A stretch of DNA of 64,000 nt from a virus. Its lineage: Duplodnaviria; Caudoviricetes. Each line of letters begins with the position of its first letter. Position 1 is the stretch's first letter. The translations under genes were made by a program, and so were the position numbers. Shown here one piece after another: positions 1 through 64,000 of this stretch. The notes beneath the pieces were generated by a model. That model saw only the letters and a list, made by a program, of their open reading frames with translations, did no database searches and had not been told where the DNA came from. Location of the stretch: positions 1 through 64,000 of IMG/VR virus record IMGVR_UViG_2687453622_000001; one strand, written 5' to 3'.

Positions 1-462
1 TCAGAAGCCCTGCCATTCCGGCGTCTCGCGGCTCCTGTCGAAGTCGAAGCAGCCATCCCTCAGAAGGGCCATGAGATCGGGTTCGACGGGTTCGCCGGTC
101 ATAGGGTCGTTGACGACCAGATACAGGTCGGCGGCGTTGCGCCTCACGGCGGAGATTCGCCATGACTTCGGCAGACCGCCGGGCTCGAACGTCATGAGAC
201 GGTCGTCCGGCACCACGCGCCATGCGTCCGTCAGGCCGTTGCGCGGGTCGCGGTCGGGCAGGTCGGCGGACGGGCGCACGTCGTCGGGGTCGATTCTCCC
301 GAATGGCTCCTCGACCTTCCGGCTCCCGCCCGGCAGCAGATCGTCCGGCGAGGCGTCCGTTCCCGTCAGCCAGTTCCACGGGCGTTCCGGCCCGCTCCGC
401 CCCATCCACAGTCCGCCGCCCCCGTCGCGCCAGAGCGCCACGGTCTCCAGCTCCCTCGACAT
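1..462 (-). CDS. hypothetical protein
   Basis: ORF MSRELETVALW..., stop at 1-3; divergent from the ORF at 539; no recognised motif. Confidence 0.6.
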   Translation of the reverse strand: MSRELETVALWRDGGGGLWMGRSGPERPWNWLTGTDASPDDLLPGGSRKVEEPFGRIDPDDVRPSADLPDRDPRNGLTDAWRVVPDDRLMTFEPGGLPKSWRISAVRRNAADLYLVVNDPMTGEPVEPDLMALLRDGCFDFDRSRETPEWQGF

Positions 463-538
463 ATGCTCGCCAACCTTTCGTTGCTGTTTTCCTATCCATT
501 CAAGGCATGGCGCGGAAAGCGGCCGGACAGCCAAGGGC

Positions 539-1261
539 ATGACTGGTTACGCGGTGGAGTTCCGTATCCCGACGGAGCATTTCATGTCCTCACTGACCAA
601 GGTGTCCTCCACGACGAGGGTGAGGCACAGGGCTTGGATACGCAGGTACGCGCGTGGCGTCTGGCGGGCGGCCGTGGACGCGGGGGCATATCACTTGGAT
701 AGGTTCATGTGTCTTGTGGGGATTCAGTGGCCCGGCGAGTCCATCTATGGTCCCGCCGCCGCTCTGGAGACCGCCAAGCCGATCATCGACGCGGCCACTG
801 ACACCTGCGACCCACAAGGAAGGCATCTGCTGATCGAGGACGACGACCCTTCGCACCGTGTGATGACCGCCTACTACACGGTGCCCGGCACCTCGGCATG
901 CGGCGTGACGCTGTATGCCTCGATGATTCCGTTATCGCCCGAAGAACGGATGCCGAGTGGTGTGGTGAACAGATTCGAGGCGGGCGCACTGAAGGGGTAC
1001 ACCGCCAAGGTCTCCATACCCGACGGCACTTGGATGACCAGCAATCACCGGCTCGACCCGGAGGAGCGCAAGCTGCGCATGGAGAAAACGATGGCGCTTT
1101 CCTATGACATGTGGAAGGACAAGCCCGCCTTGAGCGGAAACGTGGGCGTCTTCTCCTCCATATCCTTCCCGAACCTCAATTACTTGGGCGACGTGGACAA
1201 CGCCGAGTGCATAGCGGGGCTTCTGGAGGGGGCCGTAGTGCTGGGGAAGCTGCGTATTTAG
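539..1261 (+). CDS. protein with two RusA-like (Holliday junction resolvase-like) repeats; 3' end cut by IS21
   Basis: Two similar halves (IPTEHFMSS...ETAKPIIDA...IEDDD and IPDGTWMTSN...GDVDNAECIAGLLEG); the last codons lie inside the IS end starting at 1251. Confidence 0.5.
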   Translation: MTGYAVEFRIPTEHFMSSLTKVSSTTRVRHRAWIRRYARGVWRAAVDAGAYHLDRFMCLVGIQWPGESIYGPAAALETAKPIIDAATDTCDPQGRHLLIEDDDPSHRVMTAYYTVPGTSACGVTLYASMIPLSPEERMPSGVVNRFEAGALKGYTAKVSIPDGTWMTSNHRLDPEERKLRMEKTMALSYDMWKDKPALSGNVGVFSSISFPNLNYLGDVDNAECIAGLLEGAVVLGKLRI

Positions 1262-1303
1262 TCGAGTCGGCGTTTCGTGATTGGTCACGAAAAAATTTCG
1301 ATT

Positions 1304-2110
1304 TTAGCCAAGGAGCGTTCCGGCCTGTTCCTTTGTCTTCTCCTTGGGTTCGGACGCGGGTCCGGCGGACGTCCTTCCGAACATGAGCGCCTCGCTGACG
1401 CGGTGGCTCTGCCCGGTGAACTCGAGCAGGCGTCCATGATGCACGATCCTGTCGATGATCGCGGCCGCGAGCTTGTCGTCCGCGAAGACCGTGCCCCATT
1501 TGCCGGACCCGATGTTCGTGGCGGACGCGATGCTCCGCCTCTCGTAGCTGCCCGCGATGATCCGGTGGAGCAGGCGCGCCCCGTCGATGTCGAACGGCAC
1601 GTAGCCGAACTCGTCCAAGATGATCGGGTCGGCCCTGCCGATGTCCCCGGGCATCGCGTCGAGGTTCCCGTCTCGTTTGGCCTTGCCGAGCTGGAGCACG
1701 AGCTCCGCGGTCTGGTGGAACCGCACGTTCAGGCCCCGTTCCACGGCCCTCATGCCCAGGCCGATCGCGAGGTAGGTCTTGCCCCTGCCGGTCTTGTCGT
1801 AGAACACCAGGTCCTGCGCGCAGGGCACGAAGTCCAGGTCCAGCAGACCGTCGAGCGCGTACCCGTCCGGGAGCCTCACGTTCGAGAAGTCGTAGCCGTC
1901 CAGGCTTTTGACGACGGGGAACCTGGCGCGGCGCAGGAGCCGTTCGCGTTTCGAGCGTTCCCCGTTGGCCGGTTCCGTGTCGAACGGCCTGGACGCCGCA
2001 TCGGTCTGCCGGGGCGTGGCCCGGCCCGTGAGATCGTCCATAGTGGCTTTGGATATGAACAGGCTCCTAGCCTTCGCGTAGAGCCCGTCGTCGTTCCTCG
2101 CGGCCATCAT
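1304..2110 (-). CDS. istB: IS21 helper ATPase IstB (degenerate Walker A)
   Basis: FYDKTGRGKT, ILDEFGYVP, DKLAAAIIDRIVHHG, FTGQSHR. Confidence 0.85.
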   Translation of the reverse strand: MMAARNDDGLYAKARSLFISKATMDDLTGRATPRQTDAASRPFDTEPANGERSKRERLLRRARFPVVKSLDGYDFSNVRLPDGYALDGLLDLDFVPCAQDLVFYDKTGRGKTYLAIGLGMRAVERGLNVRFHQTAELVLQLGKAKRDGNLDAMPGDIGRADPIILDEFGYVPFDIDGARLLHRIIAGSYERRSIASATNIGSGKWGTVFADDKLAAAIIDRIVHHGRLLEFTGQSHRVSEALMFGRTSAGPASEPKEKTKEQAGTLLG

Positions 2111-3568
2111 TCCGCTCCTTCCTCGTCCTTGGTGGCGAACGCGATGTCGTATTCGCCCAAGCCGGGCCTGCCGTCGTCGTATTCGACGCGGTCCACGCCC
2201 TCCGCGAGCCTAGCCGCGAGAAGCGCGACGCCGGTCGCCGCCGGCCCCACCGGTCGATTCGAGGGTCGTGGGCATCGCCCCGACCGCGTCGGCCCAGCCG
2301 GATTCCCGGTCCACGCGTCTGAGGGTCCGCAGCGCACCGCGCCGTTCCCCCTCGTCCTGCCGGTCGAGCCATTCTCGCAGCGGATCGGGCAGCATCTCGC
2401 GCACGAGGCCGTTGGGCCACGCGTTCGGCCTGTCGCACGGCATCGCCAACCGCATGGAGGGGTCCTCGCTGCTGGTGCCGGCCTGGCCGTACGCCCTTGG
2501 ACGGACGGCCGGATGGGTTCCCTCCACGTCGAGGATCTCGATCTCGAGGGCGCGCAGGCCGACGAGCACGTCGCGGCGCGCGTGGGACGCGTCCGTGGAG
2601 CAGCGGTGCCTGCCGTCAAGCGTGACCACGCCGTGCTTGTCGGCCCTCATGCGTTTCCACGTGACCACGTCGAAGCGTTTGGACGGCAGGGGCAGCAGGG
2701 CCTTGCGGCCCTCCGCGAACAGGACCGCCTCCTCCTCGTCCTTGGCGTGGCGGGGCTTCCCGCCGAGCTCCAGGCACCTGTCCGGGAGCCCGGAGTCGAA
2801 GTTCTCCGGGCTCCACACGCCCGGTCCGGGCACGAACAGCTTGCGGCGGATCATGCCGACCTTCGCCTCGACGGCGCCCTTCTCGTGTCCGGCGTACGGC
2901 GAGCACAGGGAGCTCTCGAACCCGTAGCGCGCCTGGAACGCCTGGAACAGGCGGGTCCCGCGTCCCACGCCCGCGGCGTCGTCGAACACGATGCGTTCGG
3001 GCACGCCGCCGAGCCATTCGAACAGGTCCAGCAGCGCCTGGCACGCGCATTCCGCGTTCTCGCCGGGCATGAGCTGGGCCAGGCCGATGTTCGAGTACGG
3101 GAAGTCCGGCACGAAACGGCGCATGCGCTGGACCGCGCCCCCGTACAGCACGTCGACCTCGCCGAAATCGGCCCGGGCCTCGTCCGGATGCCACACCAGG
3201 TCCACGAACGCGTCGCCGGGCTCCACGGCCGACTCGCGTCCGAGCCTGGCCACGGCACGGGTCACGGTCGACAACGACACCTCGGCGCCGTGCTCGTCGC
3301 GCAGCCACTCCCATATCCTGGTCGCGGTGTGACGCTGCTTGCGCCAGCTGCCGCGGTCCTCGGCCAGCCATCGCTCGATCAGGGGCGGGTACGGGTCGAC
3401 CACCGAACCGCGTCGTTTCCTGACGGGCGGCTTCTCGGACAGGTCGTCCATCCTGAGGTACTTGCGCACCGTGGGACCGCTCACGTGCTGCTTGCGCGCT
3501 ATCGACGCCATGGATTCGCCGTTCCTTCCCATACGGCGGATAGACTGTATCTGGGGCATGCCGGTCAT
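2107..3568 (-). pseudogene. istA: IS21 transposase IstA, C-terminal frameshift and many substitutions
   Basis: RKQRHTATRIW, ADFGE, GGVPERIVFDD, HEKGAVEAKVG; C-terminus continues in another frame to 2107. Confidence 0.8.
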
Positions 3569-3980
3569 TTGCCTTTTCGGCCCTTTCCGGCGGAGATACG
3601 AAGCACCATCCAGTTAAGGCCTGTGGATGGTCGGCATGCTCTTTGCCTAAACCCGAAAAAACTTTCGTGACTAAATCATTAATTTTTTATTGAACACAAA
3701 CACTCATGGGCCGAAGACATCAACACGGTCGCCGAACGGATCCGGCGCACGCTGGAATCGGCCAAGGCGAAGACCTTGTTCGGCGCGTGCCCGGCCTGCG
3801 GCGCGGGCGTATGGGGCGACCCCGGCCAACACATGGGCATATGCACCGGATGCGGCCAACAGATCGGCTGTGTTTTAGCAAGTTGGCGTCCGCTTTGTGA
3901 GCGGTGTTTTTCCGCAGTGTAGGCAGCGGGTTTTCCGCAGGGTGTGCGGTATCGGCCGCTGCCTGTCTGCGTTGTGTTGG

Positions 3981-4766
3981 TTATTTGGTCATGAGGGCGT
4001 GTTCGCTTCGGTAGGAGCGGCCCTCGAATCTGATGAGCCGTCCGTGGTGGACGGTGCGGTCGATGAGGGCGGCGGCCATGTTCTTGTCGCCGAGCACGCG
4101 TCCCCATCCGCTGAATTCGATGTTGGTGGTGTAGATGATGCTCCTTGTCTCGTAGGAATCGGAAATGATCTGGAAGAGGAGCCTGCTGCCCTCCTCGTCT
4201 ATGGGCAGGTAGCCGAACTCGTCGATGATGAGAAGTCGGGCCTTGCCGATGCTCGCGAGTTCCCGGTCGAGCCGGTTCTCCTGCTGGGCGCGGCGCAGAC
4301 GCATGAGCAGTCCGGTCGCGGTGAAGAAGCGCACCGGGACGCCCCGCTCGCAGGCGAGCCGTCCGATCGCGATGGCCAGGTGGCTCTTGCCGGTGCCGAC
4401 GGGCCCGTAGAGCACGAGGTCCTCGCATCCGGCGACGAAGTCGAGGTTCTCGAGCTGCGCGCGCCCCCAGTCGGCGGGCATCTTCAGGTTGGTCCAGTCA
4501 TAGCCGTCGAGGGTCTTGTCGGCGGGGAAGCCGGCCTGTTTGAGCAGGCGCAGGCGTTTGGATCGCTCGCGCGAGTCGAGTTCGGCCGTGAACCATCGTT
4601 CGATGAAGTCGAGCTGGTTGGGCGTGGCCTCGGCGAGCGTGCCGGCGAGCACGCTGCGTGTCAGGGTCAGGCTGCGGCTCATCTTCAGGATGCGTTCGCT
4701 TTTCTCGGTCGTGGACGCGCGCCTGCGTCGGGTCTCCGGGATCACCGGATCGGGTCTGACGCTCAC
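3981..4766 (-). CDS. istB: IS21 helper ATPase IstB
   Basis: GPVGTGKS Walker A, IIDEFGYLP Walker B, AALIDRTVHHG, FEGRSYR; GTG start overlapping istA stop. Confidence 0.92.
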   Translation of the reverse strand: MSVRPDPVIPETRRRRASTTEKSERILKMSRSLTLTRSVLAGTLAEATPNQLDFIERWFTAELDSRERSKRLRLLKQAGFPADKTLDGYDWTNLKMPADWGRAQLENLDFVAGCEDLVLYGPVGTGKSHLAIAIGRLACERGVPVRFFTATGLLMRLRRAQQENRLDRELASIGKARLLIIDEFGYLPIDEEGSRLLFQIISDSYETRSIIYTTNIEFSGWGRVLGDKNMAAALIDRTVHHGRLIRFEGRSYRSEHALMTK

Positions 4767-6265
4767 CGTTCTTCCCCTCCGTCGTCCGTGCCGGTGATGA
4801 ACCGGTCGTAGCCGCTCCGGTCGGGCTCCTCGATCCCGCCGGGGTATTCCCACTCGCCGTCGCGCATGCGCAACGCGATAGGGGTGAGCGAGTCCGCGTG
4901 CAGGCCCATGTCCCTGTTCGAGCGCAGGATCTCGCCGCACGCCTGCATCGCGGGATCGAACCCGGCCGCCCGGCACGCGTCCCCGATCGCTTTGAGGCTC
5001 TCCCTCAACGTCTTTTCGTCCATGGAATCAAGCCACGCGCGTATATCGTCGGGCACGTCCGGGCGGATCGAGCTTTCCCGCCACGCGCGGGGTTTGACCG
5101 CGAGCCGGGGAAGCACGAGCGCGGGATCCTCCACATTGCGCGACCGTCCGTACTGTCTGGGATATTCCGCGAGGAGCTCGCCGGTGGCGGGCGAGGTGAG
5201 CGTGACCGTGTCCCACCGGATCGCGGCCAGCACCTTGGAACGCGCCGAATCGGGGCCGGCGAGGTACCGGTTCGAGTCGATGTCGACCCGCCCGTACTTG
5301 TCGGCCGTCCGGCTTTCCCAGCGAACCGGGTCGAACGCCGTGGACGGCAACGGCATCAACGCGGCCCTCTCCTCGTCGAACACCTCGGCCACGGGCACGT
5401 CCAGCAACCTCGGGCAATACGAGTCCCTGGCGAGCCCGTCGCACCGCTCCAGCAGGAGACGGCTCAACTGCCCGTACGATTCCGCGCGCATGGGCGGCAC
5501 CATGAGATTGCGCCGCAAAAACCCGACCGCGTTCTCCACGCTGCCCTTCTCGTTGCCCGAATACGGGTTGCAGAACCGGACCTCGAGCCGGTAATGCGCC
5601 ACGAACGCGGAGAACACCCCGGTCAACGCGACCTCGCCCTTCGCGTTGCGCCGGCCGGCACCGGTCGCGTTGTCCATCACGATCACGGGAGGAACACCCC
5701 CGATATGCTCGAACACGAGCATCAGGCCATGGCACAGACACTCCGCGTTCTCGCCCGGCAACGCCACGCACAACCGCATGTTCGAATACGGCAACGAGAC
5801 CACCAGGCAATGCACGTCCGCCATCTCGCCAGCGATCCGGGCCCGGGCCACGCCGAAATCGACCTGCATGCTGCCCGCCGCCCACTCGAGCCGCACGTAC
5901 CCCTCGCGATCCGGCACGCCGCGGTTCGCCTCGCGCCACCGGTGCACGTAACGCATCGTGGTCGAATACTCGCCGTCGTAGTCCGTCTCCGCCAGCAGAC
6001 GGTCGTGCACGCGCCTGATCGTGTGCCGCTGCTTCCTGGGCAGCAGACGATCGGCCTCCAGCCACTCGTCCACCAGATGCGCGTACGGGTCGATCTTCGA
6101 CCCGTACCTGCGATCCGCCTTCGGCTTGGGCGAGCAATCCTCCATATCCGCGTACTTCGCGACCGTCCCGCGATCCACGTGAAGACGCCGCGCTATCTGC
6201 GCGCGCGACATTCCCTGCCGGTCGAGTCTCCTGATATCTTGCACAATGGGCATCGGTATCGCCAT
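4763..6265 (-). CDS. istA: IS21 DDE transposase IstA
   Basis: N-terminal HTH, QVDFG, VMDNAT, NEKGSVENAVG; RBS GGAAAGGA. Confidence 0.92.
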   Translation of the reverse strand: MAIPMPIVQDIRRLDRQGMSRAQIARRLHVDRGTVAKYADMEDCSPKPKADRRYGSKIDPYAHLVDEWLEADRLLPRKQRHTIRRVHDRLLAETDYDGEYSTTMRYVHRWREANRGVPDREGYVRLEWAAGSMQVDFGVARARIAGEMADVHCLVVSLPYSNMRLCVALPGENAECLCHGLMLVFEHIGGVPPVIVMDNATGAGRRNAKGEVALTGVFSAFVAHYRLEVRFCNPYSGNEKGSVENAVGFLRRNLMVPPMRAESYGQLSRLLLERCDGLARDSYCPRLLDVPVAEVFDEERAALMPLPSTAFDPVRWESRTADKYGRVDIDSNRYLAGPDSARSKVLAAIRWDTVTLTSPATGELLAEYPRQYGRSRNVEDPALVLPRLAVKPRAWRESSIRPDVPDDIRAWLDSMDEKTLRESLKAIGDACRAAGFDPAMQACGEILRSNRDMGLHADSLTPIALRMRDGEWEYPGGIEEPDRSGYDRFITGTDDGGEER

Positions 6266-6877
6266 GTTCCTTTCCTTCCCGAGCGCCGGCCGGCGGCAAC
6301 CGGCCGAATCAAAACCGATTGGCAACTCGGGAATATACAGGCGGCGGCACCGATGCCTATCACATCACCGGGAAACGATGACGACACCGGGGAAAACCAT
6401 CAGCCCACACTACGGAAAAACACTGCCGAACCTGTCGAACAAACATTGAAGCAAAACAATCGGCAGATGGCACGTGGCCGACGCGCTGCTCGAACGACTC
6501 GCCGAAACCGAGGTCACGGGCACTCCCGCCCAACCCAGCCGCGAATGCGCCAAGGCCGGCATCCGCCTGCCCGCCAGCACCATCCGCGGCTGGATCCACA
6601 AAGGCAAGCTCCAGACCGACCCGAACGGGCGTGTAAGCCTCAGTCGGCTCGTGCCCCTGCTGCGCGAACGAGGGGAACGGCGATGAGGCATATTGACCTG
6701 AGATTCTGTGAAGGAATTGTAAGTCACTTTTTCGGTGTTATCGGAAGCCCGCAGTGCAAGAGCCTGAAAACGTTGGAATTTGAGGCGTGTCGTGCCTCAA
6801 TCGTGTCTGAATCGTGTCTGGAAACACCCAAAAATCGTGTCTAGACACGATAAAATCAGAGGTTTCCGGAAATGAAG

Positions 6878-6907
6878 AAGCCCGGAATTCATTGGAATTC
6901 CGGGCTT
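6878..6907 (-). terminator. stem-loop downstream of the tRNA fragment
   Basis: AAGCCCGGAATTC-ATTG-GAATTCCGGGCTT perfect 13-bp stem. Confidence 0.75.
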
Positions 6908-6909
6908 TC

Positions 6910-6949
6910 TGGTCGGGCCGGCGGGATTTGAACCCGCGACCCCTTGACC
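6910..6949 (-). other. 3' half of tRNA-Pro (att core), not a full tRNA
   Basis: Reverse strand GGTCAAGGGGTCGCGGGTTCAAATCCCGCCGGCCCGACCA: T-arm with GGTTCAAAT, acceptor 3' strand and CCA; 5' half absent. Confidence 0.85.
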
Positions 6950-7167
6950 GCTCCAAACCTAAAACGATGGAATGCGACAGCTTTCACAACACCCCAAAAT
7001 GGCTGGAATCAAGCCATTTCCAAAGCACCGCGAAAACGGTTGGCATCCGCACCGACGGCTGGGCGCGGCAGTCATCGTGTCTGAATCGTGTCTGACCGAC
7101 CCGACGATAACAAAGTTCCTTCGTGAGCAGAATAACGCCGATGAACCCTTATTCACAAGTCGCGCAG

Positions 7168-7779
7168 TCAAAGCAGTTTTGTGAGGTCGTAATTGTTGTC
7201 AGCGTTTAGACTCTTGTCGTAAGCATTGTCAATATAACGAGATGGATTATTAACGAAGTCTTCCATCTTCACATAGGATAGGTAGGATCCTGAGAGCTTA
7301 TCTATGGATTGGCAATCCGGGCAAGCATACACTTTAGGTTTCTGATTTCCCCTGTTTGCCTTCATAATTGGGAAGGTCAGCTCTTCGTTGTAGCTCACTG
7401 TTACATGGCCGTCCGGATGGTTGATTTCCGAGATAAACCACGAGTAGTTTCCATAGAATGGTGGGATAACCCCAAGTAAGCCATCTGTGTGCGATGTACG
7501 ACCATCCCGTGAGATGTTTTTGAGAGAATAGCTGATTTCCCAATCGATCCAATTGCTCTGAAGCATGTTGGGCGAAAGAACAATGATTGTCACCGTAGTG
7601 TCATAAATCATCTGCTTGAGGTGATTCTTAATGTTCTCAGTAGTCGTGTCAGTGAGATTGGGCGAATCGGATGTTTCTCCCTTATAGAAGACGGCGTCAT
7701 CTCCCAGAGCATCAAGTATCTGATCACGATAAAAACGAGACTCGCTGTATTTATATGAGATGAAAGTCTTGTGTGCCAT
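7168..7779 (-). CDS. TIR-domain protein (ThsB/MTH538-like)
   Basis: KTFISY, TVTIIVLSP, SNWIDWEISYSL with the catalytic-position Glu; low GC. Confidence 0.85.
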   Translation of the reverse strand: MAHKTFISYKYSESRFYRDQILDALGDDAVFYKGETSDSPNLTDTTTENIKNHLKQMIYDTTVTIIVLSPNMLQSNWIDWEISYSLKNISRDGRTSHTDGLLGVIPPFYGNYSWFISEINHPDGHVTVSYNEELTFPIMKANRGNQKPKVYACPDCQSIDKLSGSYLSYVKMEDFVNNPSRYIDNAYDKSLNADNNYDLTKLL

Positions 7780-7790
7780 GAACTTCCTTT

Positions 7791-8216
7791 CTACGCGCAG
7801 ACTATAACAATGACACCAAGGAGCAGCAGCCCGACATACACCGGTGCCGTCGCAGCAGCTTTAAGACAGCATACCCACTTCAAGAATCCACGTTCAGTCT
7901 CTTCGGGCCTCATATCATAGAGGTCCTTCTCGTCATTAACCGCTTTTTCAAAGGTCTTCCTGTAACTTCTTTCCAGCATCAGATAGTAGGCATCCAGCAT
8001 CCAGAATATAAAGATGGCCGCAATGCCTGCCACTCCAAGCAATACGCTCTTCGAGGTCATGGCTGCGCCAAAGCACAATGCCAACACAGGAATGATCCAC
8101 TGCTTCAAGGACGCTGAATTACGTGCCATGCGTTCTATGGCTCCTTGAAGAAACGCAAGGTATTGTCGCTTATCTTCGACGTTGTGTTTGTCTATTTCCG
8201 TTTTAGATTCTGTCAT
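7791..8216 (-). CDS. small multi-TM membrane protein, candidate effector of the TIR gene
   Basis: LAFLQGAIERMARNS..LKQW, hydrophobic segments, FWMLDAYYL..ER; 11 bp upstream of the TIR gene. Confidence 0.75.
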   Translation of the reverse strand: MTESKTEIDKHNVEDKRQYLAFLQGAIERMARNSASLKQWIIPVLALCFGAAMTSKSVLLGVAGIAAIFIFWMLDAYYLMLERSYRKTFEKAVNDEKDLYDMRPEETERGFLKWVCCLKAAATAPVYVGLLLLGVIVIVCA

Positions 8217-9471
8217 TAAAGTGACCTTACCCGTTCCATAAGTTTCTCGTAGGTGTCAGCTTGTTCGTAATGGACATCACCGGCAAGTTGCAGTTCGTTA
8301 AAAAGACGCTCCGCGCATCTGATTTTGCTGTCCTCAATGCCGCGCAGTTCAGGCTGCTCATAGTGCCTTTGGTTTCTGCGATGAAGAAGATATGCTTCAA
8401 CCCGCTGTCCTCGCGGAAGGCGACGGCCCAGTCGGGAGCGTAGTTGCCGACCGGGGTGGGGATTTGGAAGCCGCGCGGCAGCTTGGCGTAGATGGCGACT
8501 TCGGAAGCGGCTTCGAGCCCTCGGGTGAATTACGCTTCCACGCCCTTTTTGGGGTCGCCGTCGGGGAACACCCAGTCCTGCACGCATTTGCTGACCCGGA
8601 TGGCGTCGGTTTCGTCGCGCCCACCCGCGTTTGCGAAGATGGTGGAATCGTATTCGCCTTGGATCCGGTCGTAGCTGATGTGGTCCACGATCATCGCAGC
8701 CTTCTGCTCGATGATAAGCCGGCTCACCTTGGCGATGAACTGCTCCGGGTTGTCCTGGAGATATGTACGCCTTTTGATATTAGTTTGCTTCTCGTTGAAG
8801 TATATTTCTCCGCTCTTCATTTTCTGATCAAGAGTCTCTTTGCTCCAACGCCATCCATTTGCCGGAGGCTTAATAATATTGCCATTGGGTGCCACAATTT
8901 CATATCGAAGATTTTCCCGATAATTAGGCGAGTTAAGAGGATCACCATCAAACCAAGCACCACGAGGATCGTTGTCAGGATTTTTAAAATGCCTACGCTT
9001 CTCAGGATCCTGAAGACGATTAGGCTGCCAACCAGGTTTCTTTGAGTAGATTAATATATCGTTGTAGTCATTAGAGAATTGCTTTGCATCGTTATTGCTG
9101 TTATCAGAAGATCTCCAGATAACTTTGTTCACAAAGCACTCATTGCCGAAAACTTCATCGCATATTTTCTTGAGGTTCGCAGACTCATTTTCATCGATGC
9201 TAATAAAGATTACGCCATCACTGGCGAGTAGATCCCTGGCCAGCAGCAAACGCGGGTAAATCATTGAGCACCAGTCGGAATGAAAGCGGCCGTTGCTTTC
9301 GGGATTGACAACTAGCTGACCGCCATCGTCATCGTAATCGCCGCTTTCGGCTTTGCCGGTCTGCTGGTCGGTGACTTCGGTGAGCACGTCGGGGAACAAT
9401 GCGACGAGCTTGTCCACGTTCTCCTCGGTGAGGTCGGGCGTGCGGCCGCCGATGTGTTGGATGTCGCTCAT
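8216..9471 (-). pseudogene. collapsed type III R-M: Mod N-terminal part fused to Res C-terminal part
   Basis: Mod motifs ENVDKLVALFP, GRFHSDWCSMIYPRL, FISIDENE join at about 8760 to Res motifs NPEQFI, YAKLPRGFQIPTPVGNYAPDW, AETKG; internal stop at 8530 and a later frameshift. Confidence 0.85.
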
Positions 9472-9486
9472 TGCTGTTCTCCTTGG

Positions 9487-10683
9487 CTAGTTTGTCATCC
9501 GCTTGTTGACATGAAGCTTCAATTGAGGGCGAGCGAATTCATTACCATCAACAGACACCGAATTATTGCCACCGGTTACCGCCATGAGATTGCCAAATGA
9601 CAATCCATGCAGTTCTTTGGAAGAGAGGCCTGTCTCTTCGGCAATGGTGTTCGTGGAGATGCCCTTGTCTCTGTTTGACCGGACAATGAATTCGAATACT
9701 TGTGACGTTTCAGGCTTGATGCCTTTGGGCTCGCCGGAACGATAGCCACGGGCGCTGAGTGCCGAGCACACTGAGCGATACTCCCAATCGGTGAGACGGC
9801 CTAAAGCATGGGCACGATAAGCTACAGCCATAGCCGCAACCCCAAAATAACGCTTAGCACTGAGAATCTGATCCAACGAAGCATGCGCAGGAACAACCGA
9901 CTTAAAACGACGCTCTGGCATCAGCAGATTCGCAGCGAATTCATGCGCCTCTTTCTCCACATCACGGAGCCTTCGCTCCGATTCGGTCAGCGAAGTGGCG
10001 TGCATGACAAGATGGCCTATCTCATGAGCGATATCGAAGCGTCTACGTTCGGGAGTCTTGGACATGTCGACTGCGATATAAGGGACATTGTCAAAGACAA
10101 AGCTGAATGCATCCACTTCTCTGCCCACATCCGGCATGCTGAACACTCGAATGCCATGGGACTCCGCCAGACTCAACAAACTCGGCAAAGGGTTTTCGCC
10201 AAACCCCCAATCACCACGCAACACCATCGCACATTCCACAGGCGTCGCCGAGATGCCATCCTCAATCGGCAAATCATCTTCAGGCAGTTTGAAATGATCC
10301 GTAATCCAACGGAAGAACAGCAAGGCGTTGCGCCCATGCCCCACTGCGGATTTGCGTTGCTTCACAGTCGATTTGCGCAACGAACGGAACCAGACTTGCT
10401 CGGAAGACAGATCTTCTATGGGTGGTTCATCGGGCAGCACCGAGAAGAACGACGGTCTCACTCCCAAGACCTCAGCCAAAGCATATCCTTTGGAAGAGGG
10501 AGCACCATCCTCCTCATAATTGGCTATGGTGCGCGTGGTGACACCAAGAGATTCAGCGAGTTGGACCTTGCTCAATCCCGCGGTTTCGCGAGCACAGCGG
10601 ATACGATCAGGACTCAGAGTCGGCTGCACCTCATCAGCGTGCTGAAATGGAGACTCCAACCTCACCGTCTTCACCACGCTCAT
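9487..10683 (-). CDS. Xre-HTH plus ImmA/IrrE Zn-metallopeptidase
   Basis: N-terminal HTH (ARETAGLSKVQLAESLGVTTRTIANYE), RFDIAHEIGH, EKEAHEFAANLLMP. Confidence 0.9.
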   Translation of the reverse strand: MSVVKTVRLESPFQHADEVQPTLSPDRIRCARETAGLSKVQLAESLGVTTRTIANYEEDGAPSSKGYALAEVLGVRPSFFSVLPDEPPIEDLSSEQVWFRSLRKSTVKQRKSAVGHGRNALLFFRWITDHFKLPEDDLPIEDGISATPVECAMVLRGDWGFGENPLPSLLSLAESHGIRVFSMPDVGREVDAFSFVFDNVPYIAVDMSKTPERRRFDIAHEIGHLVMHATSLTESERRLRDVEKEAHEFAANLLMPERRFKSVVPAHASLDQILSAKRYFGVAAMAVAYRAHALGRLTDWEYRSVCSALSARGYRSGEPKGIKPETSQVFEFIVRSNRDKGISTNTIAEETGLSSKELHGLSFGNLMAVTGGNNSVSVDGNEFARPQLKLHVNKRMTN

Positions 10684-11317
10684 CGGTACGTTCCTCCACA
10701 GCAACGTCGGTCATGCTGACATCGCCAAGCACGATACGTTTATCCCACCCAGTAATCTTACCGTCATCAGTCGCACCGGATGGCAACGACACTTCAAGAT
10801 GGACCGTATTGCCATCGCGGCAATATACCAAAAACCATAACGTCTGCGGACGAGCCAGTATCTCTTTCTCGACATCGTCAAAGGCCAATTCCACTTGCTG
10901 AGTACCGCCCGCTCTCTGCAACTCCACAATCGTCACGGAACCGACCCGCTTCTTCAAATGGAGTTCCTCACGAATATTTCCCGTGGAATTGGTTCCCTGA
11001 GCAAAGGTAAGACCAAGTCCATCACGACGATAAGCGCGAGGCGCGGTGTGATTGTCAACGGAACGGTTTGCCGTCCAAGCATCATTCTCATCCAACGCAG
11101 CGCGCACCTGCTCCACTAACGTGTGATACAGATTTGAGCCGGGGCCGCTTAGCTGCGTGTGGATATCATCCGACTCCATATAGCTGCGAAGCGCCATTCG
11201 AACCGCATCTCGTATTAGCTGAGGGGGAAAACCGAAAATTCTCTCAAATTCACGATTGGAACTTTCATCGGAGTAGACCCTTGCATTACCAACGAAATCA
11301 GCTTGCACTAAGTCCAT
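10634..11317 (-). CDS. hypothetical protein, partner (candidate toxin) of the IrrE-type gene
   Basis: 227-aa ORF overlapping the IrrE gene start; LWFLVY..LEVSLP..GWDKRIVL; RBS GGAGG. Confidence 0.7.
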   Translation of the reverse strand: MDLVQADFVGNARVYSDESSNREFERIFGFPPQLIRDAVRMALRSYMESDDIHTQLSGPGSNLYHTLVEQVRAALDENDAWTANRSVDNHTAPRAYRRDGLGLTFAQGTNSTGNIREELHLKKRVGSVTIVELQRAGGTQQVELAFDDVEKEILARPQTLWFLVYCRDGNTVHLEVSLPSGATDDGKITGWDKRIVLGDVSMTDVAVEERTDERGEDGEVGVSISAR

Positions 11318-11386
11318 TAGAATCCTCCATCTTTTGTGTTAAACCAGAAATTATCATACACTGTTGACTGAGAGGAGGTGATTGCG

Positions 11387-11500
11387 ATGGCCAAAGGGTC
11401 TAAGACTTCCAAAGGACACTACAAGTCTGCCATTTCGGGGCGTTTCGTTACCTCAAAGTACGGCAAGGAGCATCCGAAGACAACCTACAAGATCAGCTGA
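11387..11500 (+). CDS. 37-aa basic small protein (not in ORF track)
   Basis: Strong RBS AGGAGGTG 6 nt before ATG; MAKGSKTSKGHYKSAISGRFVTSKYGKEHPKTTYKIS. Confidence 0.7.
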   Translation: MAKGSKTSKGHYKSAISGRFVTSKYGKEHPKTTYKIS

Positions 11501-11529
11501 TTCCTTCTATCGCTGACGAAGCGGTGTGT

Positions 11530-12249
11530 TCAACCATTCTTGAGCGCACCGCTTATTTCACGCCTTTTCAACCTGTCAAGTTCATCCGCAACTTTCCTAA
11601 GCTGATTCCACAGTTCGTTGCGTCTGCCGATTTGTCTGGCCTTGGCGTGGGCTGTTTTCAGGCGTTGTTGTTCGGCGCTGAGTTTCATTATCCTCTCTCG
11701 GATGGCGATTCGTTGGTCGACATTCTTAGGTGTTTCGTCATTCAGCGCGGTTTGCGAGCACAGGGAGTCCCAGACCTGTTCCAGATCGGTTCCGGCGATC
11801 CGGATCCCGGACTTGTTCAGGGAATGTGGCTCGCTGACGTACAGTCGCCCCTCATGGATTCCCTCGTTGACGTTGGCATTGCGGAACACGGCGGTCTTGT
11901 AGCCGGTTCCGTCGGGGATGACGTACAGCACTTTGACGGCGTGGTGGGTCATGTCGTCGCGGAAGCGGGCGAATTGCTCCAGCACGGCGGCGGGCAGTCG
12001 CTCGCCTTTGAGTTTCACTTCGATCACGCTGATTTCGCGTACATGCTTGCCGTCGGGGATGCCGGTTTCCTTGGAGCGGATCAGGGCGAGCATGGTCAGG
12101 GATTCGATGTCGTCGATGAACTGGCGCTTCAACCGGACGGTGATTTCGAGCCCTTGGTAGAACGCCTCCTTGGGCAATCGGCCCTTGTTGGCGGGTACGG
12201 CGGTGATGCTGGGCAATCCGAGCATGGTTGCGGTGAGGCTTGCGGGCAC
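11530..12249 (-). CDS. DUF4391-like protein associated with type III R-M loci
   Basis: RLPKEAFY..LKRQFIDDIESL, EISVIEVKLK, C-terminal coiled coil; lies between helicase and mod. Confidence 0.75.
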   Translation of the reverse strand: MPASLTATMLGLPSITAVPANKGRLPKEAFYQGLEITVRLKRQFIDDIESLTMLALIRSKETGIPDGKHVREISVIEVKLKGERLPAAVLEQFARFRDDMTHHAVKVLYVIPDGTGYKTAVFRNANVNEGIHEGRLYVSEPHSLNKSGIRIAGTDLEQVWDSLCSQTALNDETPKNVDQRIAIRERIMKLSAEQQRLKTAHAKARQIGRRNELWNQLRKVADELDRLKRREISGALKNG

Positions 12250-12252
12250 GGT

Positions 12253-14312
12253 TTACGCCTCCTTGCCTTGGACCACGAGGAAGCAGACGAGCTCGAAGTC
12301 GTCCAATCCCTGCACGCCGGGGTCGAGGAAGGTGCTCAGCCCGTTGCCGAAAAGGCTGTCCACCGCCGACCGCTCGTCCTGCTGGACGATGCTGCCCACT
12401 GCCGCCTCCAGCATTGCGGAGGCGTGGCGCATGTCCTTGCCGTTGCGCGTGGCCTTGTTGTACGCGGCGCACAGCTTCGGATCGTATTCGCTTCTGCCCT
12501 TGCACAGGGAGCGCATCAGGTTGAGGCACGCCTTGGGCTCCAGATGCCCGTACTCCACCTGCCCGTCGTCTCTCACGTACACGAGGTAGTAGGGGTGAAT
12601 CTGGTTTTTGCCGCCGATGTTGACGGCGTTGTTCACGTTCCTCAATACGAACAGGATGCCGGGATCCGTTCCCTGCACGATGGCGTTGATGCCGGTGGGC
12701 ACGTGCTTGATGTCGGGATTCTTCTTGTGGTATTCGACCAGGTCCATGCGGAATTCGTTGAGGCCGAGGTCGGTGATGCTGATGCCGCCTTCCACATCCT
12801 CCAGGTCGGGGATCTCGGTCTGCATCTGTTTGAGCTGCTTCTCGCGGTAGGCAAGGTCGCCGTGCTCATTCTCGTTGATGTAGTCGTCATCGCCCGTGGA
12901 GGTCATGACCGTCAGGCGCATGCGGGCCTCCACACGGTCCTTGAGACGAAGGTACTTGTCGAGGTCCATGTCGGGCCAGTAGTTGACCAGTTGGATGCGC
13001 TGGTTCGTGGAGCCGATGCGGTCCACGCGGCCGAAGCGCTGCACGATGCGCACGGGATTCCAGTGGATGTCGTAGTTGACCATCATGTCACAGTCCTGAA
13101 GGTTCTGGCCCTCGCTGATGCAATCCGTGGCGATCAGGATGTCGATGTCGCAATCACTTAATCCAGGGTCGGTGACGCCGCGTTCCTTGGATTCGGGGCT
13201 GAAACAGGCGAGGATGTCGCCCATGTCGCCGCCGACCTTTTTGACTGTGCACCGTCCGGGCCGGGAGCCGGTCACCTCCGCCGTCTCAAGGCCGAGGGGC
13301 TGGGCGTATTCGCTGACATGCTCGTACAGATAGTCGGCGGTATCGGCGAACGCGGTGAACACGAGGATCCTACGGTTGCCCTCGTTGATCGGACGCTCCT
13401 GCTTGTCCCTGATGGTTTGGTACAGGCGTTGGAGCTTGGCGTCATGCTCGGGGTCGATGTCCCGGATCATGGCGAGTAGCCCTTCGATGACCCGCATGTC
13501 GGCTTGGATATAGGAGCGCCAGCTCTTCCAGTCCATATCCGAGAGAGCGAACTGGGTCTTGCCCTGGGTGGTGAACTCGATCTCCTCCGCATCGTCCCGG
13601 TCGAGGTCGAACCCCTCGTCGAACACGTCGGCGTCGATACGGTCGAACATGCCCAAACTCTTATGCTCGGCCCGATGCTGCTCGTATTTGTCGATCACCT
13701 TCACGGTGTCATCCATGTACCCGTAGACCCGCTTCAACGTGACGCGGAAGGAGTGCACGCTGCTCTCGAAACGCTTCAGAAGATTGGTGGCCATGAGCTT
13801 GCGAACGCCAGTCTCGCGACCGCGCGTGGTCAACCCCTCGATCTCGTCCATATCGAAGTATTTGGCAGTCTTTGACGGCTGGAGAATTCGGATGGCGTGT
13901 ACAGGGCCAGCTTCAACTTTTCCAACTCATCATAGATTTGGTCGTAGGAAACTGATTCCGGTCGGGTGGATAGTTTCGGCCGTATGTCTGGGGCTTCATG
14001 CGTTCGGGGAAGTTGCCGATCGCGTTCATGTCGTAATACACGTTTGACGTGTCTGCGGCTGCGGGCTACGGTCACCTGGTCGAGGACCTTGAAGAAATCG
14101 AAGTCCAGCCGATCCATCAGATTCTTGGTGGTGCGCTCCTCCGGATCGAGCTTCGACCACGCGCCATATGCCTTCTGCGCGTTGCGGAACACGGTGTCGA
14201 TGTCCGTCGTAAGACCGAGCTTCTTCGTCCAATCGTCGTCATTGCCCTCGTAAGCCAAGGCAAGCTGGTTCTGCAAATCACGGAACCGGTTGTTCACCGG
14301 GGTCGCGGACAC
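12253..14312 (-). pseudogene. SNF2-family helicase, 5'-truncated and frameshifted
   Basis: SATPVNN motif III, ILVFTAFADTA, ATDCISEGQNLQ, QRFGRVDRIG; frames shift between 13850 and 14050; N-terminus replaced by sortase DNA. Confidence 0.85.
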
Positions 14313-15018
14313 CTTCTCGGGGACCTGTACAGCGGGGGAGACAAAGGAGTACCGTGGGCTGCTCGACGCGGACGGCAGGGGCACAATGGGGGCGGTCCGC
14401 TATCCGAGGCTGCACATCAGCCTGCCGGTGCGCCACGGCACGGACGCCGCCACGCTGGAGAAGTCGGCGGGGCACCTCTACGGGACGTCGCTGCCGGTGG
14501 GGGACGAATCCACGCACGCGGTCGTCGCGGCCCACCGGGGTCTGGCGGACAGGCTGATGTTCACGAACCTCGGGCTCGCCAAGAAAGGCGACCTGTTCGA
14601 GATCGACGTGCAGGGGGAGCGGCTGCGTTACAAGGTGACGGACATCAGGGTCAACGGGCCGGACGACGTGAAGCCGCTCGCCGTCGAGAAGGGACGGGAC
14701 CTCGTGACCCTCTACACCTGCACGCCATACGGGGTGAACACGCAGAGGCTCCTCGTCACCGGCGAGCGCACGGATGCGCCTTCGGGCGGCGACCCCGGTC
14801 CGGTGGAGCGGCTGCCCGACTGGCTGGTGCCGCTGTGGGGTCTGCTGGGGGTGTTGGTCGGCGGGACCGTCAGAGGACCGAAGAGACGACCGGGAAGGCA
14901 CGCCAAAAGCCACCCCTATGCAACGGACATCTTCGAGAGGTTCATCCAGCACATACTGGACCAAGTAGCCAACGACAGCCTCTCTGAAGAGTCAGCTCTG
15001 GAGACAGGTTACTTCTGA
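14313..15018 (+). pseudogene. class C sortase fragment lacking its N-terminus, with an unrelated 3' tail
   Basis: GHLYGTSLPVG, HAVVAAHRG, LVTLYTCTPYGVNTQRLLVTGER. Confidence 0.8.
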
Positions 15019-15047
15019 CGGATGCCTTGGCTTGCACAGGCTAAGGC

Positions 15048-15269
15048 ATGACAAGCCATATCGAGGAGCCGCCGTTGCGCGACAAACTGACCCTGACCGT
15101 GCCCGAGGCCGGGGCGCTCTCCGGCATACCCGCGAGGGTGGTGAGGGCCGCCGTGCTCAACGGTGACATGCCCGCCTGCTACGCGGGCTCCACGACCATG
15201 CGCATCCGCCGCACCGATCTGGACGAGTGGGTGGCGAACCTGCCGGTTGACCCGCCGACGCCGAAGTGA
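15048..15269 (+). CDS. excisionase-like HTH protein
   Basis: LTVPEAGALSGI...GDMPA...MRIRRTDLDEWV; convergent with integrase. Confidence 0.8.
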   Translation: MTSHIEEPPLRDKLTLTVPEAGALSGIPARVVRAAVLNGDMPACYAGSTTMRIRRTDLDEWVANLPVDPPTPK

Positions 15270-15290
15270 CTGGGGGATAGGCGATACACA

Positions 15291-15327
15291 AAAGGGACCG
15301 ACCCGTTGACCTACGGGCCGGTCCTTT
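15291..15327. terminator. bidirectional hairpin between convergent xis and int
   Basis: AAAGGGACCGACCCGT-TGACCT-ACGGGCCGGTCCTTT. Confidence 0.6.
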
Positions 15328-15338
15328 ATATATAAGGA

Positions 15339-16525
15339 CTAATCGGTCAGCCTCAGCGCACCGGTCGCGCCCTCGCTGGCCTTCAGCAAAGCCTCGGTGT
15401 CCGCGTGCAGGTACACGTTGTCCATCGCGGCGTCGCTGTGGCCCATCAGCGCGAGCCGGGCGCTCTCCGGCACGCCGGCGTTGGCGAAGAGCGTGTCCGC
15501 CGTGTGCCTCGCGGAGTGCGGCCTGAGCCTGACGCCATCCTCGCCGTTCACTATGCCGATTCGCAACAGCGCCTTGTCCCAGTGGAAGTACTCGATTCGC
15601 CTGTCGATGGGCGTGCCACGGCCGGTGACGAACAGCATGGGGGAGTCCACGCCTTTTTGCCTGCGTATGGCGAGCCATTCGTCCAGCGCCCCGCACATCA
15701 CATCGTCCAAGACCACGATTCTCTCGCCGCTGTCCGTCTTGGGCGGACACAGCCAGAAGCCGTTGCCCAGATCGGTCACGTCCTCGCCCAGAGGCCAGTC
15801 CGCCTTCCTTGAGTCCGGGATTCGCTGCAACTGGTGGTCGATCACCAAGGCGCGTCTGCCGTTCAGCGTCGTCAGCTCGTCCATCGTCAGTCCGAGCCGT
15901 TCGCCCTGCCTCAGTGTCCGGTGGCGAAGGCGAGCAGCCAGTTGAGACGCCACATCGGGTCGGGTTCGTTCCTTATCAGCTCCGCCGCCTGCGCGGGGGA
16001 CAGGACCTTCATCGGCCTGCGCCTGCCCGACACCGGGCGGACCATCTTGGCCGGATTCGTTCGTATGAGGTTTTCGTCACGCGCGGCCTCAAGCGCGTTC
16101 TTCAGGACGGACCAAGTGATCGTGGCCGTCTTCGGGCTGTAGCACTTCAGGCCGTCCTGAATGGCGGCCATGTCCTTGTGGCCCAGCGAGCTGATGCGCC
16201 TCGCGCCGGCTATCTTGTTCAGCCGCACGATGGCGTTCTCGTAGCTTCGCCTGCTGTTCGGACGCAGGTTGGCCTCGGCCCGCTCGTGGTACCAAGTCTC
16301 TAGCCAGTCCATGAGGCGCGGCGACGGCGAGTTCGGCGTGAAGCCCTTGCGCACGTATGCGTCCAGCTTCATCCTGAGCCTCGCGTTCGCCACCGCCTTG
16401 GTCTTGCCTTGGGCCGTGAGCCGCCTCCTGCGCCCGGTGGCCCTGTCGGGCTCTATGTCTATCGCGGCGTGCCAGATTCCATCGGCGCTTCTGTATGTCG
16501 AGCCGCCGCCACCCATTGCCATCAT
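15339..16525 (-). pseudogene. tyrosine integrase with one frameshift near 15912
   Basis: N-part WLETWY..NLRPNS..LAFATG continues as LRQGERLGL, PKTDSG, PHSARHT, LMGHS, VYLH in another frame. Confidence 0.85.
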
Positions 16526-16543
16526 TGGTCTCCCATCGTGTGG

Positions 16544-16567
16544 AATGCGTAGCCAAATGCGTAGCCA
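16544..16567. repeat. tandem 12-bp arm-type repeat AATGCGTAGCCA x2
   Basis: Perfect tandem copies upstream of the minus-strand integrase. Confidence 0.7.
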
Positions 16568-16651
16568 CAACGGGCCACCCAGAGGCATCCACAGTTACCT
16601 GTGCGAAATGAAGACCGTTGGAATTAAGCCGTTTCTAAGATTCCCGAATAG

Positions 16652-16679
16652 TTAGCCGATAATGTACGTTATGTCAGAT
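16652..16679 (+). other. dif-like (XerC/XerD) recombination site
   Basis: TTAGCCGATAA-TGTACG-TTATGTCAGAT: 11-6-11 layout with ATAA/TTAT inner ends as in E. coli dif. Confidence 0.75.
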
Positions 16680-16809
16680 TAGGTTTTCGGAAGAAACCGG
16701 GAAGTGGCCGAAATCAGCGGAAAACGGCGGGATAACGCCGTTCTTCGTGCGCGCGTCATGGAAGGACGGCACTCCCGTTTACGGCTATATCCGGCTATTT
16801 TCGGCTGGA

Positions 16810-16831
16810 ATAGGCACACGATAGGCACACG
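16810..16831. repeat. tandem 11-bp arm-type repeat ATAGGCACACG x2
   Basis: Perfect tandem copies upstream of the plus-strand integrase. Confidence 0.7.
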
Positions 16832-16916
16832 TTCGGCATACGCGCCACGCCGACCGGACCGGGCCGATACGCATACCGGGGGTTGTCATCACACGACGAA
16901 CCCGGAAGGCGACGAC

Positions 16917-18122
16917 ATGGCGGACACAGGCAGACACGCGACAAGACGAGACAAGGGAGCCGGCGCGATCACGAAACTCGGCAACGGCAGATACCGGGCG
17001 TTCGTCGAACTCTCCCCCGACCCGGCCGACGGCTCCAGACGACGCACCAGCGCCACCGGCCACACCCGGACCGAAGCCCTGAACAACGCCCGCGCCAAAG
17101 CCCGCCGCATCGAGGAGGACATCACCCTGGTGGACGAACCGCCCACCGTGAACGAATGGATGCGACGCTGGATCGACGAGATCGTGACCCCCAGACGCGC
17201 ACCCAACACGACCCGGTCATACCGGTTCCGCATCGAACACGACATCACCCCCGTCATCGGCGCCGTACGCATGGACAGGCTCAAACCCGCCCACATACGC
17301 CTCGTCGAACGCCACTGCCTCGAAGGAAACCCCGCGAAAGGCATCCAGGGCAAATCCCCCGCCACGGCCGCCCTGACCCACACCGTCCTGTCCGAGGCAT
17401 GCAAGGCCGCCGTCGCCGAAGGCATCATCCGCAGCAACCCCGTGGACGCGGTCGAGAAGAACCGGGTGCCGCCCGCCCAAATCGCCACCCTCACCCCCGG
17501 ACAGGCCGCCATGCTCATCCACGCCGAAACCGACCCGCGATGGAGCATCATCTGGCGGCTCCTGTTCATCACCGCACTGCGCGAAGGCGAAGCCCTGGGC
17601 GTCACGCGCAACGAGATCGTCCGCTCCGACGGACTGCCATGCCTGCTCGTCGAATGGCAGCTCAAGGAATTCGACGGCATCACGGACATGCCCGCCGGCT
17701 TCGAGGCCCGCCGGCTCGACGGCCGCACATGGCTCACCAGACCCAAGACCAGATCCGGACGCCGGCTCATCCCCCTGCCCGCCGACCTCGCCGCCGACCT
17801 CGCCGCCTATACGGCCGACCATCCCGACATCGACCCGGACACCCCATTGTTCCGCTCCGGCCGAGGCAACCCCATCCGCAAGGAAACACTCCAGAACGCA
17901 TGGCGAAAAGCGTTGGAACGGGTGGGACTGCCCCGCGTGCGCGTCCACTCCGCACGCCACACGGCGGCCACCGCCATGGCGCGCATCGGCGTCTCCGACC
18001 TCGCCCGCCGTGCCATCATCGGCCACGCCGACATCGGCACCACGAACGCCATCTACACGCACGTGGACGCCGGCATGCTCGCCGGAGCCATCGACGGCGT
18101 GGAACGCCTCATCGAAGGATAA
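16917..18122 (+). CDS. tyrosine integrase, intact
   Basis: ALREGEALG, PKTRSG, VHSARHT, IGHADIGTTNAIY; RBS GGAAGG. Confidence 0.92.
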   Translation: MADTGRHATRRDKGAGAITKLGNGRYRAFVELSPDPADGSRRRTSATGHTRTEALNNARAKARRIEEDITLVDEPPTVNEWMRRWIDEIVTPRRAPNTTRSYRFRIEHDITPVIGAVRMDRLKPAHIRLVERHCLEGNPAKGIQGKSPATAALTHTVLSEACKAAVAEGIIRSNPVDAVEKNRVPPAQIATLTPGQAAMLIHAETDPRWSIIWRLLFITALREGEALGVTRNEIVRSDGLPCLLVEWQLKEFDGITDMPAGFEARRLDGRTWLTRPKTRSGRRLIPLPADLAADLAAYTADHPDIDPDTPLFRSGRGNPIRKETLQNAWRKALERVGLPRVRVHSARHTAATAMARIGVSDLARRAIIGHADIGTTNAIYTHVDAGMLAGAIDGVERLIEG

Positions 18123-18482
18123 TCAGTCGATCACCGCGAGATCGACGAGCCCGTCGCCCGTGGACACGGCCGCGCCCCTCAGATCCGCGTACCCGGATGC
18201 GACGCACCCGTCCATGACCCGTTCGAGCAGCGCATGCAGGACGCCGTCCAGTTCGGAGGCATCCTGCGGGCACAGGACGGGAACCTTCACGTCGAACGGT
18301 TTCACATACGCGGAATGGACCATCAGGTCGATCCGCTCCACCGCGTCGCAGCCCCTCCTCACATCCACCGTCAACGGAATCAGGTTGCCGTCCTTGTCGG
18401 TCACATCCCAGCGCAGCGAACCAAGATACCTTGCCCAATCCCAATCGTCCCGCAGCACGGCCATGATATAACGCTCCCTCAT
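18123..18482 (-). CDS. hypothetical protein
   Basis: 119-aa ORF abutting the integrase stop. Confidence 0.55.
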   Translation of the reverse strand: MRERYIMAVLRDDWDWARYLGSLRWDVTDKDGNLIPLTVDVRRGCDAVERIDLMVHSAYVKPFDVKVPVLCPQDASELDGVLHALLERVMDGCVASGYADLRGAAVSTGDGLVDLAVID

Positions 18483-18529
18483 ATCGTCCCGATATCATCG
18501 ACGCCGGCATGCATGCGTCCCCGGCGATA

Positions 18530-19765
18530 TCAGAACAGCACCGGGTTCGTCGGCCTCGCCATCCGGCGGGCTATGAGCCGCACGTAATCCGGATCCATCT
18601 CCGCCGCCACGCACCGCACGTCCTCGATCCGGCACGCCTCCAACGTGGCGCCGCTGCCGGCGAACGGCTCCAACACGAGCCCGTCCGGCGGCGTGACCAG
18701 ACGCACCAGCCAGCGCATCAGTTCCACCGGTTTCACCGTCGGATGGCGGATCCCGTCCACGGTCGGCCTCTCCCCCGGTCCCGCCTTCGGACAATACCGG
18801 AACACCGGGTAGAAGCGGGACGCGCCGCCGGCATCATCGTATTCCGCACCCGTATGGGTCATGCCCCAGCCGTCACCGGGTTTCGCGCTCGCGCGTGGCT
18901 TGCCTTTTCGACTGACCGTGACGCCGGACTGCCGGTCGAGTTCCCTGGCCGCGGATCGGTCGAACAGCATGTTCGGCGCGAAACGGGCTTCGGCCGTGTA
19001 GTCGGCGCGATCCGCCTTGTCCGCACCGTATACATGGTTGTCGCGCGGCCCGGAGCCGAACCGTCCATGCCGGTTCTTGCCCTTCGACTCCGCCTCGTCC
19101 GCCATGTTGCGGAACGGGACGCGGCATGCGTCGACATGCAACGCGCCCGTCCCGTATTCGAGCAGATTGCGGGCGAGATTCCCGTCCAGGGGCTTGCGTG
19201 CGAGGCAGATGGGTTCGTGCGCGGGCTTCAGCTGACTGTACCAGCCGGACCATCGCTCCGCCTGTTCGGTGGCGGGCGCGAGCACATCCCATTCGGATTT
19301 CGCCTTCCCGCCGTTCGCCGTGCTGCTTCCCCAGCCTTTCACGTCCGAATATCCGACGCCCGCGGAACCATGCCCGACCACCTTGGTCCGTTCCGCGCCC
19401 AGCTCCCTGTCCACGAGCAGGCTCGCATCCGACCCGTGCGGCATGCCGGACGCGTACACCCAGTCGATCTGGTCGCGGATTTCGAAGCCCGCATCCTCGA
19501 TCGCGCAGGCGAGCCGATGATAGGTGCGGCTCGCGGCGAACGCGGCCACATGCCCTCCCGGCTTCAGAACGCGCAGGACATCCCGCCACAGATCCACGTC
19601 GAACGCGACGCCCGTCGAATCGAACGCACGGTTCATGAAACCGATCTCGTACGGCGGGTCCGTGACCACCGCATCCACACTGTCGTCCGGCAGCATGGCG
19701 ATGAGGTCGCGGCAGTCGCCCGGCATCAGACGGATGCGGCCCCCGTCCCATTGCATAAGACTCAT
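18530..19765 (-). CDS. orphan N6A/N4C DNA methyltransferase (beta class)
   Basis: VTDPPY before HPTVKPVELM and VLEPFAGSG; no cognate nuclease nearby. Confidence 0.9.
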   Translation of the reverse strand: MSLMQWDGGRIRLMPGDCRDLIAMLPDDSVDAVVTDPPYEIGFMNRAFDSTGVAFDVDLWRDVLRVLKPGGHVAAFAASRTYHRLACAIEDAGFEIRDQIDWVYASGMPHGSDASLLVDRELGAERTKVVGHGSAGVGYSDVKGWGSSTANGGKAKSEWDVLAPATEQAERWSGWYSQLKPAHEPICLARKPLDGNLARNLLEYGTGALHVDACRVPFRNMADEAESKGKNRHGRFGSGPRDNHVYGADKADRADYTAEARFAPNMLFDRSAARELDRQSGVTVSRKGKPRASAKPGDGWGMTHTGAEYDDAGGASRFYPVFRYCPKAGPGERPTVDGIRHPTVKPVELMRWLVRLVTPPDGLVLEPFAGSGATLEACRIEDVRCVAAEMDPDYVRLIARRMARPTNPVLF

Positions 19766-20091
19766 GGCTCCACGTATGCGTTCCCGCCATGCAGGCGCGC
19801 GCCGGGCATGAGCGCGCGGGGACGCGCATCCACGTAGGCGAGCCGACGGCTGTCGCCCGGATAGGTGCGCACGTTGCCTCCCCCATCCCGGGTCTCGTAA
19901 TAGACGACCGTCACCGGCATGCCGTTCAGGCTCGCATCATCCCAGCCGACCACCCTGACCGGCATGCCGCCCGGCCCGTAGCCGCCCGACAGGAGAAGCC
20001 TTTCCAACAGCCTCTCCCCCATATCGCGTCTCGAAACAACCATGGGAAACGGTATGCGCCACCCGGCTCCATGCAAATCCGAAGCCCCCAC
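19762..20091 (-). CDS. hypothetical protein
   Basis: ORF overlapping the methyltransferase start; start uncertain. Confidence 0.4.
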   Translation of the reverse strand: MGASDLHGAGWRIPFPMVVSRRDMGERLLERLLLSGGYGPGGMPVRVVGWDDASLNGMPVTVVYYETRDGGGNVRTYPGDSRRLAYVDARPRALMPGARLHGGNAYVEP

Positions 20092-20173
20092 GTTGGCCGG
20101 TCATCCGGCGAAAACGAGCCGCCACGGGGCCGGTCCCGAACCGGACGATCATCCCATCCGGACGATGTACGGC

Positions 20174-20480
20174 TCAGTCGTCGCCTTTGGCCCTGTTGCA
20201 CGCCTTGCACAGCCAACGGCAGTTGTCGGGCACGGTGCGCCCGCCCTTCGACCAGGCGATGACAAGGTCGGCCTCCCCCTCCTCGACATCGGCGAACGCT
20301 TTGCCGCATGCGGGGCAGATGCGGTTCTGCCGTTCGAATGCGGCGCGCCTGTCCGCTTCCCTGAATTTGCGGATGCTCAGGACGCGTTCACCCCCCGGCA
20401 CGTACGAGTAGACGCCCGTCTTGGCGGTCACGTCATCATCGGCCATGAGCGTCGCGATCCGCACCTCCGGATCGGCATAG
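20174..20480 (-). pseudogene. C-terminal HNH endonuclease remnant
   Basis: CPACG..EADLVIAWSKGGRT..NCRWLCKACNRAK; catalytic His replaced; no proper N-terminus. Confidence 0.65.
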
Positions 20481-20538
20481 AACCGGGCGCGTCCGACACG
20501 GGCGCGGAAACACGAAAAATCGAAAGGCAGAGAAACCA

Positions 20539-21009
20539 ATGAGCGACTTCACCGTCAACGTCACGTCCACACCCACGCCGGCATCGACGCCGGCGGCCGA
20601 GCCCGCCCGGCATGCGAGCCTGAACACGCGGCGCGGGCTTGCCAAATACATTCTGCTCGGCCTGATCACGTTCGGCATCTACGACCTGTGGCAGATGAGC
20701 GAGATCACCGATACGGTGAACCTGATCTGCACGAAGCGGGACGGCAAACGCACCATGCACTACCTGCTCATGTTCTTCCTCGTCGGCTGGATCACGTTCG
20801 GCATCGGCTGGCTCGTCTGGGGACACCGGCTGAGCGCCCGCATCGGCGTGGAGCAGGCCGCCCGCCGACTGCCCGTCACCATGACCGCAGGCACGTTCTG
20901 GCTATGGAACATCCTCGGCGCGTTCATCATCATCGGCCCGCTCGTCTACACGTACAAGCTACTGCACGCCATGAACGATCTGTGCGCCGACTACAACCAG
21001 CGCGGCTAG
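20539..21009 (+). CDS. DUF4234-like membrane protein
   Basis: RGLAKYILLGLITFGIY repeated as LVGWITFGIG; three TM segments. Confidence 0.75.
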   Translation: MSDFTVNVTSTPTPASTPAAEPARHASLNTRRGLAKYILLGLITFGIYDLWQMSEITDTVNLICTKRDGKRTMHYLLMFFLVGWITFGIGWLVWGHRLSARIGVEQAARRLPVTMTAGTFWLWNILGAFIIIGPLVYTYKLLHAMNDLCADYNQRG

Positions 21010-21016
21010 ACGGCCG

Positions 21017-21508
21017 TCAATCCTCCCTGCGATCCTCCCGGTATCCATCCGACGCGACATGGTCGAGCACGAAAGCCGCGATCTGGTCGCGCAGCTTCGG
21101 GAAAGTCTCCTTGCCGGTCGTTTGACGCCGGTCCATGATCCATGCGAACACGCAGGTGAGAATAAAGCCGCCCATCAGGCCGTACACGTCGATGTCGGCC
21201 CGCTGGCGGAGAGACAGTGCGATGCCGGCCGCCCACCATCCGATGCACAGCATGATGCCGAGCGCGTGCAGGATGATGGCGAACGGCGTCTTGTCGACTT
21301 CCACGATGTCCAGCCAGCACTGCAATTCAAGGACGATGAGCAGGAACGCGACAAGCCACAACGGCGCCTGAAGGATTCCGACGAGCAGCGGCGTATGGTT
21401 CGCGGCCAGCCACGCGAGTATCGGCCCGCGGTTGAACGCGAACACCAACGCCATGACGAACAGGATGATCGCCGTCCACGCGAGACGGCGCACGGTTTCC
21501 AGGCTCAT
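21017..21508 (-). CDS. membrane protein
   Basis: Four hydrophobic segments; RBS AAGGGGG. Confidence 0.65.
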   Translation of the reverse strand: MSLETVRRLAWTAIILFVMALVFAFNRGPILAWLAANHTPLLVGILQAPLWLVAFLLIVLELQCWLDIVEVDKTPFAIILHALGIMLCIGWWAAGIALSLRQRADIDVYGLMGGFILTCVFAWIMDRRQTTGKETFPKLRDQIAAFVLDHVASDGYREDRRED

Positions 21509-21557
21509 GATTCCCCCTTCTGTCGCCTTTCCTTCTTTTTCCCAAATAACCCGAACA

Positions 21558-21920
21558 TCATCGGTTTCCTTCCTGATTGTCGAAACCGCCTTCCGGCCCG
21601 TAGTCGCTATCATCCAACGTCCATTCGCTTGTCCCGTCCGGCCCGGTCTCGAATGCGATGGTCGTGTTGCAGAACCCGCAGCGTTCCACGGTGATGGAGG
21701 TGCGTCCGTCGGCCGTCAATCCCTGCGCCCACCATGGCTGGAACGGGTGCCCACATCCGGAACACGGTTGCGGATCACGTCGCAAGCCGTTGTTCTCGCA
21801 GGGGAACAGTGCTCGGGCTTCGATGGGTGGACGCCACCCATGCCAGTCGACGGGCCGTCCGTCCCATGCGGGCGGCAGCCGGAAATCGGTCAGGTCGGCC
21901 GGCCATTCCAGAATGTTCAA
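21558..21920 (-). CDS. hypothetical CxxC Zn-ribbon protein
   Basis: CSGCG and CGFC; TTG start overlapping upstream stop. Confidence 0.55.
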   Translation of the reverse strand: MNILEWPADLTDFRLPPAWDGRPVDWHGWRPPIEARALFPCENNGLRRDPQPCSGCGHPFQPWWAQGLTADGRTSITVERCGFCNTTIAFETGPDGTSEWTLDDSDYGPEGGFDNQEGNR

Positions 21921-22453
21921 TGGTCCAGCTCCTTTTCGTATTCGTCGATGATTCGCCGGATATCCTCGCCGGTCCAGAAACCGTAATGGTCGAGCCTTGC
22001 GGCGACCGCCTGAATCAGGGGCTTGTTGTTCCTTGCCGCGAGCCGCGCCCTGACCCACAATGAGTCCATGATCTCGTCGGTGGAGCCCATCGCCGGGTCG
22101 ATACGGTGGATGATCGCCGCGTTCACCAGTTTCGACTGCACGTCGCCGCCGATGCGGAGCGCGTCGGTCCGGTATTCCGGATATTCCAGGGTCACGGCGA
22201 ACCCGGCCATGGAGATGATCGTCTCCGTCTGCAATCGGACGGACATATCATCGTCCATACCGGTGGCATGCTGCTGGCTGGTCTCTCCGGTATCGTCCTC
22301 CCGCAGCATGATTCCTTGTTGCGTGTATCCGAACCGATAGCCGACCACCGCATGCCCGGCCTCGTGCAGGCGGACGCGCATCGGAGGTTCGGGCGGCTTG
22401 GAATGGCGGATTGCCCGGAGTTTCGCGACCCACCAATCGTATGTGTTCATCAT
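21917..22453 (-). CDS. HExxH Zn-metalloprotease-like protein (M41-like fragment)
   Basis: HEAGHAVVG, ISMAG, GGD. Confidence 0.7.
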   Translation of the reverse strand: MMNTYDWWVAKLRAIRHSKPPEPPMRVRLHEAGHAVVGYRFGYTQQGIMLREDDTGETSQQHATGMDDDMSVRLQTETIISMAGFAVTLEYPEYRTDALRIGGDVQSKLVNAAIIHRIDPAMGSTDEIMDSLWVRARLAARNNKPLIQAVAARLDHYGFWTGEDIRRIIDEYEKELDH

Positions 22454-23046
22454 CGCCTGCCTTCCATCATCAAATCCAATATGACGGCCAACGGCACCAC
22501 GTCATGACTGGCGTGCGTCTTGCACACGGGACCGTACCAGCCGGTTTCGGGCATATCCTCACAGTCGGGGCCGTCCGTCCGCATCCAACGGCGGATCGCG
22601 ACCACGGGTTTGCCGCAGGATTCGTAGTCCCCGTCGCGGGATACGCCGGCCGTGCATCCTAGACGCAGCCAGGACGGGTCGTATGCGGCGAAGACGCGCA
22701 TCGGGTCGTATGGCAATACGCCCGATAGCGGTGGCATGAGCGACGGATCATGCTTCCAGCAGCCGGCATCGGCCACGGCCTTCAACACCTCCGACAATGG
22801 GACGACATCATGGTTGGCATGCAGCTTGCACGCGGGTCCGTATACGCCCTCCTCGGGCAGGAGCTCGCAATCGTCGTACCCGTCGTCGCGCGTCCAACGG
22901 CGGATCGCCACAGGCGGTTTGCCGCACATGTCGAAGTTCTCGCCTTTCCAGCAGCCGGCCGCACAGCCGAGCCGCAGGGCCAACGGGTTGCATTGTTCGG
23001 CGATGAGCTTCGGATCATACGGCAATGGCTGTTTGGTTTCACTCAT
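22450..23046 (-). CDS. protein of two tandem Cys/His-rich repeats
   Basis: LPYDP..LRLGC.AG..CGKP.VAIRRW..YGP.CK.HA.HDVVPL occurs twice. Confidence 0.75.
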   Translation of the reverse strand: MSETKQPLPYDPKLIAEQCNPLALRLGCAAGCWKGENFDMCGKPPVAIRRWTRDDGYDDCELLPEEGVYGPACKLHANHDVVPLSEVLKAVADAGCWKHDPSLMPPLSGVLPYDPMRVFAAYDPSWLRLGCTAGVSRDGDYESCGKPVVAIRRWMRTDGPDCEDMPETGWYGPVCKTHASHDVVPLAVILDLMMEGRR

Positions 23047-23085
23047 AGTCTCGGCTCCCCTTTCCGCTGTGATATGCGTTCGCGG

Positions 23086-23157
23086 TTGACTTCCTCCCCC
23101 GACTGAAGTCGGGGGATTCTTCCCCTCGCGGGGAGGAGTTTCCTGTGGGTTTAGACG
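23086..23157 (-). mobile_element. 72-bp non-autonomous IS200/IS605 derivative (PATE-like)
   Basis: Two hairpins, ends GGAGGAAGTCAA like the IS605 right end at 54436; removal restores the upstream ORF. Confidence 0.75.
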
Positions 23158-23348
23158 ATCCACGCTCTTTGGGTGTGAATCATCCAGTCGAACATCGCCG
23201 CAGGCAGGCAGGCCTCCAGGTCGCCCGTGGAATCGATCGCGTCGTCGAGCAGACGATCAGCCTCCCGCTCCCCCATCGGCGCACCGCAACCGGCGGACGG
23301 CCGCAAACGGCCAGGTCGGCATCCGAGAACACGCTCGCGCCGCATCAC
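23151..23348 (-). CDS. small hypothetical protein, 3' end truncated by the 72-bp element
   Basis: Without the insert it ends RAWIRERISQRKGEPRL* overlapping the next ATG. Confidence 0.55.
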   Translation of the reverse strand: MMRRERVLGCRPGRLRPSAGCGAPMGEREADRLLDDAIDSTGDLEACLPAAMFDWMIHTQRAWIV

Positions 23349-23917
23349 GTCCCCCAGCCGACCGGGATGTCCGCGCTTTTCGCCGTCTCCAACAGGAGCC
23401 GGAACAGCTGGATGGCATCTTCCTCGCCTTCCATAGGGTCGAACCGGATGCCGTCATTCCCTGCCATGGCGGTCTCCAACATGAAAGCCACCTGACTGTC
23501 CGCGCCGACGAACGCGAACCCGGAACCGGCTTCCACCCACTCCCGGCGGCCCACGTCCCACCGCAGGTTCAGATACCGGCCGAATCCACGATGCATGTCC
23601 GCGCCGATCCACACGGAACGGCAGCAGTCCAGGAACTCGGATGACGTGATATCCACGCTCAACCCCGATTCGACCGAACCGGACACGAACGGGATGCGAG
23701 CCGCCAGCATGGCGGCCAACGGTCTCAACCACTTCACATCACCGCCGGACGCGATACGCTCCCCATCCACGATGGCCGTGGAATCGTCGGCGCCGGAGGA
23801 AATGTCCCCTTCGCCGGTCATGCGGGACACGCCGTCCGGGTCGAACTCCCAATCATATTCGACCGGATTGTTGCCGGTCTCGTCATTGGTCTCCACGATG
23901 ATGCGTTCAACATTCAT
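23345..23917 (-). CDS. hypothetical protein
   Basis: RBS AGGAGG; overlaps both neighbours. Confidence 0.65.
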   Translation of the reverse strand: MNVERIIVETNDETGNNPVEYDWEFDPDGVSRMTGEGDISSGADDSTAIVDGERIASGGDVKWLRPLAAMLAARIPFVSGSVESGLSVDITSSEFLDCCRSVWIGADMHRGFGRYLNLRWDVGRREWVEAGSGFAFVGADSQVAFMLETAMAGNDGIRFDPMEGEEDAIQLFRLLLETAKSADIPVGWGT

Positions 23918-24510
23918 GATTGCTCCTCCTTGTCCAATACGGTTCTGGATACTTTCAGATATCGTGTGCCGCCCGACTGGCGTAGCTGGCGGTTGTTGAT
24001 GCTGTCGATGACCGGGGCTGGGGGATCCGTATACGATTCATGCGCCCGGACGATCACATGATGATTCGGGTTGAACCCGGAGTACAGGTGCGTGATCGCG
24101 AAGGTCGCCGATAGTACGTCCAGATCCTTGAAATCGTAGATGGTGTCCGTTCGGAACCCGTCGATGCCGGTCGGCGGTTCGACCGGTTCGAGACCATGGA
24201 CGCCGAACATCGCCACCCTGACCCTCATGTCCGGATCATGCTCGAACAGGTGCGCATATTCGTCGCGCAGCACATCATATTCGGCTATCGCCCGTTTCGC
24301 GGTCATCGGCATGCTCTCCGGGTCGGCAAGCATACGTTTCACGAACGCAATGCCCTCGTCGGTGATGATCCGGTCATGCTGCCCGAAATCGACCAAGCCG
24401 CGTTCCTTCAACGCGTCGAAACCATAGGGGCCGGTATACCACGAGTCTTCCTTGAGCCTGTCGACGGCGAAAAACAGCATGGCGTACTGGGCTTTCGTGA
24501 TGCTCTTCAT
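23914..24510 (-). CDS. hypothetical protein
   Basis: ATGA-coupled operon member. Confidence 0.65.
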   Translation of the reverse strand: MKSITKAQYAMLFFAVDRLKEDSWYTGPYGFDALKERGLVDFGQHDRIITDEGIAFVKRMLADPESMPMTAKRAIAEYDVLRDEYAHLFEHDPDMRVRVAMFGVHGLEPVEPPTGIDGFRTDTIYDFKDLDVLSATFAITHLYSGFNPNHHVIVRAHESYTDPPAPVIDSINNRQLRQSGGTRYLKVSRTVLDKEEQS

Positions 24511-25295
24511 CGATTGTCCCCCGTCCATTGGCTCAGGTATCCGCGCACGTCGGCCGCCGTGCCCTCCCTGTCGGAGTCGAAGCCGTCCGGCTGCCAGGTG
24601 CCGTCTGACATGATCAGCAGGTCCAGACTGATGGGATGGTCTTCCGCACCTTGGCTTTGGAATATGACGGCGCCGGTTTCGACCGGGTCGCCGTTCGAGA
24701 ACAGGTCATCCCAGTACACGTCATCCGCCTCCAATGCCTCGACCCTGCCAAGACCGGCGACGGTCTTCCGGTAGCCATCGAGAATCTTCCCGCGATTTCT
24801 GACCGCTTCGATCAGCCGACTTGCCGCATGCGTCGGATCGGCGGGCAATAGCGCACGGAACACGCTTTCGCCGACCTCGAACACCAGATAGTCCGGATCC
24901 GAAGAGCGCGTGGCGGGGATACCTGAATCGTTCAACCGTTTCACGGCCTTGTCGGCCTCGTCCATGATGCCGCGGTCCTTGCGCCACTGGTCGTATCCGA
25001 CGTCGAACAGGACCGTCATGGTCGTCTCATAGTCGGTGTCGAAGGTCGTTGTTTTCGGATGCCACCAGCCGTCGGAAACCGTCCAGTGGATCAGGTTCCC
25101 GTCGAATTCAAGGCGAATGCGCCAGTAGTCGAACGGTCCGCTTCGTGTTTCGAATGTGGATTTGCAGTCGAACAGTCTTCTCAGGTTCGACCATTCGTAC
25201 GGTAACATCGGCGTGATTCTGAGCAGAATGATGTTGTCGGCCATCAACCAGTGACAGTCTGCGAAGAAACGAATCTCGGGCGTGACGACGCTCAT
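24507..25295 (-). CDS. hypothetical protein
   Basis: ATGA-coupled operon member. Confidence 0.65.
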   Translation of the reverse strand: MSVVTPEIRFFADCHWLMADNIILLRITPMLPYEWSNLRRLFDCKSTFETRSGPFDYWRIRLEFDGNLIHWTVSDGWWHPKTTTFDTDYETTMTVLFDVGYDQWRKDRGIMDEADKAVKRLNDSGIPATRSSDPDYLVFEVGESVFRALLPADPTHAASRLIEAVRNRGKILDGYRKTVAGLGRVEALEADDVYWDDLFSNGDPVETGAVIFQSQGAEDHPISLDLLIMSDGTWQPDGFDSDREGTAADVRGYLSQWTGDNR

Positions 25296-25415
25296 TCCCT
25301 GCACCATCCTCTCTGTTTCGTCTCCACATACATGGCGTCGCGCACCTCGGTGTCGTTCCAACCCCATTCGCGGGCGAGATGCAGGTAGTGTTCGCCTATC
25401 ACATCGATGTCCTCT

Positions 25416-25685
25416 CTACCTTTCCCCGCAATCCCAACGGTCGTAGCATGCGGGGCATTCGTATTGCGCGTATTCGGGATTCCACTTGGCGTGCTCACGG
25501 CATACCAGACGCCAGCAGGCCTCACATATCTCGCCGCAGTCCGTGCAGTTGACGCGCCCGCAACAGGGGCATTTCCTCGCATGCTCCTCACACAACGGTA
25601 TGCCGCAACCGCCGCAGTGGTCAGCCACGTCATCCGGCTCGTACGGGCCGTGGATTGAATCTTCGCAGGTTTCGTTCGCGTTCAT
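25416..25685 (-). CDS. Cys-rich Zn-finger protein
   Basis: Multiple CxxC/CxxH pairs; RBS AAGGA. Confidence 0.65.
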   Translation of the reverse strand: MNANETCEDSIHGPYEPDDVADHCGGCGIPLCEEHARKCPCCGRVNCTDCGEICEACWRLVCREHAKWNPEYAQYECPACYDRWDCGER

Positions 25686-25697
25686 GATGGTTCTTTT

Positions 25698-26036
25698 TCA
25701 TTCCTTGCCTAACAGGTCAAGTCCGGCGCATACCGTCTCCCATACGGTCTTGTCGTCGAATGCGATGAGCATGCCGGATATGCTGTATTCGCTCGCATGA
25801 GGCAACGCGTCGCCGCAATCCACGGCCGCACGCCAGGTGCCGTCGAACATGCCGTAGTCGTCCAGATCGCCCGCATACGACACGTCCGACGGCTTCGCAT
25901 GGCCGAGCCGTCGGAATTCCTCGTCAGTAAGAAAGCGCCATTCGCGCGTATCGTGCACGCGCAGATCGTCGCGGTTGGTTTGCAGTGTAGCGAGTATCGC
26001 CTTGCGGGCGGTCGTGTGGAAAGATGCTGTTTTCAT
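25698..26036 (-). CDS. hypothetical protein
   Basis: RBS AAGGAG; coupled to upstream gene. Confidence 0.65.
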   Translation of the reverse strand: MKTASFHTTARKAILATLQTNRDDLRVHDTREWRFLTDEEFRRLGHAKPSDVSYAGDLDDYGMFDGTWRAAVDCGDALPHASEYSISGMLIAFDDKTVWETVCAGLDLLGKE

Positions 26037-26656
26037 GTTCGTCTCCTTTTCGTCCGTTCTACGTGCGACGCGAATTCCAATGCCTTCTCGCCCTTGTCGG
26101 TCAGCGCGTCGAACACTTGGTCGATGTAGTATCTGCGTTCCAGCACGCCCAGCTCCCGTAGTCGTTGCGATTCCTCCGCCGGTTTGACCACGCCATACGG
26201 TTTAAGCTCTTTCAGGATTGCGATGTCCCGCCCGTCCAACAGGGGCGGGTCGTCGGGTTCCAGCAACGCTTTCAGACGGTTGGCCTTGTTCTCCATGTCG
26301 GATACGGTGACGGCCAGCGAATCGGGCATTGGCGTATCCGTACCTTCGCACAGGCTCGCCCACTGTTTGCGCTTGTCTTTCGCCTTGTCGAGGTATTTGT
26401 TCGCTGTGAGGGTGATTATCCGCACGCGGAATTCGTCGAAGTCGCAGACTCCTTTATGATGGTCGTAATCCCGCCAGACGAAGGTGCCGTTCGGACGAAT
26501 CGAGCAGTCGAGGAACACGTACACCTTGTTAGGGCCGCGAATGTCCGCTACGTAGTCGGAGTATTCCGATTCGACCAGCGTAAACTCCACGCCTTCCTTG
26601 CCCAGCCTGTCCAATAGGTCGCGGACGGATTGCAGCGTCTTCTCGATGTTCAGCAT
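26033..26656 (-). CDS. hypothetical protein
   Basis: RBS AAGGAG; 207 aa. Confidence 0.7.
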   Translation of the reverse strand: MLNIEKTLQSVRDLLDRLGKEGVEFTLVESEYSDYVADIRGPNKVYVFLDCSIRPNGTFVWRDYDHHKGVCDFDEFRVRIITLTANKYLDKAKDKRKQWASLCEGTDTPMPDSLAVTVSDMENKANRLKALLEPDDPPLLDGRDIAILKELKPYGVVKPAEESQRLRELGVLERRYYIDQVFDALTDKGEKALEFASHVERTKRRRT

Positions 26657-26659
26657 GGT

Positions 26660-27205
26660 TCACTCCTTGTCCAGTCGGTGCACGTTGGACAGCATGTGCG
26701 ATGCGGCGTTACGGCGCGTCTCATACGGGGTGCCGAGTTCCTCGCCCAGCAGCCACCCCTCGAACACGGACACCGGGTCATGTCGGCCGGAGTATTTGTT
26801 GTTGCAGGCTTCGCACACATGCATGTAGTGTTCGGCCATGTCTTCCACATCCTTCGCTTCCTGTTCGTCGCCAAGCGTGTTCCGGCACCATTCGGCGGTC
26901 TTCTCGAACTTGTCTTTCAACCGCATGAGACGGTCGGTGCGCGGCATGGGCGAGGACAGCAGGCGTGCCAGTTCGTCCAATGCCCGTTCCTCGCCCATGT
27001 CGGCTGTATCGAGGACGGTGTTATCCTCGACAAGCTCGTACTGCGTGCGGACGATGCTGATGGTGTCGCTGTCGGGAAGGTTGACGGTGACCTCGTATCC
27101 CGCTTGGGGGTCGAATGCGGTGATTTGTCCGAACTGGTGGTCGTTGTATACATGCCAGTCCGGCAGTATGCGGGTGACGGTGTTGAGGATGTCGCGTGTT
27201 TTCAT
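26660..27205 (-). CDS. hypothetical protein
   Basis: RBS AAGGA; 181 aa. Confidence 0.7.
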   Translation of the reverse strand: MKTRDILNTVTRILPDWHVYNDHQFGQITAFDPQAGYEVTVNLPDSDTISIVRTQYELVEDNTVLDTADMGEERALDELARLLSSPMPRTDRLMRLKDKFEKTAEWCRNTLGDEQEAKDVEDMAEHYMHVCEACNNKYSGRHDPVSVFEGWLLGEELGTPYETRRNAASHMLSNVHRLDKE

Positions 27206-27242
27206 TTTGTCAGTTCCTTTTTAGGATTCGTGTTTGTGTGAA

Positions 27243-27626
27243 TCAGTCCCAAGTGTTCATGTAGTACCCGTTCGGGTTGATTCCGTCAGCCAGATGAGCG
27301 TTGGCGCAGTCGTTCACCTTGAACATGGGGCGGGGGTTCGCGCCGTAATCGGCCTTGAGTCGCTTGTTCCTCAGCTCCTCCCCTTCGAAACGGTCCTTGA
27401 TCGGGGTCACGTACCCGCCTTGCGGGGAGTTGATGTTCCCGGACACGACCTTGCTGGCGAGTTTGCGGACGTTGACGCTCTTGCCCGCCTTGCTGACCTT
27501 GGTCACTTGGTAGAAGTCAACGAGGGTCATGCTGTAGCCCCAAGAGCTGACGAAGATGTCGCCCTCGTGGACCTCCATGCCGGTGGTCGGCGTGTGTTCG
27601 AGTGTTTTGGCTTCTTGGCTGAGCAT
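27243..27626 (-). CDS. hypothetical phage/plasmid-type protein
   Basis: GDIFVSSWGYSMT.VDFYQV; RBS GAAAGGA; preceded by the GGGGACGCATGC motif. Confidence 0.7.
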   Translation of the reverse strand: MLSQEAKTLEHTPTTGMEVHEGDIFVSSWGYSMTLVDFYQVTKVSKAGKSVNVRKLASKVVSGNINSPQGGYVTPIKDRFEGEELRNKRLKADYGANPRPMFKVNDCANAHLADGINPNGYYMNTWD

Positions 27627-27653
27627 TTTCGTCTTCCTTTCCGTCTGTCCCCT

Positions 27654-27731
27654 CACGCATGCGTCCCCATCACAGGCCCTTCGCCTTGAGGATCATGTCC
27701 GCTTCGCCGGTGAAGTCGTGCCGGCGGCGCA
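27654..27731. repeat. about 80-bp direct repeat, copy 1 (copy 2 at 30913-30992)
   Basis: Both copies encode LRRRHDFTGEAD.IL.AKGL* followed by GGGGACGCATGCGTG. Confidence 0.85.
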
Positions 27732-28215
27732 GACTCCGGGTCAAGCCGAACAGCAGTTCCAATGCGGGACGTTCGCGCGGGAACCGGCGCGACGGCTTCA
27801 CGCATTTCAGGTTTTCACCACGCCCGTATCCGGCAACGGGAGTGTAGATGCCGACACCGCATGCGCCGGCCGGGCTCGACCTCGCGTAATCCACAAGGGA
27901 CGGCGGCACGACCACGTAATTCAGATCGGCGATGAAGCTCAGCCCATGTCCGGACTCGAAATCCTGCTTGCAGCTTTTCACCTCATACGCCAGGAACTCG
28001 CTTTGCTCCAAACCGGACGGAAGCGTGTTGCGTGGCTTGAACCGCATGAAGTCCACGCGGATCGGGTGCGCGAGCGTGTAGTCGTACGTCACCTCATTCG
28101 CCCAGTAGATGCGCGGATCCGGGTAATGAAACACGTCCTTGACAAGCATGCGGCCTAAAGCCGCCGTGATGTCGGGGCGGCCCATGTGCTCCCAGTCGTT
28201 CGGGGCAGGGTTCAT
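27670..28215 (-). CDS. PD-(D/E)XK nuclease-like protein (MmcB-like)
   Basis: NEVT..RVDFM..AYEVKSCKQDF. Confidence 0.7.
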   Translation of the reverse strand: MNPAPNDWEHMGRPDITAALGRMLVKDVFHYPDPRIYWANEVTYDYTLAHPIRVDFMRFKPRNTLPSGLEQSEFLAYEVKSCKQDFESGHGLSFIADLNYVVVPPSLVDYARSSPAGACGVGIYTPVAGYGRGENLKCVKPSRRFPRERPALELLFGLTRSLRRRHDFTGEADMILKAKGL

Positions 28216-28547
28216 GCCGTTGCCTCGATTCCGAACAGGCTACGTTGGGCGAGACGCCGTTTCGACAACTCCAGATAATCCTCGTTCAAATCGATGCCCG
28301 TGTACCGGTAACCATGCTCGAATGCGGCCAGCCCGGTGGTGCCGGAGCCGTTGAACGGGTCCAATACGTGCCCGTCTTCGGGTGCCCCGGCCGTCACGCA
28401 GCGGCGCGCCAATTCCAATGGGAACGTGGCGAAGTGGATGTTCGTGGAGTTGGCGACCGCCATGTCCCATACGTCGCCCGGGTTCTTCAACCCGTCGGCG
28501 GAATTGTCTGTACGCCGGCGATGCTGGACGGCATGCTTGTCGCTCAA
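28212..28547 (-). pseudogene. DNA methyltransferase C-terminal fragment
   Basis: HFATFPLEL, VLDPFNGSGTTG, GIDLNEDY; catalytic SPPY/DPPY part absent. Confidence 0.75.
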
Positions 28548-29344
28548 CGATTGTCCCCTTTCCGTCCGTTCAGGTATTCCCTGACCCGGTCGCGGTCTTC
28601 GGGCCCGTATTCCATCAGCATGGTTTCGAGCCGCGCCTCCGCTTCGTCCTCGTCCGTGAGGATGCGTCGCAGGAACACGCGGAAATCAAAGGCCTGCCAG
28701 GTGTCCGTCAGCCTCCATCGTTCCCGTTCGGCGAGTAGGCCGGCCTCAGGGTCGATACGGTAGGCGCGCGCCTCGCGATAGTTGCAGGTCATGCACCAGT
28801 CGACTTGATCGCCATGATGCTCAAGTTCCTTCCTATAGCAATCCACCTGCGGCAATGCGCCGCCGTATCCGTGATGGTCGTCGGCGTCGAGGCTCACCCA
28901 GGACGCCTTCTGCTCGACGATGAGACGGTCCGGCACGTACACGTCCATGCGCAGGCTACTGAGTCCCGGATTTCGTTCGAACAGGAGCATGCACGGGTCC
29001 AGTCCGACCGATTCGACGATCCGTGTCCACCAGTCGGCGGTCTGGCCGTGCATTTCGCCCATGGGCCGGTCGAACCAGTGGCATTCGGCCGGCATGCCGT
29101 ATAGGACCAAAGGGTTGCCACTCAGGCCGGCCCGGCTGCGCAGATCCTCGTAATCCCGTCTGCGCAACGGCCTGCACTTGTCCCACTGGTCGAACACGGC
29201 CTGTGCGGCCTCGCGGCGCAGGCCGTACAGGTTCGGCCCGGGGATCGGCCGCCATTCGCCTCCTTTCACGTGGAACGCGCCGCTCCAGCCATCATCCTTC
29301 TTCACGATGATTCCGCAGGGCGTCTTCCTGTCATGGGGGATCAC
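28544..29344 (-). CDS. hypothetical protein
   Basis: 266-aa ORF coupled to downstream gene. Confidence 0.6.
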   Translation of the reverse strand: MIPHDRKTPCGIIVKKDDGWSGAFHVKGGEWRPIPGPNLYGLRREAAQAVFDQWDKCRPLRRRDYEDLRSRAGLSGNPLVLYGMPAECHWFDRPMGEMHGQTADWWTRIVESVGLDPCMLLFERNPGLSSLRMDVYVPDRLIVEQKASWVSLDADDHHGYGGALPQVDCYRKELEHHGDQVDWCMTCNYREARAYRIDPEAGLLAERERWRLTDTWQAFDFRVFLRRILTDEDEAEARLETMLMEYGPEDRDRVREYLNGRKGDNR

Positions 29345-29416
29345 GTTCCAGACCGTTCTCCCCCCGGCAGACGTTCCTGTCGCGAAGCCGCCAATCCGGC
29401 GTACGCGGGAAATGCC

Positions 29417-29971
29417 TCATGCTTCCGGGGCCTCCAACTCGTATCCGAGCATGCGCAGCGCGTCCGTGATGGTTTCGCCCGGTTCGCCGTCAAGCGGTTT
29501 CCCGTCGTACATGTCGTATATCCGCCATTCGTCGGGCTCGAACTGGTAGGCGTATACGGTGCCCGCCGGCTTCCCGTCCGGCGCCGTCAGTTCGATCGGC
29601 TTCGATTCGCCCCGCTCCGACCGCCATCGTGCGATGCCGTGCGCGCGATCCATGAGCGTCAGGCTCGCGCCGTCCAGTCCGGCTTCCAGCAGGCTCATAT
29701 ATTGGCTGTCGTCATCATCGCGGATACGCCAGTCGTCGCCGTGGTCGTCCTCCATGCCGATCAGGAGCATGGGCAGTCCGGTGCCGGTGATCGCGGGATC
29801 GTCGCGTATGATCTCGAACGGTCGATCCACCTCGTTGGACGCGGTCTGCCAGATAACCCAGCCCTTGTCGCCTACTCGCGGCGAATCCGGGCCATAGCCG
29901 TCGTCGTGCCGGTCATCGTAATGGAACCGGTCGAGCAATTGGTGTTCGAGATGATTGTCAAACGGTTTCAT
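29417..29971 (-). CDS. hypothetical acidic protein
   Basis: RBS AAAGGA; 184 aa. Confidence 0.65.
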   Translation of the reverse strand: MKPFDNHLEHQLLDRFHYDDRHDDGYGPDSPRVGDKGWVIWQTASNEVDRPFEIIRDDPAITGTGLPMLLIGMEDDHGDDWRIRDDDDSQYMSLLEAGLDGASLTLMDRAHGIARWRSERGESKPIELTAPDGKPAGTVYAYQFEPDEWRIYDMYDGKPLDGEPGETITDALRMLGYELEAPEA

Positions 29972-29981
29972 GGATTGTCCT

Positions 29982-30311
29982 TTACCGGTGCGCCGCCACG
30001 TATTCGGGTCCGTGGTAGTGCGATTGGCATGCGTACTCGTCCCTCACCGGCGTGGCGAGGATCCCGTCCACGTCCAAAACGACGGTCTCCCGGTCGGTCC
30101 GGGCGAGGTATTCGCGCAGCCGGTCGCCCGCGTTGAGACTGTCCGCGCACCATGCCGGATCGTTTGTCAGCTCTTGGATGCGCCGGATGCCGGCCGGATC
30201 GTTCAACAGGTCGGGATCCCAGCCTGCATGCTCGCAGATCACGTCGATCAGCGGATCGAACCGGCCGATGATCCGTGTCCGGCCGGGCGTCGTGATTACC
30301 GTGTTCCTCAT
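29982..30311 (-). CDS. hypothetical protein
   Basis: 109-aa operon member. Confidence 0.55.
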   Translation of the reverse strand: MRNTVITTPGRTRIIGRFDPLIDVICEHAGWDPDLLNDPAGIRRIQELTNDPAWCADSLNAGDRLREYLARTDRETVVLDVDGILATPVRDEYACQSHYHGPEYVAAHR

Positions 30312-30314
30312 CGT

Positions 30315-30581
30315 TCAGACCTTCTTTTCTTCGATGTCCTTGAACATGTCCAACGTGCGATCGATTTCGTCTTTGTCCGTGCCGATGACGACGATGTCAC
30401 CGCCTTTTTTAAGGTGTCGCACGTTGATCGTCTCGCGCTCCTTCTCGTAGGGGTCGGTGAGCGTTGTCGCCTTGAGCCCGATTTCGTAGTCGTCGTTGAT
30501 GCGGTACACCGGCAAATCACCATGCCGGCCGCGGATGGTTTCGAGCTTCTCGATGAGTTCGGTGATGGTCAACGTGTCCAT
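30315..30581 (-). CDS. hypothetical protein
   Basis: LTITELIEKLE..HGDLPV; RBS GAAAGG. Confidence 0.65.
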   Translation of the reverse strand: MDTLTITELIEKLETIRGRHGDLPVYRINDDYEIGLKATTLTDPYEKERETINVRHLKKGGDIVVIGTDKDEIDRTLDMFKDIEEKKV

Positions 30582-30596
30582 GGTCGGATGCCTTTC

Positions 30597-30875
30597 TCAT
30601 ATTTGCGCGTTCGCGATGATGCCGCGGACGTGCAGGCGGGCGGTCTTCCCGTCCACGTAGGCGAAGGGCACCATGCCGTTAATGCCCGGATGATCCTCGT
30701 GCGAGGATCCGAACGCGACGTACGGGAAACCGGCGAGCATGACGGGCGCGAGCTCCATCGAACCATACCGACCTTCGATGGCGAACCGTCCGGTCTGCGG
30801 GGAGTAGGACCATTCCACGTGATCCGATGATTCGAGTTCCGACGTGATGATATGGGTGATTTCGTCGAGCGTCAT
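30597..30875 (-). CDS. hypothetical protein
   Basis: RBS GAAGGA; preceded by the GGGGACGCATGC motif. Confidence 0.6.
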   Translation of the reverse strand: MTLDEITHIITSELESSDHVEWSYSPQTGRFAIEGRYGSMELAPVMLAGFPYVAFGSSHEDHPGINGMVPFAYVDGKTARLHVRGIIANAQI

Positions 30876-30912
30876 GGCCGGTTCCTTCCCGTCGTGTTTT
30901 TTCAATCGCCCC

Positions 30913-30992
30913 CACGCATGCGTCCCCGTTTCACAGGCCCTTCGCTGTGAGGATCGAATCGGCTTCGCCGGTGAAATCGTGTCGGCGGCGCA
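30913..30992. repeat. about 80-bp direct repeat, copy 2
   Basis: See 27654-27731. Confidence 0.85.
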
Positions 30993-31419
30993 ACCGGTTC
31001 GCGGCCTGCCGCGCATTCCATACGGTCGAGTCGATGCCCCGCGCGAACCCGGCCATGAGATCCGGGGCGATGTGATGCGCGTAGCGGAGCGCCGTATACG
31101 CGTCGGCCGCCCGGACGAGCGCGCGCTCGCCGCCCGGATGCTTTCCGCATGCGATGTCCCATGTGCCGGGGTCGTCGCACCAGCCGATCAGCCATTCTAT
31201 CTGGCCGGGCGTGCACTCCTGGTTGGCTATCAGCTGGTAGGCGACGTCCGGCGACCATGACGGGTTCGACTCCTCCATGAGCCGGACGAGCACGTCGATC
31301 TGTTCGGGACGCAGTCTCGCGCTCGCGGCCAGATCCGTCATGACGCCGTCCCCGTGCTCGAACAGGGCGAGCAGCTGGGGTCCGTCCAGGGTGGCTATGA
31401 AATCGTCGAATCGTTTCAT
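30931..31419 (-). CDS. hypothetical protein sharing its last 20 aa with the 27670 gene
   Basis: ATG 7 nt after GGGGACGCATAC. Confidence 0.65.
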   Translation of the reverse strand: MKRFDDFIATLDGPQLLALFEHGDGVMTDLAASARLRPEQIDVLVRLMEESNPSWSPDVAYQLIANQECTPGQIEWLIGWCDDPGTWDIACGKHPGGERALVRAADAYTALRYAHHIAPDLMAGFARGIDSTVWNARQAANRLRRRHDFTGEADSILTAKGL

Positions 31420-31456
31420 GCCCTGGGTATGCGTCCCCCTAATCAGGGAAACGGGG

Positions 31457-32800
31457 TCAGCGGCTACGCCAGTATCCACTGACCGGATATCCGCTTCGGA
31501 TATGAGGGCTCACCCAGACGCCGCCCCCGCCGAAGGATGCCGTATTCGCCTTTGGCTTCGGCATCCTTCCGTGCAGTGGCTGGATGTTCTCGTTTGCCTT
31601 CGAAACCGCCTTACGCATGGATTCCCTCAGCGAATCGGGCAAACCGGCCGATGCCTCATCCAGATGGTCGAGAACGGCTCCCGCCATGGTCCGGGCGATA
31701 TGCGCCACACGCTCCCCGTCCAAACCGGCCTCCTCCGCGAAGGCCTCCCAGTCGGATGGGGTGAGCAGTTCCGCGAATTCGACTCCGTTGATGGGCATCG
31801 CCATCTCCTGATCCACATGAGGCCATATTCTGGTGACCGTCATGTCGTACATCGGCGCGAAACGGAACCCGTTTTCGGCAAGAACAATCGAATAGTTCTT
31901 GCCATGGGAGTCCGAATCGCCCGATGAGACGTTGAAGGCAAGCCGGCGAACCCACTCGTATCCGGTTTCATCGCTTGCATCGAAATGATGCAGGAAACGG
32001 ACGCAGCTTGCGGCGTCGATTTCATACTTGGATTCGGGATCCATGCCCATGGCCTGCGCTAGATCCTCGCAATGGATTCGTCTCACGTTGTTTCCATCCA
32101 CGATGCGGTCGAAACGTCGGGTGATGAAGGCCTCCGTCCCATTCGCGGTGAGAACGCCATGCTCGGATACCGGCAATCCGCAAAGAGTCCCGAGCGTCAG
32201 GGTGGCATCCTCCACCCTGTGACTGCCGGGGCAATCCCTCATTTCAGGTTTGATGATATGGGTGGAGGGGATGGACGCGTTGGGCCAGAGCCAGACACCG
32301 GCACGTCGGGCGAGCGTGAACTTGGGCTGGCCTCCGGCGATGGAGAAACGGCATTTCGGCGTATCCCGCTCATAGAACTCATCCTCATCATCCCGTGCGA
32401 ACCAGTTGTATCCGTTCGCACGCACATATCCTATCTGATTGCCGATTTCCTCCTCGTCGAGGGGTTTCGCCTCGATGGGATGATGCGGGAGTTCGGGCTT
32501 GTCCGAGAATACGAGTCCGCCTACTGTATCCGCATCCGCAAGAAGTTTGAACATGTCCGTCGAATCCAGATGGAGTCGCAGCGCCATCCTACGACGGGCG
32601 TTCTCATCGTCGGGAAGCAGGTTTTCGAGAAAGGCCGACGCCGTTTTTCCGGAAGCTTTCCCGGTTCTGGGCAGACTGAGGCTTATCGGCGCGCCTTCCT
32701 TGGAATCATAGTGGAATGAAACACGTCCGCCGGAGGTTCGTATGAATTCCCCCACATGGTTTCCGTCGGCCCAGACATGCAGTCGTTCTCCTCGCATCAT
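31457..32800 (-). CDS. hipA: HipA-family kinase toxin
   Basis: ISLSLP, FLENLLPD, SIAGGQPK, RRFDR, HCEDLAQ, DSHGKNYS, APMYD. Confidence 0.92.
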   Translation of the reverse strand: MMRGERLHVWADGNHVGEFIRTSGGRVSFHYDSKEGAPISLSLPRTGKASGKTASAFLENLLPDDENARRRMALRLHLDSTDMFKLLADADTVGGLVFSDKPELPHHPIEAKPLDEEEIGNQIGYVRANGYNWFARDDEDEFYERDTPKCRFSIAGGQPKFTLARRAGVWLWPNASIPSTHIIKPEMRDCPGSHRVEDATLTLGTLCGLPVSEHGVLTANGTEAFITRRFDRIVDGNNVRRIHCEDLAQAMGMDPESKYEIDAASCVRFLHHFDASDETGYEWVRRLAFNVSSGDSDSHGKNYSIVLAENGFRFAPMYDMTVTRIWPHVDQEMAMPINGVEFAELLTPSDWEAFAEEAGLDGERVAHIARTMAGAVLDHLDEASAGLPDSLRESMRKAVSKANENIQPLHGRMPKPKANTASFGGGGVWVSPHIRSGYPVSGYWRSR

Positions 32801-33099
32801 GCCTCCAGATATTCGGGCGGAACCCTATAGGGTTTGACGCCGAGTGTGGCGAACACACGCAGGGCCGCTTCCAACGGTACGATCCCGCGTTCCGCCATAT
32901 CGGTCACGATGCTTTCGGAGACGCCGCTTCTGTCCGCGATTTCTGACGGGGTTCGGCCGATTTCCGTGATTCGTGCGGAAATAATCTCGCCCGCCTTTTC
33001 CAATGAGGGCATGTCGCGAATGCCGTCATGCGATGGTTCTTCGCTGATGGAGATCTCATCGGTTTTCGACGGCAAGGCGTCGAATTCGCTGTAATCCAT
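32797..33099 (-). CDS. HipB-like HTH antitoxin
   Basis: SEIADRSGVSESIV..ERG HTH; overlaps hipA start. Confidence 0.7.
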   Translation of the reverse strand: MDYSEFDALPSKTDEISISEEPSHDGIRDMPSLEKAGEIISARITEIGRTPSEIADRSGVSESIVTDMAERGIVPLEAALRVFATLGVKPYRVPPEYLEA

Positions 33100-33260
33100 T
33101 TCTCTTCCGCTCCTTTCCGGAAAAAGCATGCGTCCCGAAAACCAGAGGATTGCGAATCAGGCTGCTCGAACCATCATAACGTCGAATGCCTTATTCCGGC
33201 ACGCGCCAGATGACGGCGGCGTGAAGACCGGCTGCCTGGCCGGGTTCCCGTCGAAAGGCA

Positions 33261-36047
33261 TCAGGACGCCTCCCCCGTGAGCCGCGCGTACCCGTCGAAC
33301 AGGACCTTCAGGCGCGCATCGTCATCGTCCTTCAGCCATTTCCCCGCGCCGAACGCCACGTCCGCGATCTTGTCCAGCTCCAGGTGGGCGGCGCGTAGGT
33401 CGGTCGGCATGTAGTCGGGGTCGTACAGGTCTGCCAAAGACTGGCCGGGATGGTTCGCTCGCGCCGCCAGCACGTTCCTGCCGGCCTCGATCAATGCGGC
33501 GCGGGTGTCGTCGTCGAGGGCGGGCAGAGGCAGGTTGTTCCAAACCACCGTGTTGCTGAAACGGTAGTCTGATTTCAGTCGTCCGCCGACCGCCGCCTGC
33601 CAGACAATGAACATACGCGATTCGATGACCGCGAACGCCAGTCCGTCCGGATCGGGGCTGGTATAGCAAAGGTCGCTCACGATTACATTGGGTTCCAACG
33701 ACAGGCAGGTGGCGTACTCACGACGGCCGCTGAATACTTTGGGAAGGCAGAGAAAGCGACCGGTAGGCTGGTGGTTCTCGTCGAACAGCCATGAGGTCGT
33801 GGCCTTCGCACGGGTAGGGGCCTTCTTCGAGGCGAGTCTCATCTCCCTGACGGCATCCACGCGTCGACGAAGGAATGCGGAGTTCCTGATTTCGGCGGGC
33901 TCCACATCGACAAGCCACAGGCACCAGCGTTCGATCCCGTTGATGAGTTCGCGCGACCCTCGGAACGGCCTCACGTATTTTGCCGCGATTGGGTCGGATA
34001 TCGCTTGGTCGTGCTCCTCCCGATTGTCGAGGATGAGGTTGCCGCCGTCCGTGGGCTGGGATCCGCGTCCGGCCGGAGACAGTTCCGAACTGAGCGGTTT
34101 CATTCTTTTCTCCACGAACACGTTCGGATCGTCGAGCAGGTATCCGTTGATGTTGTCCACGGTGCGGGCGGCTGGTTCCCCGTCAATGTCCGTGTATTCG
34201 AACAGGATCGGCGCCGGTTCCGACGTTTTGTCCATGCCGACGATGACGACATGCACGTGCGCGTTGTCGGTGGACTGGGCGTCCCAGGCGAACGTGCGGT
34301 GCGCGAACCGGATGCGCCATCCCTCGTCGAACAGGGGTCGGAACAGGCTGGGCACGGGCTGGCCCTGACTGATGCTGTTCGTGGACACGAACGCGAACGC
34401 CGCCCCCGGTTTGGCCAGGTATTCACTGGCCTTGCGATGCCAGCCTGTCGCGTAGTCGAGATACCCGTCATAGCCTTTGTCCCATATAAGCCTCATGTCC
34501 TCTTTTTGACTGTCGCTCATGAGGTATTGTCCGATGAACGGCGGGTTGCCCATCACATAGTCGCAGTGGTCGCCGGGTAATAGTTCGTTCCAGTCGAGGC
34601 GCAGCGCGTTGCCTTGCCGGATGTGTGCCGTATCGGTGAACGGGAGTCGGGGCAGGCCGCTGATGGTCGACTCGGTGTCGTCCAACGCCTGCTGTTCCGC
34701 GATCCAGAGCGCGGTTCTTGCTACGGCGCATGCGAATCCGTTGATTTCGATGCCATGGAAGTGGCTGATGCTGACTTTGACCGGGTTGATGTCGTCGCCG
34801 AGGTCGAGTGCGAGTTGTCCGTCCTTGTCCAAATCGGCGAGGATCCGATTCTCGATGCGGCGCAATTCCAGATACGTTTCGGTCAGGAAGTTGCCGGAAC
34901 CGCAGGCGGGGTCGAGGAACCGGAGGTCGGCTATCTTGTCGTGGAGTTTGTTGAGCGCGTTGGTGCGGGAACCGCCTGCGACCGGCCTGGCCTCCGCCCC
35001 CTCGAGTTCGGCTTTCAAACCGTCGAGGAACAACGGGTCGATGAGCCTGTGGATGTTCTTGACGGACGTGTAGTGCATGCCTCCCTTGCGCCGTTCGTCA
35101 TGGCTGAGGGTTTCCTCCATGAGGGAACCGAAGATGACGGGGCTGACGCCGCTCCAGTCGAAGCCTTCGCTGATTTCCAGCAGAGCGTCACGCAGTTCCT
35201 CGGTTAAAGGTGGTACGTCGATTTGGTCGGCGAACAGGCCACCATCCACGTAGGGGAACGCTTTCAACGGTTCCGGCAGGTAACGACGCCGCTTCTCGAT
35301 TGGTGTGTCCAACGCTTCGAACAGGTCGTACAGGTCTTCGCCCAGACGTTCGGGCGTGGATGCCGCCACATAGTCGCGGAGCGCGTCCGGTTTGAACAGG
35401 TTCGCGTCCTCCGCATACAGACAGAACACGAGGCGCACGGTCAGCATCGCCAGCGCGTCATGTTCAGACGGGTCATCGGGATGTTCGAAGCATTTCGCCA
35501 GGGAATCATGCAGTCTGGCGACCCGTTGGCCTGCTTTGACGGACAGTTTCTCCTGTTGGACGACACGGGAGTTCTCGTGCGCGAACAGACGGCCAATCTC
35601 GTTGATATGCTCCGGCAGTTCCGCAAGCGTGAACTCCGATTGCGGCGTACGGGCCAAAGGGTCGGCTTCCAGATCGTAGAGGCGGAACAATCCGAAATTG
35701 CAGGTGATGAGCACGGACGGGTGTTCCGATGGCGGCAGGCTGTCGGAATACCGTTTCGCCTGTTCCACCGGGGTGACCATGGTTCCCTGACGTGGTTCCG
35801 GCTTGTCCAAATCCACGCCGAGGCTCTTCTGCTCGACGAGCACACGGGCCTGGATCATGAGCGCGTCGATGAACCCGTCCAATGCGGTGCGCCGTTCGAA
35901 CCAGAGCGTCTGCCTGTCGCTCGTGTTCGGGATGAGCAGCACCTTGTCCAACAGGTCACGCCAGTACTGTTGGGTCTCGGATTTCTCGTCGCCGCGTCCC
36001 GCCCATGATTCGGCGAACTTGGCCGCCCTGCTCTTCAGATCATCCAT
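33261..36047 (-). CDS. type IIL (MmeI-like) restriction-modification enzyme
   Basis: EKSETQQYW, IDAL..LVEQKS nuclease motif, GMHYTS, FLDPACGSGNFL, GNPPF, GGRLKSDYRFS, LADLYDP. Confidence 0.9.
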   Translation of the reverse strand: MDDLKSRAAKFAESWAGRGDEKSETQQYWRDLLDKVLLIPNTSDRQTLWFERRTALDGFIDALMIQARVLVEQKSLGVDLDKPEPRQGTMVTPVEQAKRYSDSLPPSEHPSVLITCNFGLFRLYDLEADPLARTPQSEFTLAELPEHINEIGRLFAHENSRVVQQEKLSVKAGQRVARLHDSLAKCFEHPDDPSEHDALAMLTVRLVFCLYAEDANLFKPDALRDYVAASTPERLGEDLYDLFEALDTPIEKRRRYLPEPLKAFPYVDGGLFADQIDVPPLTEELRDALLEISEGFDWSGVSPVIFGSLMEETLSHDERRKGGMHYTSVKNIHRLIDPLFLDGLKAELEGAEARPVAGGSRTNALNKLHDKIADLRFLDPACGSGNFLTETYLELRRIENRILADLDKDGQLALDLGDDINPVKVSISHFHGIEINGFACAVARTALWIAEQQALDDTESTISGLPRLPFTDTAHIRQGNALRLDWNELLPGDHCDYVMGNPPFIGQYLMSDSQKEDMRLIWDKGYDGYLDYATGWHRKASEYLAKPGAAFAFVSTNSISQGQPVPSLFRPLFDEGWRIRFAHRTFAWDAQSTDNAHVHVVIVGMDKTSEPAPILFEYTDIDGEPAARTVDNINGYLLDDPNVFVEKRMKPLSSELSPAGRGSQPTDGGNLILDNREEHDQAISDPIAAKYVRPFRGSRELINGIERWCLWLVDVEPAEIRNSAFLRRRVDAVREMRLASKKAPTRAKATTSWLFDENHQPTGRFLCLPKVFSGRREYATCLSLEPNVIVSDLCYTSPDPDGLAFAVIESRMFIVWQAAVGGRLKSDYRFSNTVVWNNLPLPALDDDTRAALIEAGRNVLAARANHPGQSLADLYDPDYMPTDLRAAHLELDKIADVAFGAGKWLKDDDDARLKVLFDGYARLTGEAS

Positions 36048-36501
36048 GATTCCCAATGGTATCCGGTTTCCCGCATGCCGGTCGGATATCGACCACATCA
36101 TGCGGCGCGATCGTCCATAGGCAGGCTTGGATCCACCGGTCCGGCAGCCGTTCCGGATCCGCGATCGCGTTCCGCCGGTACTGGAGCCGTTTCTTTTCGG
36201 GCGGATCGTCCCAATGCCCGTCCAGCCACCGGTCGTACTCCTCAGGCGGCCATGCGCCGGCATCCAACGGGGCGCACGGCCAATTGTTGATGACGCAATG
36301 GTATTGGTCGAAATCCGTGCAAAGCACCCGGTTCTCATCGACCTGCAGATGCAGGAGATCCAACCCGTCGTACTGGTTGCGGAAGCCGGGATACCGTCGG
36401 TCGGGACGCGTATGCGCCCGGCCCTTCGAATCGACCCAGCGGGCCCACGCCCACAATGGGGCCGCGTCCGGGTCCGGTCGCGGCATGCCCTTGTGTTCCA
36501 T

Positions 36502-37893
36502 GATTTTTTAGGCAGGGTACCACGACCCTTGTGGTCGTGGGTGAATGCCTTTCCTTTCCACTAACATTATGATATAATGTTTTTTATTGGAGGTGAAGCA
36601 TATGGTGGAACTCGCGTTGACCATGAAAGTCAAGCTCACGACCAACAAACACGAGTCCGAAGCCCTCAACCGCCTATGCGACAATTACACCTCCTGCTGC
36701 AACGAAGTATCCGATTGGATTGGAGAACACCACACCCTCAGCCAGAGGAAAATCAACGAGGCTGTCTATCACCCGCTACGCGACAAATACGGACTGTTGG
36801 CCCAGATGACCCAATCTTCGATACGGCGGGTCATCGCGTCCTACAAGGCAATTCACTCGCGCATGGAACGCCGGAACGGAGAAAACCCCAAGAGGAAGAG
36901 GACGGCATACTATTCCACCAGACCAAAGTACTCGTCCGCCGGTGTTGACCTGCTGTGGAACCGCGACTACTCCTATTCGCCCATGACGGGAATGTTCAGC
37001 CTTCCCGTCATGGACGGGAGAATCAAAGTGAAAGCCCAATGGAAGGGAATACCGGACGAATACCGTACGGCACGTTTCGGTACCGCCCGTCTCGTATCCA
37101 AGCGTGGCAAATGGTACCTGAATATCCCCATCGCCTTGCAGGTGCCGGACCCTACTTCAAGCCCGAAGACCATCGTAGGCGTGGATTTGGGCATCCGAAT
37201 GCTCGCCACCAGTTATGACGGCGAAACCACCGTCTTCCAACATGGAGGGGAGGTGAAAAGCAAGCGCGGCAAATACAAGCGGCTCCGTCAACAGTTGCAG
37301 AAACGCGGCACCCGAAGCGCTCGCAGACGACTCAAGACCATAGGCGACAGAGAAAACCGTTGGATGACTGATGTGAACCATCAGGCGTCTAAGGCACTCG
37401 TCAACCATTACGACAGGGATACGATGTTCGTTCTCGAAGACCTTACGGGAATCCGCAATGCGACCGAACAGGTCAGGGTCAAGGACAGGTATGTTCAGGT
37501 CAGTTGGAGTTTCCACCAATTCCGGCAGATGGTCGAATACAAGGCGAAACGCAACGGTCAGAAAGTCGTGTTCGTTGACCCGGCCTACACAAGCCAGACC
37601 TGCCCGAAATGCGGGAAAATCCGCAAAGCCAACCGTGACAAGAAACGCCACCTGTATGTCTGCCGCAACTGCGGATACCGGTCCAACGACGACCGGATAG
37701 CCGCTATGAACCTGCGACACAAAGGCTACGACCTTTTGAACTCGCAGTACGCCGCCAGCATGACTGACGGCGTAAGGGTGCAGTCAACCACCCTATGATG
37801 TTCCGTCAATTAAAGGTAGGAGAACGGTTACAGCCGTTCACTGGCACTACCGGACAGGGACAAGCCGCAATGCTCGTCATTGCGGTCGTTGAC
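36502..37893 (+). mobile_element. IS200/IS605-family tnpB-only element (IS1341-like)
   Basis: Left hairpin CCACGAC-CCTTGTG-GTCGTGG, right hairpin CCGCAATG-CTCGT-CATTGCGG then TCGTTGAC; inserted 3' of CCAT; no duplication. Confidence 0.85.
36602..37798 (+). CDS. tnpB: RNA-guided endonuclease TnpB
   Basis: RuvC GVDLG, LEDL, NDDRIAAMNL; TSQTCPKCG..CRNCG. Confidence 0.92.
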   Translation: MVELALTMKVKLTTNKHESEALNRLCDNYTSCCNEVSDWIGEHHTLSQRKINEAVYHPLRDKYGLLAQMTQSSIRRVIASYKAIHSRMERRNGENPKRKRTAYYSTRPKYSSAGVDLLWNRDYSYSPMTGMFSLPVMDGRIKVKAQWKGIPDEYRTARFGTARLVSKRGKWYLNIPIALQVPDPTSSPKTIVGVDLGIRMLATSYDGETTVFQHGGEVKSKRGKYKRLRQQLQKRGTRSARRRLKTIGDRENRWMTDVNHQASKALVNHYDRDTMFVLEDLTGIRNATEQVRVKDRYVQVSWSFHQFRQMVEYKAKRNGQKVVFVDPAYTSQTCPKCGKIRKANRDKKRHLYVCRNCGYRSNDDRIAAMNLRHKGYDLLNSQYAASMTDGVRVQSTTL

Positions 37894-38061
37894 TTCGCCC
37901 ATCATCCACCGGTAGGCGGGTGAAATCGCGTTCCACCAGTCCGCGTCGTCGGCGATGGCCTGCCGGCGTGCGGCCGACCATGAGGGCGTGTACGAGCCGG
38001 AATGCCCGAACGACTTCACGATGTCAGGCCACCGTTGGAACGAATACAGGTCGATCATGCG

Positions 38062-38691
38062 TCAGAACCCCCAATGGCCCTCGTGCCCGTCGCCGGCCGT
38101 CTCGAACCGTACGACGGGGCCGGCGGGCGGGTCGTGGATGAAATCCTCGATGAGGTCCATCTGGGGACGGCTGACCCCGATCGCGGAATCCGGACCGACG
38201 CCAAGCACGGGAGCCTCGTGCGGCGTGGTCTGGATGGCGAGCCCCGCATTGTAGGTGGTCTCCTCGTCGTCCAGCCACACGATCGGCCGGTCCTGTTTCA
38301 GCGCGTCGAGGATGGTGCGGCGTTTGCCGGTCGGGATCCCGTCGCGGGTGATGGGATCGTACCATTGGACGGTCGGCCAGTCGACGCCCAACGCCCGGTT
38401 CAATCGCCCGGTTTCCGGCTGCCAGGTGGTCAGCCACCATTTGTCCGCATCCAGGGCGTCCAATCGGGCCACGAGCTCCGCGTTCCACCGGATGACGAAC
38501 CGGCGTCCCAGGTCGCGGACCAGGAGCCGCTCCCTACGGTCCGGCCTGAACCAGTTGTCCGGCGCGTACGCGGCGCGGTGCGGATCGTCGGGTCTCATCC
38601 AACCGGTTCTCCCCTGCCGGCGCATGACCTTGTCGTCGGGGAACTGGTTGATCACCCCATCGAAATCGATGAACAGCAACGGCCGACCCAT
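38062..38691 (-). CDS. HAD phosphatase (Swiss-army-knife RNA-repair type)
   Basis: LLFIDFDGVIN, WLTTW, IVWLDDE. Confidence 0.75.
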   Translation of the reverse strand: MGRPLLFIDFDGVINQFPDDKVMRRQGRTGWMRPDDPHRAAYAPDNWFRPDRRERLLVRDLGRRFVIRWNAELVARLDALDADKWWLTTWQPETGRLNRALGVDWPTVQWYDPITRDGIPTGKRRTILDALKQDRPIVWLDDEETTYNAGLAIQTTPHEAPVLGVGPDSAIGVSRPQMDLIEDFIHDPPAGPVVRFETAGDGHEGHWGF

Positions 38692-38877
38692 TCGTGTCCC
38701 TCCTTTCACCGTGCCGGACGGTTCGGATTCGACGGCGTACAGCCGTTGACGGATGGAATCAAGCTGATTCCCATGGTAGGTCCATGCGGCCCGGACGGGC
38801 GGGAATTCGGGCCGCATGGACCTTTGTTGCGGCTTCCGTCAACAAACCGGCTGTTCCGGCGTCACCGGATTCGACGA

Positions 38878-39459
38878 TCAGAACACGAAGAACGGTTCGC
38901 CGATTTGTTCCATATAGCTTCTGGCGTTCCTCAACGGCATGAACATGGTCTTCGCGTCGGGTAGCCGCAGGAACCCATGGTCTTCATACCATTTGCCCAA
39001 CGTGTCGTTCAGAGGGTCGAGCATGACCAGTCTGCCTCCGGTCATCACGCTCAGATCGCATGCCATGTGGACCGCATGACACAGCAAGGCCGCGCCGACA
39101 CTCCCGTTTTCCTTTTTTCCTCTGAGGTCCTTGCGGACGGCGAGCTCGCCTATCAGCCATGAGGGATGCGCCATGGTGGGTTTGCCCGCCTGACGGCTTT
39201 TCGGCAGACCGACGCCTCGGATTACGGACGGCGAAATCGTGTAGAATCCGGCGATGTCCTCACCTTTCATGGCGACATGCACGGCGCACATGCCTATCTT
39301 CGAATAGGTCAGGCTCTTGTCCAGCCAGAAGTGATCCAATTCTGGGTTGCCGCTGGCGAATCCCTCGATGGCGTCCTGGGTCAGATTCGTCTGGGGGATG
39401 ATGCGATCCCATGCCACGCGCATGCTGCCGGGACGCATCAGAGCTGGGAGGTCAGCCAC
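38878..39459 (-). CDS. GNAT acetyltransferase, toxin-like
   Basis: FASGNPELD, AGFYTI, LIGELAVRKDLRG, WYEDHGF. Confidence 0.8.
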   Translation of the reverse strand: MADLPALMRPGSMRVAWDRIIPQTNLTQDAIEGFASGNPELDHFWLDKSLTYSKIGMCAVHVAMKGEDIAGFYTISPSVIRGVGLPKSRQAGKPTMAHPSWLIGELAVRKDLRGKKENGSVGAALLCHAVHMACDLSVMTGGRLVMLDPLNDTLGKWYEDHGFLRLPDAKTMFMPLRNARSYMEQIGEPFFVF

Positions 39460-39974
39460 TCGAAGTCCTTTTCGTTAATGTCCACGACCGGGCGGACCGT
39501 GAAATGAGGCACATGATGGTTACGACGCGTCGTTTCGTCCGAGTTCATCAACCGCGAATAGTAGTCGTGCATGCTTTCGTCGCTGATCGTCGCCGCCTTG
39601 AGCCCGTTGTTCCCGTTGTAGGCGTCCTTCCAAGGTTCCTCGGCGTGGGTGAGATCCCGAAGATCGTCCCCGCCCATTCTCCCGTATGACGAGAGCACCC
39701 CATCGAGCAGGGGCATGTAATCGGCCGGCACCTTGTCACGGTCGCCGTGGATGTCGTCGGCGATGACGCTGTACTGGTGCGCGTGCCGCTTGTACACGTC
39801 GTACACGACCGGACCGTCGCCCCAGGCGGCGATCGGCTCGCCGAACACCGGGGCGTTGCCCCATACCAGACTCCATGCCTTGCAGTAATAGAGAAGTTTC
39901 TGCAATTGGAAGGCTGTCAGACGTCCTTTCTCCTGAAGGATGTAGTCCGCCACATCCAACGCTCCGCACATCAT
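39438..39974 (-). CDS. Panacea/SocA (DUF4065) antitoxin
   Basis: LQKLLYY, AWGDGPV, LTHAEEPW; TATAAT on the reverse strand near 40024. Confidence 0.88.
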   Translation of the reverse strand: MMCGALDVADYILQEKGRLTAFQLQKLLYYCKAWSLVWGNAPVFGEPIAAWGDGPVVYDVYKRHAHQYSVIADDIHGDRDKVPADYMPLLDGVLSSYGRMGGDDLRDLTHAEEPWKDAYNGNNGLKAATISDESMHDYYSRLMNSDETTRRNHHVPHFTVRPVVDINEKDFEWLTSQL

Positions 39975-40049
39975 CGGCCTCCTTTCGCCTGCATCGCAAC
40001 ACGGTAAACCCGTCTATCTAACATTATAGTGCGGACACGGCTCTTCACG

Positions 40050-40315
40050 GCGTGGGCGACGTGCCTCACGTTTTTTGAGCGCGTAGTGCATAGTGGTGCC
40101 TCATCGGGAATGAGCGCGAACGGTACCGGTCCTGTTTGGCTTGTCTTATGGAAGACAGGATCAGCATGGCGACGAAGCGACAGGTCACCCTGAGATTCAG
40201 GGATGAGTACATGAAGGCATCGAAGAAGGACAAGGGACGCATCCTCGACGAGATGTGCTCCGTGTTGGCAATCGGCAGGAGCACCGCAAGACGCAGGCTC
40301 GCGGAAGCCGGACGC
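40050..40315 (+). mobile_element. truncated IS remnant (transposase N-terminus only)
   Basis: MEDRISMATKRQV..EYMKASKKDKGRILDEMC..GRSTARRRL then abrupt junction; GTGCCTCA repeated upstream. Confidence 0.65.
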
Positions 40316-40771
40316 GGCCCAGTATCGTTCCAGCCATGCGCGGCTTTTCACCTGCTTCATGCCCAGTTCTCTTTTGCAATAGTCGGAGGGCTTCAGCCGT
40401 TTGGAGCCGTTCGTGTATTTGCCGTACATGCCCTCGTTGATGATGACCAGCATTTCGATTTCGGGATGGGTTCGCAGGTTCACGACCTCGGCCGCATGCT
40501 CGTAGCCTCGAGGTATGCGCAGTACATCCGAGTCCGAGTCGACTATACGTATGATCAGCAGCGGGTGTTTGCCGTATGACATGTTGAGGAACCGGTCGAG
40601 CATCCGCTTCGATTCCTTGCGGGTGAAATACCATGTGCCTCGCAGCTGATTAGGCACGATAAGCTCGTTCGGCACGGTCAGTTCGCCGCGTTCGATAAGG
40701 GTCGTGAGTATGTACTGTTCGGCCACGCCCTCGCAGACGAACAGCACATACTGGCCTTCCGCATTAAGCAT
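40315..40771 (-). pseudogene. RloB/TOPRIM-like protein, 3' end cut by the IS remnant
   Basis: LFVCEG..E, IVDSD, PEIEML; overlaps the ATPase stop. Confidence 0.6.
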
Positions 40772-41945
40772 GCACGTACCTTTCCGCATAATCCTGGAGG
40801 GCGCGGACGGCCGCGTATGAGGGCGCGGTACCGGGTACCCGGTTGGCGAAGAAGGAAACGCTCTTCTTCAAATCGGTGCGGCCCAGGTATGCGCCCAGAT
40901 TCCGGAGGGCGAAGCCTTTTCCATCGCGGACGGCGAACCATATCGAATCCTTGCGGGTGAAATGATCCAGCAGCTCCGGATAGTGGGTGGAGAACAGGAG
41001 CGTGGCCCCATGCGGGTTCGTGACCGGGGAGGCGAACAGGTCCATGATGGCGAATACGAGCTGCTTGTTGATGCTGTTCTCCAGTTCGTCCACAATCAGA
41101 TAGCCACCCGCGCGCAGTGTCTCCAATGCTCGGCCGACCAGTGCGCCGCCTCTCAGGGTACCGGATGAGACCATGTTGACCAGCGAGTTCGGGGTGACCT
41201 CCCGCTCCTTGCCCTCATTGCGGAATTTCAGATGGATTCCGTCCTTGTCGTAGTCGAGACGTTCGATGCTGGCATCGAACAGCGTCACGACGGGGCGGGC
41301 CGGGCTGACGGTGAGCGTCGGGGACACCGGCAGCAGTTCGGTCGCGATGTCGGTGTCCTTGACGAAGGCCCCGCAAATACTCCGGTCGGGCGGCAGATAC
41401 CGTTTCGCGTCGGCGGACAGTTCGCCCCGGACGCCGGGCCTGCCCACGTTGCGGGATGAGAGCACGGTCCACCGTTCCGGATCCAACGTGCCGTTCATGG
41501 CGGAGGCAAGCATTTTCTTGCTGAGCTTGCCATGGTGGATGCTCAGGGTCTCACGGATGAACCTCAACGGCGTGCGACCCTCGCCTGTCCGCTCGAGCAG
41601 GCTGTCGATGAGATGGAAGCGACCGTCCTGTTCGAACAGCGCGCGCACCCCGATCCGGTCGTCCATGGTGTCGTACAAAGGGAACAGGTCGGGGTTCAAC
41701 GATTCCAGCGACATGCCGCCGGCGACGGCGAGGGCGAGTTCGGTGACCCTCAACGCGGTGGTCTTGCCGGAGGCGTTGATGCCGGCGACGCCGATGGCCG
41801 TGTTGATGCTGATGTTGCGTGCGGCGCCGTCGAGCATGTGCGTGTATCCGGGTTCCCTTACGGCGTCGATGGCGTACAGATCCATCCTGCATTCATGGTT
41901 TTCGTATAGGCGCAGGCCGCTGATGGCGTAGCTCAACAACCTCAT
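40764..41945 (-). CDS. ABC/AAA_21-type ATPase (RloA/AbiEii-like)
   Basis: GINASGKT, SSGT, LIVDELE, FSTHYPE. Confidence 0.85.
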   Translation of the reverse strand: MRLLSYAISGLRLYENHECRMDLYAIDAVREPGYTHMLDGAARNISINTAIGVAGINASGKTTALRVTELALAVAGGMSLESLNPDLFPLYDTMDDRIGVRALFEQDGRFHLIDSLLERTGEGRTPLRFIRETLSIHHGKLSKKMLASAMNGTLDPERWTVLSSRNVGRPGVRGELSADAKRYLPPDRSICGAFVKDTDIATELLPVSPTLTVSPARPVVTLFDASIERLDYDKDGIHLKFRNEGKEREVTPNSLVNMVSSGTLRGGALVGRALETLRAGGYLIVDELENSINKQLVFAIMDLFASPVTNPHGATLLFSTHYPELLDHFTRKDSIWFAVRDGKGFALRNLGAYLGRTDLKKSVSFFANRVPGTAPSYAAVRALQDYAERYVHA

Positions 41946-43071
41946 GCTTTCTCCCTTGTAAACGTTTTTTCTGTATACATAGGCTATCACTGAATGGAGA
42001 CCGTCGATACCCGGAAACCGTCAGATCGCCTCCCCCCCCCCTGACTCCCAGGCAGCCGGGCGTCGCCGTCCGTTTCGGGTCGGGCATGAACTGAGCCGGA
42101 TTATTCCCGATCGCCGTCAGCAACGCATCCATGTCGAGCGCGTACAGGCCGCTGTTCGACTGCGGGTTCAGCTCGATCACATGCGGCCGCCCGGCATCAT
42201 CCAGATACAGGTCCATCACGTATGGGCCTTCGACTTCGCCGCGTATCGCATGCGCCGTCTCGTGCGCGAACTGCTCATACAACCGTGCGATGTCGGGATG
42301 CGATTCGATGCGCCCGCTGTTGCGCGTCTCCTCCATCCGCGGATCATACCGGTTCCCACGGTTGTCGGCGGGCGTGAACCGTTCGATGCAGGCGGCGCCG
42401 CACACCGGTTCCCCGCCTATCACCTGCATCCGGTATTCGTAGCGCATGCGCGCCTTTTGCTGGACGAGCACCGCGTCCGGCTCGCCCTCGAACAGTGCGA
42501 GATCGTAGCCGGCCCACCGCCATGCGGCGAACGGGATACGCTCCGGCTTCCCGCCATACTCGTCCGTCTGCATGAACGTGCCGTCCGGGTCGATGAACGC
42601 GAGCGGCAGGCGTTTCTCCCTGAGCATGAACTTGGCGACCACGCCCGAACCGGGATGACGGTCGAGCATGCCCCGCGCCGCCGCATCGATCATGTCCCCG
42701 TCGCAGGCGACGGATCGCGCGTCGCGCCCCAGAAACGGGCGCAACGCGGGCATGAGATCCCACCGGTCGACGTTCGAGGCGGGCAACGTCAGCTGATCCA
42801 TATACGGTCGGAGCATGACCGCACCGTAATGGGCGAGCTTCATCGGATCCGGCCCCCCGTAAGGCCGGCCCGCCACCCTTACATGCGGGTCCGGGAGGAT
42901 ACGTGTCGCGGCCTCCAGGCGCGCCGCCTGTTCGCGCCAATCCTCCGGATCACCGTCGCCCGGCACGGCCTCGCCGACGTATCGTCCCCATGCGGCGCGA
43001 TACGCTTCCGGCGCGTCCATCACGTCGGGCGGGCACGCCTGGGGGATGATGTCGATGAGCCAGTCGGTCAT
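41893..43071 (-). CDS. ATP-grasp protein (R2K/DUF4343-like); true 3' end probably near 42020
   Basis: YEYRMQV, YVMDL, VIELNPQSNSGLY; C10 run at 42032-42041. Confidence 0.7.
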   Translation of the reverse strand: MTDWLIDIIPQACPPDVMDAPEAYRAAWGRYVGEAVPGDGDPEDWREQAARLEAATRILPDPHVRVAGRPYGGPDPMKLAHYGAVMLRPYMDQLTLPASNVDRWDLMPALRPFLGRDARSVACDGDMIDAAARGMLDRHPGSGVVAKFMLREKRLPLAFIDPDGTFMQTDEYGGKPERIPFAAWRWAGYDLALFEGEPDAVLVQQKARMRYEYRMQVIGGEPVCGAACIERFTPADNRGNRYDPRMEETRNSGRIESHPDIARLYEQFAHETAHAIRGEVEGPYVMDLYLDDAGRPHVIELNPQSNSGLYALDMDALLTAIGNNPAQFMPDPKRTATPGCLGVRGGGGDLTVSGYRRSPFSDSLCIQKKRLQGRKHEVVELRHQRPAPIRKP

Positions 43072-43451
43072 TCGAAATCCTTATCGGTCAGCAGATGCCC
43101 GTTCTGGTTGAGCATCAGCATGTCGCCGTGCGGATGCCGTTCGCGTAGGCCGCGCACGGCTTCCGCGCCGCATCCCGCATATTCGAGCGAATACATGCTG
43201 TCAGGAGAACCCAGATCGAGGTGCAACGGGTCGGAATCACCCAGTATGTACCGGTCCAACGCCTTCATGACCAGTCGGAACGCCTCATATCGGGAGGGCA
43301 GGCCGGGCAGTCTTTCCCCATCCGGCATCGCCCCTGTGAAGATGGTGATGCCGAGCATTTCCGTTGGTTGTTCAACCCAGCCCACATACTGGTCGACCAG
43401 CCGCCAACAGGTGCAACCGGATTCGTATGCTGCGAATGTTTCAGAGTCCAT
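43068..43451 (-). CDS. hypothetical protein
   Basis: TAATG-coupled to the upstream gene. Confidence 0.55.
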   Translation of the reverse strand: MDSETFAAYESGCTCWRLVDQYVGWVEQPTEMLGITIFTGAMPDGERLPGLPSRYEAFRLVMKALDRYILGDSDPLHLDLGSPDSMYSLEYAGCGAEAVRGLRERHPHGDMLMLNQNGHLLTDKDFE

Positions 43452-43729
43452 TATTTCCTTCCAGTTCGGGTATCCAGTCCTCTCCTGTTCCATTTCTCGA
43501 CCGCCGAATGCAGGCAGGTGACGCGGGTCTGGAACGACGGGTCGATCGGAACGTGCCGGCCGGGCATGTTCCCGCCGCAGTCGCATCGCACCGTGTACCG
43601 TTCCGTCGTATCGTCCACATCATCGTCGATTCGTGGAGTGCCGCCGCAGAACGGGCATGGTCTCAACGTCTCGTGTTCGACCGTCGCCCGCCTGTTGTTG
43701 CGGGAATCCCATATTCTCGTGGTTCCCAT
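43451..43729 (-). CDS. Lar-like restriction-alleviation Zn-ribbon protein
   Basis: LRPCPFCGG..VRCDCG..AVEKWNRR. Confidence 0.7.
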   Translation of the reverse strand: MGTTRIWDSRNNRRATVEHETLRPCPFCGGTPRIDDDVDDTTERYTVRCDCGGNMPGRHVPIDPSFQTRVTCLHSAVEKWNRRGLDTRTGRK

Positions 43730-44565
43730 CAGAGTCTGCCCTTCCGCCTGTTTCGTTCCAGACAGTCGTCCATCGCCCGTTCGACCTCCTCATCCGTGAT
43801 GCCGAACGCGGTGATCAGGTTGCCGACCGTCTGCAACACGTCGGCCAGCTCGTCGAGCATGGCCTGACGACGCTGGTCGCGCACGTGGTCATGCCAGTCG
43901 GCCTGCGCCTTGTCCAGGTCGATATCGGGTTCGTCGCCCACGGCCGCGCCATGAATGTTCAGACAGTTCACGATGCCGATGAACTGGCCGTCGATGCCGC
44001 TCGGGTCTGTCGGGTCGCTGGCTTTCAGGTATTGTTTGCAGGCCTCCACCAGTTCGGCGCTCTCCTCAAGGTTCTTCACGGCAAGCCACTTGTCCTGTTC
44101 CATGCGTCCGAACGATCGGACATCCGGGAGATGCACGGTGCGGCTCCCCTCATGAATCGGAGTGGAATCGTCGGAGGCCGGCTTCCACGGGACCTCTTCG
44201 ACGGCTTGGAGCGAATACCGGGCGTACGGGCCATGTTTGGACAATTCCCAGGGGTCGTTTCCGAGTTCTTCTGCCATCCAGTCATGGTCGTCCCGGATTC
44301 TCCATACCCGTCGTCCGCCGGACAGGAAGTACAGGCTCCCGTCCTTGTCCATCCACAGTCCGGGAAGATTCGGGACCGGCGCGGAGCCGACCGGAACTCC
44401 GGGCTGGAGCCTCGTATACGGGCCGATGGCATCCAAAGCACGAACCTTCGCGCCCGGGCCGAACAGGAGCATGGCGGGTTCGCCGTCATCGTGGAACATC
44501 ACGCCGTATCCGCCATGTGCGGCCTTCCACAGTCCGGGCGCATCCGGTTTCTCATGGCCGCTCAT
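43729..44565 (-). CDS. protein with C-terminal MazG-like NTP pyrophosphatase domain
   Basis: KNLEESAELVEA..DELADVLQ..NRRKGR; N-terminal P.PGLW repeats. Confidence 0.7.
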   Translation of the reverse strand: MSGHEKPDAPGLWKAAHGGYGVMFHDDGEPAMLLFGPGAKVRALDAIGPYTRLQPGVPVGSAPVPNLPGLWMDKDGSLYFLSGGRRVWRIRDDHDWMAEELGNDPWELSKHGPYARYSLQAVEEVPWKPASDDSTPIHEGSRTVHLPDVRSFGRMEQDKWLAVKNLEESAELVEACKQYLKASDPTDPSGIDGQFIGIVNCLNIHGAAVGDEPDIDLDKAQADWHDHVRDQRRQAMLDELADVLQTVGNLITAFGITDEEVERAMDDCLERNRRKGRL

Positions 44566-44789
44566 TCGTCTTCTCCCATCTGCTCGTCCAGCCATGTTTC
44601 GGCCTCGTTCAGGGTCGAGCATTGTCTCCGGATGCTGTTCTCCACGCCGTTCGGCTGGCGGATGAGCAGTATCGCCGTATATCCGCCGACCATGCTCGCC
44701 ACGACGCCTCCCCGCCGGGTGCGGGTGCGTTTCGGATGCTCCCACATGCGCGGCAGGCCGACGCGCGCCTCATGCTCGATCAGCGCCAT
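44562..44789 (-). CDS. hypothetical protein
   Basis: 75-aa coupled ORF. Confidence 0.55.
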   Translation of the reverse strand: MALIEHEARVGLPRMWEHPKRTRTRRGGVVASMVGGYTAILLIRQPNGVENSIRRQCSTLNEAETWLDEQMGEDE

Positions 44790-45253
44790 GCGTCCCCCTC
44801 TTCCTTCGGATAGTCGGCTCCGTCACGGTCGAGATACTTGCAATGCAGTCGCGTGGATTCGCGTATGGGCAGGGAGTCCACCCAATGCTCGATTGTGGCC
44901 CTTTTCGCCCGGTTCAGCCATGCCTCATACGCATCCGACGCCTCGCCCGACGTCAATCCGACCGCGTCGCGCAGCATGGCCGTGACCGCCATGCAGACCA
45001 TGTCGTCGGTCAGCGGGAGACCGCCCTCCACATGCTTGGGGCCGATATCCACCGATTTGACGCCATCAGGCATCGAACCGTCAGGCAGGAGCGCCGTCTT
45101 GAAGAATTCGCCGGGAATCCTGACTCCAACTGTTCCATCTTGTAGGGTGACGGCCTTTCCGGTCAGCTCCGTGCCGTTCTCGTAATAGATGGTGGCAATA
45201 GGATTCTCGTCTGGTTTCGACTCGCCCATGACTTGCCTTTTTCCATCGTTCAT
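44780..45253 (-). CDS. hypothetical protein
   Basis: 157-aa coupled ORF. Confidence 0.6.
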   Translation of the reverse strand: MNDGKRQVMGESKPDENPIATIYYENGTELTGKAVTLQDGTVGVRIPGEFFKTALLPDGSMPDGVKSVDIGPKHVEGGLPLTDDMVCMAVTAMLRDAVGLTSGEASDAYEAWLNRAKRATIEHWVDSLPIRESTRLHCKYLDRDGADYPKEEGDAWR

Positions 45254-45942
45254 CTTGTTTGTCCTTTCGATTCGATTGAGTTCAGATCGTACGATTGTTC
45301 GCCAATCAGTTCGCGCAGCTCAAACATCTTGTTTTCGATATCATGCCGGCGGGCTTCCATTCGGCTGGCATCCTCTTTGCTGAAACGCGGTAGCCGAGAA
45401 AATGATTGGGTTAGTAGATTCTCCGTTTCGGCGAGCTGACGGCGGGCCACGCGCAGCAGGGTCCGGGATTCGATGAGACGGGAGGCGTTGATGGCCGGCA
45501 CCGGTTCGTCCGGCTGGTCTTCCACAGGTCTGACCCTGACGAAGCCCGGTTGGGCGAACCGGTAGCCGGAATCGCCGAACACGTATTCCAGGCCACGGCC
45601 GCCGGCCCGGATGCCCAATACGCCGTCAAACGGTTCCAGCGGCCCCTCGAACGCCCCACGCCGTCCCCCGAATTCGACGCGCACCCGGACTCCTTCCAGC
45701 TCGTCCAGAAAACGACCCTGCCAGAACGGCTCCTCGGGACGCAGACGCACATGGTCGACTTCTTCCATGAGCCGCACGCCATCGCCCTTGTCCTTCCGTG
45801 TGAAGACGCATGTATCGTCTACCGTCAGATAATCCCCAAAACGGACGAACGGGCCGATATGCCGGCTGCCGTCCGAGGTCACGGCCGCGGCCTCCAACCC
45901 AATCAGATCGTCGAACAGGTAACGGTCCCACCATTCAGACAT
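45250..45942 (-). CDS. hypothetical protein with internal repeat and coiled-coil tail
   Basis: WWDRYLFDDLIG / FWQGRFLDELEG; RBS GAAAGG. Confidence 0.65.
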   Translation of the reverse strand: MSEWWDRYLFDDLIGLEAAAVTSDGSRHIGPFVRFGDYLTVDDTCVFTRKDKGDGVRLMEEVDHVRLRPEEPFWQGRFLDELEGVRVRVEFGGRRGAFEGPLEPFDGVLGIRAGGRGLEYVFGDSGYRFAQPGFVRVRPVEDQPDEPVPAINASRLIESRTLLRVARRQLAETENLLTQSFSRLPRFSKEDASRMEARRHDIENKMFELRELIGEQSYDLNSIESKGQTR

Positions 45943-46185
45943 GATCCCGCCTTTCCTCCTCCCTGTGGCGCCATGCGTCGCAGGCGGCGCATCTGTCGTT
46001 TTCGCCCAAGGCCGCGTACGCGCCGCAATCCGTGCAGAATCCTCTGTGCATCAGCGAATCCCCTTGAGTTCGGCCTTCAACCTGCGGACGACGAGCAGGC
46101 CGTGCCCGCCGTCCCATTCCACCGGCCGTTCCCCGTCGCGGCCGTCGCAAGGTTCGGCCGGTCCGACAATCCTCAATTCAGGCAA

Positions 46186-46233
46186 TTGACTTCCTCCCCA
46201 CGACTGAAGCCGGTGGTCTTACGGCGCGATTCG
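46186..46233 (-). mobile_element. 48-bp single-hairpin IS200/IS605 derivative
   Basis: Reverse strand TTAT|CGAATC..CCACCGGCTTCAGTCGTGGGGAGGAAGTCAA. Confidence 0.6.
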
Positions 46234-46242
46234 ATAAGTCCA

Positions 46243-46431
46243 TCAGAAAAATCCTTCCAAAACGGATAGGCCGAGGAACAACAGCCACGAGACCAGCTCC
46301 GAGAACATGATCGTGAACGCGATGGCCGCATGCAATCGTCCCAACCTCAGGTCTTTCGATCTGAGCAGCGGCGCCAGAGGAATGAGTGCGAGAAGATTGG
46401 CTCCGACCCACATGATTCGAACATAGCCCAT
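46243..46431 (-). CDS. small 2-TM protein
   Basis: 62 aa, two hydrophobic segments. Confidence 0.5.
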   Translation of the reverse strand: MGYVRIMWVGANLLALIPLAPLLRSKDLRLGRLHAAIAFTIMFSELVSWLLFLGLSVLEGFF

Positions 46432-46434
46432 TGC

Positions 46435-47295
46435 TTAATCCCATTTCGGTTTGATGGTGGCGACGTGGCGGGCGACGAGGCCGGTCGGGTCGATGATGGC
46501 CGCGTCCAGGGCGGTCCGGTTGTCTTTCAGGTATTTCCCGTAACGGACGGCGAACCGTTCGAGTATCTTCGGCCGGTCCGCGAACATGGTCAGATCCACG
46601 AAGAACCGTCCGTGCGGCAGCCGGCCGAGCGTACGCGCGGTGATCGCCCACAGTTCGCGTCCCGACCGTTCCAATGCGCCGGTCCCGTTGGCGACGACGG
46701 GGCGCAACGGGAGGAACCCCGGATGCCGGTCCGCCCGGTCGAGCAGGCCGAGCCGGTCGGGGAACCGCATGCCGGTCAGGTTCACGCCATAATCGACGGG
46801 CCTGTCGAGCCGGCTATGGTAGGCGAACAGGAATTGGGTGCCGAGCAGGCGGATGCCGGTCGCATCCAGGAGAACATCGCCTGTCAGGGCGTTCAGCGTG
46901 TTCGCGAGACGTTTCGCCGTGTTCTCGCCCGGCGTCGGCTCCGACGGGATGATGAGGCCCCCATCCGGGGTCTCCGCGATGAAGCAGGCGCATCCTTTGG
47001 CCATCTCCATGGGTTTCATGCCGTCGGCGATCGGGTTCGGCTCCCACTTGTCGCCATCCGTGAGATGACGTGCGCAGGATTCCAGATCCGAGAGGAGCGC
47101 GTCCGCGTTCATGTACGTGTCGTACAGGCGTCGCCAATGGGCGCGAACCTGTTCCATGGTCTGCGGGTCGTCGCAGGACAGATGGCCTATCCCGTTCTCC
47201 GCGTCGTTGATGGCGGCGGCGAGCCCGCGGCGGGCGACCGCCAGCATCATCCTCGCTTCGGTGTTCTGTTCGAGCGTGAAATCATGACCGTTCAT
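46435..47295 (-). CDS. hypothetical protein
   Basis: 286 aa; RBS AGGAG. Confidence 0.7.
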   Translation of the reverse strand: MNGHDFTLEQNTEARMMLAVARRGLAAAINDAENGIGHLSCDDPQTMEQVRAHWRRLYDTYMNADALLSDLESCARHLTDGDKWEPNPIADGMKPMEMAKGCACFIAETPDGGLIIPSEPTPGENTAKRLANTLNALTGDVLLDATGIRLLGTQFLFAYHSRLDRPVDYGVNLTGMRFPDRLGLLDRADRHPGFLPLRPVVANGTGALERSGRELWAITARTLGRLPHGRFFVDLTMFADRPKILERFAVRYGKYLKDNRTALDAAIIDPTGLVARHVATIKPKWD

Positions 47296-47599
47296 GCGGG
47301 ATCTCCTCCTTGATGCATTCGGGGCATTGCCCGTCCTTCCAGCCGGCCGGATCGATCATGATGTTCGTGCAGGTCGTGCATTCGGGCAGCCGGTGCGCCG
47401 GGCAGTAGTGCATGTCGCGTTCCAGTTCGGGATGCTCGTCCTTGTATGGGATTTGCCAGCCTTCGTCCTTCGCGTCGGTCAGCAGATCGTCCTCGTCCGC
47501 ATACCATTGGCTGTCGTCGAACCGTTGTTCGCAGTTGGGGTCGTCGCATTCGATCATGAACCAGTCACGGTCATCGAATGTTTTTTCGATTCTTGCCAT
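47282..47599 (-). CDS. Zn-finger protein
   Basis: CDDPNC, YCPAH, CTTC, CPEC; RBS GGAGG. Confidence 0.7.
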   Translation of the reverse strand: MARIEKTFDDRDWFMIECDDPNCEQRFDDSQWYADEDDLLTDAKDEGWQIPYKDEHPELERDMHYCPAHRLPECTTCTNIMIDPAGWKDGQCPECIKEEIPHERS

Positions 47600-47939
47600 C
47601 GGGCCTCCGTCCCTTTGCGTGCGTCCGACGGTATGCGTCGCCCGGCGAGACGTCGGGAGTCGCCAGGCCTTCGGCCTGCGCCTGCTCCAACTGGCGGACC
47701 GTGCAGTGCACGCATTCCGGGTGCATGCCCGCCCAGACGCCTACCATGAACGCCATATGCCTGGTCTCGCCGGTCAGGCTTCCTATGAGGGGACGCGCCT
47801 CCCATGAGGGGAGCGGCCGCCAGCCGTCGCGCCAACAGTCCGACTCGAAGCCGATGTCATGGGTCCTGGCGGCCTTCGACGGCCATACGTGGATGAGGTC
47901 GGTCTCGACGTGCAGCGCGTATCTGAAGCGTATCGCCAT
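47571..47939 (-). CDS. hypothetical protein
   Basis: MAIRFRY... coupled to upstream stop. Confidence 0.5.
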   Translation of the reverse strand: MAIRFRYALHVETDLIHVWPSKAARTHDIGFESDCWRDGWRPLPSWEARPLIGSLTGETRHMAFMVGVWAGMHPECVHCTVRQLEQAQAEGLATPDVSPGDAYRRTHAKGRRPDGKNRKNIR

Positions 47940-48190
47940 CAGTCCTTCCCCTCCCTTTCGTGTTCGAGTTCGTTGATGCAGCAGGCGCACAGTCCGTCCA
48001 TCAGATTGGGGACGTCGTCGCCGCAACGGCGGCAACAGCCGGCTTCCGGCACGCGGGCCATGCGGTCGAACAGGTAGTCACCCATGGCGTTGATGTCGAT
48101 GCGGCCGGCCTTGCCGTTCAGGTATCCGGCCAGCATGCTCTTCAGTTCGCGGCGGGCCACCTGCCTCGTTTCGAGATCTTTCACCGCCAT
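47939..48190 (-). CDS. small Zn-ribbon protein, paralog of 48192-48368
   Basis: RRELK..LAGYL..ID...MGDYLFD; CRRC..CACC. Confidence 0.6.
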   Translation of the reverse strand: MAVKDLETRQVARRELKSMLAGYLNGKAGRIDINAMGDYLFDRMARVPEAGCCRRCGDDVPNLMDGLCACCINELEHEREGKD

Positions 48191-48191
48191 G

Positions 48192-48368
48192 TCACTCCCC
48201 TTTCAACCGGATTTCGTATTCCGGGGTTTCGGCCATCCTGTCGTCGAACAGGAAGTCGCCCATATGGTCCACGTCGATCGGATAGCCGCTGCCGTACAGG
48301 TATTCGGCTATCGCGTTCTTGATCTCGCGCCTGTTGATGACGCGCTCGTCGCTGTCATGCCTTGCCAA
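48192..48368 (-). CDS. small hypothetical protein
   Basis: RREIK..IAEYL..ID...MGDFLFD; TTG start with RBS GGAAAGG. Confidence 0.55.
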   Translation of the reverse strand: MARHDSDERVINRREIKNAIAEYLYGSGYPIDVDHMGDFLFDDRMAETPEYEIRLKGE

Positions 48369-48525
48369 GGGTGTTTCCTTTCCCGTATTCGCCGATGCGG
48401 GCCAGCAGTCCGCCGAACATGCGTGATATGTCGCGCGCCGCCATACCGTTGTCCCGGGTCGTGAACCGGTGCAGCTCCCACTGGTCGGCCGCGGCTTTCG
48501 CGCTTTCGTCAAGAGGATTCGTCAT
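48355..48525 (-). CDS. 56-aa protein (not in ORF track)
   Basis: MTNPLDESAKAA..., same N-terminus as the 50486 gene; ATGA overlap with femABX stop. Confidence 0.5.
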   Translation of the reverse strand: MTNPLDESAKAAADQWELHRFTTRDNGMAARDISRMFGGLLARIGEYGKGNTLGKA

Positions 48526-49793
48526 CGACCGGCTTCCTTCAGTAGTTTGATTGTGTGCGCGGCTTCGCTGAGCTTGTATCGGATCGTGCTGGTCGGCAAA
48601 ATGAACGCCCCGACCAGCTCCTCGACATGCCCGTTGAATCCCTGTTTGAATTCCAATACCCCACGGCCTTCGTCATCCGGGTCGTTGAATACGCCGGTGA
48701 TGCCGTACATGTTGAAGCGTCGCGGTTGGGTGCTGTTGACGCACAGGCGGAGCATTCCTTCGTGGACCAACAGGGCGGGAGCCTGGTATGCCCGGTATTC
48801 GGGGAGAGCGCCGGCTGTCAGGTACACGGTTTCACGCCGGTGTTCCACGAACAGGGCGCAGGCGGCTGGGATCACGCTGCCATGTGTGGTCAAGGCGCGC
48901 GCCTCGTCGAGGCGACGTTCCAGGGCGGTCAGGTTGCGGGCCGTATCGTCGGTCTGGCGTTTGAGCCGGGTCGTGGCATGCGCTTCGTATCTGGTTCTCA
49001 GCGAATCCAGCCGATTGGCGAGCCTGTCATGTTCGGCGGTCAGGCCGGCCAGAAGCTCATCGGCATGGATTTCGGCGAGCATGAAACGGGCTCGGCTTCC
49101 GAATGTCTCCTTGAACCGGCGATAGTAGTCTTCGTCGCGGGCCATGAAGCCGCGTCGTCCTGCGGTCTTCCGTTCGATGTCCACGAACGTGCCAAGCTCA
49201 TCCGCACCGAGTTCGCGTACTCGCACGCCTGATGTTCTCGCCCGGTTCACGCTCCACCGGGTGCGCGGCTTATAGGAGGCGAGCAGCGTCTTCTCATCCT
49301 TGATGCCGTCGAAGGTCTTGATCCAATTCCAACGGTTGACGACTTTCCCGTATCCGGTGTCGAATCCCTGATGCTTCCAGCCGCATGGCCGGTAGGCGTC
49401 GAGGATTATCGTGTCGGGGGCCCCGATCGGGTTCCCGGCCGCGTCATGCCTTTGGTATTCGATGTTCGGCCAGCATGTGACGGACACGGCATGACGGCGG
49501 CGTGCGGCGAGACGAATTCCACGGGTCATGTGTTCGAGGAGTTTCGGATCATCGAGCGCGCATAACGGGCCGAGCCAGATGCTGCCTTCCAGGCCAAGCC
49601 GGCCTCGCGTCCACGCGATCAGGCAGCCGGCCGATAGAACGCCGTTGCGGGTCACGCCGATCAGATCCGTGGCGTCCACGTCCGGTTCGGCAAGATGAGC
49701 CATGTGCCCGGTCTGCTGAAATCCGCCCTGCGGGTGTCCGGCTGACAGCAGATCCAGTTGGTTGAAGGTGATGGGTGTGATGTCGTAGATCAA
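48522..49793 (-). CDS. FemABX/MurMN-family peptidoglycan aminoacyltransferase
   Basis: FQQTGHM, GP in N-terminal GNAT, WKHQGFDTG, RDEDYY, coiled-coil arm, FNMYGITG, GVLEFKQGFNG.VEELVG; TTG start with RBS GGAAGG. Confidence 0.88.
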   Translation of the reverse strand: MIYDITPITFNQLDLLSAGHPQGGFQQTGHMAHLAEPDVDATDLIGVTRNGVLSAGCLIAWTRGRLGLEGSIWLGPLCALDDPKLLEHMTRGIRLAARRRHAVSVTCWPNIEYQRHDAAGNPIGAPDTIILDAYRPCGWKHQGFDTGYGKVVNRWNWIKTFDGIKDEKTLLASYKPRTRWSVNRARTSGVRVRELGADELGTFVDIERKTAGRRGFMARDEDYYRRFKETFGSRARFMLAEIHADELLAGLTAEHDRLANRLDSLRTRYEAHATTRLKRQTDDTARNLTALERRLDEARALTTHGSVIPAACALFVEHRRETVYLTAGALPEYRAYQAPALLVHEGMLRLCVNSTQPRRFNMYGITGVFNDPDDEGRGVLEFKQGFNGHVEELVGAFILPTSTIRYKLSEAAHTIKLLKEAGR

Positions 49794-50221
49794 TTCAGTC
49801 CTTCCATTGCAGGTTCCGGCCCGGCCGGCCCCGTTTCGGGCAGGTAGCACCATGATTGGGGCGCGCGTTTCAGTCCGATGTCGGACAAAGTCTTCGGCTT
49901 CCCGTAGCGGATGGGGTTTTCCAGACGGTATGCGTACAGCCTGTCTGCGCCTTTCGCATACTCGTCGAACAGGTTTTTCGGGATGCGGGATTCGGTGCCG
50001 TATCCCCTCCAGATGGTCTCCGGCGGGGCGGCGTGCATGCCTTTCACCCGTGCCTCGCCGACGATCAGTCCGGTGCCGGTCCGGTAGATGAGCATGCGGC
50101 CGATCATCCGGTTCATGCGGCCGCGGCGGATTTCGACCGTCTTCGCGCCGGAGAGTATGAGGTCCGCCCATTCGGGTTTCAGGGCGAACACCGCCGCCGG
50201 GACCCCGGTGTCGTCATTCAT
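49790..50221 (-). CDS. ASCH-domain protein
   Basis: LKPEWADLILSGAKTVEIR, IVGEA, APQSWCYL. Confidence 0.85.
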   Translation of the reverse strand: MNDDTGVPAAVFALKPEWADLILSGAKTVEIRRGRMNRMIGRMLIYRTGTGLIVGEARVKGMHAAPPETIWRGYGTESRIPKNLFDEYAKGADRLYAYRLENPIRYGKPKTLSDIGLKRAPQSWCYLPETGPAGPEPAMEGLN

Positions 50222-50486
50222 CGTCGTCCTCCTCCCATGCCATGCCGTATGCGGCCCTGACCGCGATGGTCGCGATGTCTTCCCGCTGCCCCTTGGTCAG
50301 CCACGGGTATCGTTCCAACGCCCGTCGGACGCGTTTCAACGCGGCCTTGTCCGCGCATCGCATGGCCCCGTCCATCCAGCCCAGCTGGTAGGCGTTCACG
50401 AGTCCACAGGCCCGTAGCGTGGCGTCCGGCGTGTTCCCGACCCATCGGGTCGCGGCCTCGGCGCTCTCATCCAACGGGTTCGTCAT
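50214..50486 (-). CDS. hypothetical protein
   Basis: MTNPLDESAEAA..., AYQLGW.DG; RBS AAGGAGG. Confidence 0.6.
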   Translation of the reverse strand: MTNPLDESAEAATRWVGNTPDATLRACGLVNAYQLGWMDGAMRCADKAALKRVRRALERYPWLTKGQREDIATIAVRAAYGMAWEEDDDE

Positions 50487-50709
50487 CCCGGCCTCCTTCA
50501 TTCGCGATCGTCTGGAGGATGCCCGCCAGGCAGCCGATTTCGCCGGGGCTCAACCGGATTCGGCGGATCGTGCCGCCGCTGTCGGTGGACAGCACCCACG
50601 TGCGGACGCCGTGTCGGCCGTCGCCCGGCAGCCAGGTGAGGCCCACATGCCCGCAGGAGGCGCCCGTGATCATGCCGGCGCGGCGTTCGACTTCGATTTC
50701 CGGCTTCAT
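50467..50709 (-). CDS. hypothetical protein
   Basis: MKPEIEVER...; RBS GGAGG. Confidence 0.55.
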   Translation of the reverse strand: MKPEIEVERRAGMITGASCGHVGLTWLPGDGRHGVRTWVLSTDSGGTIRRIRLSPGEIGCLAGILQTIANEGGRDDEPVG

Positions 50710-51269
50710 CGCACGCCTCCCAGGATCAGCGGCACCGCGGCCCAACGGCGGAACACGCGGCCCGGCGCGGCCGTGCAGTACGCGTGATCCGGGTGAATCA
50801 CGGTCACGCCCTTCGCGGCCATCGCCTCCAATGTGACGGGCCTGTCGTCGATGAGCACGTCCGGCGTGAGCAGCGTCTTGTCGCCGCAGTAGAACCCGTC
50901 GAACCGGAAGCCGTTGCGGTGCAGCCAGCGTTGGCTTTCGCCGCGCCGGTCGTCCGCGCGGCTGGTCGCCATGATGACGTTCCAGCCCGCATCGTGCAGC
51001 TGGTTCAAGGCTTCGGCGGCTCCCGCATACGGTTCTTCTCTGGAGTACAAGCCGTCGGCGACGGCGCGCGTATGCCACCACGTGAACGCTTTCGCGTCCC
51101 CGCTGAACGGCCATCCGCCGGTCAGCGTGAAATCGTAGGCCGTCGGCTCCGGGCACGGGCATTCGTCCATGTCATGCCCGCATTCGCGGATGTAGTCGCG
51201 CAGACCGTGCGTATAGTCGGCGATCGTGTTGTCGATGTCCACCATGATTGTCCTGGTCAAGGCTGTCAC
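50706..51269 (-). CDS. 5'(3')-deoxyribonucleotidase-like HAD (NT5C)
   Basis: VDIDNTIADY, ATSR, DK, VLIDDRP. Confidence 0.85.
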   Translation of the reverse strand: MTALTRTIMVDIDNTIADYTHGLRDYIRECGHDMDECPCPEPTAYDFTLTGGWPFSGDAKAFTWWHTRAVADGLYSREEPYAGAAEALNQLHDAGWNVIMATSRADDRRGESQRWLHRNGFRFDGFYCGDKTLLTPDVLIDDRPVTLEAMAAKGVTVIHPDHAYCTAAPGRVFRRWAAVPLILGGVR

Positions 51270-51496
51270 CTCTTTTCAAGCTGTTCCGCCAGTTCGTCGA
51301 GCCAGGCATCGACGGCTTCGCTCTCATACCCGTAGGAGCCGCAGGGCAGGTTCAGATGCCTGATCTCGTCGGCGGCAAGGCCTCCCGGCTCCCCGGGGTG
51401 GGCCAGGGTGAACGAGGCGAGGCGCTGCACCAGGTCGACGGGGACCGGCATGTAGGATGCGGGAGCCGATACGAGCGGGAACATCGGGTATGCCAT
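51266..51496 (-). CDS. small DivIVA-domain-like protein
   Basis: ADEIR....GYESEAVDAWLDELAEQL. Confidence 0.55.
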   Translation of the reverse strand: MAYPMFPLVSAPASYMPVPVDLVQRLASFTLAHPGEPGGLAADEIRHLNLPCGSYGYESEAVDAWLDELAEQLEKR

Positions 51497-51498
51497 GC

Positions 51499-52536
51499 CT
51501 ATAGTCCGTTCTTCGTCAGGTATTTGTTGTTGATGATTTTGAAGCACCGATTGGCTCCCAGTTCGTTCGCCAATCCTTCGGACAACTGCTGGTCTTCGCG
51601 CAGATGCCAGACGATGCCCTCGTCCAGACGGTCTTTGGTGACGTTGCCACGCAACCCGTCTACTTTGGCGATCATGTCGTCCACGCCCCCCGTCAATGCC
51701 CACTCGTTTTCGTCGAGTTCGGGAACGGCAAGATTCGGCATTCCCGTCGGCCACTGGTCGCGGTCGATCTTGTGATGGTCTTTCCAGACGGCGAAGACGA
51801 ACGGACGTTGGGCCGGCAGTTTCAAACGGTTTGATTGGATACCGGGGCCACATAGCTCGAACTGGACGGCCATGCCGGGCCATAGCATCTTGTCCAACTG
51901 GAATCTTTTGGCGAGCCGCATGTTCGAGGACATGGGGTCAAGCTCCCAGTTGCGTGAGTACACGTGGACTTGTCCGCGTTCGTCCATGCTGAGCGTGGTG
52001 CTGGCGCCATCGACCTTCACGGTCGGCACGGCTTTCAACGTCTTGATTTCATCCCAGTGGCCGGCGAGCGTCTGCAAACGTGGCGCGTCCGACTTGGAGC
52101 AGGGCGCGTCGAACCGGCCGATCCGGGAGCCGCCCATCGGCAGGGGCTCCTCGTATTTGAGTACATTCGCCTTATCGGTGATGTCCGTGCCGACAGGGGG
52201 CGTATACCGGAATCCGAGTTCATCCAAACGCATGATGAGACCCTGCGAATACACTCCGCGCAGTTTCATGGTGCGCAGCACATGGCCGGTGATTTCCATG
52301 GAACCGACGATCATGGTCTTCTGACCGCGCTCTTGGAACGCCTTGTAACGCGGATCGTAGGCTGGCAGGAGACTGTCCGTCTCGAAATAGGCGACCCTGT
52401 CCCCCGGCTTCAGATGCATGTCCTTGCCGACGACCACACGCCACCCCAATATGCGGGCGACTTCGATGCGATCGGCCCCTTCGATGGGCTCGATGTTGGT
52501 GATTTCCTGTACGCTGACGAGTTTCCTGCTGCTCAT
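51499..52536 (-). CDS. ATP-dependent RNA ligase, DRB0094 (Rnl5-like) family
   Basis: IEPIEGADRIE OB domain, LRGVYSQGL, KVDGAS, ELCGPGIQSN, EGIVW, FKIINNKYL. Confidence 0.9.
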   Translation of the reverse strand: MSSRKLVSVQEITNIEPIEGADRIEVARILGWRVVVGKDMHLKPGDRVAYFETDSLLPAYDPRYKAFQERGQKTMIVGSMEITGHVLRTMKLRGVYSQGLIMRLDELGFRYTPPVGTDITDKANVLKYEEPLPMGGSRIGRFDAPCSKSDAPRLQTLAGHWDEIKTLKAVPTVKVDGASTTLSMDERGQVHVYSRNWELDPMSSNMRLAKRFQLDKMLWPGMAVQFELCGPGIQSNRLKLPAQRPFVFAVWKDHHKIDRDQWPTGMPNLAVPELDENEWALTGGVDDMIAKVDGLRGNVTKDRLDEGIVWHLREDQQLSEGLANELGANRCFKIINNKYLTKNGL

Positions 52537-52674
52537 GCCGCCACTCCCATGCTGTATCGTTCGGGCGAGATGGTGATGATCATCTCGTTTTCGTCGTAGG
52601 CTCCGTCTTTCATGCCTGTGACCTTTGTCATATTCAAACCGTGTCCATGTCCCGCTCCCCGCCGGTTCGCGTGG

Positions 52675-52896
52675 TCAGACGGGGCATGGGGCGCGCCCCT
52701 CGGACACGGTGTCCGATTCGATGGTCAGGACCGGTTCGCCCTCGTCGTCGACGAGCGTGGCGGGCCGTCCCGTCGCGTCCGCCGCGGCGCGCGTGGCGGC
52801 GAGCATGCCGGCGAACGTGAGCCCGCCGGGCAATGGGGTCGTGTAGTCGACGGGCCCGTAGGCGCCGTCCCGGGTCGCGTGGATCTCGTATTCCAT
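52675..52896 (-). CDS. small hypothetical protein
   Basis: [11 protein letters not shown]...; ATG 8 nt after GGGGACGCATAC. Confidence 0.55.
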
Positions 52897-52933
52897 GCCC
52901 CCGGGTATGCGTCCCCATACACGCGGTCCGGGT

Positions 52934-53305
52934 GTATGCATTCCGGTCCGCGTGTATGCATCCGTATGCATCCGGGGATGCATACATCTTTTCTTTCCGT
53001 TTCGGCTTGTTTCCAACGTTCCGGGGATGGCCCGGAGGCGTGTATGCATTGTATGCATCATTCCCTTATAGGGGATTCGGGAAAAAGGAAGGAAACCCCA
53101 TATATTGATGCATACAATGCATACAAGATAAAGGAATTATATTTTTTCCTTTATTTATAAGGGTTTTCGGGCTTTTTCCGGGCTTTTTCTGTATGCATCC
53201 CCGGATGCATACAGATGCATACACGCATACAAAACGGGCCGGAAAACTATACAATATTGTAAAGGTCGGAGGTGAGACTTTACAATATTGTAAAGCCTCA
53301 CCTCC
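52934..53305. repeat. nested inverted-repeat array of GTATGCAT units with AT-rich core (candidate origin or centromere)
   Basis: 11 GTATGCAT/ATGCATAC copies; IR 52951-52986 with 53190-53225; IR 53041-53060 with 53106-53125; TACAATATTGTA palindromes at 53250 and 53281. Confidence 0.85.
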
Positions 53306-53512
53306 GGGATGCGGTCGCCCCGCCGGCACATCGGGATGCCTTTTTTTCAGTTCGCGACCAGATCCGACGCCATATCCATCGGCTCGCCGCCTTGGCGCAG
53401 CCGTTCCGGCGGGGCGCGCGCCGAACCTCACGGACAACGGTTCCTTGCCCAAATCGGGCTGGAAAACGGCTGATCCGGTTCTGAAGAGCCGGGCTTGCGC
53501 CGCAAAAACCGG

Positions 53513-53824
53513 TCAGGGTTTTCTCCTGTCCAGGTCGAGTTCGAGAAGCGTGCGCACCCGGTCGAGTTCGCCGGCGACGTCCGTCATCCACGCGGCGGCC
53601 CGTCTGAGACCGTCCGGCGTGACCGTCCCGCCCGGCGTCGGACCGCGCCGGGCCCGGAGCCGGATGCCGCCGGCGGGCGTGGGGCAGGCGTCCACGCGGG
53701 GCGGCTCCTCCGGGTCGCCGTCAAGCCGGAATCCCGTGACCCGGTAGCGGACGGTCCCGTCGTCCCGGCGGATCCAGTCGATCCGGTAACGGCCCGTATG
53801 ACCCAATGTCAGGACGTCGTTCAT
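53513..53824 (-). CDS. hypothetical protein
   Basis: MNDVLTLG... 103 aa. Confidence 0.5.
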   Translation of the reverse strand: MNDVLTLGHTGRYRIDWIRRDDGTVRYRVTGFRLDGDPEEPPRVDACPTPAGGIRLRARRGPTPGGTVTPDGLRRAAAWMTDVAGELDRVRTLLELDLDRRKP

Positions 53825-53902
53825 GGCCGCCCCGTCCGGGGCGTGCGGCGCACGACCCATTCGACCGGCCGTCCGCCGGGCAGCCCCTCGGGGCGGATAT
53901 TC

Positions 53903-54232
53903 TCAGTCGACATAATCGTATCCCGTCCAGTCGCGCAGCAGCTCGCATACGGTGACGCCTTTGACGAGCAGCACGCGATGATGGTCCTCCGCGTCCTCGA
54001 GCGTGACGAGCGCGCACCCGGTGCGGTCCGGCTTCGGGTCCATGGGGTCGGCGACGTCCTCCCATGCGACGGGCGTGCTCCCGTCCGCCATGTTTTCGTC
54101 GTACGGGGCGGGAGCCCACGTGCCGTCCGGCAGACGTTCGAACGTGTCCGTGGAATCCCGCCAGGCGTCCATGAGCCGTGTTTTGAGATGACCGGTGATG
54201 ATGGTCCTGAACTGCTGATCGTTGTCGTTCAT
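53903..54232 (-). CDS. hypothetical protein
   Basis: MNDNDQQ...; ATG 8 nt after GGGGACGCATGC. Confidence 0.6.
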   Translation of the reverse strand: MNDNDQQFRTIITGHLKTRLMDAWRDSTDTFERLPDGTWAPAPYDENMADGSTPVAWEDVADPMDPKPDRTGCALVTLEDAEDHHRVLLVKGVTVCELLRDWTGYDYVD

Positions 54233-54483
54233 GCCCCGTGGCATGCGTCCCCGGACGGGCATGGGACGCGTCCGCGGCGAAGCGTCTCACCGGGCGTACG
54301 GGGGGGGATCGCGTGCAGGCCGGCCCCGTCCGCCAGCAGCATGCCCCGGTCGCCGATCGGCGTGCCGTCCGGCATGGTGCTGAACGTGTCGCATAGCCAC
54401 ACGCCCTCCACGTTGCGGACCGACGGGACGGGCGTTTGACATCCTCCCCCGCCTGAAGACGGGGGATTCCTACGCCGGTCAGC

Positions 54484-55770
54484 TTAATGAAGCCTTGCGG
54501 TTCGGCGGGTTCCCGCTTCACGGGCGTCCGCGTTGCGACCGGTTTGCGCCAGTCTCCGTCTTACGTCGCCTCCACGGGCGTTTAGCGACTCCGCGAGTCC
54601 CGCGGCGTCGAGGATGTTCAGTGCGGCGTTCCAATCACGGTCGAGCCGTATGCCGCATTGCGGGCATTCCCATTCGCGTATGTCCAACGGTTTCCGTCCG
54701 TCGCGGCGTCCGCATTGGGAGCAGATTTGGCTGCTGGGATACCAGCGGTCGATGCGTTTGACGGTTCTGCCATATTGGACGCCCAATTGTTGGATGCGGT
54801 CGATGATACGCGTCCAGTTCGCATCCAACAGGCTCTTCGCCATGCAGGTGCGGGCAAGTCCTTTGACGTTCAGGGTCTCCAAGGCGACGGCTTGGTTCTC
54901 GCCCGCCACCTTGGATGCCAGCTTGTACGCCACGTCCCGGCGTTGGTTCCGTATCCGACCGTAGGTCTTGGCCTTCAGAAGTCGTGTCTTCGCATGGTTG
55001 TTCGAGCCTTTCGTTTCCCTTGCCAGTTGTTTGTCGAGTTTGCGCAGTCGGCGCGTCTTGCGGTTCAGGGTGCGCGGGTGGGGTATCTTCTCGCGTGAAC
55101 CGTCCGTGTAGACGATGCTCATGAGCGAGTCAAGCCCCATGTCGATGCCGCACGCCTCATGCAGCGGCTCGGGCGCGTCGGCCTTGTCATCGACTTGCAC
55201 GGTGAAGCTCGCCTCGTAAGAGCCGTCCGCATGCCTCATGATGGTGACGGTGTTCGGCTTGGACGGCAGTTCGCGAGTCCAACGGAGCTTGACCCGCCCG
55301 ATTTTCGGGAGCGTGAGGAACGCCCACTTGCATCCGTCCGCATGCCCGACCTTGAATCGCGCGGACTTGGTGAACTCGGCCGACTGCTCCCCGTCCCTGC
55401 GGCTCTTGTACCGGGGCAGCCCCGTGCGACGCTTCTTCCCGGTACGGCGGTTGGTCACAATATGCGTCCTGCCCGCCTTGTAGAGGCGAAGGAAGTTCCG
55501 GTAGGCCATGTCCGCGTGGCGTATCGACTGCTGTAAAGGCGTGGATGATACGGCCAGAAGCCATTCCATGCCGGGTTCTCGCTTCCATAGGGTGAACATG
55601 TTGCTCAACTGCGTGCAGGACTGCATTCGCCCATGTCGGCGACGCATAAGCTCCCGCTGGTCGAGCGTCCAATTGTACGCGTACCGGCATGCGCCGTACA
55701 GGCATGACAATGCCTCGCGCTGCCCTTGCGTTGGGTAGGCGCGGTAGTTGTATCGCCTGTAGGAACTCAT
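54484..55770 (-). CDS. tnpB: RNA-guided endonuclease TnpB
   Basis: YNYRAYPT, GIDMG, LETL, SSQICSQCG, CPQCG, DRDWNAALNI. Confidence 0.93.
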   Translation of the reverse strand: MSSYRRYNYRAYPTQGQREALSCLYGACRYAYNWTLDQRELMRRRHGRMQSCTQLSNMFTLWKREPGMEWLLAVSSTPLQQSIRHADMAYRNFLRLYKAGRTHIVTNRRTGKKRRTGLPRYKSRRDGEQSAEFTKSARFKVGHADGCKWAFLTLPKIGRVKLRWTRELPSKPNTVTIMRHADGSYEASFTVQVDDKADAPEPLHEACGIDMGLDSLMSIVYTDGSREKIPHPRTLNRKTRRLRKLDKQLARETKGSNNHAKTRLLKAKTYGRIRNQRRDVAYKLASKVAGENQAVALETLNVKGLARTCMAKSLLDANWTRIIDRIQQLGVQYGRTVKRIDRWYPSSQICSQCGRRDGRKPLDIREWECPQCGIRLDRDWNAALNILDAAGLAESLNARGGDVRRRLAQTGRNADAREAGTRRTARLH

Positions 55771-55793
55771 GTTTGGTATTATACTTGGTCTTC

Positions 55794-56210
55794 ATGGATA
55801 AGACAAACGATATTCGTAAGGGACGGCACTGCGTCTACGATTTGCATGCGCACTTGGTCTTCGTCACCAAATACCGGCACGACGTGTTCACCGACGAGCA
55901 CCTGAAGGCGTTGGAACGCATATTCTCCGACGTGTGCGCCTCGTTCGACTGCCGGTTGGAGGAGTTCAACGGCGAAACCGACCACGTGCACCTGCTCGTA
56001 TCGTTTCCCCCGACCGTGGAACTCAGCCGACTCGTCAACAGCCTCAAGGGAGTGTCCAGCCGATACCTGAGACGCGACTACCCCGAACTCGCCCGACACT
56101 ATTGGAGGGCGCAACGCCTCTGGTCGCCCAGCTACTACGCGGGCACGGCGGGCGGTGCGCCGTTGGACACGCTGAAACGGTATATCGAGAACCAGAACAG
56201 ACCAGCGTGA
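55794..56210 (+). CDS. tnpA: Y1 HUH transposase TnpA
   Basis: HLVFVTKYR, DHVHLL, LKGVSSR, LWSPSY, YIENQ. Confidence 0.95.
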   Translation: MDKTNDIRKGRHCVYDLHAHLVFVTKYRHDVFTDEHLKALERIFSDVCASFDCRLEEFNGETDHVHLLVSFPPTVELSRLVNSLKGVSSRYLRRDYPELARHYWRAQRLWSPSYYAGTAGGAPLDTLKRYIENQNRPA

Positions 56211-56841
56211 TTCCCCACCGCCCTAAAAGGACGGTGTACCCTCACGCCAAAACGATGGCCGGACACCTGGGTCAGGCGGCCGTCGTAGTCCCCGTGGCCG
56301 GGACGCGCCCACAACGGTCCGTCGTCGTCCATGTACAGGGCGGCCAGGCTTCCGGGACGGTCCGGCAGACGGTTCAGACGGGCCGCGATCCGGTCGGCGG
56401 TCATGCCCGTCCAGGCGTGCCCGAACCGGCGGATCCCCCACCGGCGGGTGAGTCCCGCGTGCGTGGCGACGATCGTGCCGTCCGTCCATGCGATCCGCAT
56501 CGGGATGTCCTTCATGAGCTCGTGGACGCGGCGCTGCGCGCCCGGTTTGAAGCCCGGCGCCTGGGCGCGTACGCGCGCGAACGAGGCGGATCCGCGTCGC
56601 ATGAAATACGGGACGTCATGGTTGCCGAGCAGCGGGACGATCTCCCGTCGCCCGGATTCGGCCCGGTACCATGAGGCGAACCGTTCCATGAACCGTATCA
56701 TGCCCGTGTTCGACACATGCCAGTCGTCGCATATGTCGCCCAGCAGGACGATCCGGTCGGCATGCTCCCGGTCTGCCATGTTCGAGATGAAAGGCAGCAG
56801 GTCGCCTTTCGCGTGCAGGTCGCCGGCGAACAGGGTGCGGT

Positions 56842-57447
56842 TCACGCCCCGCCCCCTTCCGGCAGGACCGCCGTGCTGTCCGACGTGGCGACGGACACGA
56901 GGCCGGGACGGGTCAGGAGCATGCCGGTCCTGACCGTGGCGTCCGCGTCCAGCCACCAGATCGCGTACCGGCGGTTCGCGTGTACGATCCGGACGGGCGT
57001 CTCCGGAGCGTCGGGGTCGAGGACGCGCAGGACGCGGACCGGCCGGGTCGCGTCCACGCCGCGCATCACGGTGTCCGCGGGCATCCAGTCCCAGGTGGCG
57101 GCGCGCCAGCCGGCCAATGCGAGCAGGGCGAGCAGGAGGATGACGCCCAGCGCGTCCTGGCCGGCCATGAACGAGACGACGGCGAGCAGGAGCACGCCCA
57201 GCAGTTGCAGGATCATGGGCGTCAGGGCGCGACGCCATTCCGTGCGGGTCGGCCGGGGCACGGGACTCCACGGGTCGCGCGGCCGCGTCTTCGTTTTCGT
57301 GGCCCTCGGTCCGCTCGTGGGCCGGACCGAGGGCGGACGGTCCGGTTTCACCTCGTGGAATGCTTCGGTCCGTTCGTCGGGGCCGGCGTGCGGACGGTCG
57401 GCGGCCAGGCGCCGTTCGAGCTCGTTGACCGCGTTCACCGCGCTCAC
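56842..57447 (-). CDS. membrane protein (2 TM)
   Basis: Two hydrophobic helices; GTGA-coupled. Confidence 0.6.
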   Translation of the reverse strand: MSAVNAVNELERRLAADRPHAGPDERTEAFHEVKPDRPPSVRPTSGPRATKTKTRPRDPWSPVPRPTRTEWRRALTPMILQLLGVLLLAVVSFMAGQDALGVILLLALLALAGWRAATWDWMPADTVMRGVDATRPVRVLRVLDPDAPETPVRIVHANRRYAIWWLDADATVRTGMLLTRPGLVSVATSDSTAVLPEGGGA

Positions 57448-57668
57448 CTGGTCTCCTTGCCGCGACGGCGGAGGATGACGCCCGGTTCGACGATGTGGAA
57501 GCCGCCGCATTCCGGGCATTTGCGGATCGTCTTGCCTTCCGGCAGGCGGCCGAGCGCGATCCGGGCGTCCACGGGGGTCGCGTAGCGGGTGCGGGAGCAT
57601 TTGCGGCTGAACATGGCGTCGGCCTTCATCGGGCGGGGCTGGTTTTTCTCAAGGTTCCTGCGTGGCAT
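57444..57668 (-). CDS. small Zn-ribbon protein
   Basis: KCS..Y....A...CPECGGFHI; RBS GAAAGGA. Confidence 0.55.
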   Translation of the reverse strand: MPRRNLEKNQPRPMKADAMFSRKCSRTRYATPVDARIALGRLPEGKTIRKCPECGGFHIVEPGVILRRRGKETR

Positions 57669-57710
57669 GGAATGGTTTTCCTTTCGTTTGCCGGGTTGCT
57701 ATGCGCCTGT

Positions 57711-58217
57711 TCAGACGGCGGCTTCGATGGCGAGGCGCGACAGTTCCGCCGAGTCGAACGCATGTTCGGCGATCCCCTTGCCGAGGGTGACGGTCACGCC
57801 GCCGGACCGGCCCGGCTGGTATTTCACGCCGTCCGGTATCTCTCCCCCGTGTTCGCGGATGAGACGTTCGAGGAAACGTTCGCCCATGGCGTTCGGGGTC
57901 GGGTAGTTGACGGTGATGACGGCCGGCTGCCCCTCGCAGTCCAGTCCATAGTGGCTGAGGAAGTCCGCGTAGGCGAGCGGATCGTCCACCTTGTAGGAGC
58001 CTTCCCCGTCCCTTTTCACGAGCACGGTGGCCGCGTCGAGGCCGGCGAACACCGCGTTCTCCCTCGGACTGTCCGCGTCATGCGTGCGAAGATACTGGCG
58101 TTTCGCCCCGTCCAGCGCCTTCGTGATCTTCTTCTGGAGGATGGCCAGTCCGGCCATGTGGGCGAGCAGCATGTCGGGCGTCATCTCCGACCAGTCGTAT
58201 GGTTCGATGCCTGTCAT
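57711..58217 (-). CDS. hypothetical phage-type protein
   Basis: YKVDDP.A..DFL, GEIPDGV; RBS GAAAGGA. Confidence 0.65.
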   Translation of the reverse strand: MTGIEPYDWSEMTPDMLLAHMAGLAILQKKITKALDGAKRQYLRTHDADSPRENAVFAGLDAATVLVKRDGEGSYKVDDPLAYADFLSHYGLDCEGQPAVITVNYPTPNAMGERFLERLIREHGGEIPDGVKYQPGRSGGVTVTLGKGIAEHAFDSAELSRLAIEAAV

Positions 58218-58269
58218 GGGTTGGTTCCTTTCCGTCCCGCGCACGATGCGCGGGCCTGTGTTCCAGAAC

Positions 58270-58343
58270 CGCGTATGCGTCCCCGTCCGTGACGCATACG
58301 CGCCCGTATGGCCGGAAATCGGTGGAATTCCGGCCATACGGGC
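58270..58343. promoter_or_regulatory. two adjacent stem-loops containing the GGGGACGCATAC motif
   Basis: CGCGTATGCGTC..GACGCATACGCG and GCCCGTATGGCCGGAA..TTCCGGCCATACGGGC. Confidence 0.55.
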
Positions 58344-58476
58344 GATGCTAGGGCTAACGCTGCGGTAAGCCCCGCCACCCGTCAGGATGGCGGGCGGACC
58401 CCGACGAAGCGCGAACCAAGCGGCGGCGGAAACCGCGCAAGACTTGGAGCGGACGGCCGCGGGACCGTCCTGCAAG

Positions 58477-58800
58477 CTAGGGCGAACCAGCCTGCAACGG
58501 CGCTCCCACCGGCCGTCCGCGCCTCTTTCCCGCTTCCCGCGTGTATCGGATGATGGGGGCGGGGGCGAGCAGGCCCGCCGTCAGGACGATGAGCCCGATC
58601 CCGATCCCCATGGGCCGGGGTATGGGCGCGGACGTGAGGAACACGCCCCACATGATCCACCACATGGGCGTGATCGCGAGCATGAGGGTCCTGCATCGTC
58701 TCAGGACGCGCACGTCCGGGTCGGCGCGCCGCATGCGCCGTCGTCGTCGCGTGCCGCCGCTCACCCGCACGGGCCGCACGGTTGTCGTCTCGTCGTCCAT
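58477..58800 (-). CDS. small 2-TM protein
   Basis: Two hydrophobic segments; follows the sortase gene. Confidence 0.55.
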   Translation of the reverse strand: MDDETTTVRPVRVSGGTRRRRRMRRADPDVRVLRRCRTLMLAITPMWWIMWGVFLTSAPIPRPMGIGIGLIVLTAGLLAPAPIIRYTREAGKRRGRPVGAPLQAGSP

Positions 58801-58809
58801 GCGCGCCGC

Positions 58810-59874
58810 CTATGCGCCCGTCATGGACGGGCCGGTGGAGAACAGGGGGATCGTCGCGTCGAGCCAGGGGCTGAGCCACGCCCATTCGGCGAACAGGATC
58901 ATGGTCCAGAACAGGCTGAAGAGGATGATCCGCAATGGGACGGGTCCCGTCTGGATGCGCCAGGCGAGGGTCAGCGGGTTCCATGTGGGTTCGCTCCGGG
59001 GCCTGCCCCCATGCCATATGAGCCATGCGAGGCCGGCGAGCAGGAGCCAGGCGCCGCCCGCGGCGGCGGCGAGGATGCGGCTGACGGGCATGCGCACGCT
59101 TATGCGGCGTATGACGCGGCTGGCCGCCATGCGCGCCCTGACGGCGGGTCTCGAGGTCCCGTCGGCGAGTTCGGCGGGGATCCCGTCCCCCACGTCCGAC
59201 CATGATTCGAGGCGGCCTCGTATGATGAGGCGCGCGGACAGGCTGTCGGCCTCGTCGAGCGACCATTTGCAGGTGGTGAGCGTGATCGAGCGGGTGTCCC
59301 CCTGACCGGGCTGGTCGGCGACGACCGCGACGTCGTCGGGCGTGGTCATCCAGGATGACTGCACCTTGTACACGTACCAGTGCCGGGCGGTCTGGATGAC
59401 GATCGGGTCGCCGGGCTGCAATGTGTCGGCGGCCCCCAGGTCGCCGGGCGTGCGGTGTCCCGCGTACGCGCTGTTGCCTTTCCCGCCGGGCATGGGCGTG
59501 TGCCCGTAGTGGCCTATCCCCTGGTTGGCGAGCACGTCCGTGCCGGTGCCTTCCTGGATGGCGCGTTTCCAGTCGTGGCCGAACCGGGGTATCCACATCC
59601 AGCCGATGACGGCGCCGTGGCCGGGTTCGGTTTCGGCCGGCGGGTCGCCGCCCCGGGGTTCGGCGATCCGGGTCGCGTCGCCCGCATCCACGTCCTTGAC
59701 GCCGTGGCGGACGGCGAGGGTCTGCTGCGTGTGGATGCCGTCGAACGCGTCCCCCCACCATACCCAGCCGACGTGGAACGCGCACAGGATGGCGAGCGTG
59801 AGGCTCAGCCCGGACACGAATTGGAGGATGCGGCGTCCCGTGCGGGCGCGTGGGCGCGTGTGCCGGCCGGTCAA
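58810..59874 (-). CDS. class E sortase with C-terminal TM extension
   Basis: N-terminal TM, IPRFG, AYAGHR, ITLTTC, RLIIRG. Confidence 0.88.
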   Translation of the reverse strand: MTGRHTRPRARTGRRILQFVSGLSLTLAILCAFHVGWVWWGDAFDGIHTQQTLAVRHGVKDVDAGDATRIAEPRGGDPPAETEPGHGAVIGWMWIPRFGHDWKRAIQEGTGTDVLANQGIGHYGHTPMPGGKGNSAYAGHRTPGDLGAADTLQPGDPIVIQTARHWYVYKVQSSWMTTPDDVAVVADQPGQGDTRSITLTTCKWSLDEADSLSARLIIRGRLESWSDVGDGIPAELADGTSRPAVRARMAASRVIRRISVRMPVSRILAAAAGGAWLLLAGLAWLIWHGGRPRSEPTWNPLTLAWRIQTGPVPLRIILFSLFWTMILFAEWAWLSPWLDATIPLFSTGPSMTGA

Positions 59875-60212
59875 CGCTCCCCCTCGTCCCCATGGCGTCC
59901 GAGGGTCTGTGTGACCGCGTCGAGGATGACGAGGTCCGCGTATCCGGGCGCGTCGGGGAAGGGGAACATGGCCTTGTAGGCGAGGTCGGGCCGGGCGACG
60001 AGGTTCCTGGCGGCGAGCCCGTCGAGGACGAGTCTGACGATCTTGCGGAACGCGGGCATCGTGTCCTTGGGGTCGAGGGGGATCATGATCCCGTTCGCCG
60101 CGTCGTATTCGCGTGCCAGCTGTTCGCGCAATCGTAGGATCTGCGGGTCGTGGCTGACGTAGTCCCAGTTCACGGCGTGCGTGTATTTGTCCCTGACCAG
60201 ATCGTCGCCCAT
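59871..60212 (-). CDS. hypothetical protein
   Basis: RBS GGAGG; coupled to sortase. Confidence 0.65.
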   Translation of the reverse strand: MGDDLVRDKYTHAVNWDYVSHDPQILRLREQLAREYDAANGIMIPLDPKDTMPAFRKIVRLVLDGLAARNLVARPDLAYKAMFPFPDAPGYADLVILDAVTQTLGRHGDEGER

Positions 60213-60510
60213 GGGCGGCCTCCCCTTCCCTTGTCCCGTGTCCGGCGCGGCCCGGCGGGCGCGTCGGATGCTTTCGCGTGAGGGTATGCGTTCCGGTGCG
60301 TGGGGTCTGGCCGGGGTGTCGTGTGGCGTTTTTCGACCGGGTTGACGAGGCTGATGTCCCCGCGACGCGGGTGGACGATGATCTTCGTGAACTCGCGTAC
60401 CGACTTCGGCGTGATGCCGGTGAAAATGATGAAGCCCACCTTGGCCGAGGTTTTCGATTAGCCGTGTTCCGGACCGTCCGGTTCTCCCCCGATGCGATTC
60501 GTGCGGCGGT

Positions 60511-61065
60511 TCACTGCTTGTGCGTCTTCCGGCACAGATCGAGCATGGGGCGCAGGTCCGGGCTGCCGCCCTCGCGTTCGATCCGCACCGTATGCGCGGC
60601 CAATGGCAGCAGCCGTTCCAGGTTCGAATCCATGGTCTTACGATTCAGGACACCGTCCCAATCGGCGGTGATGCGGCGGAACGCATTGTGGAATTGCTCC
60701 ACCACGACGAACCTGTCGACATCGGAACCATACACGATCTCCGGTGTTTCCGGCATGCGCCCCGAAGCGAGCTCATAGTCCCCCGCCTGTCCGTCAAGCA
60801 GTCGGGCGAGGACGATGGCGTTGTCTTCGAACCTGTCCGCCGGCAGGCCGAGCGCCCGCATCCCGTTCGCCGCCCACTCATGGTCGACGGAGGGGAGGCG
60901 CCATGGGCAGCCGCCTCCGTTCAGGTGGAGCTCGTACCCGTATACGTCCTTCAGGACCTTCGCGGCGGTCTCCCGAGGATGGTCCTTTTGCATCCGATGC
61001 CATGCGCGTAAGGCTTCGCACAGCATCGCGTAACAGCCGTTCAGCTCCTCGTCACGGACGCCCAT
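60511..61065 (-). CDS. hypothetical protein
   Basis: MGVRDEELNG...; RBS GAGGGG. Confidence 0.65.
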   Translation of the reverse strand: MGVRDEELNGCYAMLCEALRAWHRMQKDHPRETAAKVLKDVYGYELHLNGGGCPWRLPSVDHEWAANGMRALGLPADRFEDNAIVLARLLDGQAGDYELASGRMPETPEIVYGSDVDRFVVVEQFHNAFRRITADWDGVLNRKTMDSNLERLLPLAAHTVRIEREGGSPDLRPMLDLCRKTHKQ

Positions 61066-61492
61066 CGACGGTCCCCCTCCCGTCGGATCCGGCATTCCCG
61101 CCGGCAACCAACCTGATTATCGTATCGGCCGTTTGCGCGGATTCGAGCAGCGTCTCCTCGCAATCCGCGAACTCCTCCAGCCGCTCCCAGAACATGTCCA
61201 GTTCCGGATCCGTGTCGGGTTCCGGATCGTATTCGAGATCGATGTCCTGTTCGTCGGCCGCCCGCCTCTTGCATCCCTCGAACCATTCCGTCTCCGAGGC
61301 CCATAATTCGTAGGCGAGCCGTCGAGCATCCCTGGCCGCCTTCGCGTAGGCGGCCAGGGCCTTCGCCAGTTCGGCGCGCTTGCGCCTGCTTGGCTTGAAC
61401 AGCCGGTCAACCCTGTCCGCGAACCGGCGCCACTTCAGCTGATCCTCGAGGGAACCGTCGTCGGGAATGCCGGTCATGTCGAATACGCTCAC
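61052..61492 (-). CDS. hypothetical acidic protein
   Basis: 146-aa coupled ORF. Confidence 0.6.
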   Translation of the reverse strand: MSVFDMTGIPDDGSLEDQLKWRRFADRVDRLFKPSRRKRAELAKALAAYAKAARDARRLAYELWASETEWFEGCKRRAADEQDIDLEYDPEPDTDPELDMFWERLEEFADCEETLLESAQTADTIIRLVAGGNAGSDGRGTVDGRP

Positions 61493-61755
61493 TTTTCCCC
61501 CGATCGTCCGGCCCCGTCGATGCTCCGTCCGAGACGGCGGATGTCATCCCGGACGTCGGCGGCCGCCAATGAGAACGCGGCGACCGGTCCGCATATCGCG
61601 CAGACCGCGTGCAGGCCGGACGGGAGCCTCGGGACGCCGAAGCCCGGCCGGTCGCAAAGGAACGCCGCCAGCGCCGCGGCCAGGGTGACGGCGAACGCGA
61701 TCGCGCCGACCGTCAGCAGGCGGCCCAATCCGATGAATCGCATCAAACCACGCAT
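61489..61755 (-). CDS. small 2-TM protein
   Basis: Hydrophobic segments; RBS GAGGAGG. Confidence 0.55.
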   Translation of the reverse strand: MRGLMRFIGLGRLLTVGAIAFAVTLAAALAAFLCDRPGFGVPRLPSGLHAVCAICGPVAAFSLAAADVRDDIRRLGRSIDGAGRSGEK

Positions 61756-62054
61756 GAGTTCCTCCTCCCTCTTCCCATACGGGATGGGTGTTCGTATCGG
61801 ATGGGCGCCAGCACGCCGGCCCGCCCCAATGCCTCGCTTAACAGGTCGTATGCGAGGAACCTCTCATATTCGTGGAGGACGCTTGGAGGCTCGTCGTACT
61901 GGACGTGCGAGCATCCGCTCCAGCATCCGTGCAGATGCCAGTCCAACGCGGTGAACCAGCGGCCGCACGAGCATTGGGACTTGAACGGACGCTCCGGATC
62001 CGTGACGCCCGTATCCCGGTGCAGGATGAACGTGGATAGCTCAGTGGACATCAA
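61743..62054 (-). CDS. small Cys-containing protein
   Basis: CSCG..CWSGC; coupled ORF. Confidence 0.5.
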   Translation of the reverse strand: MMSTELSTFILHRDTGVTDPERPFKSQCSCGRWFTALDWHLHGCWSGCSHVQYDEPPSVLHEYERFLAYDLLSEALGRAGVLAPIRYEHPSRMGRGRRNSCVV

Positions 62055-62605
62055 TTCCTCTGTTCCTTCAACGCCTCGCGTACCGTGACCTGCGGTTTCA
62101 GAGCATTGCCCTTCCCTTCGGTGACGGTGACGTGAGGCCGGTCCAGGATGATCTGGCCGTAGACGACGTGACCATCCTTGATATAGCGGACGTCGATGGT
62201 CTGTCTATCGGATACGGATGGCCATCCACGAGAATCCGGCAACGGTTCATCGCAGGAACGGGAACCGAAGAAAGTGTCGCACTCCCCCAACCCCTGTATC
62301 CCGTACACGCGCTCCACCGTCGCGTCGAAACCGGGAGCCTGCGAAACCCCGTCCATGGACGGGAGCCAAGACAACATCAGGAACAGGCATTGGGCCACTA
62401 TCATGCAGATGATGCCGGATAATACCGGTGTGGTCCCGGTGTACGAACGATCCGGCTTCGCCCCTCCCGTGAACCACGGAACCACGACCAGAACGGCGCC
62501 TGTCAGGGCGATTCCGATTATCAGTATGCTCGCCCAGAGAGGGAGCGACTGTCCCGACATCTCTTCCGCATCAATCCAAACAGTGAAATCAGTCATTCGC
62601 CTCAT
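62051..62605 (-). CDS. membrane protein (2 TM)
   Basis: Two N-terminal TM helices. Confidence 0.6.
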   Translation of the reverse strand: MRRMTDFTVWIDAEEMSGQSLPLWASILIIGIALTGAVLVVVPWFTGGAKPDRSYTGTTPVLSGIICMIVAQCLFLMLSWLPSMDGVSQAPGFDATVERVYGIQGLGECDTFFGSRSCDEPLPDSRGWPSVSDRQTIDVRYIKDGHVVYGQIILDRPHVTVTEGKGNALKPQVTVREALKEQRN

Positions 62606-62877
62606 CCCCCGTCATCGATGCGCCTGCCGGTTCCTCGCCATGCGCAGCTCACCTCCATCCAGACGAGCCCATGCTCGTCCACGATCGTCCTGAACTCGTC
62701 CACCCGCCACCGGAACGCGGCTGAATCGACCTTGAACGTCTCGCGACCGCCGTCACGCAATGGTTCGAACAGTCGGTCGGCTTCGGCGCGCGTGGCGAAG
62801 CCGACCGGCCATGGAATCCACCGGCCGGGATAATCGGCTAGCCGGCGGGCCAGTTCCTCGTATCGCCTATCGTCCAT
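62602..62877 (-). CDS. hypothetical protein
   Basis: MDDRRYEELARRL..PGRW. Confidence 0.55.
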   Translation of the reverse strand: MDDRRYEELARRLADYPGRWIPWPVGFATRAEADRLFEPLRDGGRETFKVDSAAFRWRVDEFRTIVDEHGLVWMEVSCAWRGTGRRIDDGG

Positions 62878-63187
62878 CGGTCTTCTTCTTGTCATTTGGC
62901 TTGTAGTCGCGGACGATGAGGATCATCCAGCCGAAGCACGGGAGCATCCGGTATTCGCCGTACCGGGTCAGGGCGGCCGCCAGGCGTTCCGCGCCGGGGC
63001 GGGTGGTCCATTCCTTTGAGTCCTCGTCGTAGTCCTCGGCGATCCAACCCTTCTTCAGCAGCCCGTAATGCGCCTTCTTCCACGCCCGGCTGACGATCGC
63101 GGCGAACAGGCTGCCGGCCAGCCAGAGCAATAGGATTCCCAATACGATCATGAACGGGGTGGCCACGCCCAGCCAGTAGCCGGACAT
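62867..63187 (-). CDS. membrane protein
   Basis: MSGYWLGVATPF hydrophobic N-terminus. Confidence 0.55.
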   Translation of the reverse strand: MSGYWLGVATPFMIVLGILLLWLAGSLFAAIVSRAWKKAHYGLLKKGWIAEDYDEDSKEWTTRPGAERLAAALTRYGEYRMLPCFGWMILIVRDYKPNDKKKTDGR

Positions 63188-63480
63188 CAGACGCGCCCCA
63201 GCCGGTGCAGGGCCTCGGCGGCGTGGATGCGCGCCTGTTCGCCGCCCGCTCCCCCACTGGCGTTCATAGCCGTCTCGTTTTCGGCCGGCGTGGCGAACGT
63301 CGCGGGCTCGTCCCGGCATACCAGGCGGGCGAACGCCCTCGCCTCCCCGTCCGACAGCACGACCCGGCCCTCCGACCCCTCGCGCATGCCGGCGACCGTC
63401 CACAGGCCGGACTTCGGATCGCGCCACGCGCGCCCCCATTCGCCGAGGAAATGATATCCCTCCGGAACATGCAGACCCAT
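63187..63480 (-). CDS. hypothetical protein
   Basis: RBS AAGGAGG; preceded by a GACGCATAC motif. Confidence 0.6.
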   Translation of the reverse strand: MGLHVPEGYHFLGEWGRAWRDPKSGLWTVAGMREGSEGRVVLSDGEARAFARLVCRDEPATFATPAENETAMNASGGAGGEQARIHAAEALHRLGRV

Positions 63481-63592
63481 GCGGACCCCTCCTTATTCGA
63501 AACGACGATTCCCGGTCGGCGAAGGGTATGCGTCACGTCGGCTCCGACCGTCTCCGTGGCGCGGCCGTGCGGATCGGGACGATCCCACGCGG

Positions 63593-63880
63593 TCAGCGCG
63601 CGAGGCCCCGCATCCGGACGGCGGCGTCGATGCGACGGCGCCGCATGTTCCGGCGCGCCAGATCGCGCCGTTCCTCCGGGGTCATGCCGCCCCAGATCCC
63701 GTACTGTTCGCCCGTCTCCAACGCCTGGCGGAGGCATTCGGCCCGCACCGGGCAGGACAGGCACGCCTGTTTCGCGATCTCGGTCATCTCGCGCGCGTAC
63801 GCCCCGTCTCCGACCGGGTAGAAGATGTCGGGCTCCAGCCGCGAGCATGCGGCGCGCCCCCTCCAGTCGGACCCTTTCAT
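63593..63880 (-). CDS. WhiB-family Fe-S transcriptional regulator
   Basis: WRGRAAC..DIFY..AKQACLSCPVRAEC..YGIWGG..ER; marks an actinobacterial host. Confidence 0.93.
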   Translation of the reverse strand: MKGSDWRGRAACSRLEPDIFYPVGDGAYAREMTEIAKQACLSCPVRAECLRQALETGEQYGIWGGMTPEERRDLARRNMRRRRIDAAVRMRGLAR

Positions 63881-64000
63881 GCCGTGCCCCCTCCCGGTCA
63901 CCGGCGCACGGCCGGTTCGATGAATTCGAGACGGGGCACGGGGCCGCGCGTCCTGTCACGGACCATGCGGATCGCCGTGGCGACCGTCCGCCATGGCAGG

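Follow-up and report, generated by a model that had tools for sequence, protein, structure and literature searches.

The 64,000-nt stretch analysed here (the window) belongs to a 186,745-nt contig of a large Bifidobacterium mobile element, in which a 12-bp word, GGGGACGCATRC (the box), stands ahead of dozens of genes and a tRNA cluster. The contig is mosaic and related to the Bifidobacterium megaplasmid pMP7017; the modules they share are 86–96% identical. The original prediction had the motif spanning 18.5–63.5 kb; the element is no 45-kb island but pMP7017-family, megaplasmid-like and at least 170 kb long, and the motif reaches the end of the contig, with 18 exact 12-mers. Repeats in the element include a 330-bp cassette, present in six copies in the contig, and IS200/IS605-TnpB elements, with at least seven TnpB genes. 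Each cassette carries about 12 near-identical words of the GTATGCATAC type, one base off the box core, and at the cassette ends stands GGGGATGCATAC, which differs from the box by a single base.

The sites in the window are collected in Table 1. All seven exact copies reported earlier were recovered, every one reading GYATGCGTCCCC on the plus strand, as were the variants at 19774, 33126, 60284 and 63526. The site at 23072 exists but is weaker than had been thought, and the variant at 47631 is present but lies inside a called coding sequence and is doubtful. On the opposite strand, the 8-mer ACGCATAC was found as predicted at 16869–16876, upstream of the integrase gene.

Table 1. Boxes, variants and associated features in and next to the window. 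SD, Shine-Dalgarno.
Feature	Position	Strand	Context
CGATACGCATAC variant	16865..16876	+	40 nt to integrase ATG 16917; SD-like GGAAGG; leftmost core of the contig
Exact box	18511..18522	-	46 nt to ATG 18464 (113-aa ORF); conserved in relative G001
GGGAACGCATAC variant	19774..19785	-	8 nt to ATG 19765 (411-aa DNA methyltransferase); leaderless candidate
GGTGGCGCATAC degenerate variant	20052..20063	-	Same place in G001 reads GGTGACGCATAC
Weak variant, core ACGCATAT	23072..23083	-	25 nt to ATG 23046
Exact box	27657..27668	-	Immediately past upstream TGA; 30-nt leader with SD to ATG 27626
Exact box	30916..30927	-	Past upstream stop; 40-nt leader with SD to ATG 30875
Exact box	31427..31438	-	7 nt to ATG 31419 (162-aa ORF); leaderless candidate; retained in G001 although upstream flank differs
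CGGGACGCATGC variant	33126..33137	-	26 nt to ATG 33099; heads small-gene and HipA pair
Exact box	52905..52916	-	8 nt to ATG 52896; 58 nt from 330-bp cassette; heads long minus-strand gene run down to ~33.3 kb
330-bp cassette core	52974..53202		One of six contig copies
Exact box	54241..54252	-	8 nt to ATG 54232 (109-aa ORF); leaderless candidate
Exact box	58273..58284	-	55-nt leader with SD to ATG 58217; strong hairpin upstream
CGTGACGCATAC inverted partner	58288..58299	+	Back to back with 58273; faced ORF not coding-like
CGGAACGCATAC variant	60284..60295	-	71 nt to ATG 60212
CGTGACGCATAC variant	63526..63537	-	45 nt to ATG 63480; SD AAGGAGG
WhiB1-like transcription factor gene	63593..63880	-	Last gene of its operon
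Exact box heading WhiB operon	64764 (contig)		Just beyond the window

Exact copies are strongly over-represented. The window holds seven against 0.12 expected, a count of seven or more being reached in 0 of 100 shuffles, and the contig holds 18, compared with an average of 0.4 and at most 2 in 40 third-order Markov simulations; the contig has no copy of the reversed 12-mer. The 8-mer ACGCATAC occurs 50 times in the contig, compared with a mean of 4.1 (maximum 30) across 300 shuffled 8-mers. For the core ACGCATRC the count is 77 versus 46.9 ± 7.6 under a third-order Markov model, about 1.6-fold. At up to two mismatches to the box, there are 36 matches versus 19.3 ± 4.3; this excess is modest, and the signal therefore resides in the exact copies and their positions. 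The first 16.35 kb of the contig contains none of the 77 cores, and none lies left of 16355. The sense orientation relative to the downstream gene that had been noted in the window extends to all 18 exact copies in the contig. Measured against a simple in-house gene caller, which is crude and not an independent annotation and by which 86% of the contig is coding, 13 of the 18 lie wholly outside coding sequences, two partly and three wholly inside. For the latter (54241, 92174 and 102764) the assignment is doubtful: the called ORF is small and questionable, is a fusion, or has its start placed too far upstream. The flanks of most copies show no conservation beyond the 12-mer.

The position of the box relative to start codons is more constrained than expected by chance. 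Downstream of 29 of the 77 cores, at a distance of 6–9 nt, is an ATG or GTG that opens an ORF of at least 60 amino acids, where about five such cases are expected by chance (6.4–7.3% background per position). When the cores are read antisense, the figure drops to 3 of 77, and for the reversed word it is 0 of 5. Of the 29 sites, 19 have a spacing of 8 nt, five of 7 nt, four of 6 nt and one of 9 nt, and the start codon is ATG at 28, with GTG at 96621. GC3 in the frame of the ATG is coding-like at 24 of these sites; for six of these 24 leaderless candidates, a second in-frame start, preceded by an SD, lies further downstream. The fixed distance of 7–8 nt to SD-less starts agrees with the placement of the motif in the -10 region by the original prediction. 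The spacings given for the window were confirmed as well: the four short ones, to the ATGs at 19765, 31419, 52896 and 54232, are 8, 7, 8 and 8 nt, and the remaining sites are followed by leaders of 26–71 nt with an SD-like run. Of the 18 exact boxes, 14 are followed by a pyrimidine at position 8 and 16 by a purine at position 9. In actinobacterial leaderless promoters, the -10 hexamer lies about 7 nt before the start site, which is the A of the start codon. Leaderless starts make up about 15% of the mapped start sites in B. pseudolongum (PMC4782308). At the level of transcription units, 32 of 100 putative operon heads have a core upstream, compared with 11 of 91 internal genes, and several boxes sit 0–5 nt past the upstream stop codon inside co-directional gene runs.

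The box is not confined to protein-coding genes. One copy precedes tRNA-Arg by 19 nt and another precedes tRNA-Trp by 66 nt, where an array of 19 tRNAs begins, which argues for a role in transcription and not translation. At 131314, the ATG at +7 is non-coding and the real gene begins 49 nt further, behind an SD. In two divergent pairs, 131297/131314 and 178242/178262, the gap of 39–44 nt contains little besides two back-to-back boxes. These sites are difficult to reconcile with a signal acting in RNA, for processing or translation, recognised by an endonuclease or a ribosome-associated factor that makes or uses a 5' end at the AUG: the box precedes tRNAs and non-coding ATGs, and divergent genes share no common transcript across the back-to-back boxes. 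The close linkage to ATG (28 of 29 fixed-spacing sites), the single orientation and the placement between co-directional genes would fit such a signal. The same genomic pattern is found in the SAS elements of cluster K mycobacteriophages, described in PMC3203893 as 13-bp asymmetric words a few bases before the ATG that keep a single orientation and do not occur in host genomes. SAS elements, however, contain an SD core 3–7 bp from the start, whereas the box has none and also precedes RNA genes, and the G-run beside the ATG is too close to act as an SD. We consider an RNA-level role very unlikely.

Most likely, the box marks transcription starts by a signal unlike a normal bacterial promoter. 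We infer that transcription starts at the boxes and that the box is probably a non-canonical core promoter private to the element, at which RNA synthesis begins about 8 nt downstream and many of the mRNAs are leaderless. The box would span roughly -20 to -9, followed by a G-rich spacer of 7–8 nt and initiation at the pyrimidine-purine step. At about 20–24 genes this step would be the A of the start codon, giving leaderless mRNAs; at other genes initiation would yield a leader of 25–70 nt with an SD, and at two places the precursor of the tRNA array. In RNA reads of a relative (90–95% alike, depth about 5–15), no 5' pile was listed at the predicted starts; reads this thin weigh neither for nor against the promoter reading.

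How far does this element depart from known promoters? The hexamer at the -10 position, CATAC(C/G), keeps the A at position 2 and lacks the final T, with C or G at position 6 at most sites. Housekeeping sigma factors need the final T of the hexamer. A logo of the 29 sites contains no shared -35, as had been remarked from the outset, and sigma-70-type promoter matches in 40 kb of the element are not in excess (4 versus 6.3 ± 2.4 and 3 versus 3.8 ± 2.2 in shuffled sequence). The box resembles the leaderless promoters that the housekeeping sigma factor reads in actinobacteria in the position of the hexamer, the G+C-rich spacer, the pyrimidine-purine step and the lack of an SD. It differs from them in that the hexamer lacks the first as well as the last T, seven more upstream bases (GGGGACG) are conserved as strongly as the hexamer, and the word seems private to the element. 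Because there is no -35 and the hexamer is non-canonical, host RNA polymerase would probably need an element-specific helper. No such helper can be recognised from sequence; among the candidates is the WhiB1-like protein of the element.

The original prediction had invoked an element-encoded sigma factor or activator, and the searches did not support the sigma factor. Pfam identified no sigma factor among 198 predicted proteins, PHROGs added none among 118 proteins, and six-frame searches with sigma-70 region 2, region 4 and ECF models at E values up to 10 likewise yielded none. The sole six-frame match, to Sigma70_r4_2, is the helix-turn-helix of an IS21 transposase. No RNA polymerase is recognisable in the element. 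The set of boxes is thus similar to plasmid-borne sigma-factor regulons in being plasmid-wide and apparently private, but differs from them in lacking a recognisable sigma factor. The WhiB protein is WhiB1-like and 35% identical to that of pMP7017, and its own operon is headed by an exact box; as to the identity of the reader, we infer that it is a candidate partner of the box.

A repressor could also read the box. It might be an asymmetric operator or stoperator, bound in a single orientation at promoters and in short gaps between genes, at which a monomeric repressor of the element blocks initiation and elongation and so silences the element, as at L5-type sites. According to PMC9283540, the operator/stoperator sites of L5 and TipsytheTRex (cluster A) are asymmetric, 12–13 bp long, present in more than 20 copies at promoters and in short gaps, and oriented with transcription; asymmetry and oriented intergenic copies are their defining traits. 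The box, too, is an asymmetric 12-bp site with many copies in short intergenic gaps, often right past the upstream stop, and its orientation follows transcription at 18 of 18 exact copies. Its stop-adjacent placement in co-directional runs would fit an operator that blocks elongation as well, and the six cassettes, with about a dozen near-identical words each, resemble a protein-binding platform. Unlike the L5 sites, however, the box has a fixed spacing to starts and precedes tRNAs. Its distance of 7–8 nt to SD-less starts and the pyrimidine-purine step are unexpected of an elongation block, and the divergent pairs leave no room for another promoter. No cluster-A-type or two-domain helix-turn-helix repressor was recognised among the 198 (Pfam) and 118 (PHROGs) proteins, most of which have no family, and the single XRE-type protein has no relative among solved structures. 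We regard a repressor site as unlikely. The operator and promoter readings can be compatible where the site of the repressor and the -10 region overlap, an arrangement proposed for the pMP7017 box by Dineen et al. (PMC10832533).

The promoter reading is best placed in context by pMP7017 itself. In this plasmid of Bifidobacterium breve, 34-bp promoter-overlapping boxes, which define the 'pMP7017-specific regulon', were mapped as active promoters by RNA-seq (Dineen, Bottacini, O'Connell-Motherway and van Sinderen, 2024; PMC10832533). We found 21 copies of the 34-mer in pMP7017 at up to six mismatches and no match in the contig at up to ten. Conversely, the 12-mer has no copy in pMP7017, and a search of three sister plasmids (552,764 nt) returned none. 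This absence, like that of cores from the first 16.35 kb of the contig, serves as a proxy for the word being missing from bifidobacterial chromosomes. Sixteen pMP7017 boxes are comparable, having a contig orthologue within 2 kb downstream; at 10 of these a sense core lies at most 400 nt upstream of the orthologue, representing eight distinct sites versus about 1.3 expected. The equivalent heads include the WhiB operon and a long operon from RNA ligase to MmeI, and the tRNA array is headed by its own box in both elements. The pMP7017 orthologue at the 63526 site lies downstream of a 34-bp box. The 12-bp box is probably the functional counterpart of the pMP7017 34-bp promoter box. Both are apparently plasmid-private words in about 20–30 copies, in sense orientation upstream of gene starts, with YATAC at the -10 position, and are otherwise unrelated in sequence. 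In the pMP7017 box, a canonical TATACT -10 precedes a palindromic downstream part, and the genes that follow are SD-led, whereas the contig box lacks both a canonical -10 and any conserved part downstream and lies 7–8 nt from many starts. A literature search did not find the box in the Bifidobacterium literature.

This positional equivalence, together with the positional and strand statistics, would be unexplained if the box were a by-product without regulatory role, whether of composition bias or as the scar or end of a small mobile repeat such as the 330-bp cassette or an IS200/IS605-TnpB element. The cassette ends, the TnpB genes and the only about 1.6-fold enrichment of the core 8-mer are consistent with such an origin, but most copies lack conservation beyond the 12-mer, and we give this explanation almost no credence.

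A broader form of the promoter reading may be put forward tentatively, namely that the element runs its own transcription code. The box would bring in host RNA polymerase by way of a specificity factor that the element encodes but that has escaped recognition, possibly acting with the WhiB1-like protein on sigma region 4; the cassettes would be platforms for loading or titration, and sister lineages would have swapped the code. A swap between the 34-bp and 12-bp boxes at the same operon heads would imply that box and reader co-evolve. If so, they could set related plasmids apart through transcriptional incompatibility or immunity, as a barrier between them.

Among relatives so close (80–100% identity) that conservation says little, G001 has five exact copies in 43 kb, all forward, and keeps the box where the flanks differ, and GTGACGCATAC-N8-ATG is retained ahead of the Prim-Pol gene in seven metagenome loci.

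All seven exact copies of the 12-mer (the box) that the original prediction had listed in the window are present where it placed them, compared with 0.12 expected, and none of 100 shuffles reaches seven. When up to two mismatches are allowed, the excess in the window is modest, with 36 matches against 19.3 ± 4.3. The whole contig contains 18 exact copies; in 40 third-order Markov simulations of the contig the exact box averaged 0.4 copies with a maximum of 2, and the count for the reversed word is 0. The informative eight-letter part of the box, the core ACGCATRC, occurs 77 times in the contig, and ACGCATAC alone 50 times, compared with a mean of 4.1 for 300 shuffled 8-mers. The sense orientation noted in the window holds for every exact copy in the contig (18/18 relative to the next downstream gene). 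The motif observation is thus confirmed and extended.

Genes and their start codons were called with our own crude caller (210 genes, 86% coding). Against these calls, 13 of the 18 exact copies are fully intergenic, two overlap a gene in part and three lie entirely within one. Among the last, the copy at 54241 rests on a doubtful 60-aa ORF, the gene around 102764 was given too early a start, and 92174 falls in a fused ORF that is two genes, with a box-like site between them, in pMP7017, a Bifidobacterium breve megaplasmid. This 568-aa open frame (contig 91393-93099, minus strand) carries a PD-(D/E)XK domain in its first half, and the box at 92174 within it is followed by a Shine-Dalgarno (SD) sequence and then an in-frame ATG at 92130; this frame may contain an internal promoter or start. 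Of 100 putative operon heads, 32 have the core upstream, compared with 11 of 91 internal genes. A second flavour of the box, GGGGGCGCATAG, stands 9 nt before an ATG at contig 94435 (+) and 139275 (+). An RNA hairpin or palindromic operator was considered and set aside: an inverted partner is present at few copies only, and copies differ in their potential for G/C pairing.

The distance from core to start codon is constrained. At 29 of the 77 cores, an ATG or GTG lies 6-9 nt downstream and opens an ORF of 60 aa or more (the distance is 8 nt in 19 cases, 7 nt in five, 6 nt in four and 9 nt in one); the background chance is 6.4-7.3%, and reading the cores antisense gives 3/77. Coding-type GC3 is seen in the ATG frame at 24 of these 29 sites. 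The fixed-spacing genes have no SD sequence at a usable distance, and their spacer is G-rich, usually with a C before the ATG, whereas window boxes at longer distances (26-71 nt) have a normal SD downstream. The remaining five ATGs are non-coding, and two of them (69881 and 70454) precede tRNAs; at box 131314 the ATG is not coding and the gene starts 49 nt further, behind an SD. Because non-coding ATGs occur at this distance, the 'CATG' is part of the signal and not a start codon alone. Counting downstream from the exact boxes, 14 of 18 have a pyrimidine at position 8 and 16 of 18 a purine at position 9. Pyrimidine-purine is the usual dinucleotide at transcription start sites.

Nothing is conserved upstream of the box, in agreement with the earlier remark that no -35 element is shared, and canonical sigma-70-type matches are at or below shuffle level in the ~40 kb of element sequence scanned. 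In divergent gene pairs, the intervening 39-44 nt consist of little more than two boxes set back to back, so the promoters of these pairs must be either the boxes themselves or located inside the neighbouring gene. An RNA-level signal associated with start codons would be another way to read the fixed spacing, but it fits poorly with the tRNA and divergent-pair cases and is very improbable. We consider that the box is probably a private, non-canonical core promoter giving leaderless and short-leader transcripts.

The strongest indirect evidence for this reading comes from comparison with pMP7017. For this megaplasmid, Dineen et al. (2024; PMC10832533) describe a 34-bp motif that overlaps the -10 hexamer TATACT at 19 sites, has 56 genes predicted under its control, is missing from bifidobacterial chromosomes and is taken as a transcription-factor site; there the boxes are mapped as active promoters. 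Our scan of pMP7017 found 21 copies of the 34-mer at up to six mismatches. The 12-mer has 0 copies in pMP7017 and in two B. longum sister plasmids, and the 34-mer has 0 copies in the contig even at 10 mismatches. The sole likeness between the two boxes is YATAC at the -10 position (TATACT compared with CATAC(C/G)); homology beyond it was rejected, as alignments in either orientation gave an unconvincing 6-8 matches out of 12. For 16 of 28 pMP7017 boxes, an orthologue of a gene within 2 kb downstream is present in the contig, and at 10 of these 16 places (8 distinct contig sites) a sense core lies no more than 400 nt upstream of the orthologue, with about 1.3 expected. Of the other six comparable places, four lack a core within 1.5 kb, and the nearest core at the remaining two is 825 and 1284 nt away. 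The equivalent places include the WhiB operon, the nucleotidyltransferase operon and the head of a ~19-kb operon running from RNA ligase to MmeI, and the tRNA array is headed by its own box in both elements. Mapping has shown the pMP7017 boxes to be active promoters, so the correspondence in position suggests that the 12-mer is likely a promoter as well. An unrelated second private promoter word at the same operon heads would mean that promoter codes have been swapped between lineages of the family.

Which protein would read such a promoter? The original prediction suggested an element-encoded sigma factor or activator. No sigma factor was found: Pfam detected no sigma-70 domain in 198 predicted proteins, six-frame searches at E up to 10 matched nothing with the models for sigma region 2, region 4 and ECF factors, and an IS21 transposase was the sole match in the six-frame Sigma70_r4_2 search. 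An element-encoded RNA polymerase was also rejected, as no predicted protein has a convincing catalytic D-x-D-G-D context. Because the box is without the features that a housekeeping sigma factor needs, a reader outside the recognised factors is implied. Just two proteins of the element can be recognised as transcription proteins: an XRE-type protein, with no relative among solved structures, and WhiB, whose closest solved structure is WhiB1 (E 4e-21) and whose identity to the pMP7017 WhiB is only 35%. Members of the WhiB family bind the housekeeping sigma factor at its region 4, and a WhiB1-like protein could thereby replace the -35 contacts; it does not account for the reading of a -10 element without the final T. 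The conserved protein upstream of WhiB (P0003) gave no lead in an atlas look-up (best score 0.88, 89 shared features).

Words close to the core are also concentrated in a 330-bp cassette, present in six copies, each with about a dozen palindromic words of the GTATGCATAC type, one base off the core. A box-type site is found near every cassette, at 58-240 nt from one of its flanks, and RNA reads from a relative accumulate over the cassette, summed over copies. The cassettes look like a binding platform for the same factor as the box or a related one. The main rival to the promoter reading is that the box itself is an oriented operator of the L5 'stoperator' kind; this seems unlikely to us as the explanation of the box, and it may coexist with promoter function.

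Features of the contig and the tools that identified them
Feature	Location	Context	Method
330-bp cassette copies	window 52974-53202; contig 70534, 113603, 118270, 142253, 175187	AT-rich centre	
XRE-type protein	contig 144555-145103		Pfam/PHROGs
WhiB	63593-63880	last gene of operon headed by exact box 64764	Pfam/PHROGs
19-tRNA array	contig 66310-70387 (minus strand)		ARAGORN
Conjugation-type genes: FtsK/SpoIIIE, AAA_10 ATPase, CHAP and NlpC/P60 hydrolases, sortases, SpaA pilins	contig		Pfam, PHROGs
DNA methyltransferases (many) and MmeI-type enzyme	contig		Pfam, PHROGs
Toxin-antitoxin pairs	contig		Pfam, PHROGs
TnpB genes (at least 7); SecE, SecG; Prim-Pol protein	contig		Pfam, PHROGs

The RNA reads come from a single raw run of a relative (X24), aligned to 52-72 kb at a depth of about 5-15, most reads being 90-95% alike. 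Their strand agrees with gene orientation, and expression of the Prim-Pol gene begins in the bin that contains its box; the depth is too low, and the divergence too high, for start sites. In runs X1 and X14, 58-81% of the words of a 9.5-kb stretch (contig 62001-71500) are present. The one strong 5' pile, at contig 53024 on the minus strand (38/107 molecules), falls in a cassette, next to a stretch in which the copies differ; we read it as an alignment break summed over copies and not as a start site.

One relative is G001, an IMG/VR record of 43 kb that shares 80-97% identity with window 16.6-58.5 kb and carries five exact copies of the box, all forward; the box is kept at 52905, 31427 and 30916 where the flanks differ. 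At seven metagenome loci, GTGACGCATAC-N8-ATG precedes the Prim-Pol gene, and the immediate surroundings of the box show minor differences. Because all of these relatives are close, such conservation says little. A pattern scan of viral contigs returned 42 single matches, with G001 as the sole relative and one copy in each of four other long records. A Prim-Pol protein search of viral and genome contigs found no related locus, a 19-nt cassette word had two chance matches only in genome contigs (an acidobacterial and an archaeal MAG), and PLSDB and phage collections contained no member of this box lineage. Full-text literature searches with the core and with fragments of the box gave primers and sequences of no relevance, with no Bifidobacterium paper among the matches listed; in print, only the different 34-bp box of pMP7017 was found.

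Bifidobacterium megaplasmids are common in infant gut samples; Dineen et al. (2024; PMC10832533) report homologues in ~10% of microbiome samples. For Bifidobacterium genetics, the box could provide a small promoter, possibly an orthogonal one, that gives leaderless expression from 12 bp. The box is also a marker of transcription units across ~170 kb in which most genes defy annotation, and a handle for finding its regulator.

The contig (186,745 nt, of which the window is the first 64 kb) is filed in IMG/VR as a 'provirus' with a CheckV completeness of 97%. Pfam and PHROGs found no phage structural genes among its predicted proteins, and megablast matched no phage. Six Bifidobacterium megaplasmid records, including pMP7017, do match, in modules only (86-96% identity), and none of them encodes a counterpart of the Prim-Pol replication protein; by these sequence comparisons, the contig is a mosaic relative of the pMP7017 family with a higher G+C content (64.9% compared with 57.4% for pMP7017). 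The metagenome relative of the Prim-Pol region at locus L063 sits on a 1.58-Mb contig, which suggests that some family members are chromosomally integrated rather than free plasmids. Window 1-16354 contains two IS21 istA/istB pairs, a ThsB-like TIR protein, a sortase, two integrase genes and a restriction module (DUF4391, helicase and methylase), with G+C down to 51-53% at 6-12 kb. None of the 77 cores falls in these first 16.35 kb, and the segment may lie outside the element or be a separate island.

Besides the array, a lone tRNA-Met is located at contig 110304 (+). ARAGORN found no tmRNA in the contig or in pMP7017, for which Dineen et al. (2024; PMC10832533) report one. A 1063-aa ORF (contig 168198-171389, plus strand) has a LAGLIDADG (intein-like) insert within an FtsK/terminase-like ATPase. 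Four tandem paralogues of ~330-340 aa and of no known family (contig 122197-126552, minus strand) have a distant likeness to the 'colicin transporter' gene region of pMP7017. A TnpB insertion sequence of 1819 bp (window 54436-56254) is missing in all four aligned runs (joint 2435->4255, locus L060). A 35-nt piece at its tnpB-distal end attracts hundreds of loose-ended X24 RNA reads, as would be expected if a paralogous copy gave rise to an abundant IS-end (omega-type) RNA.
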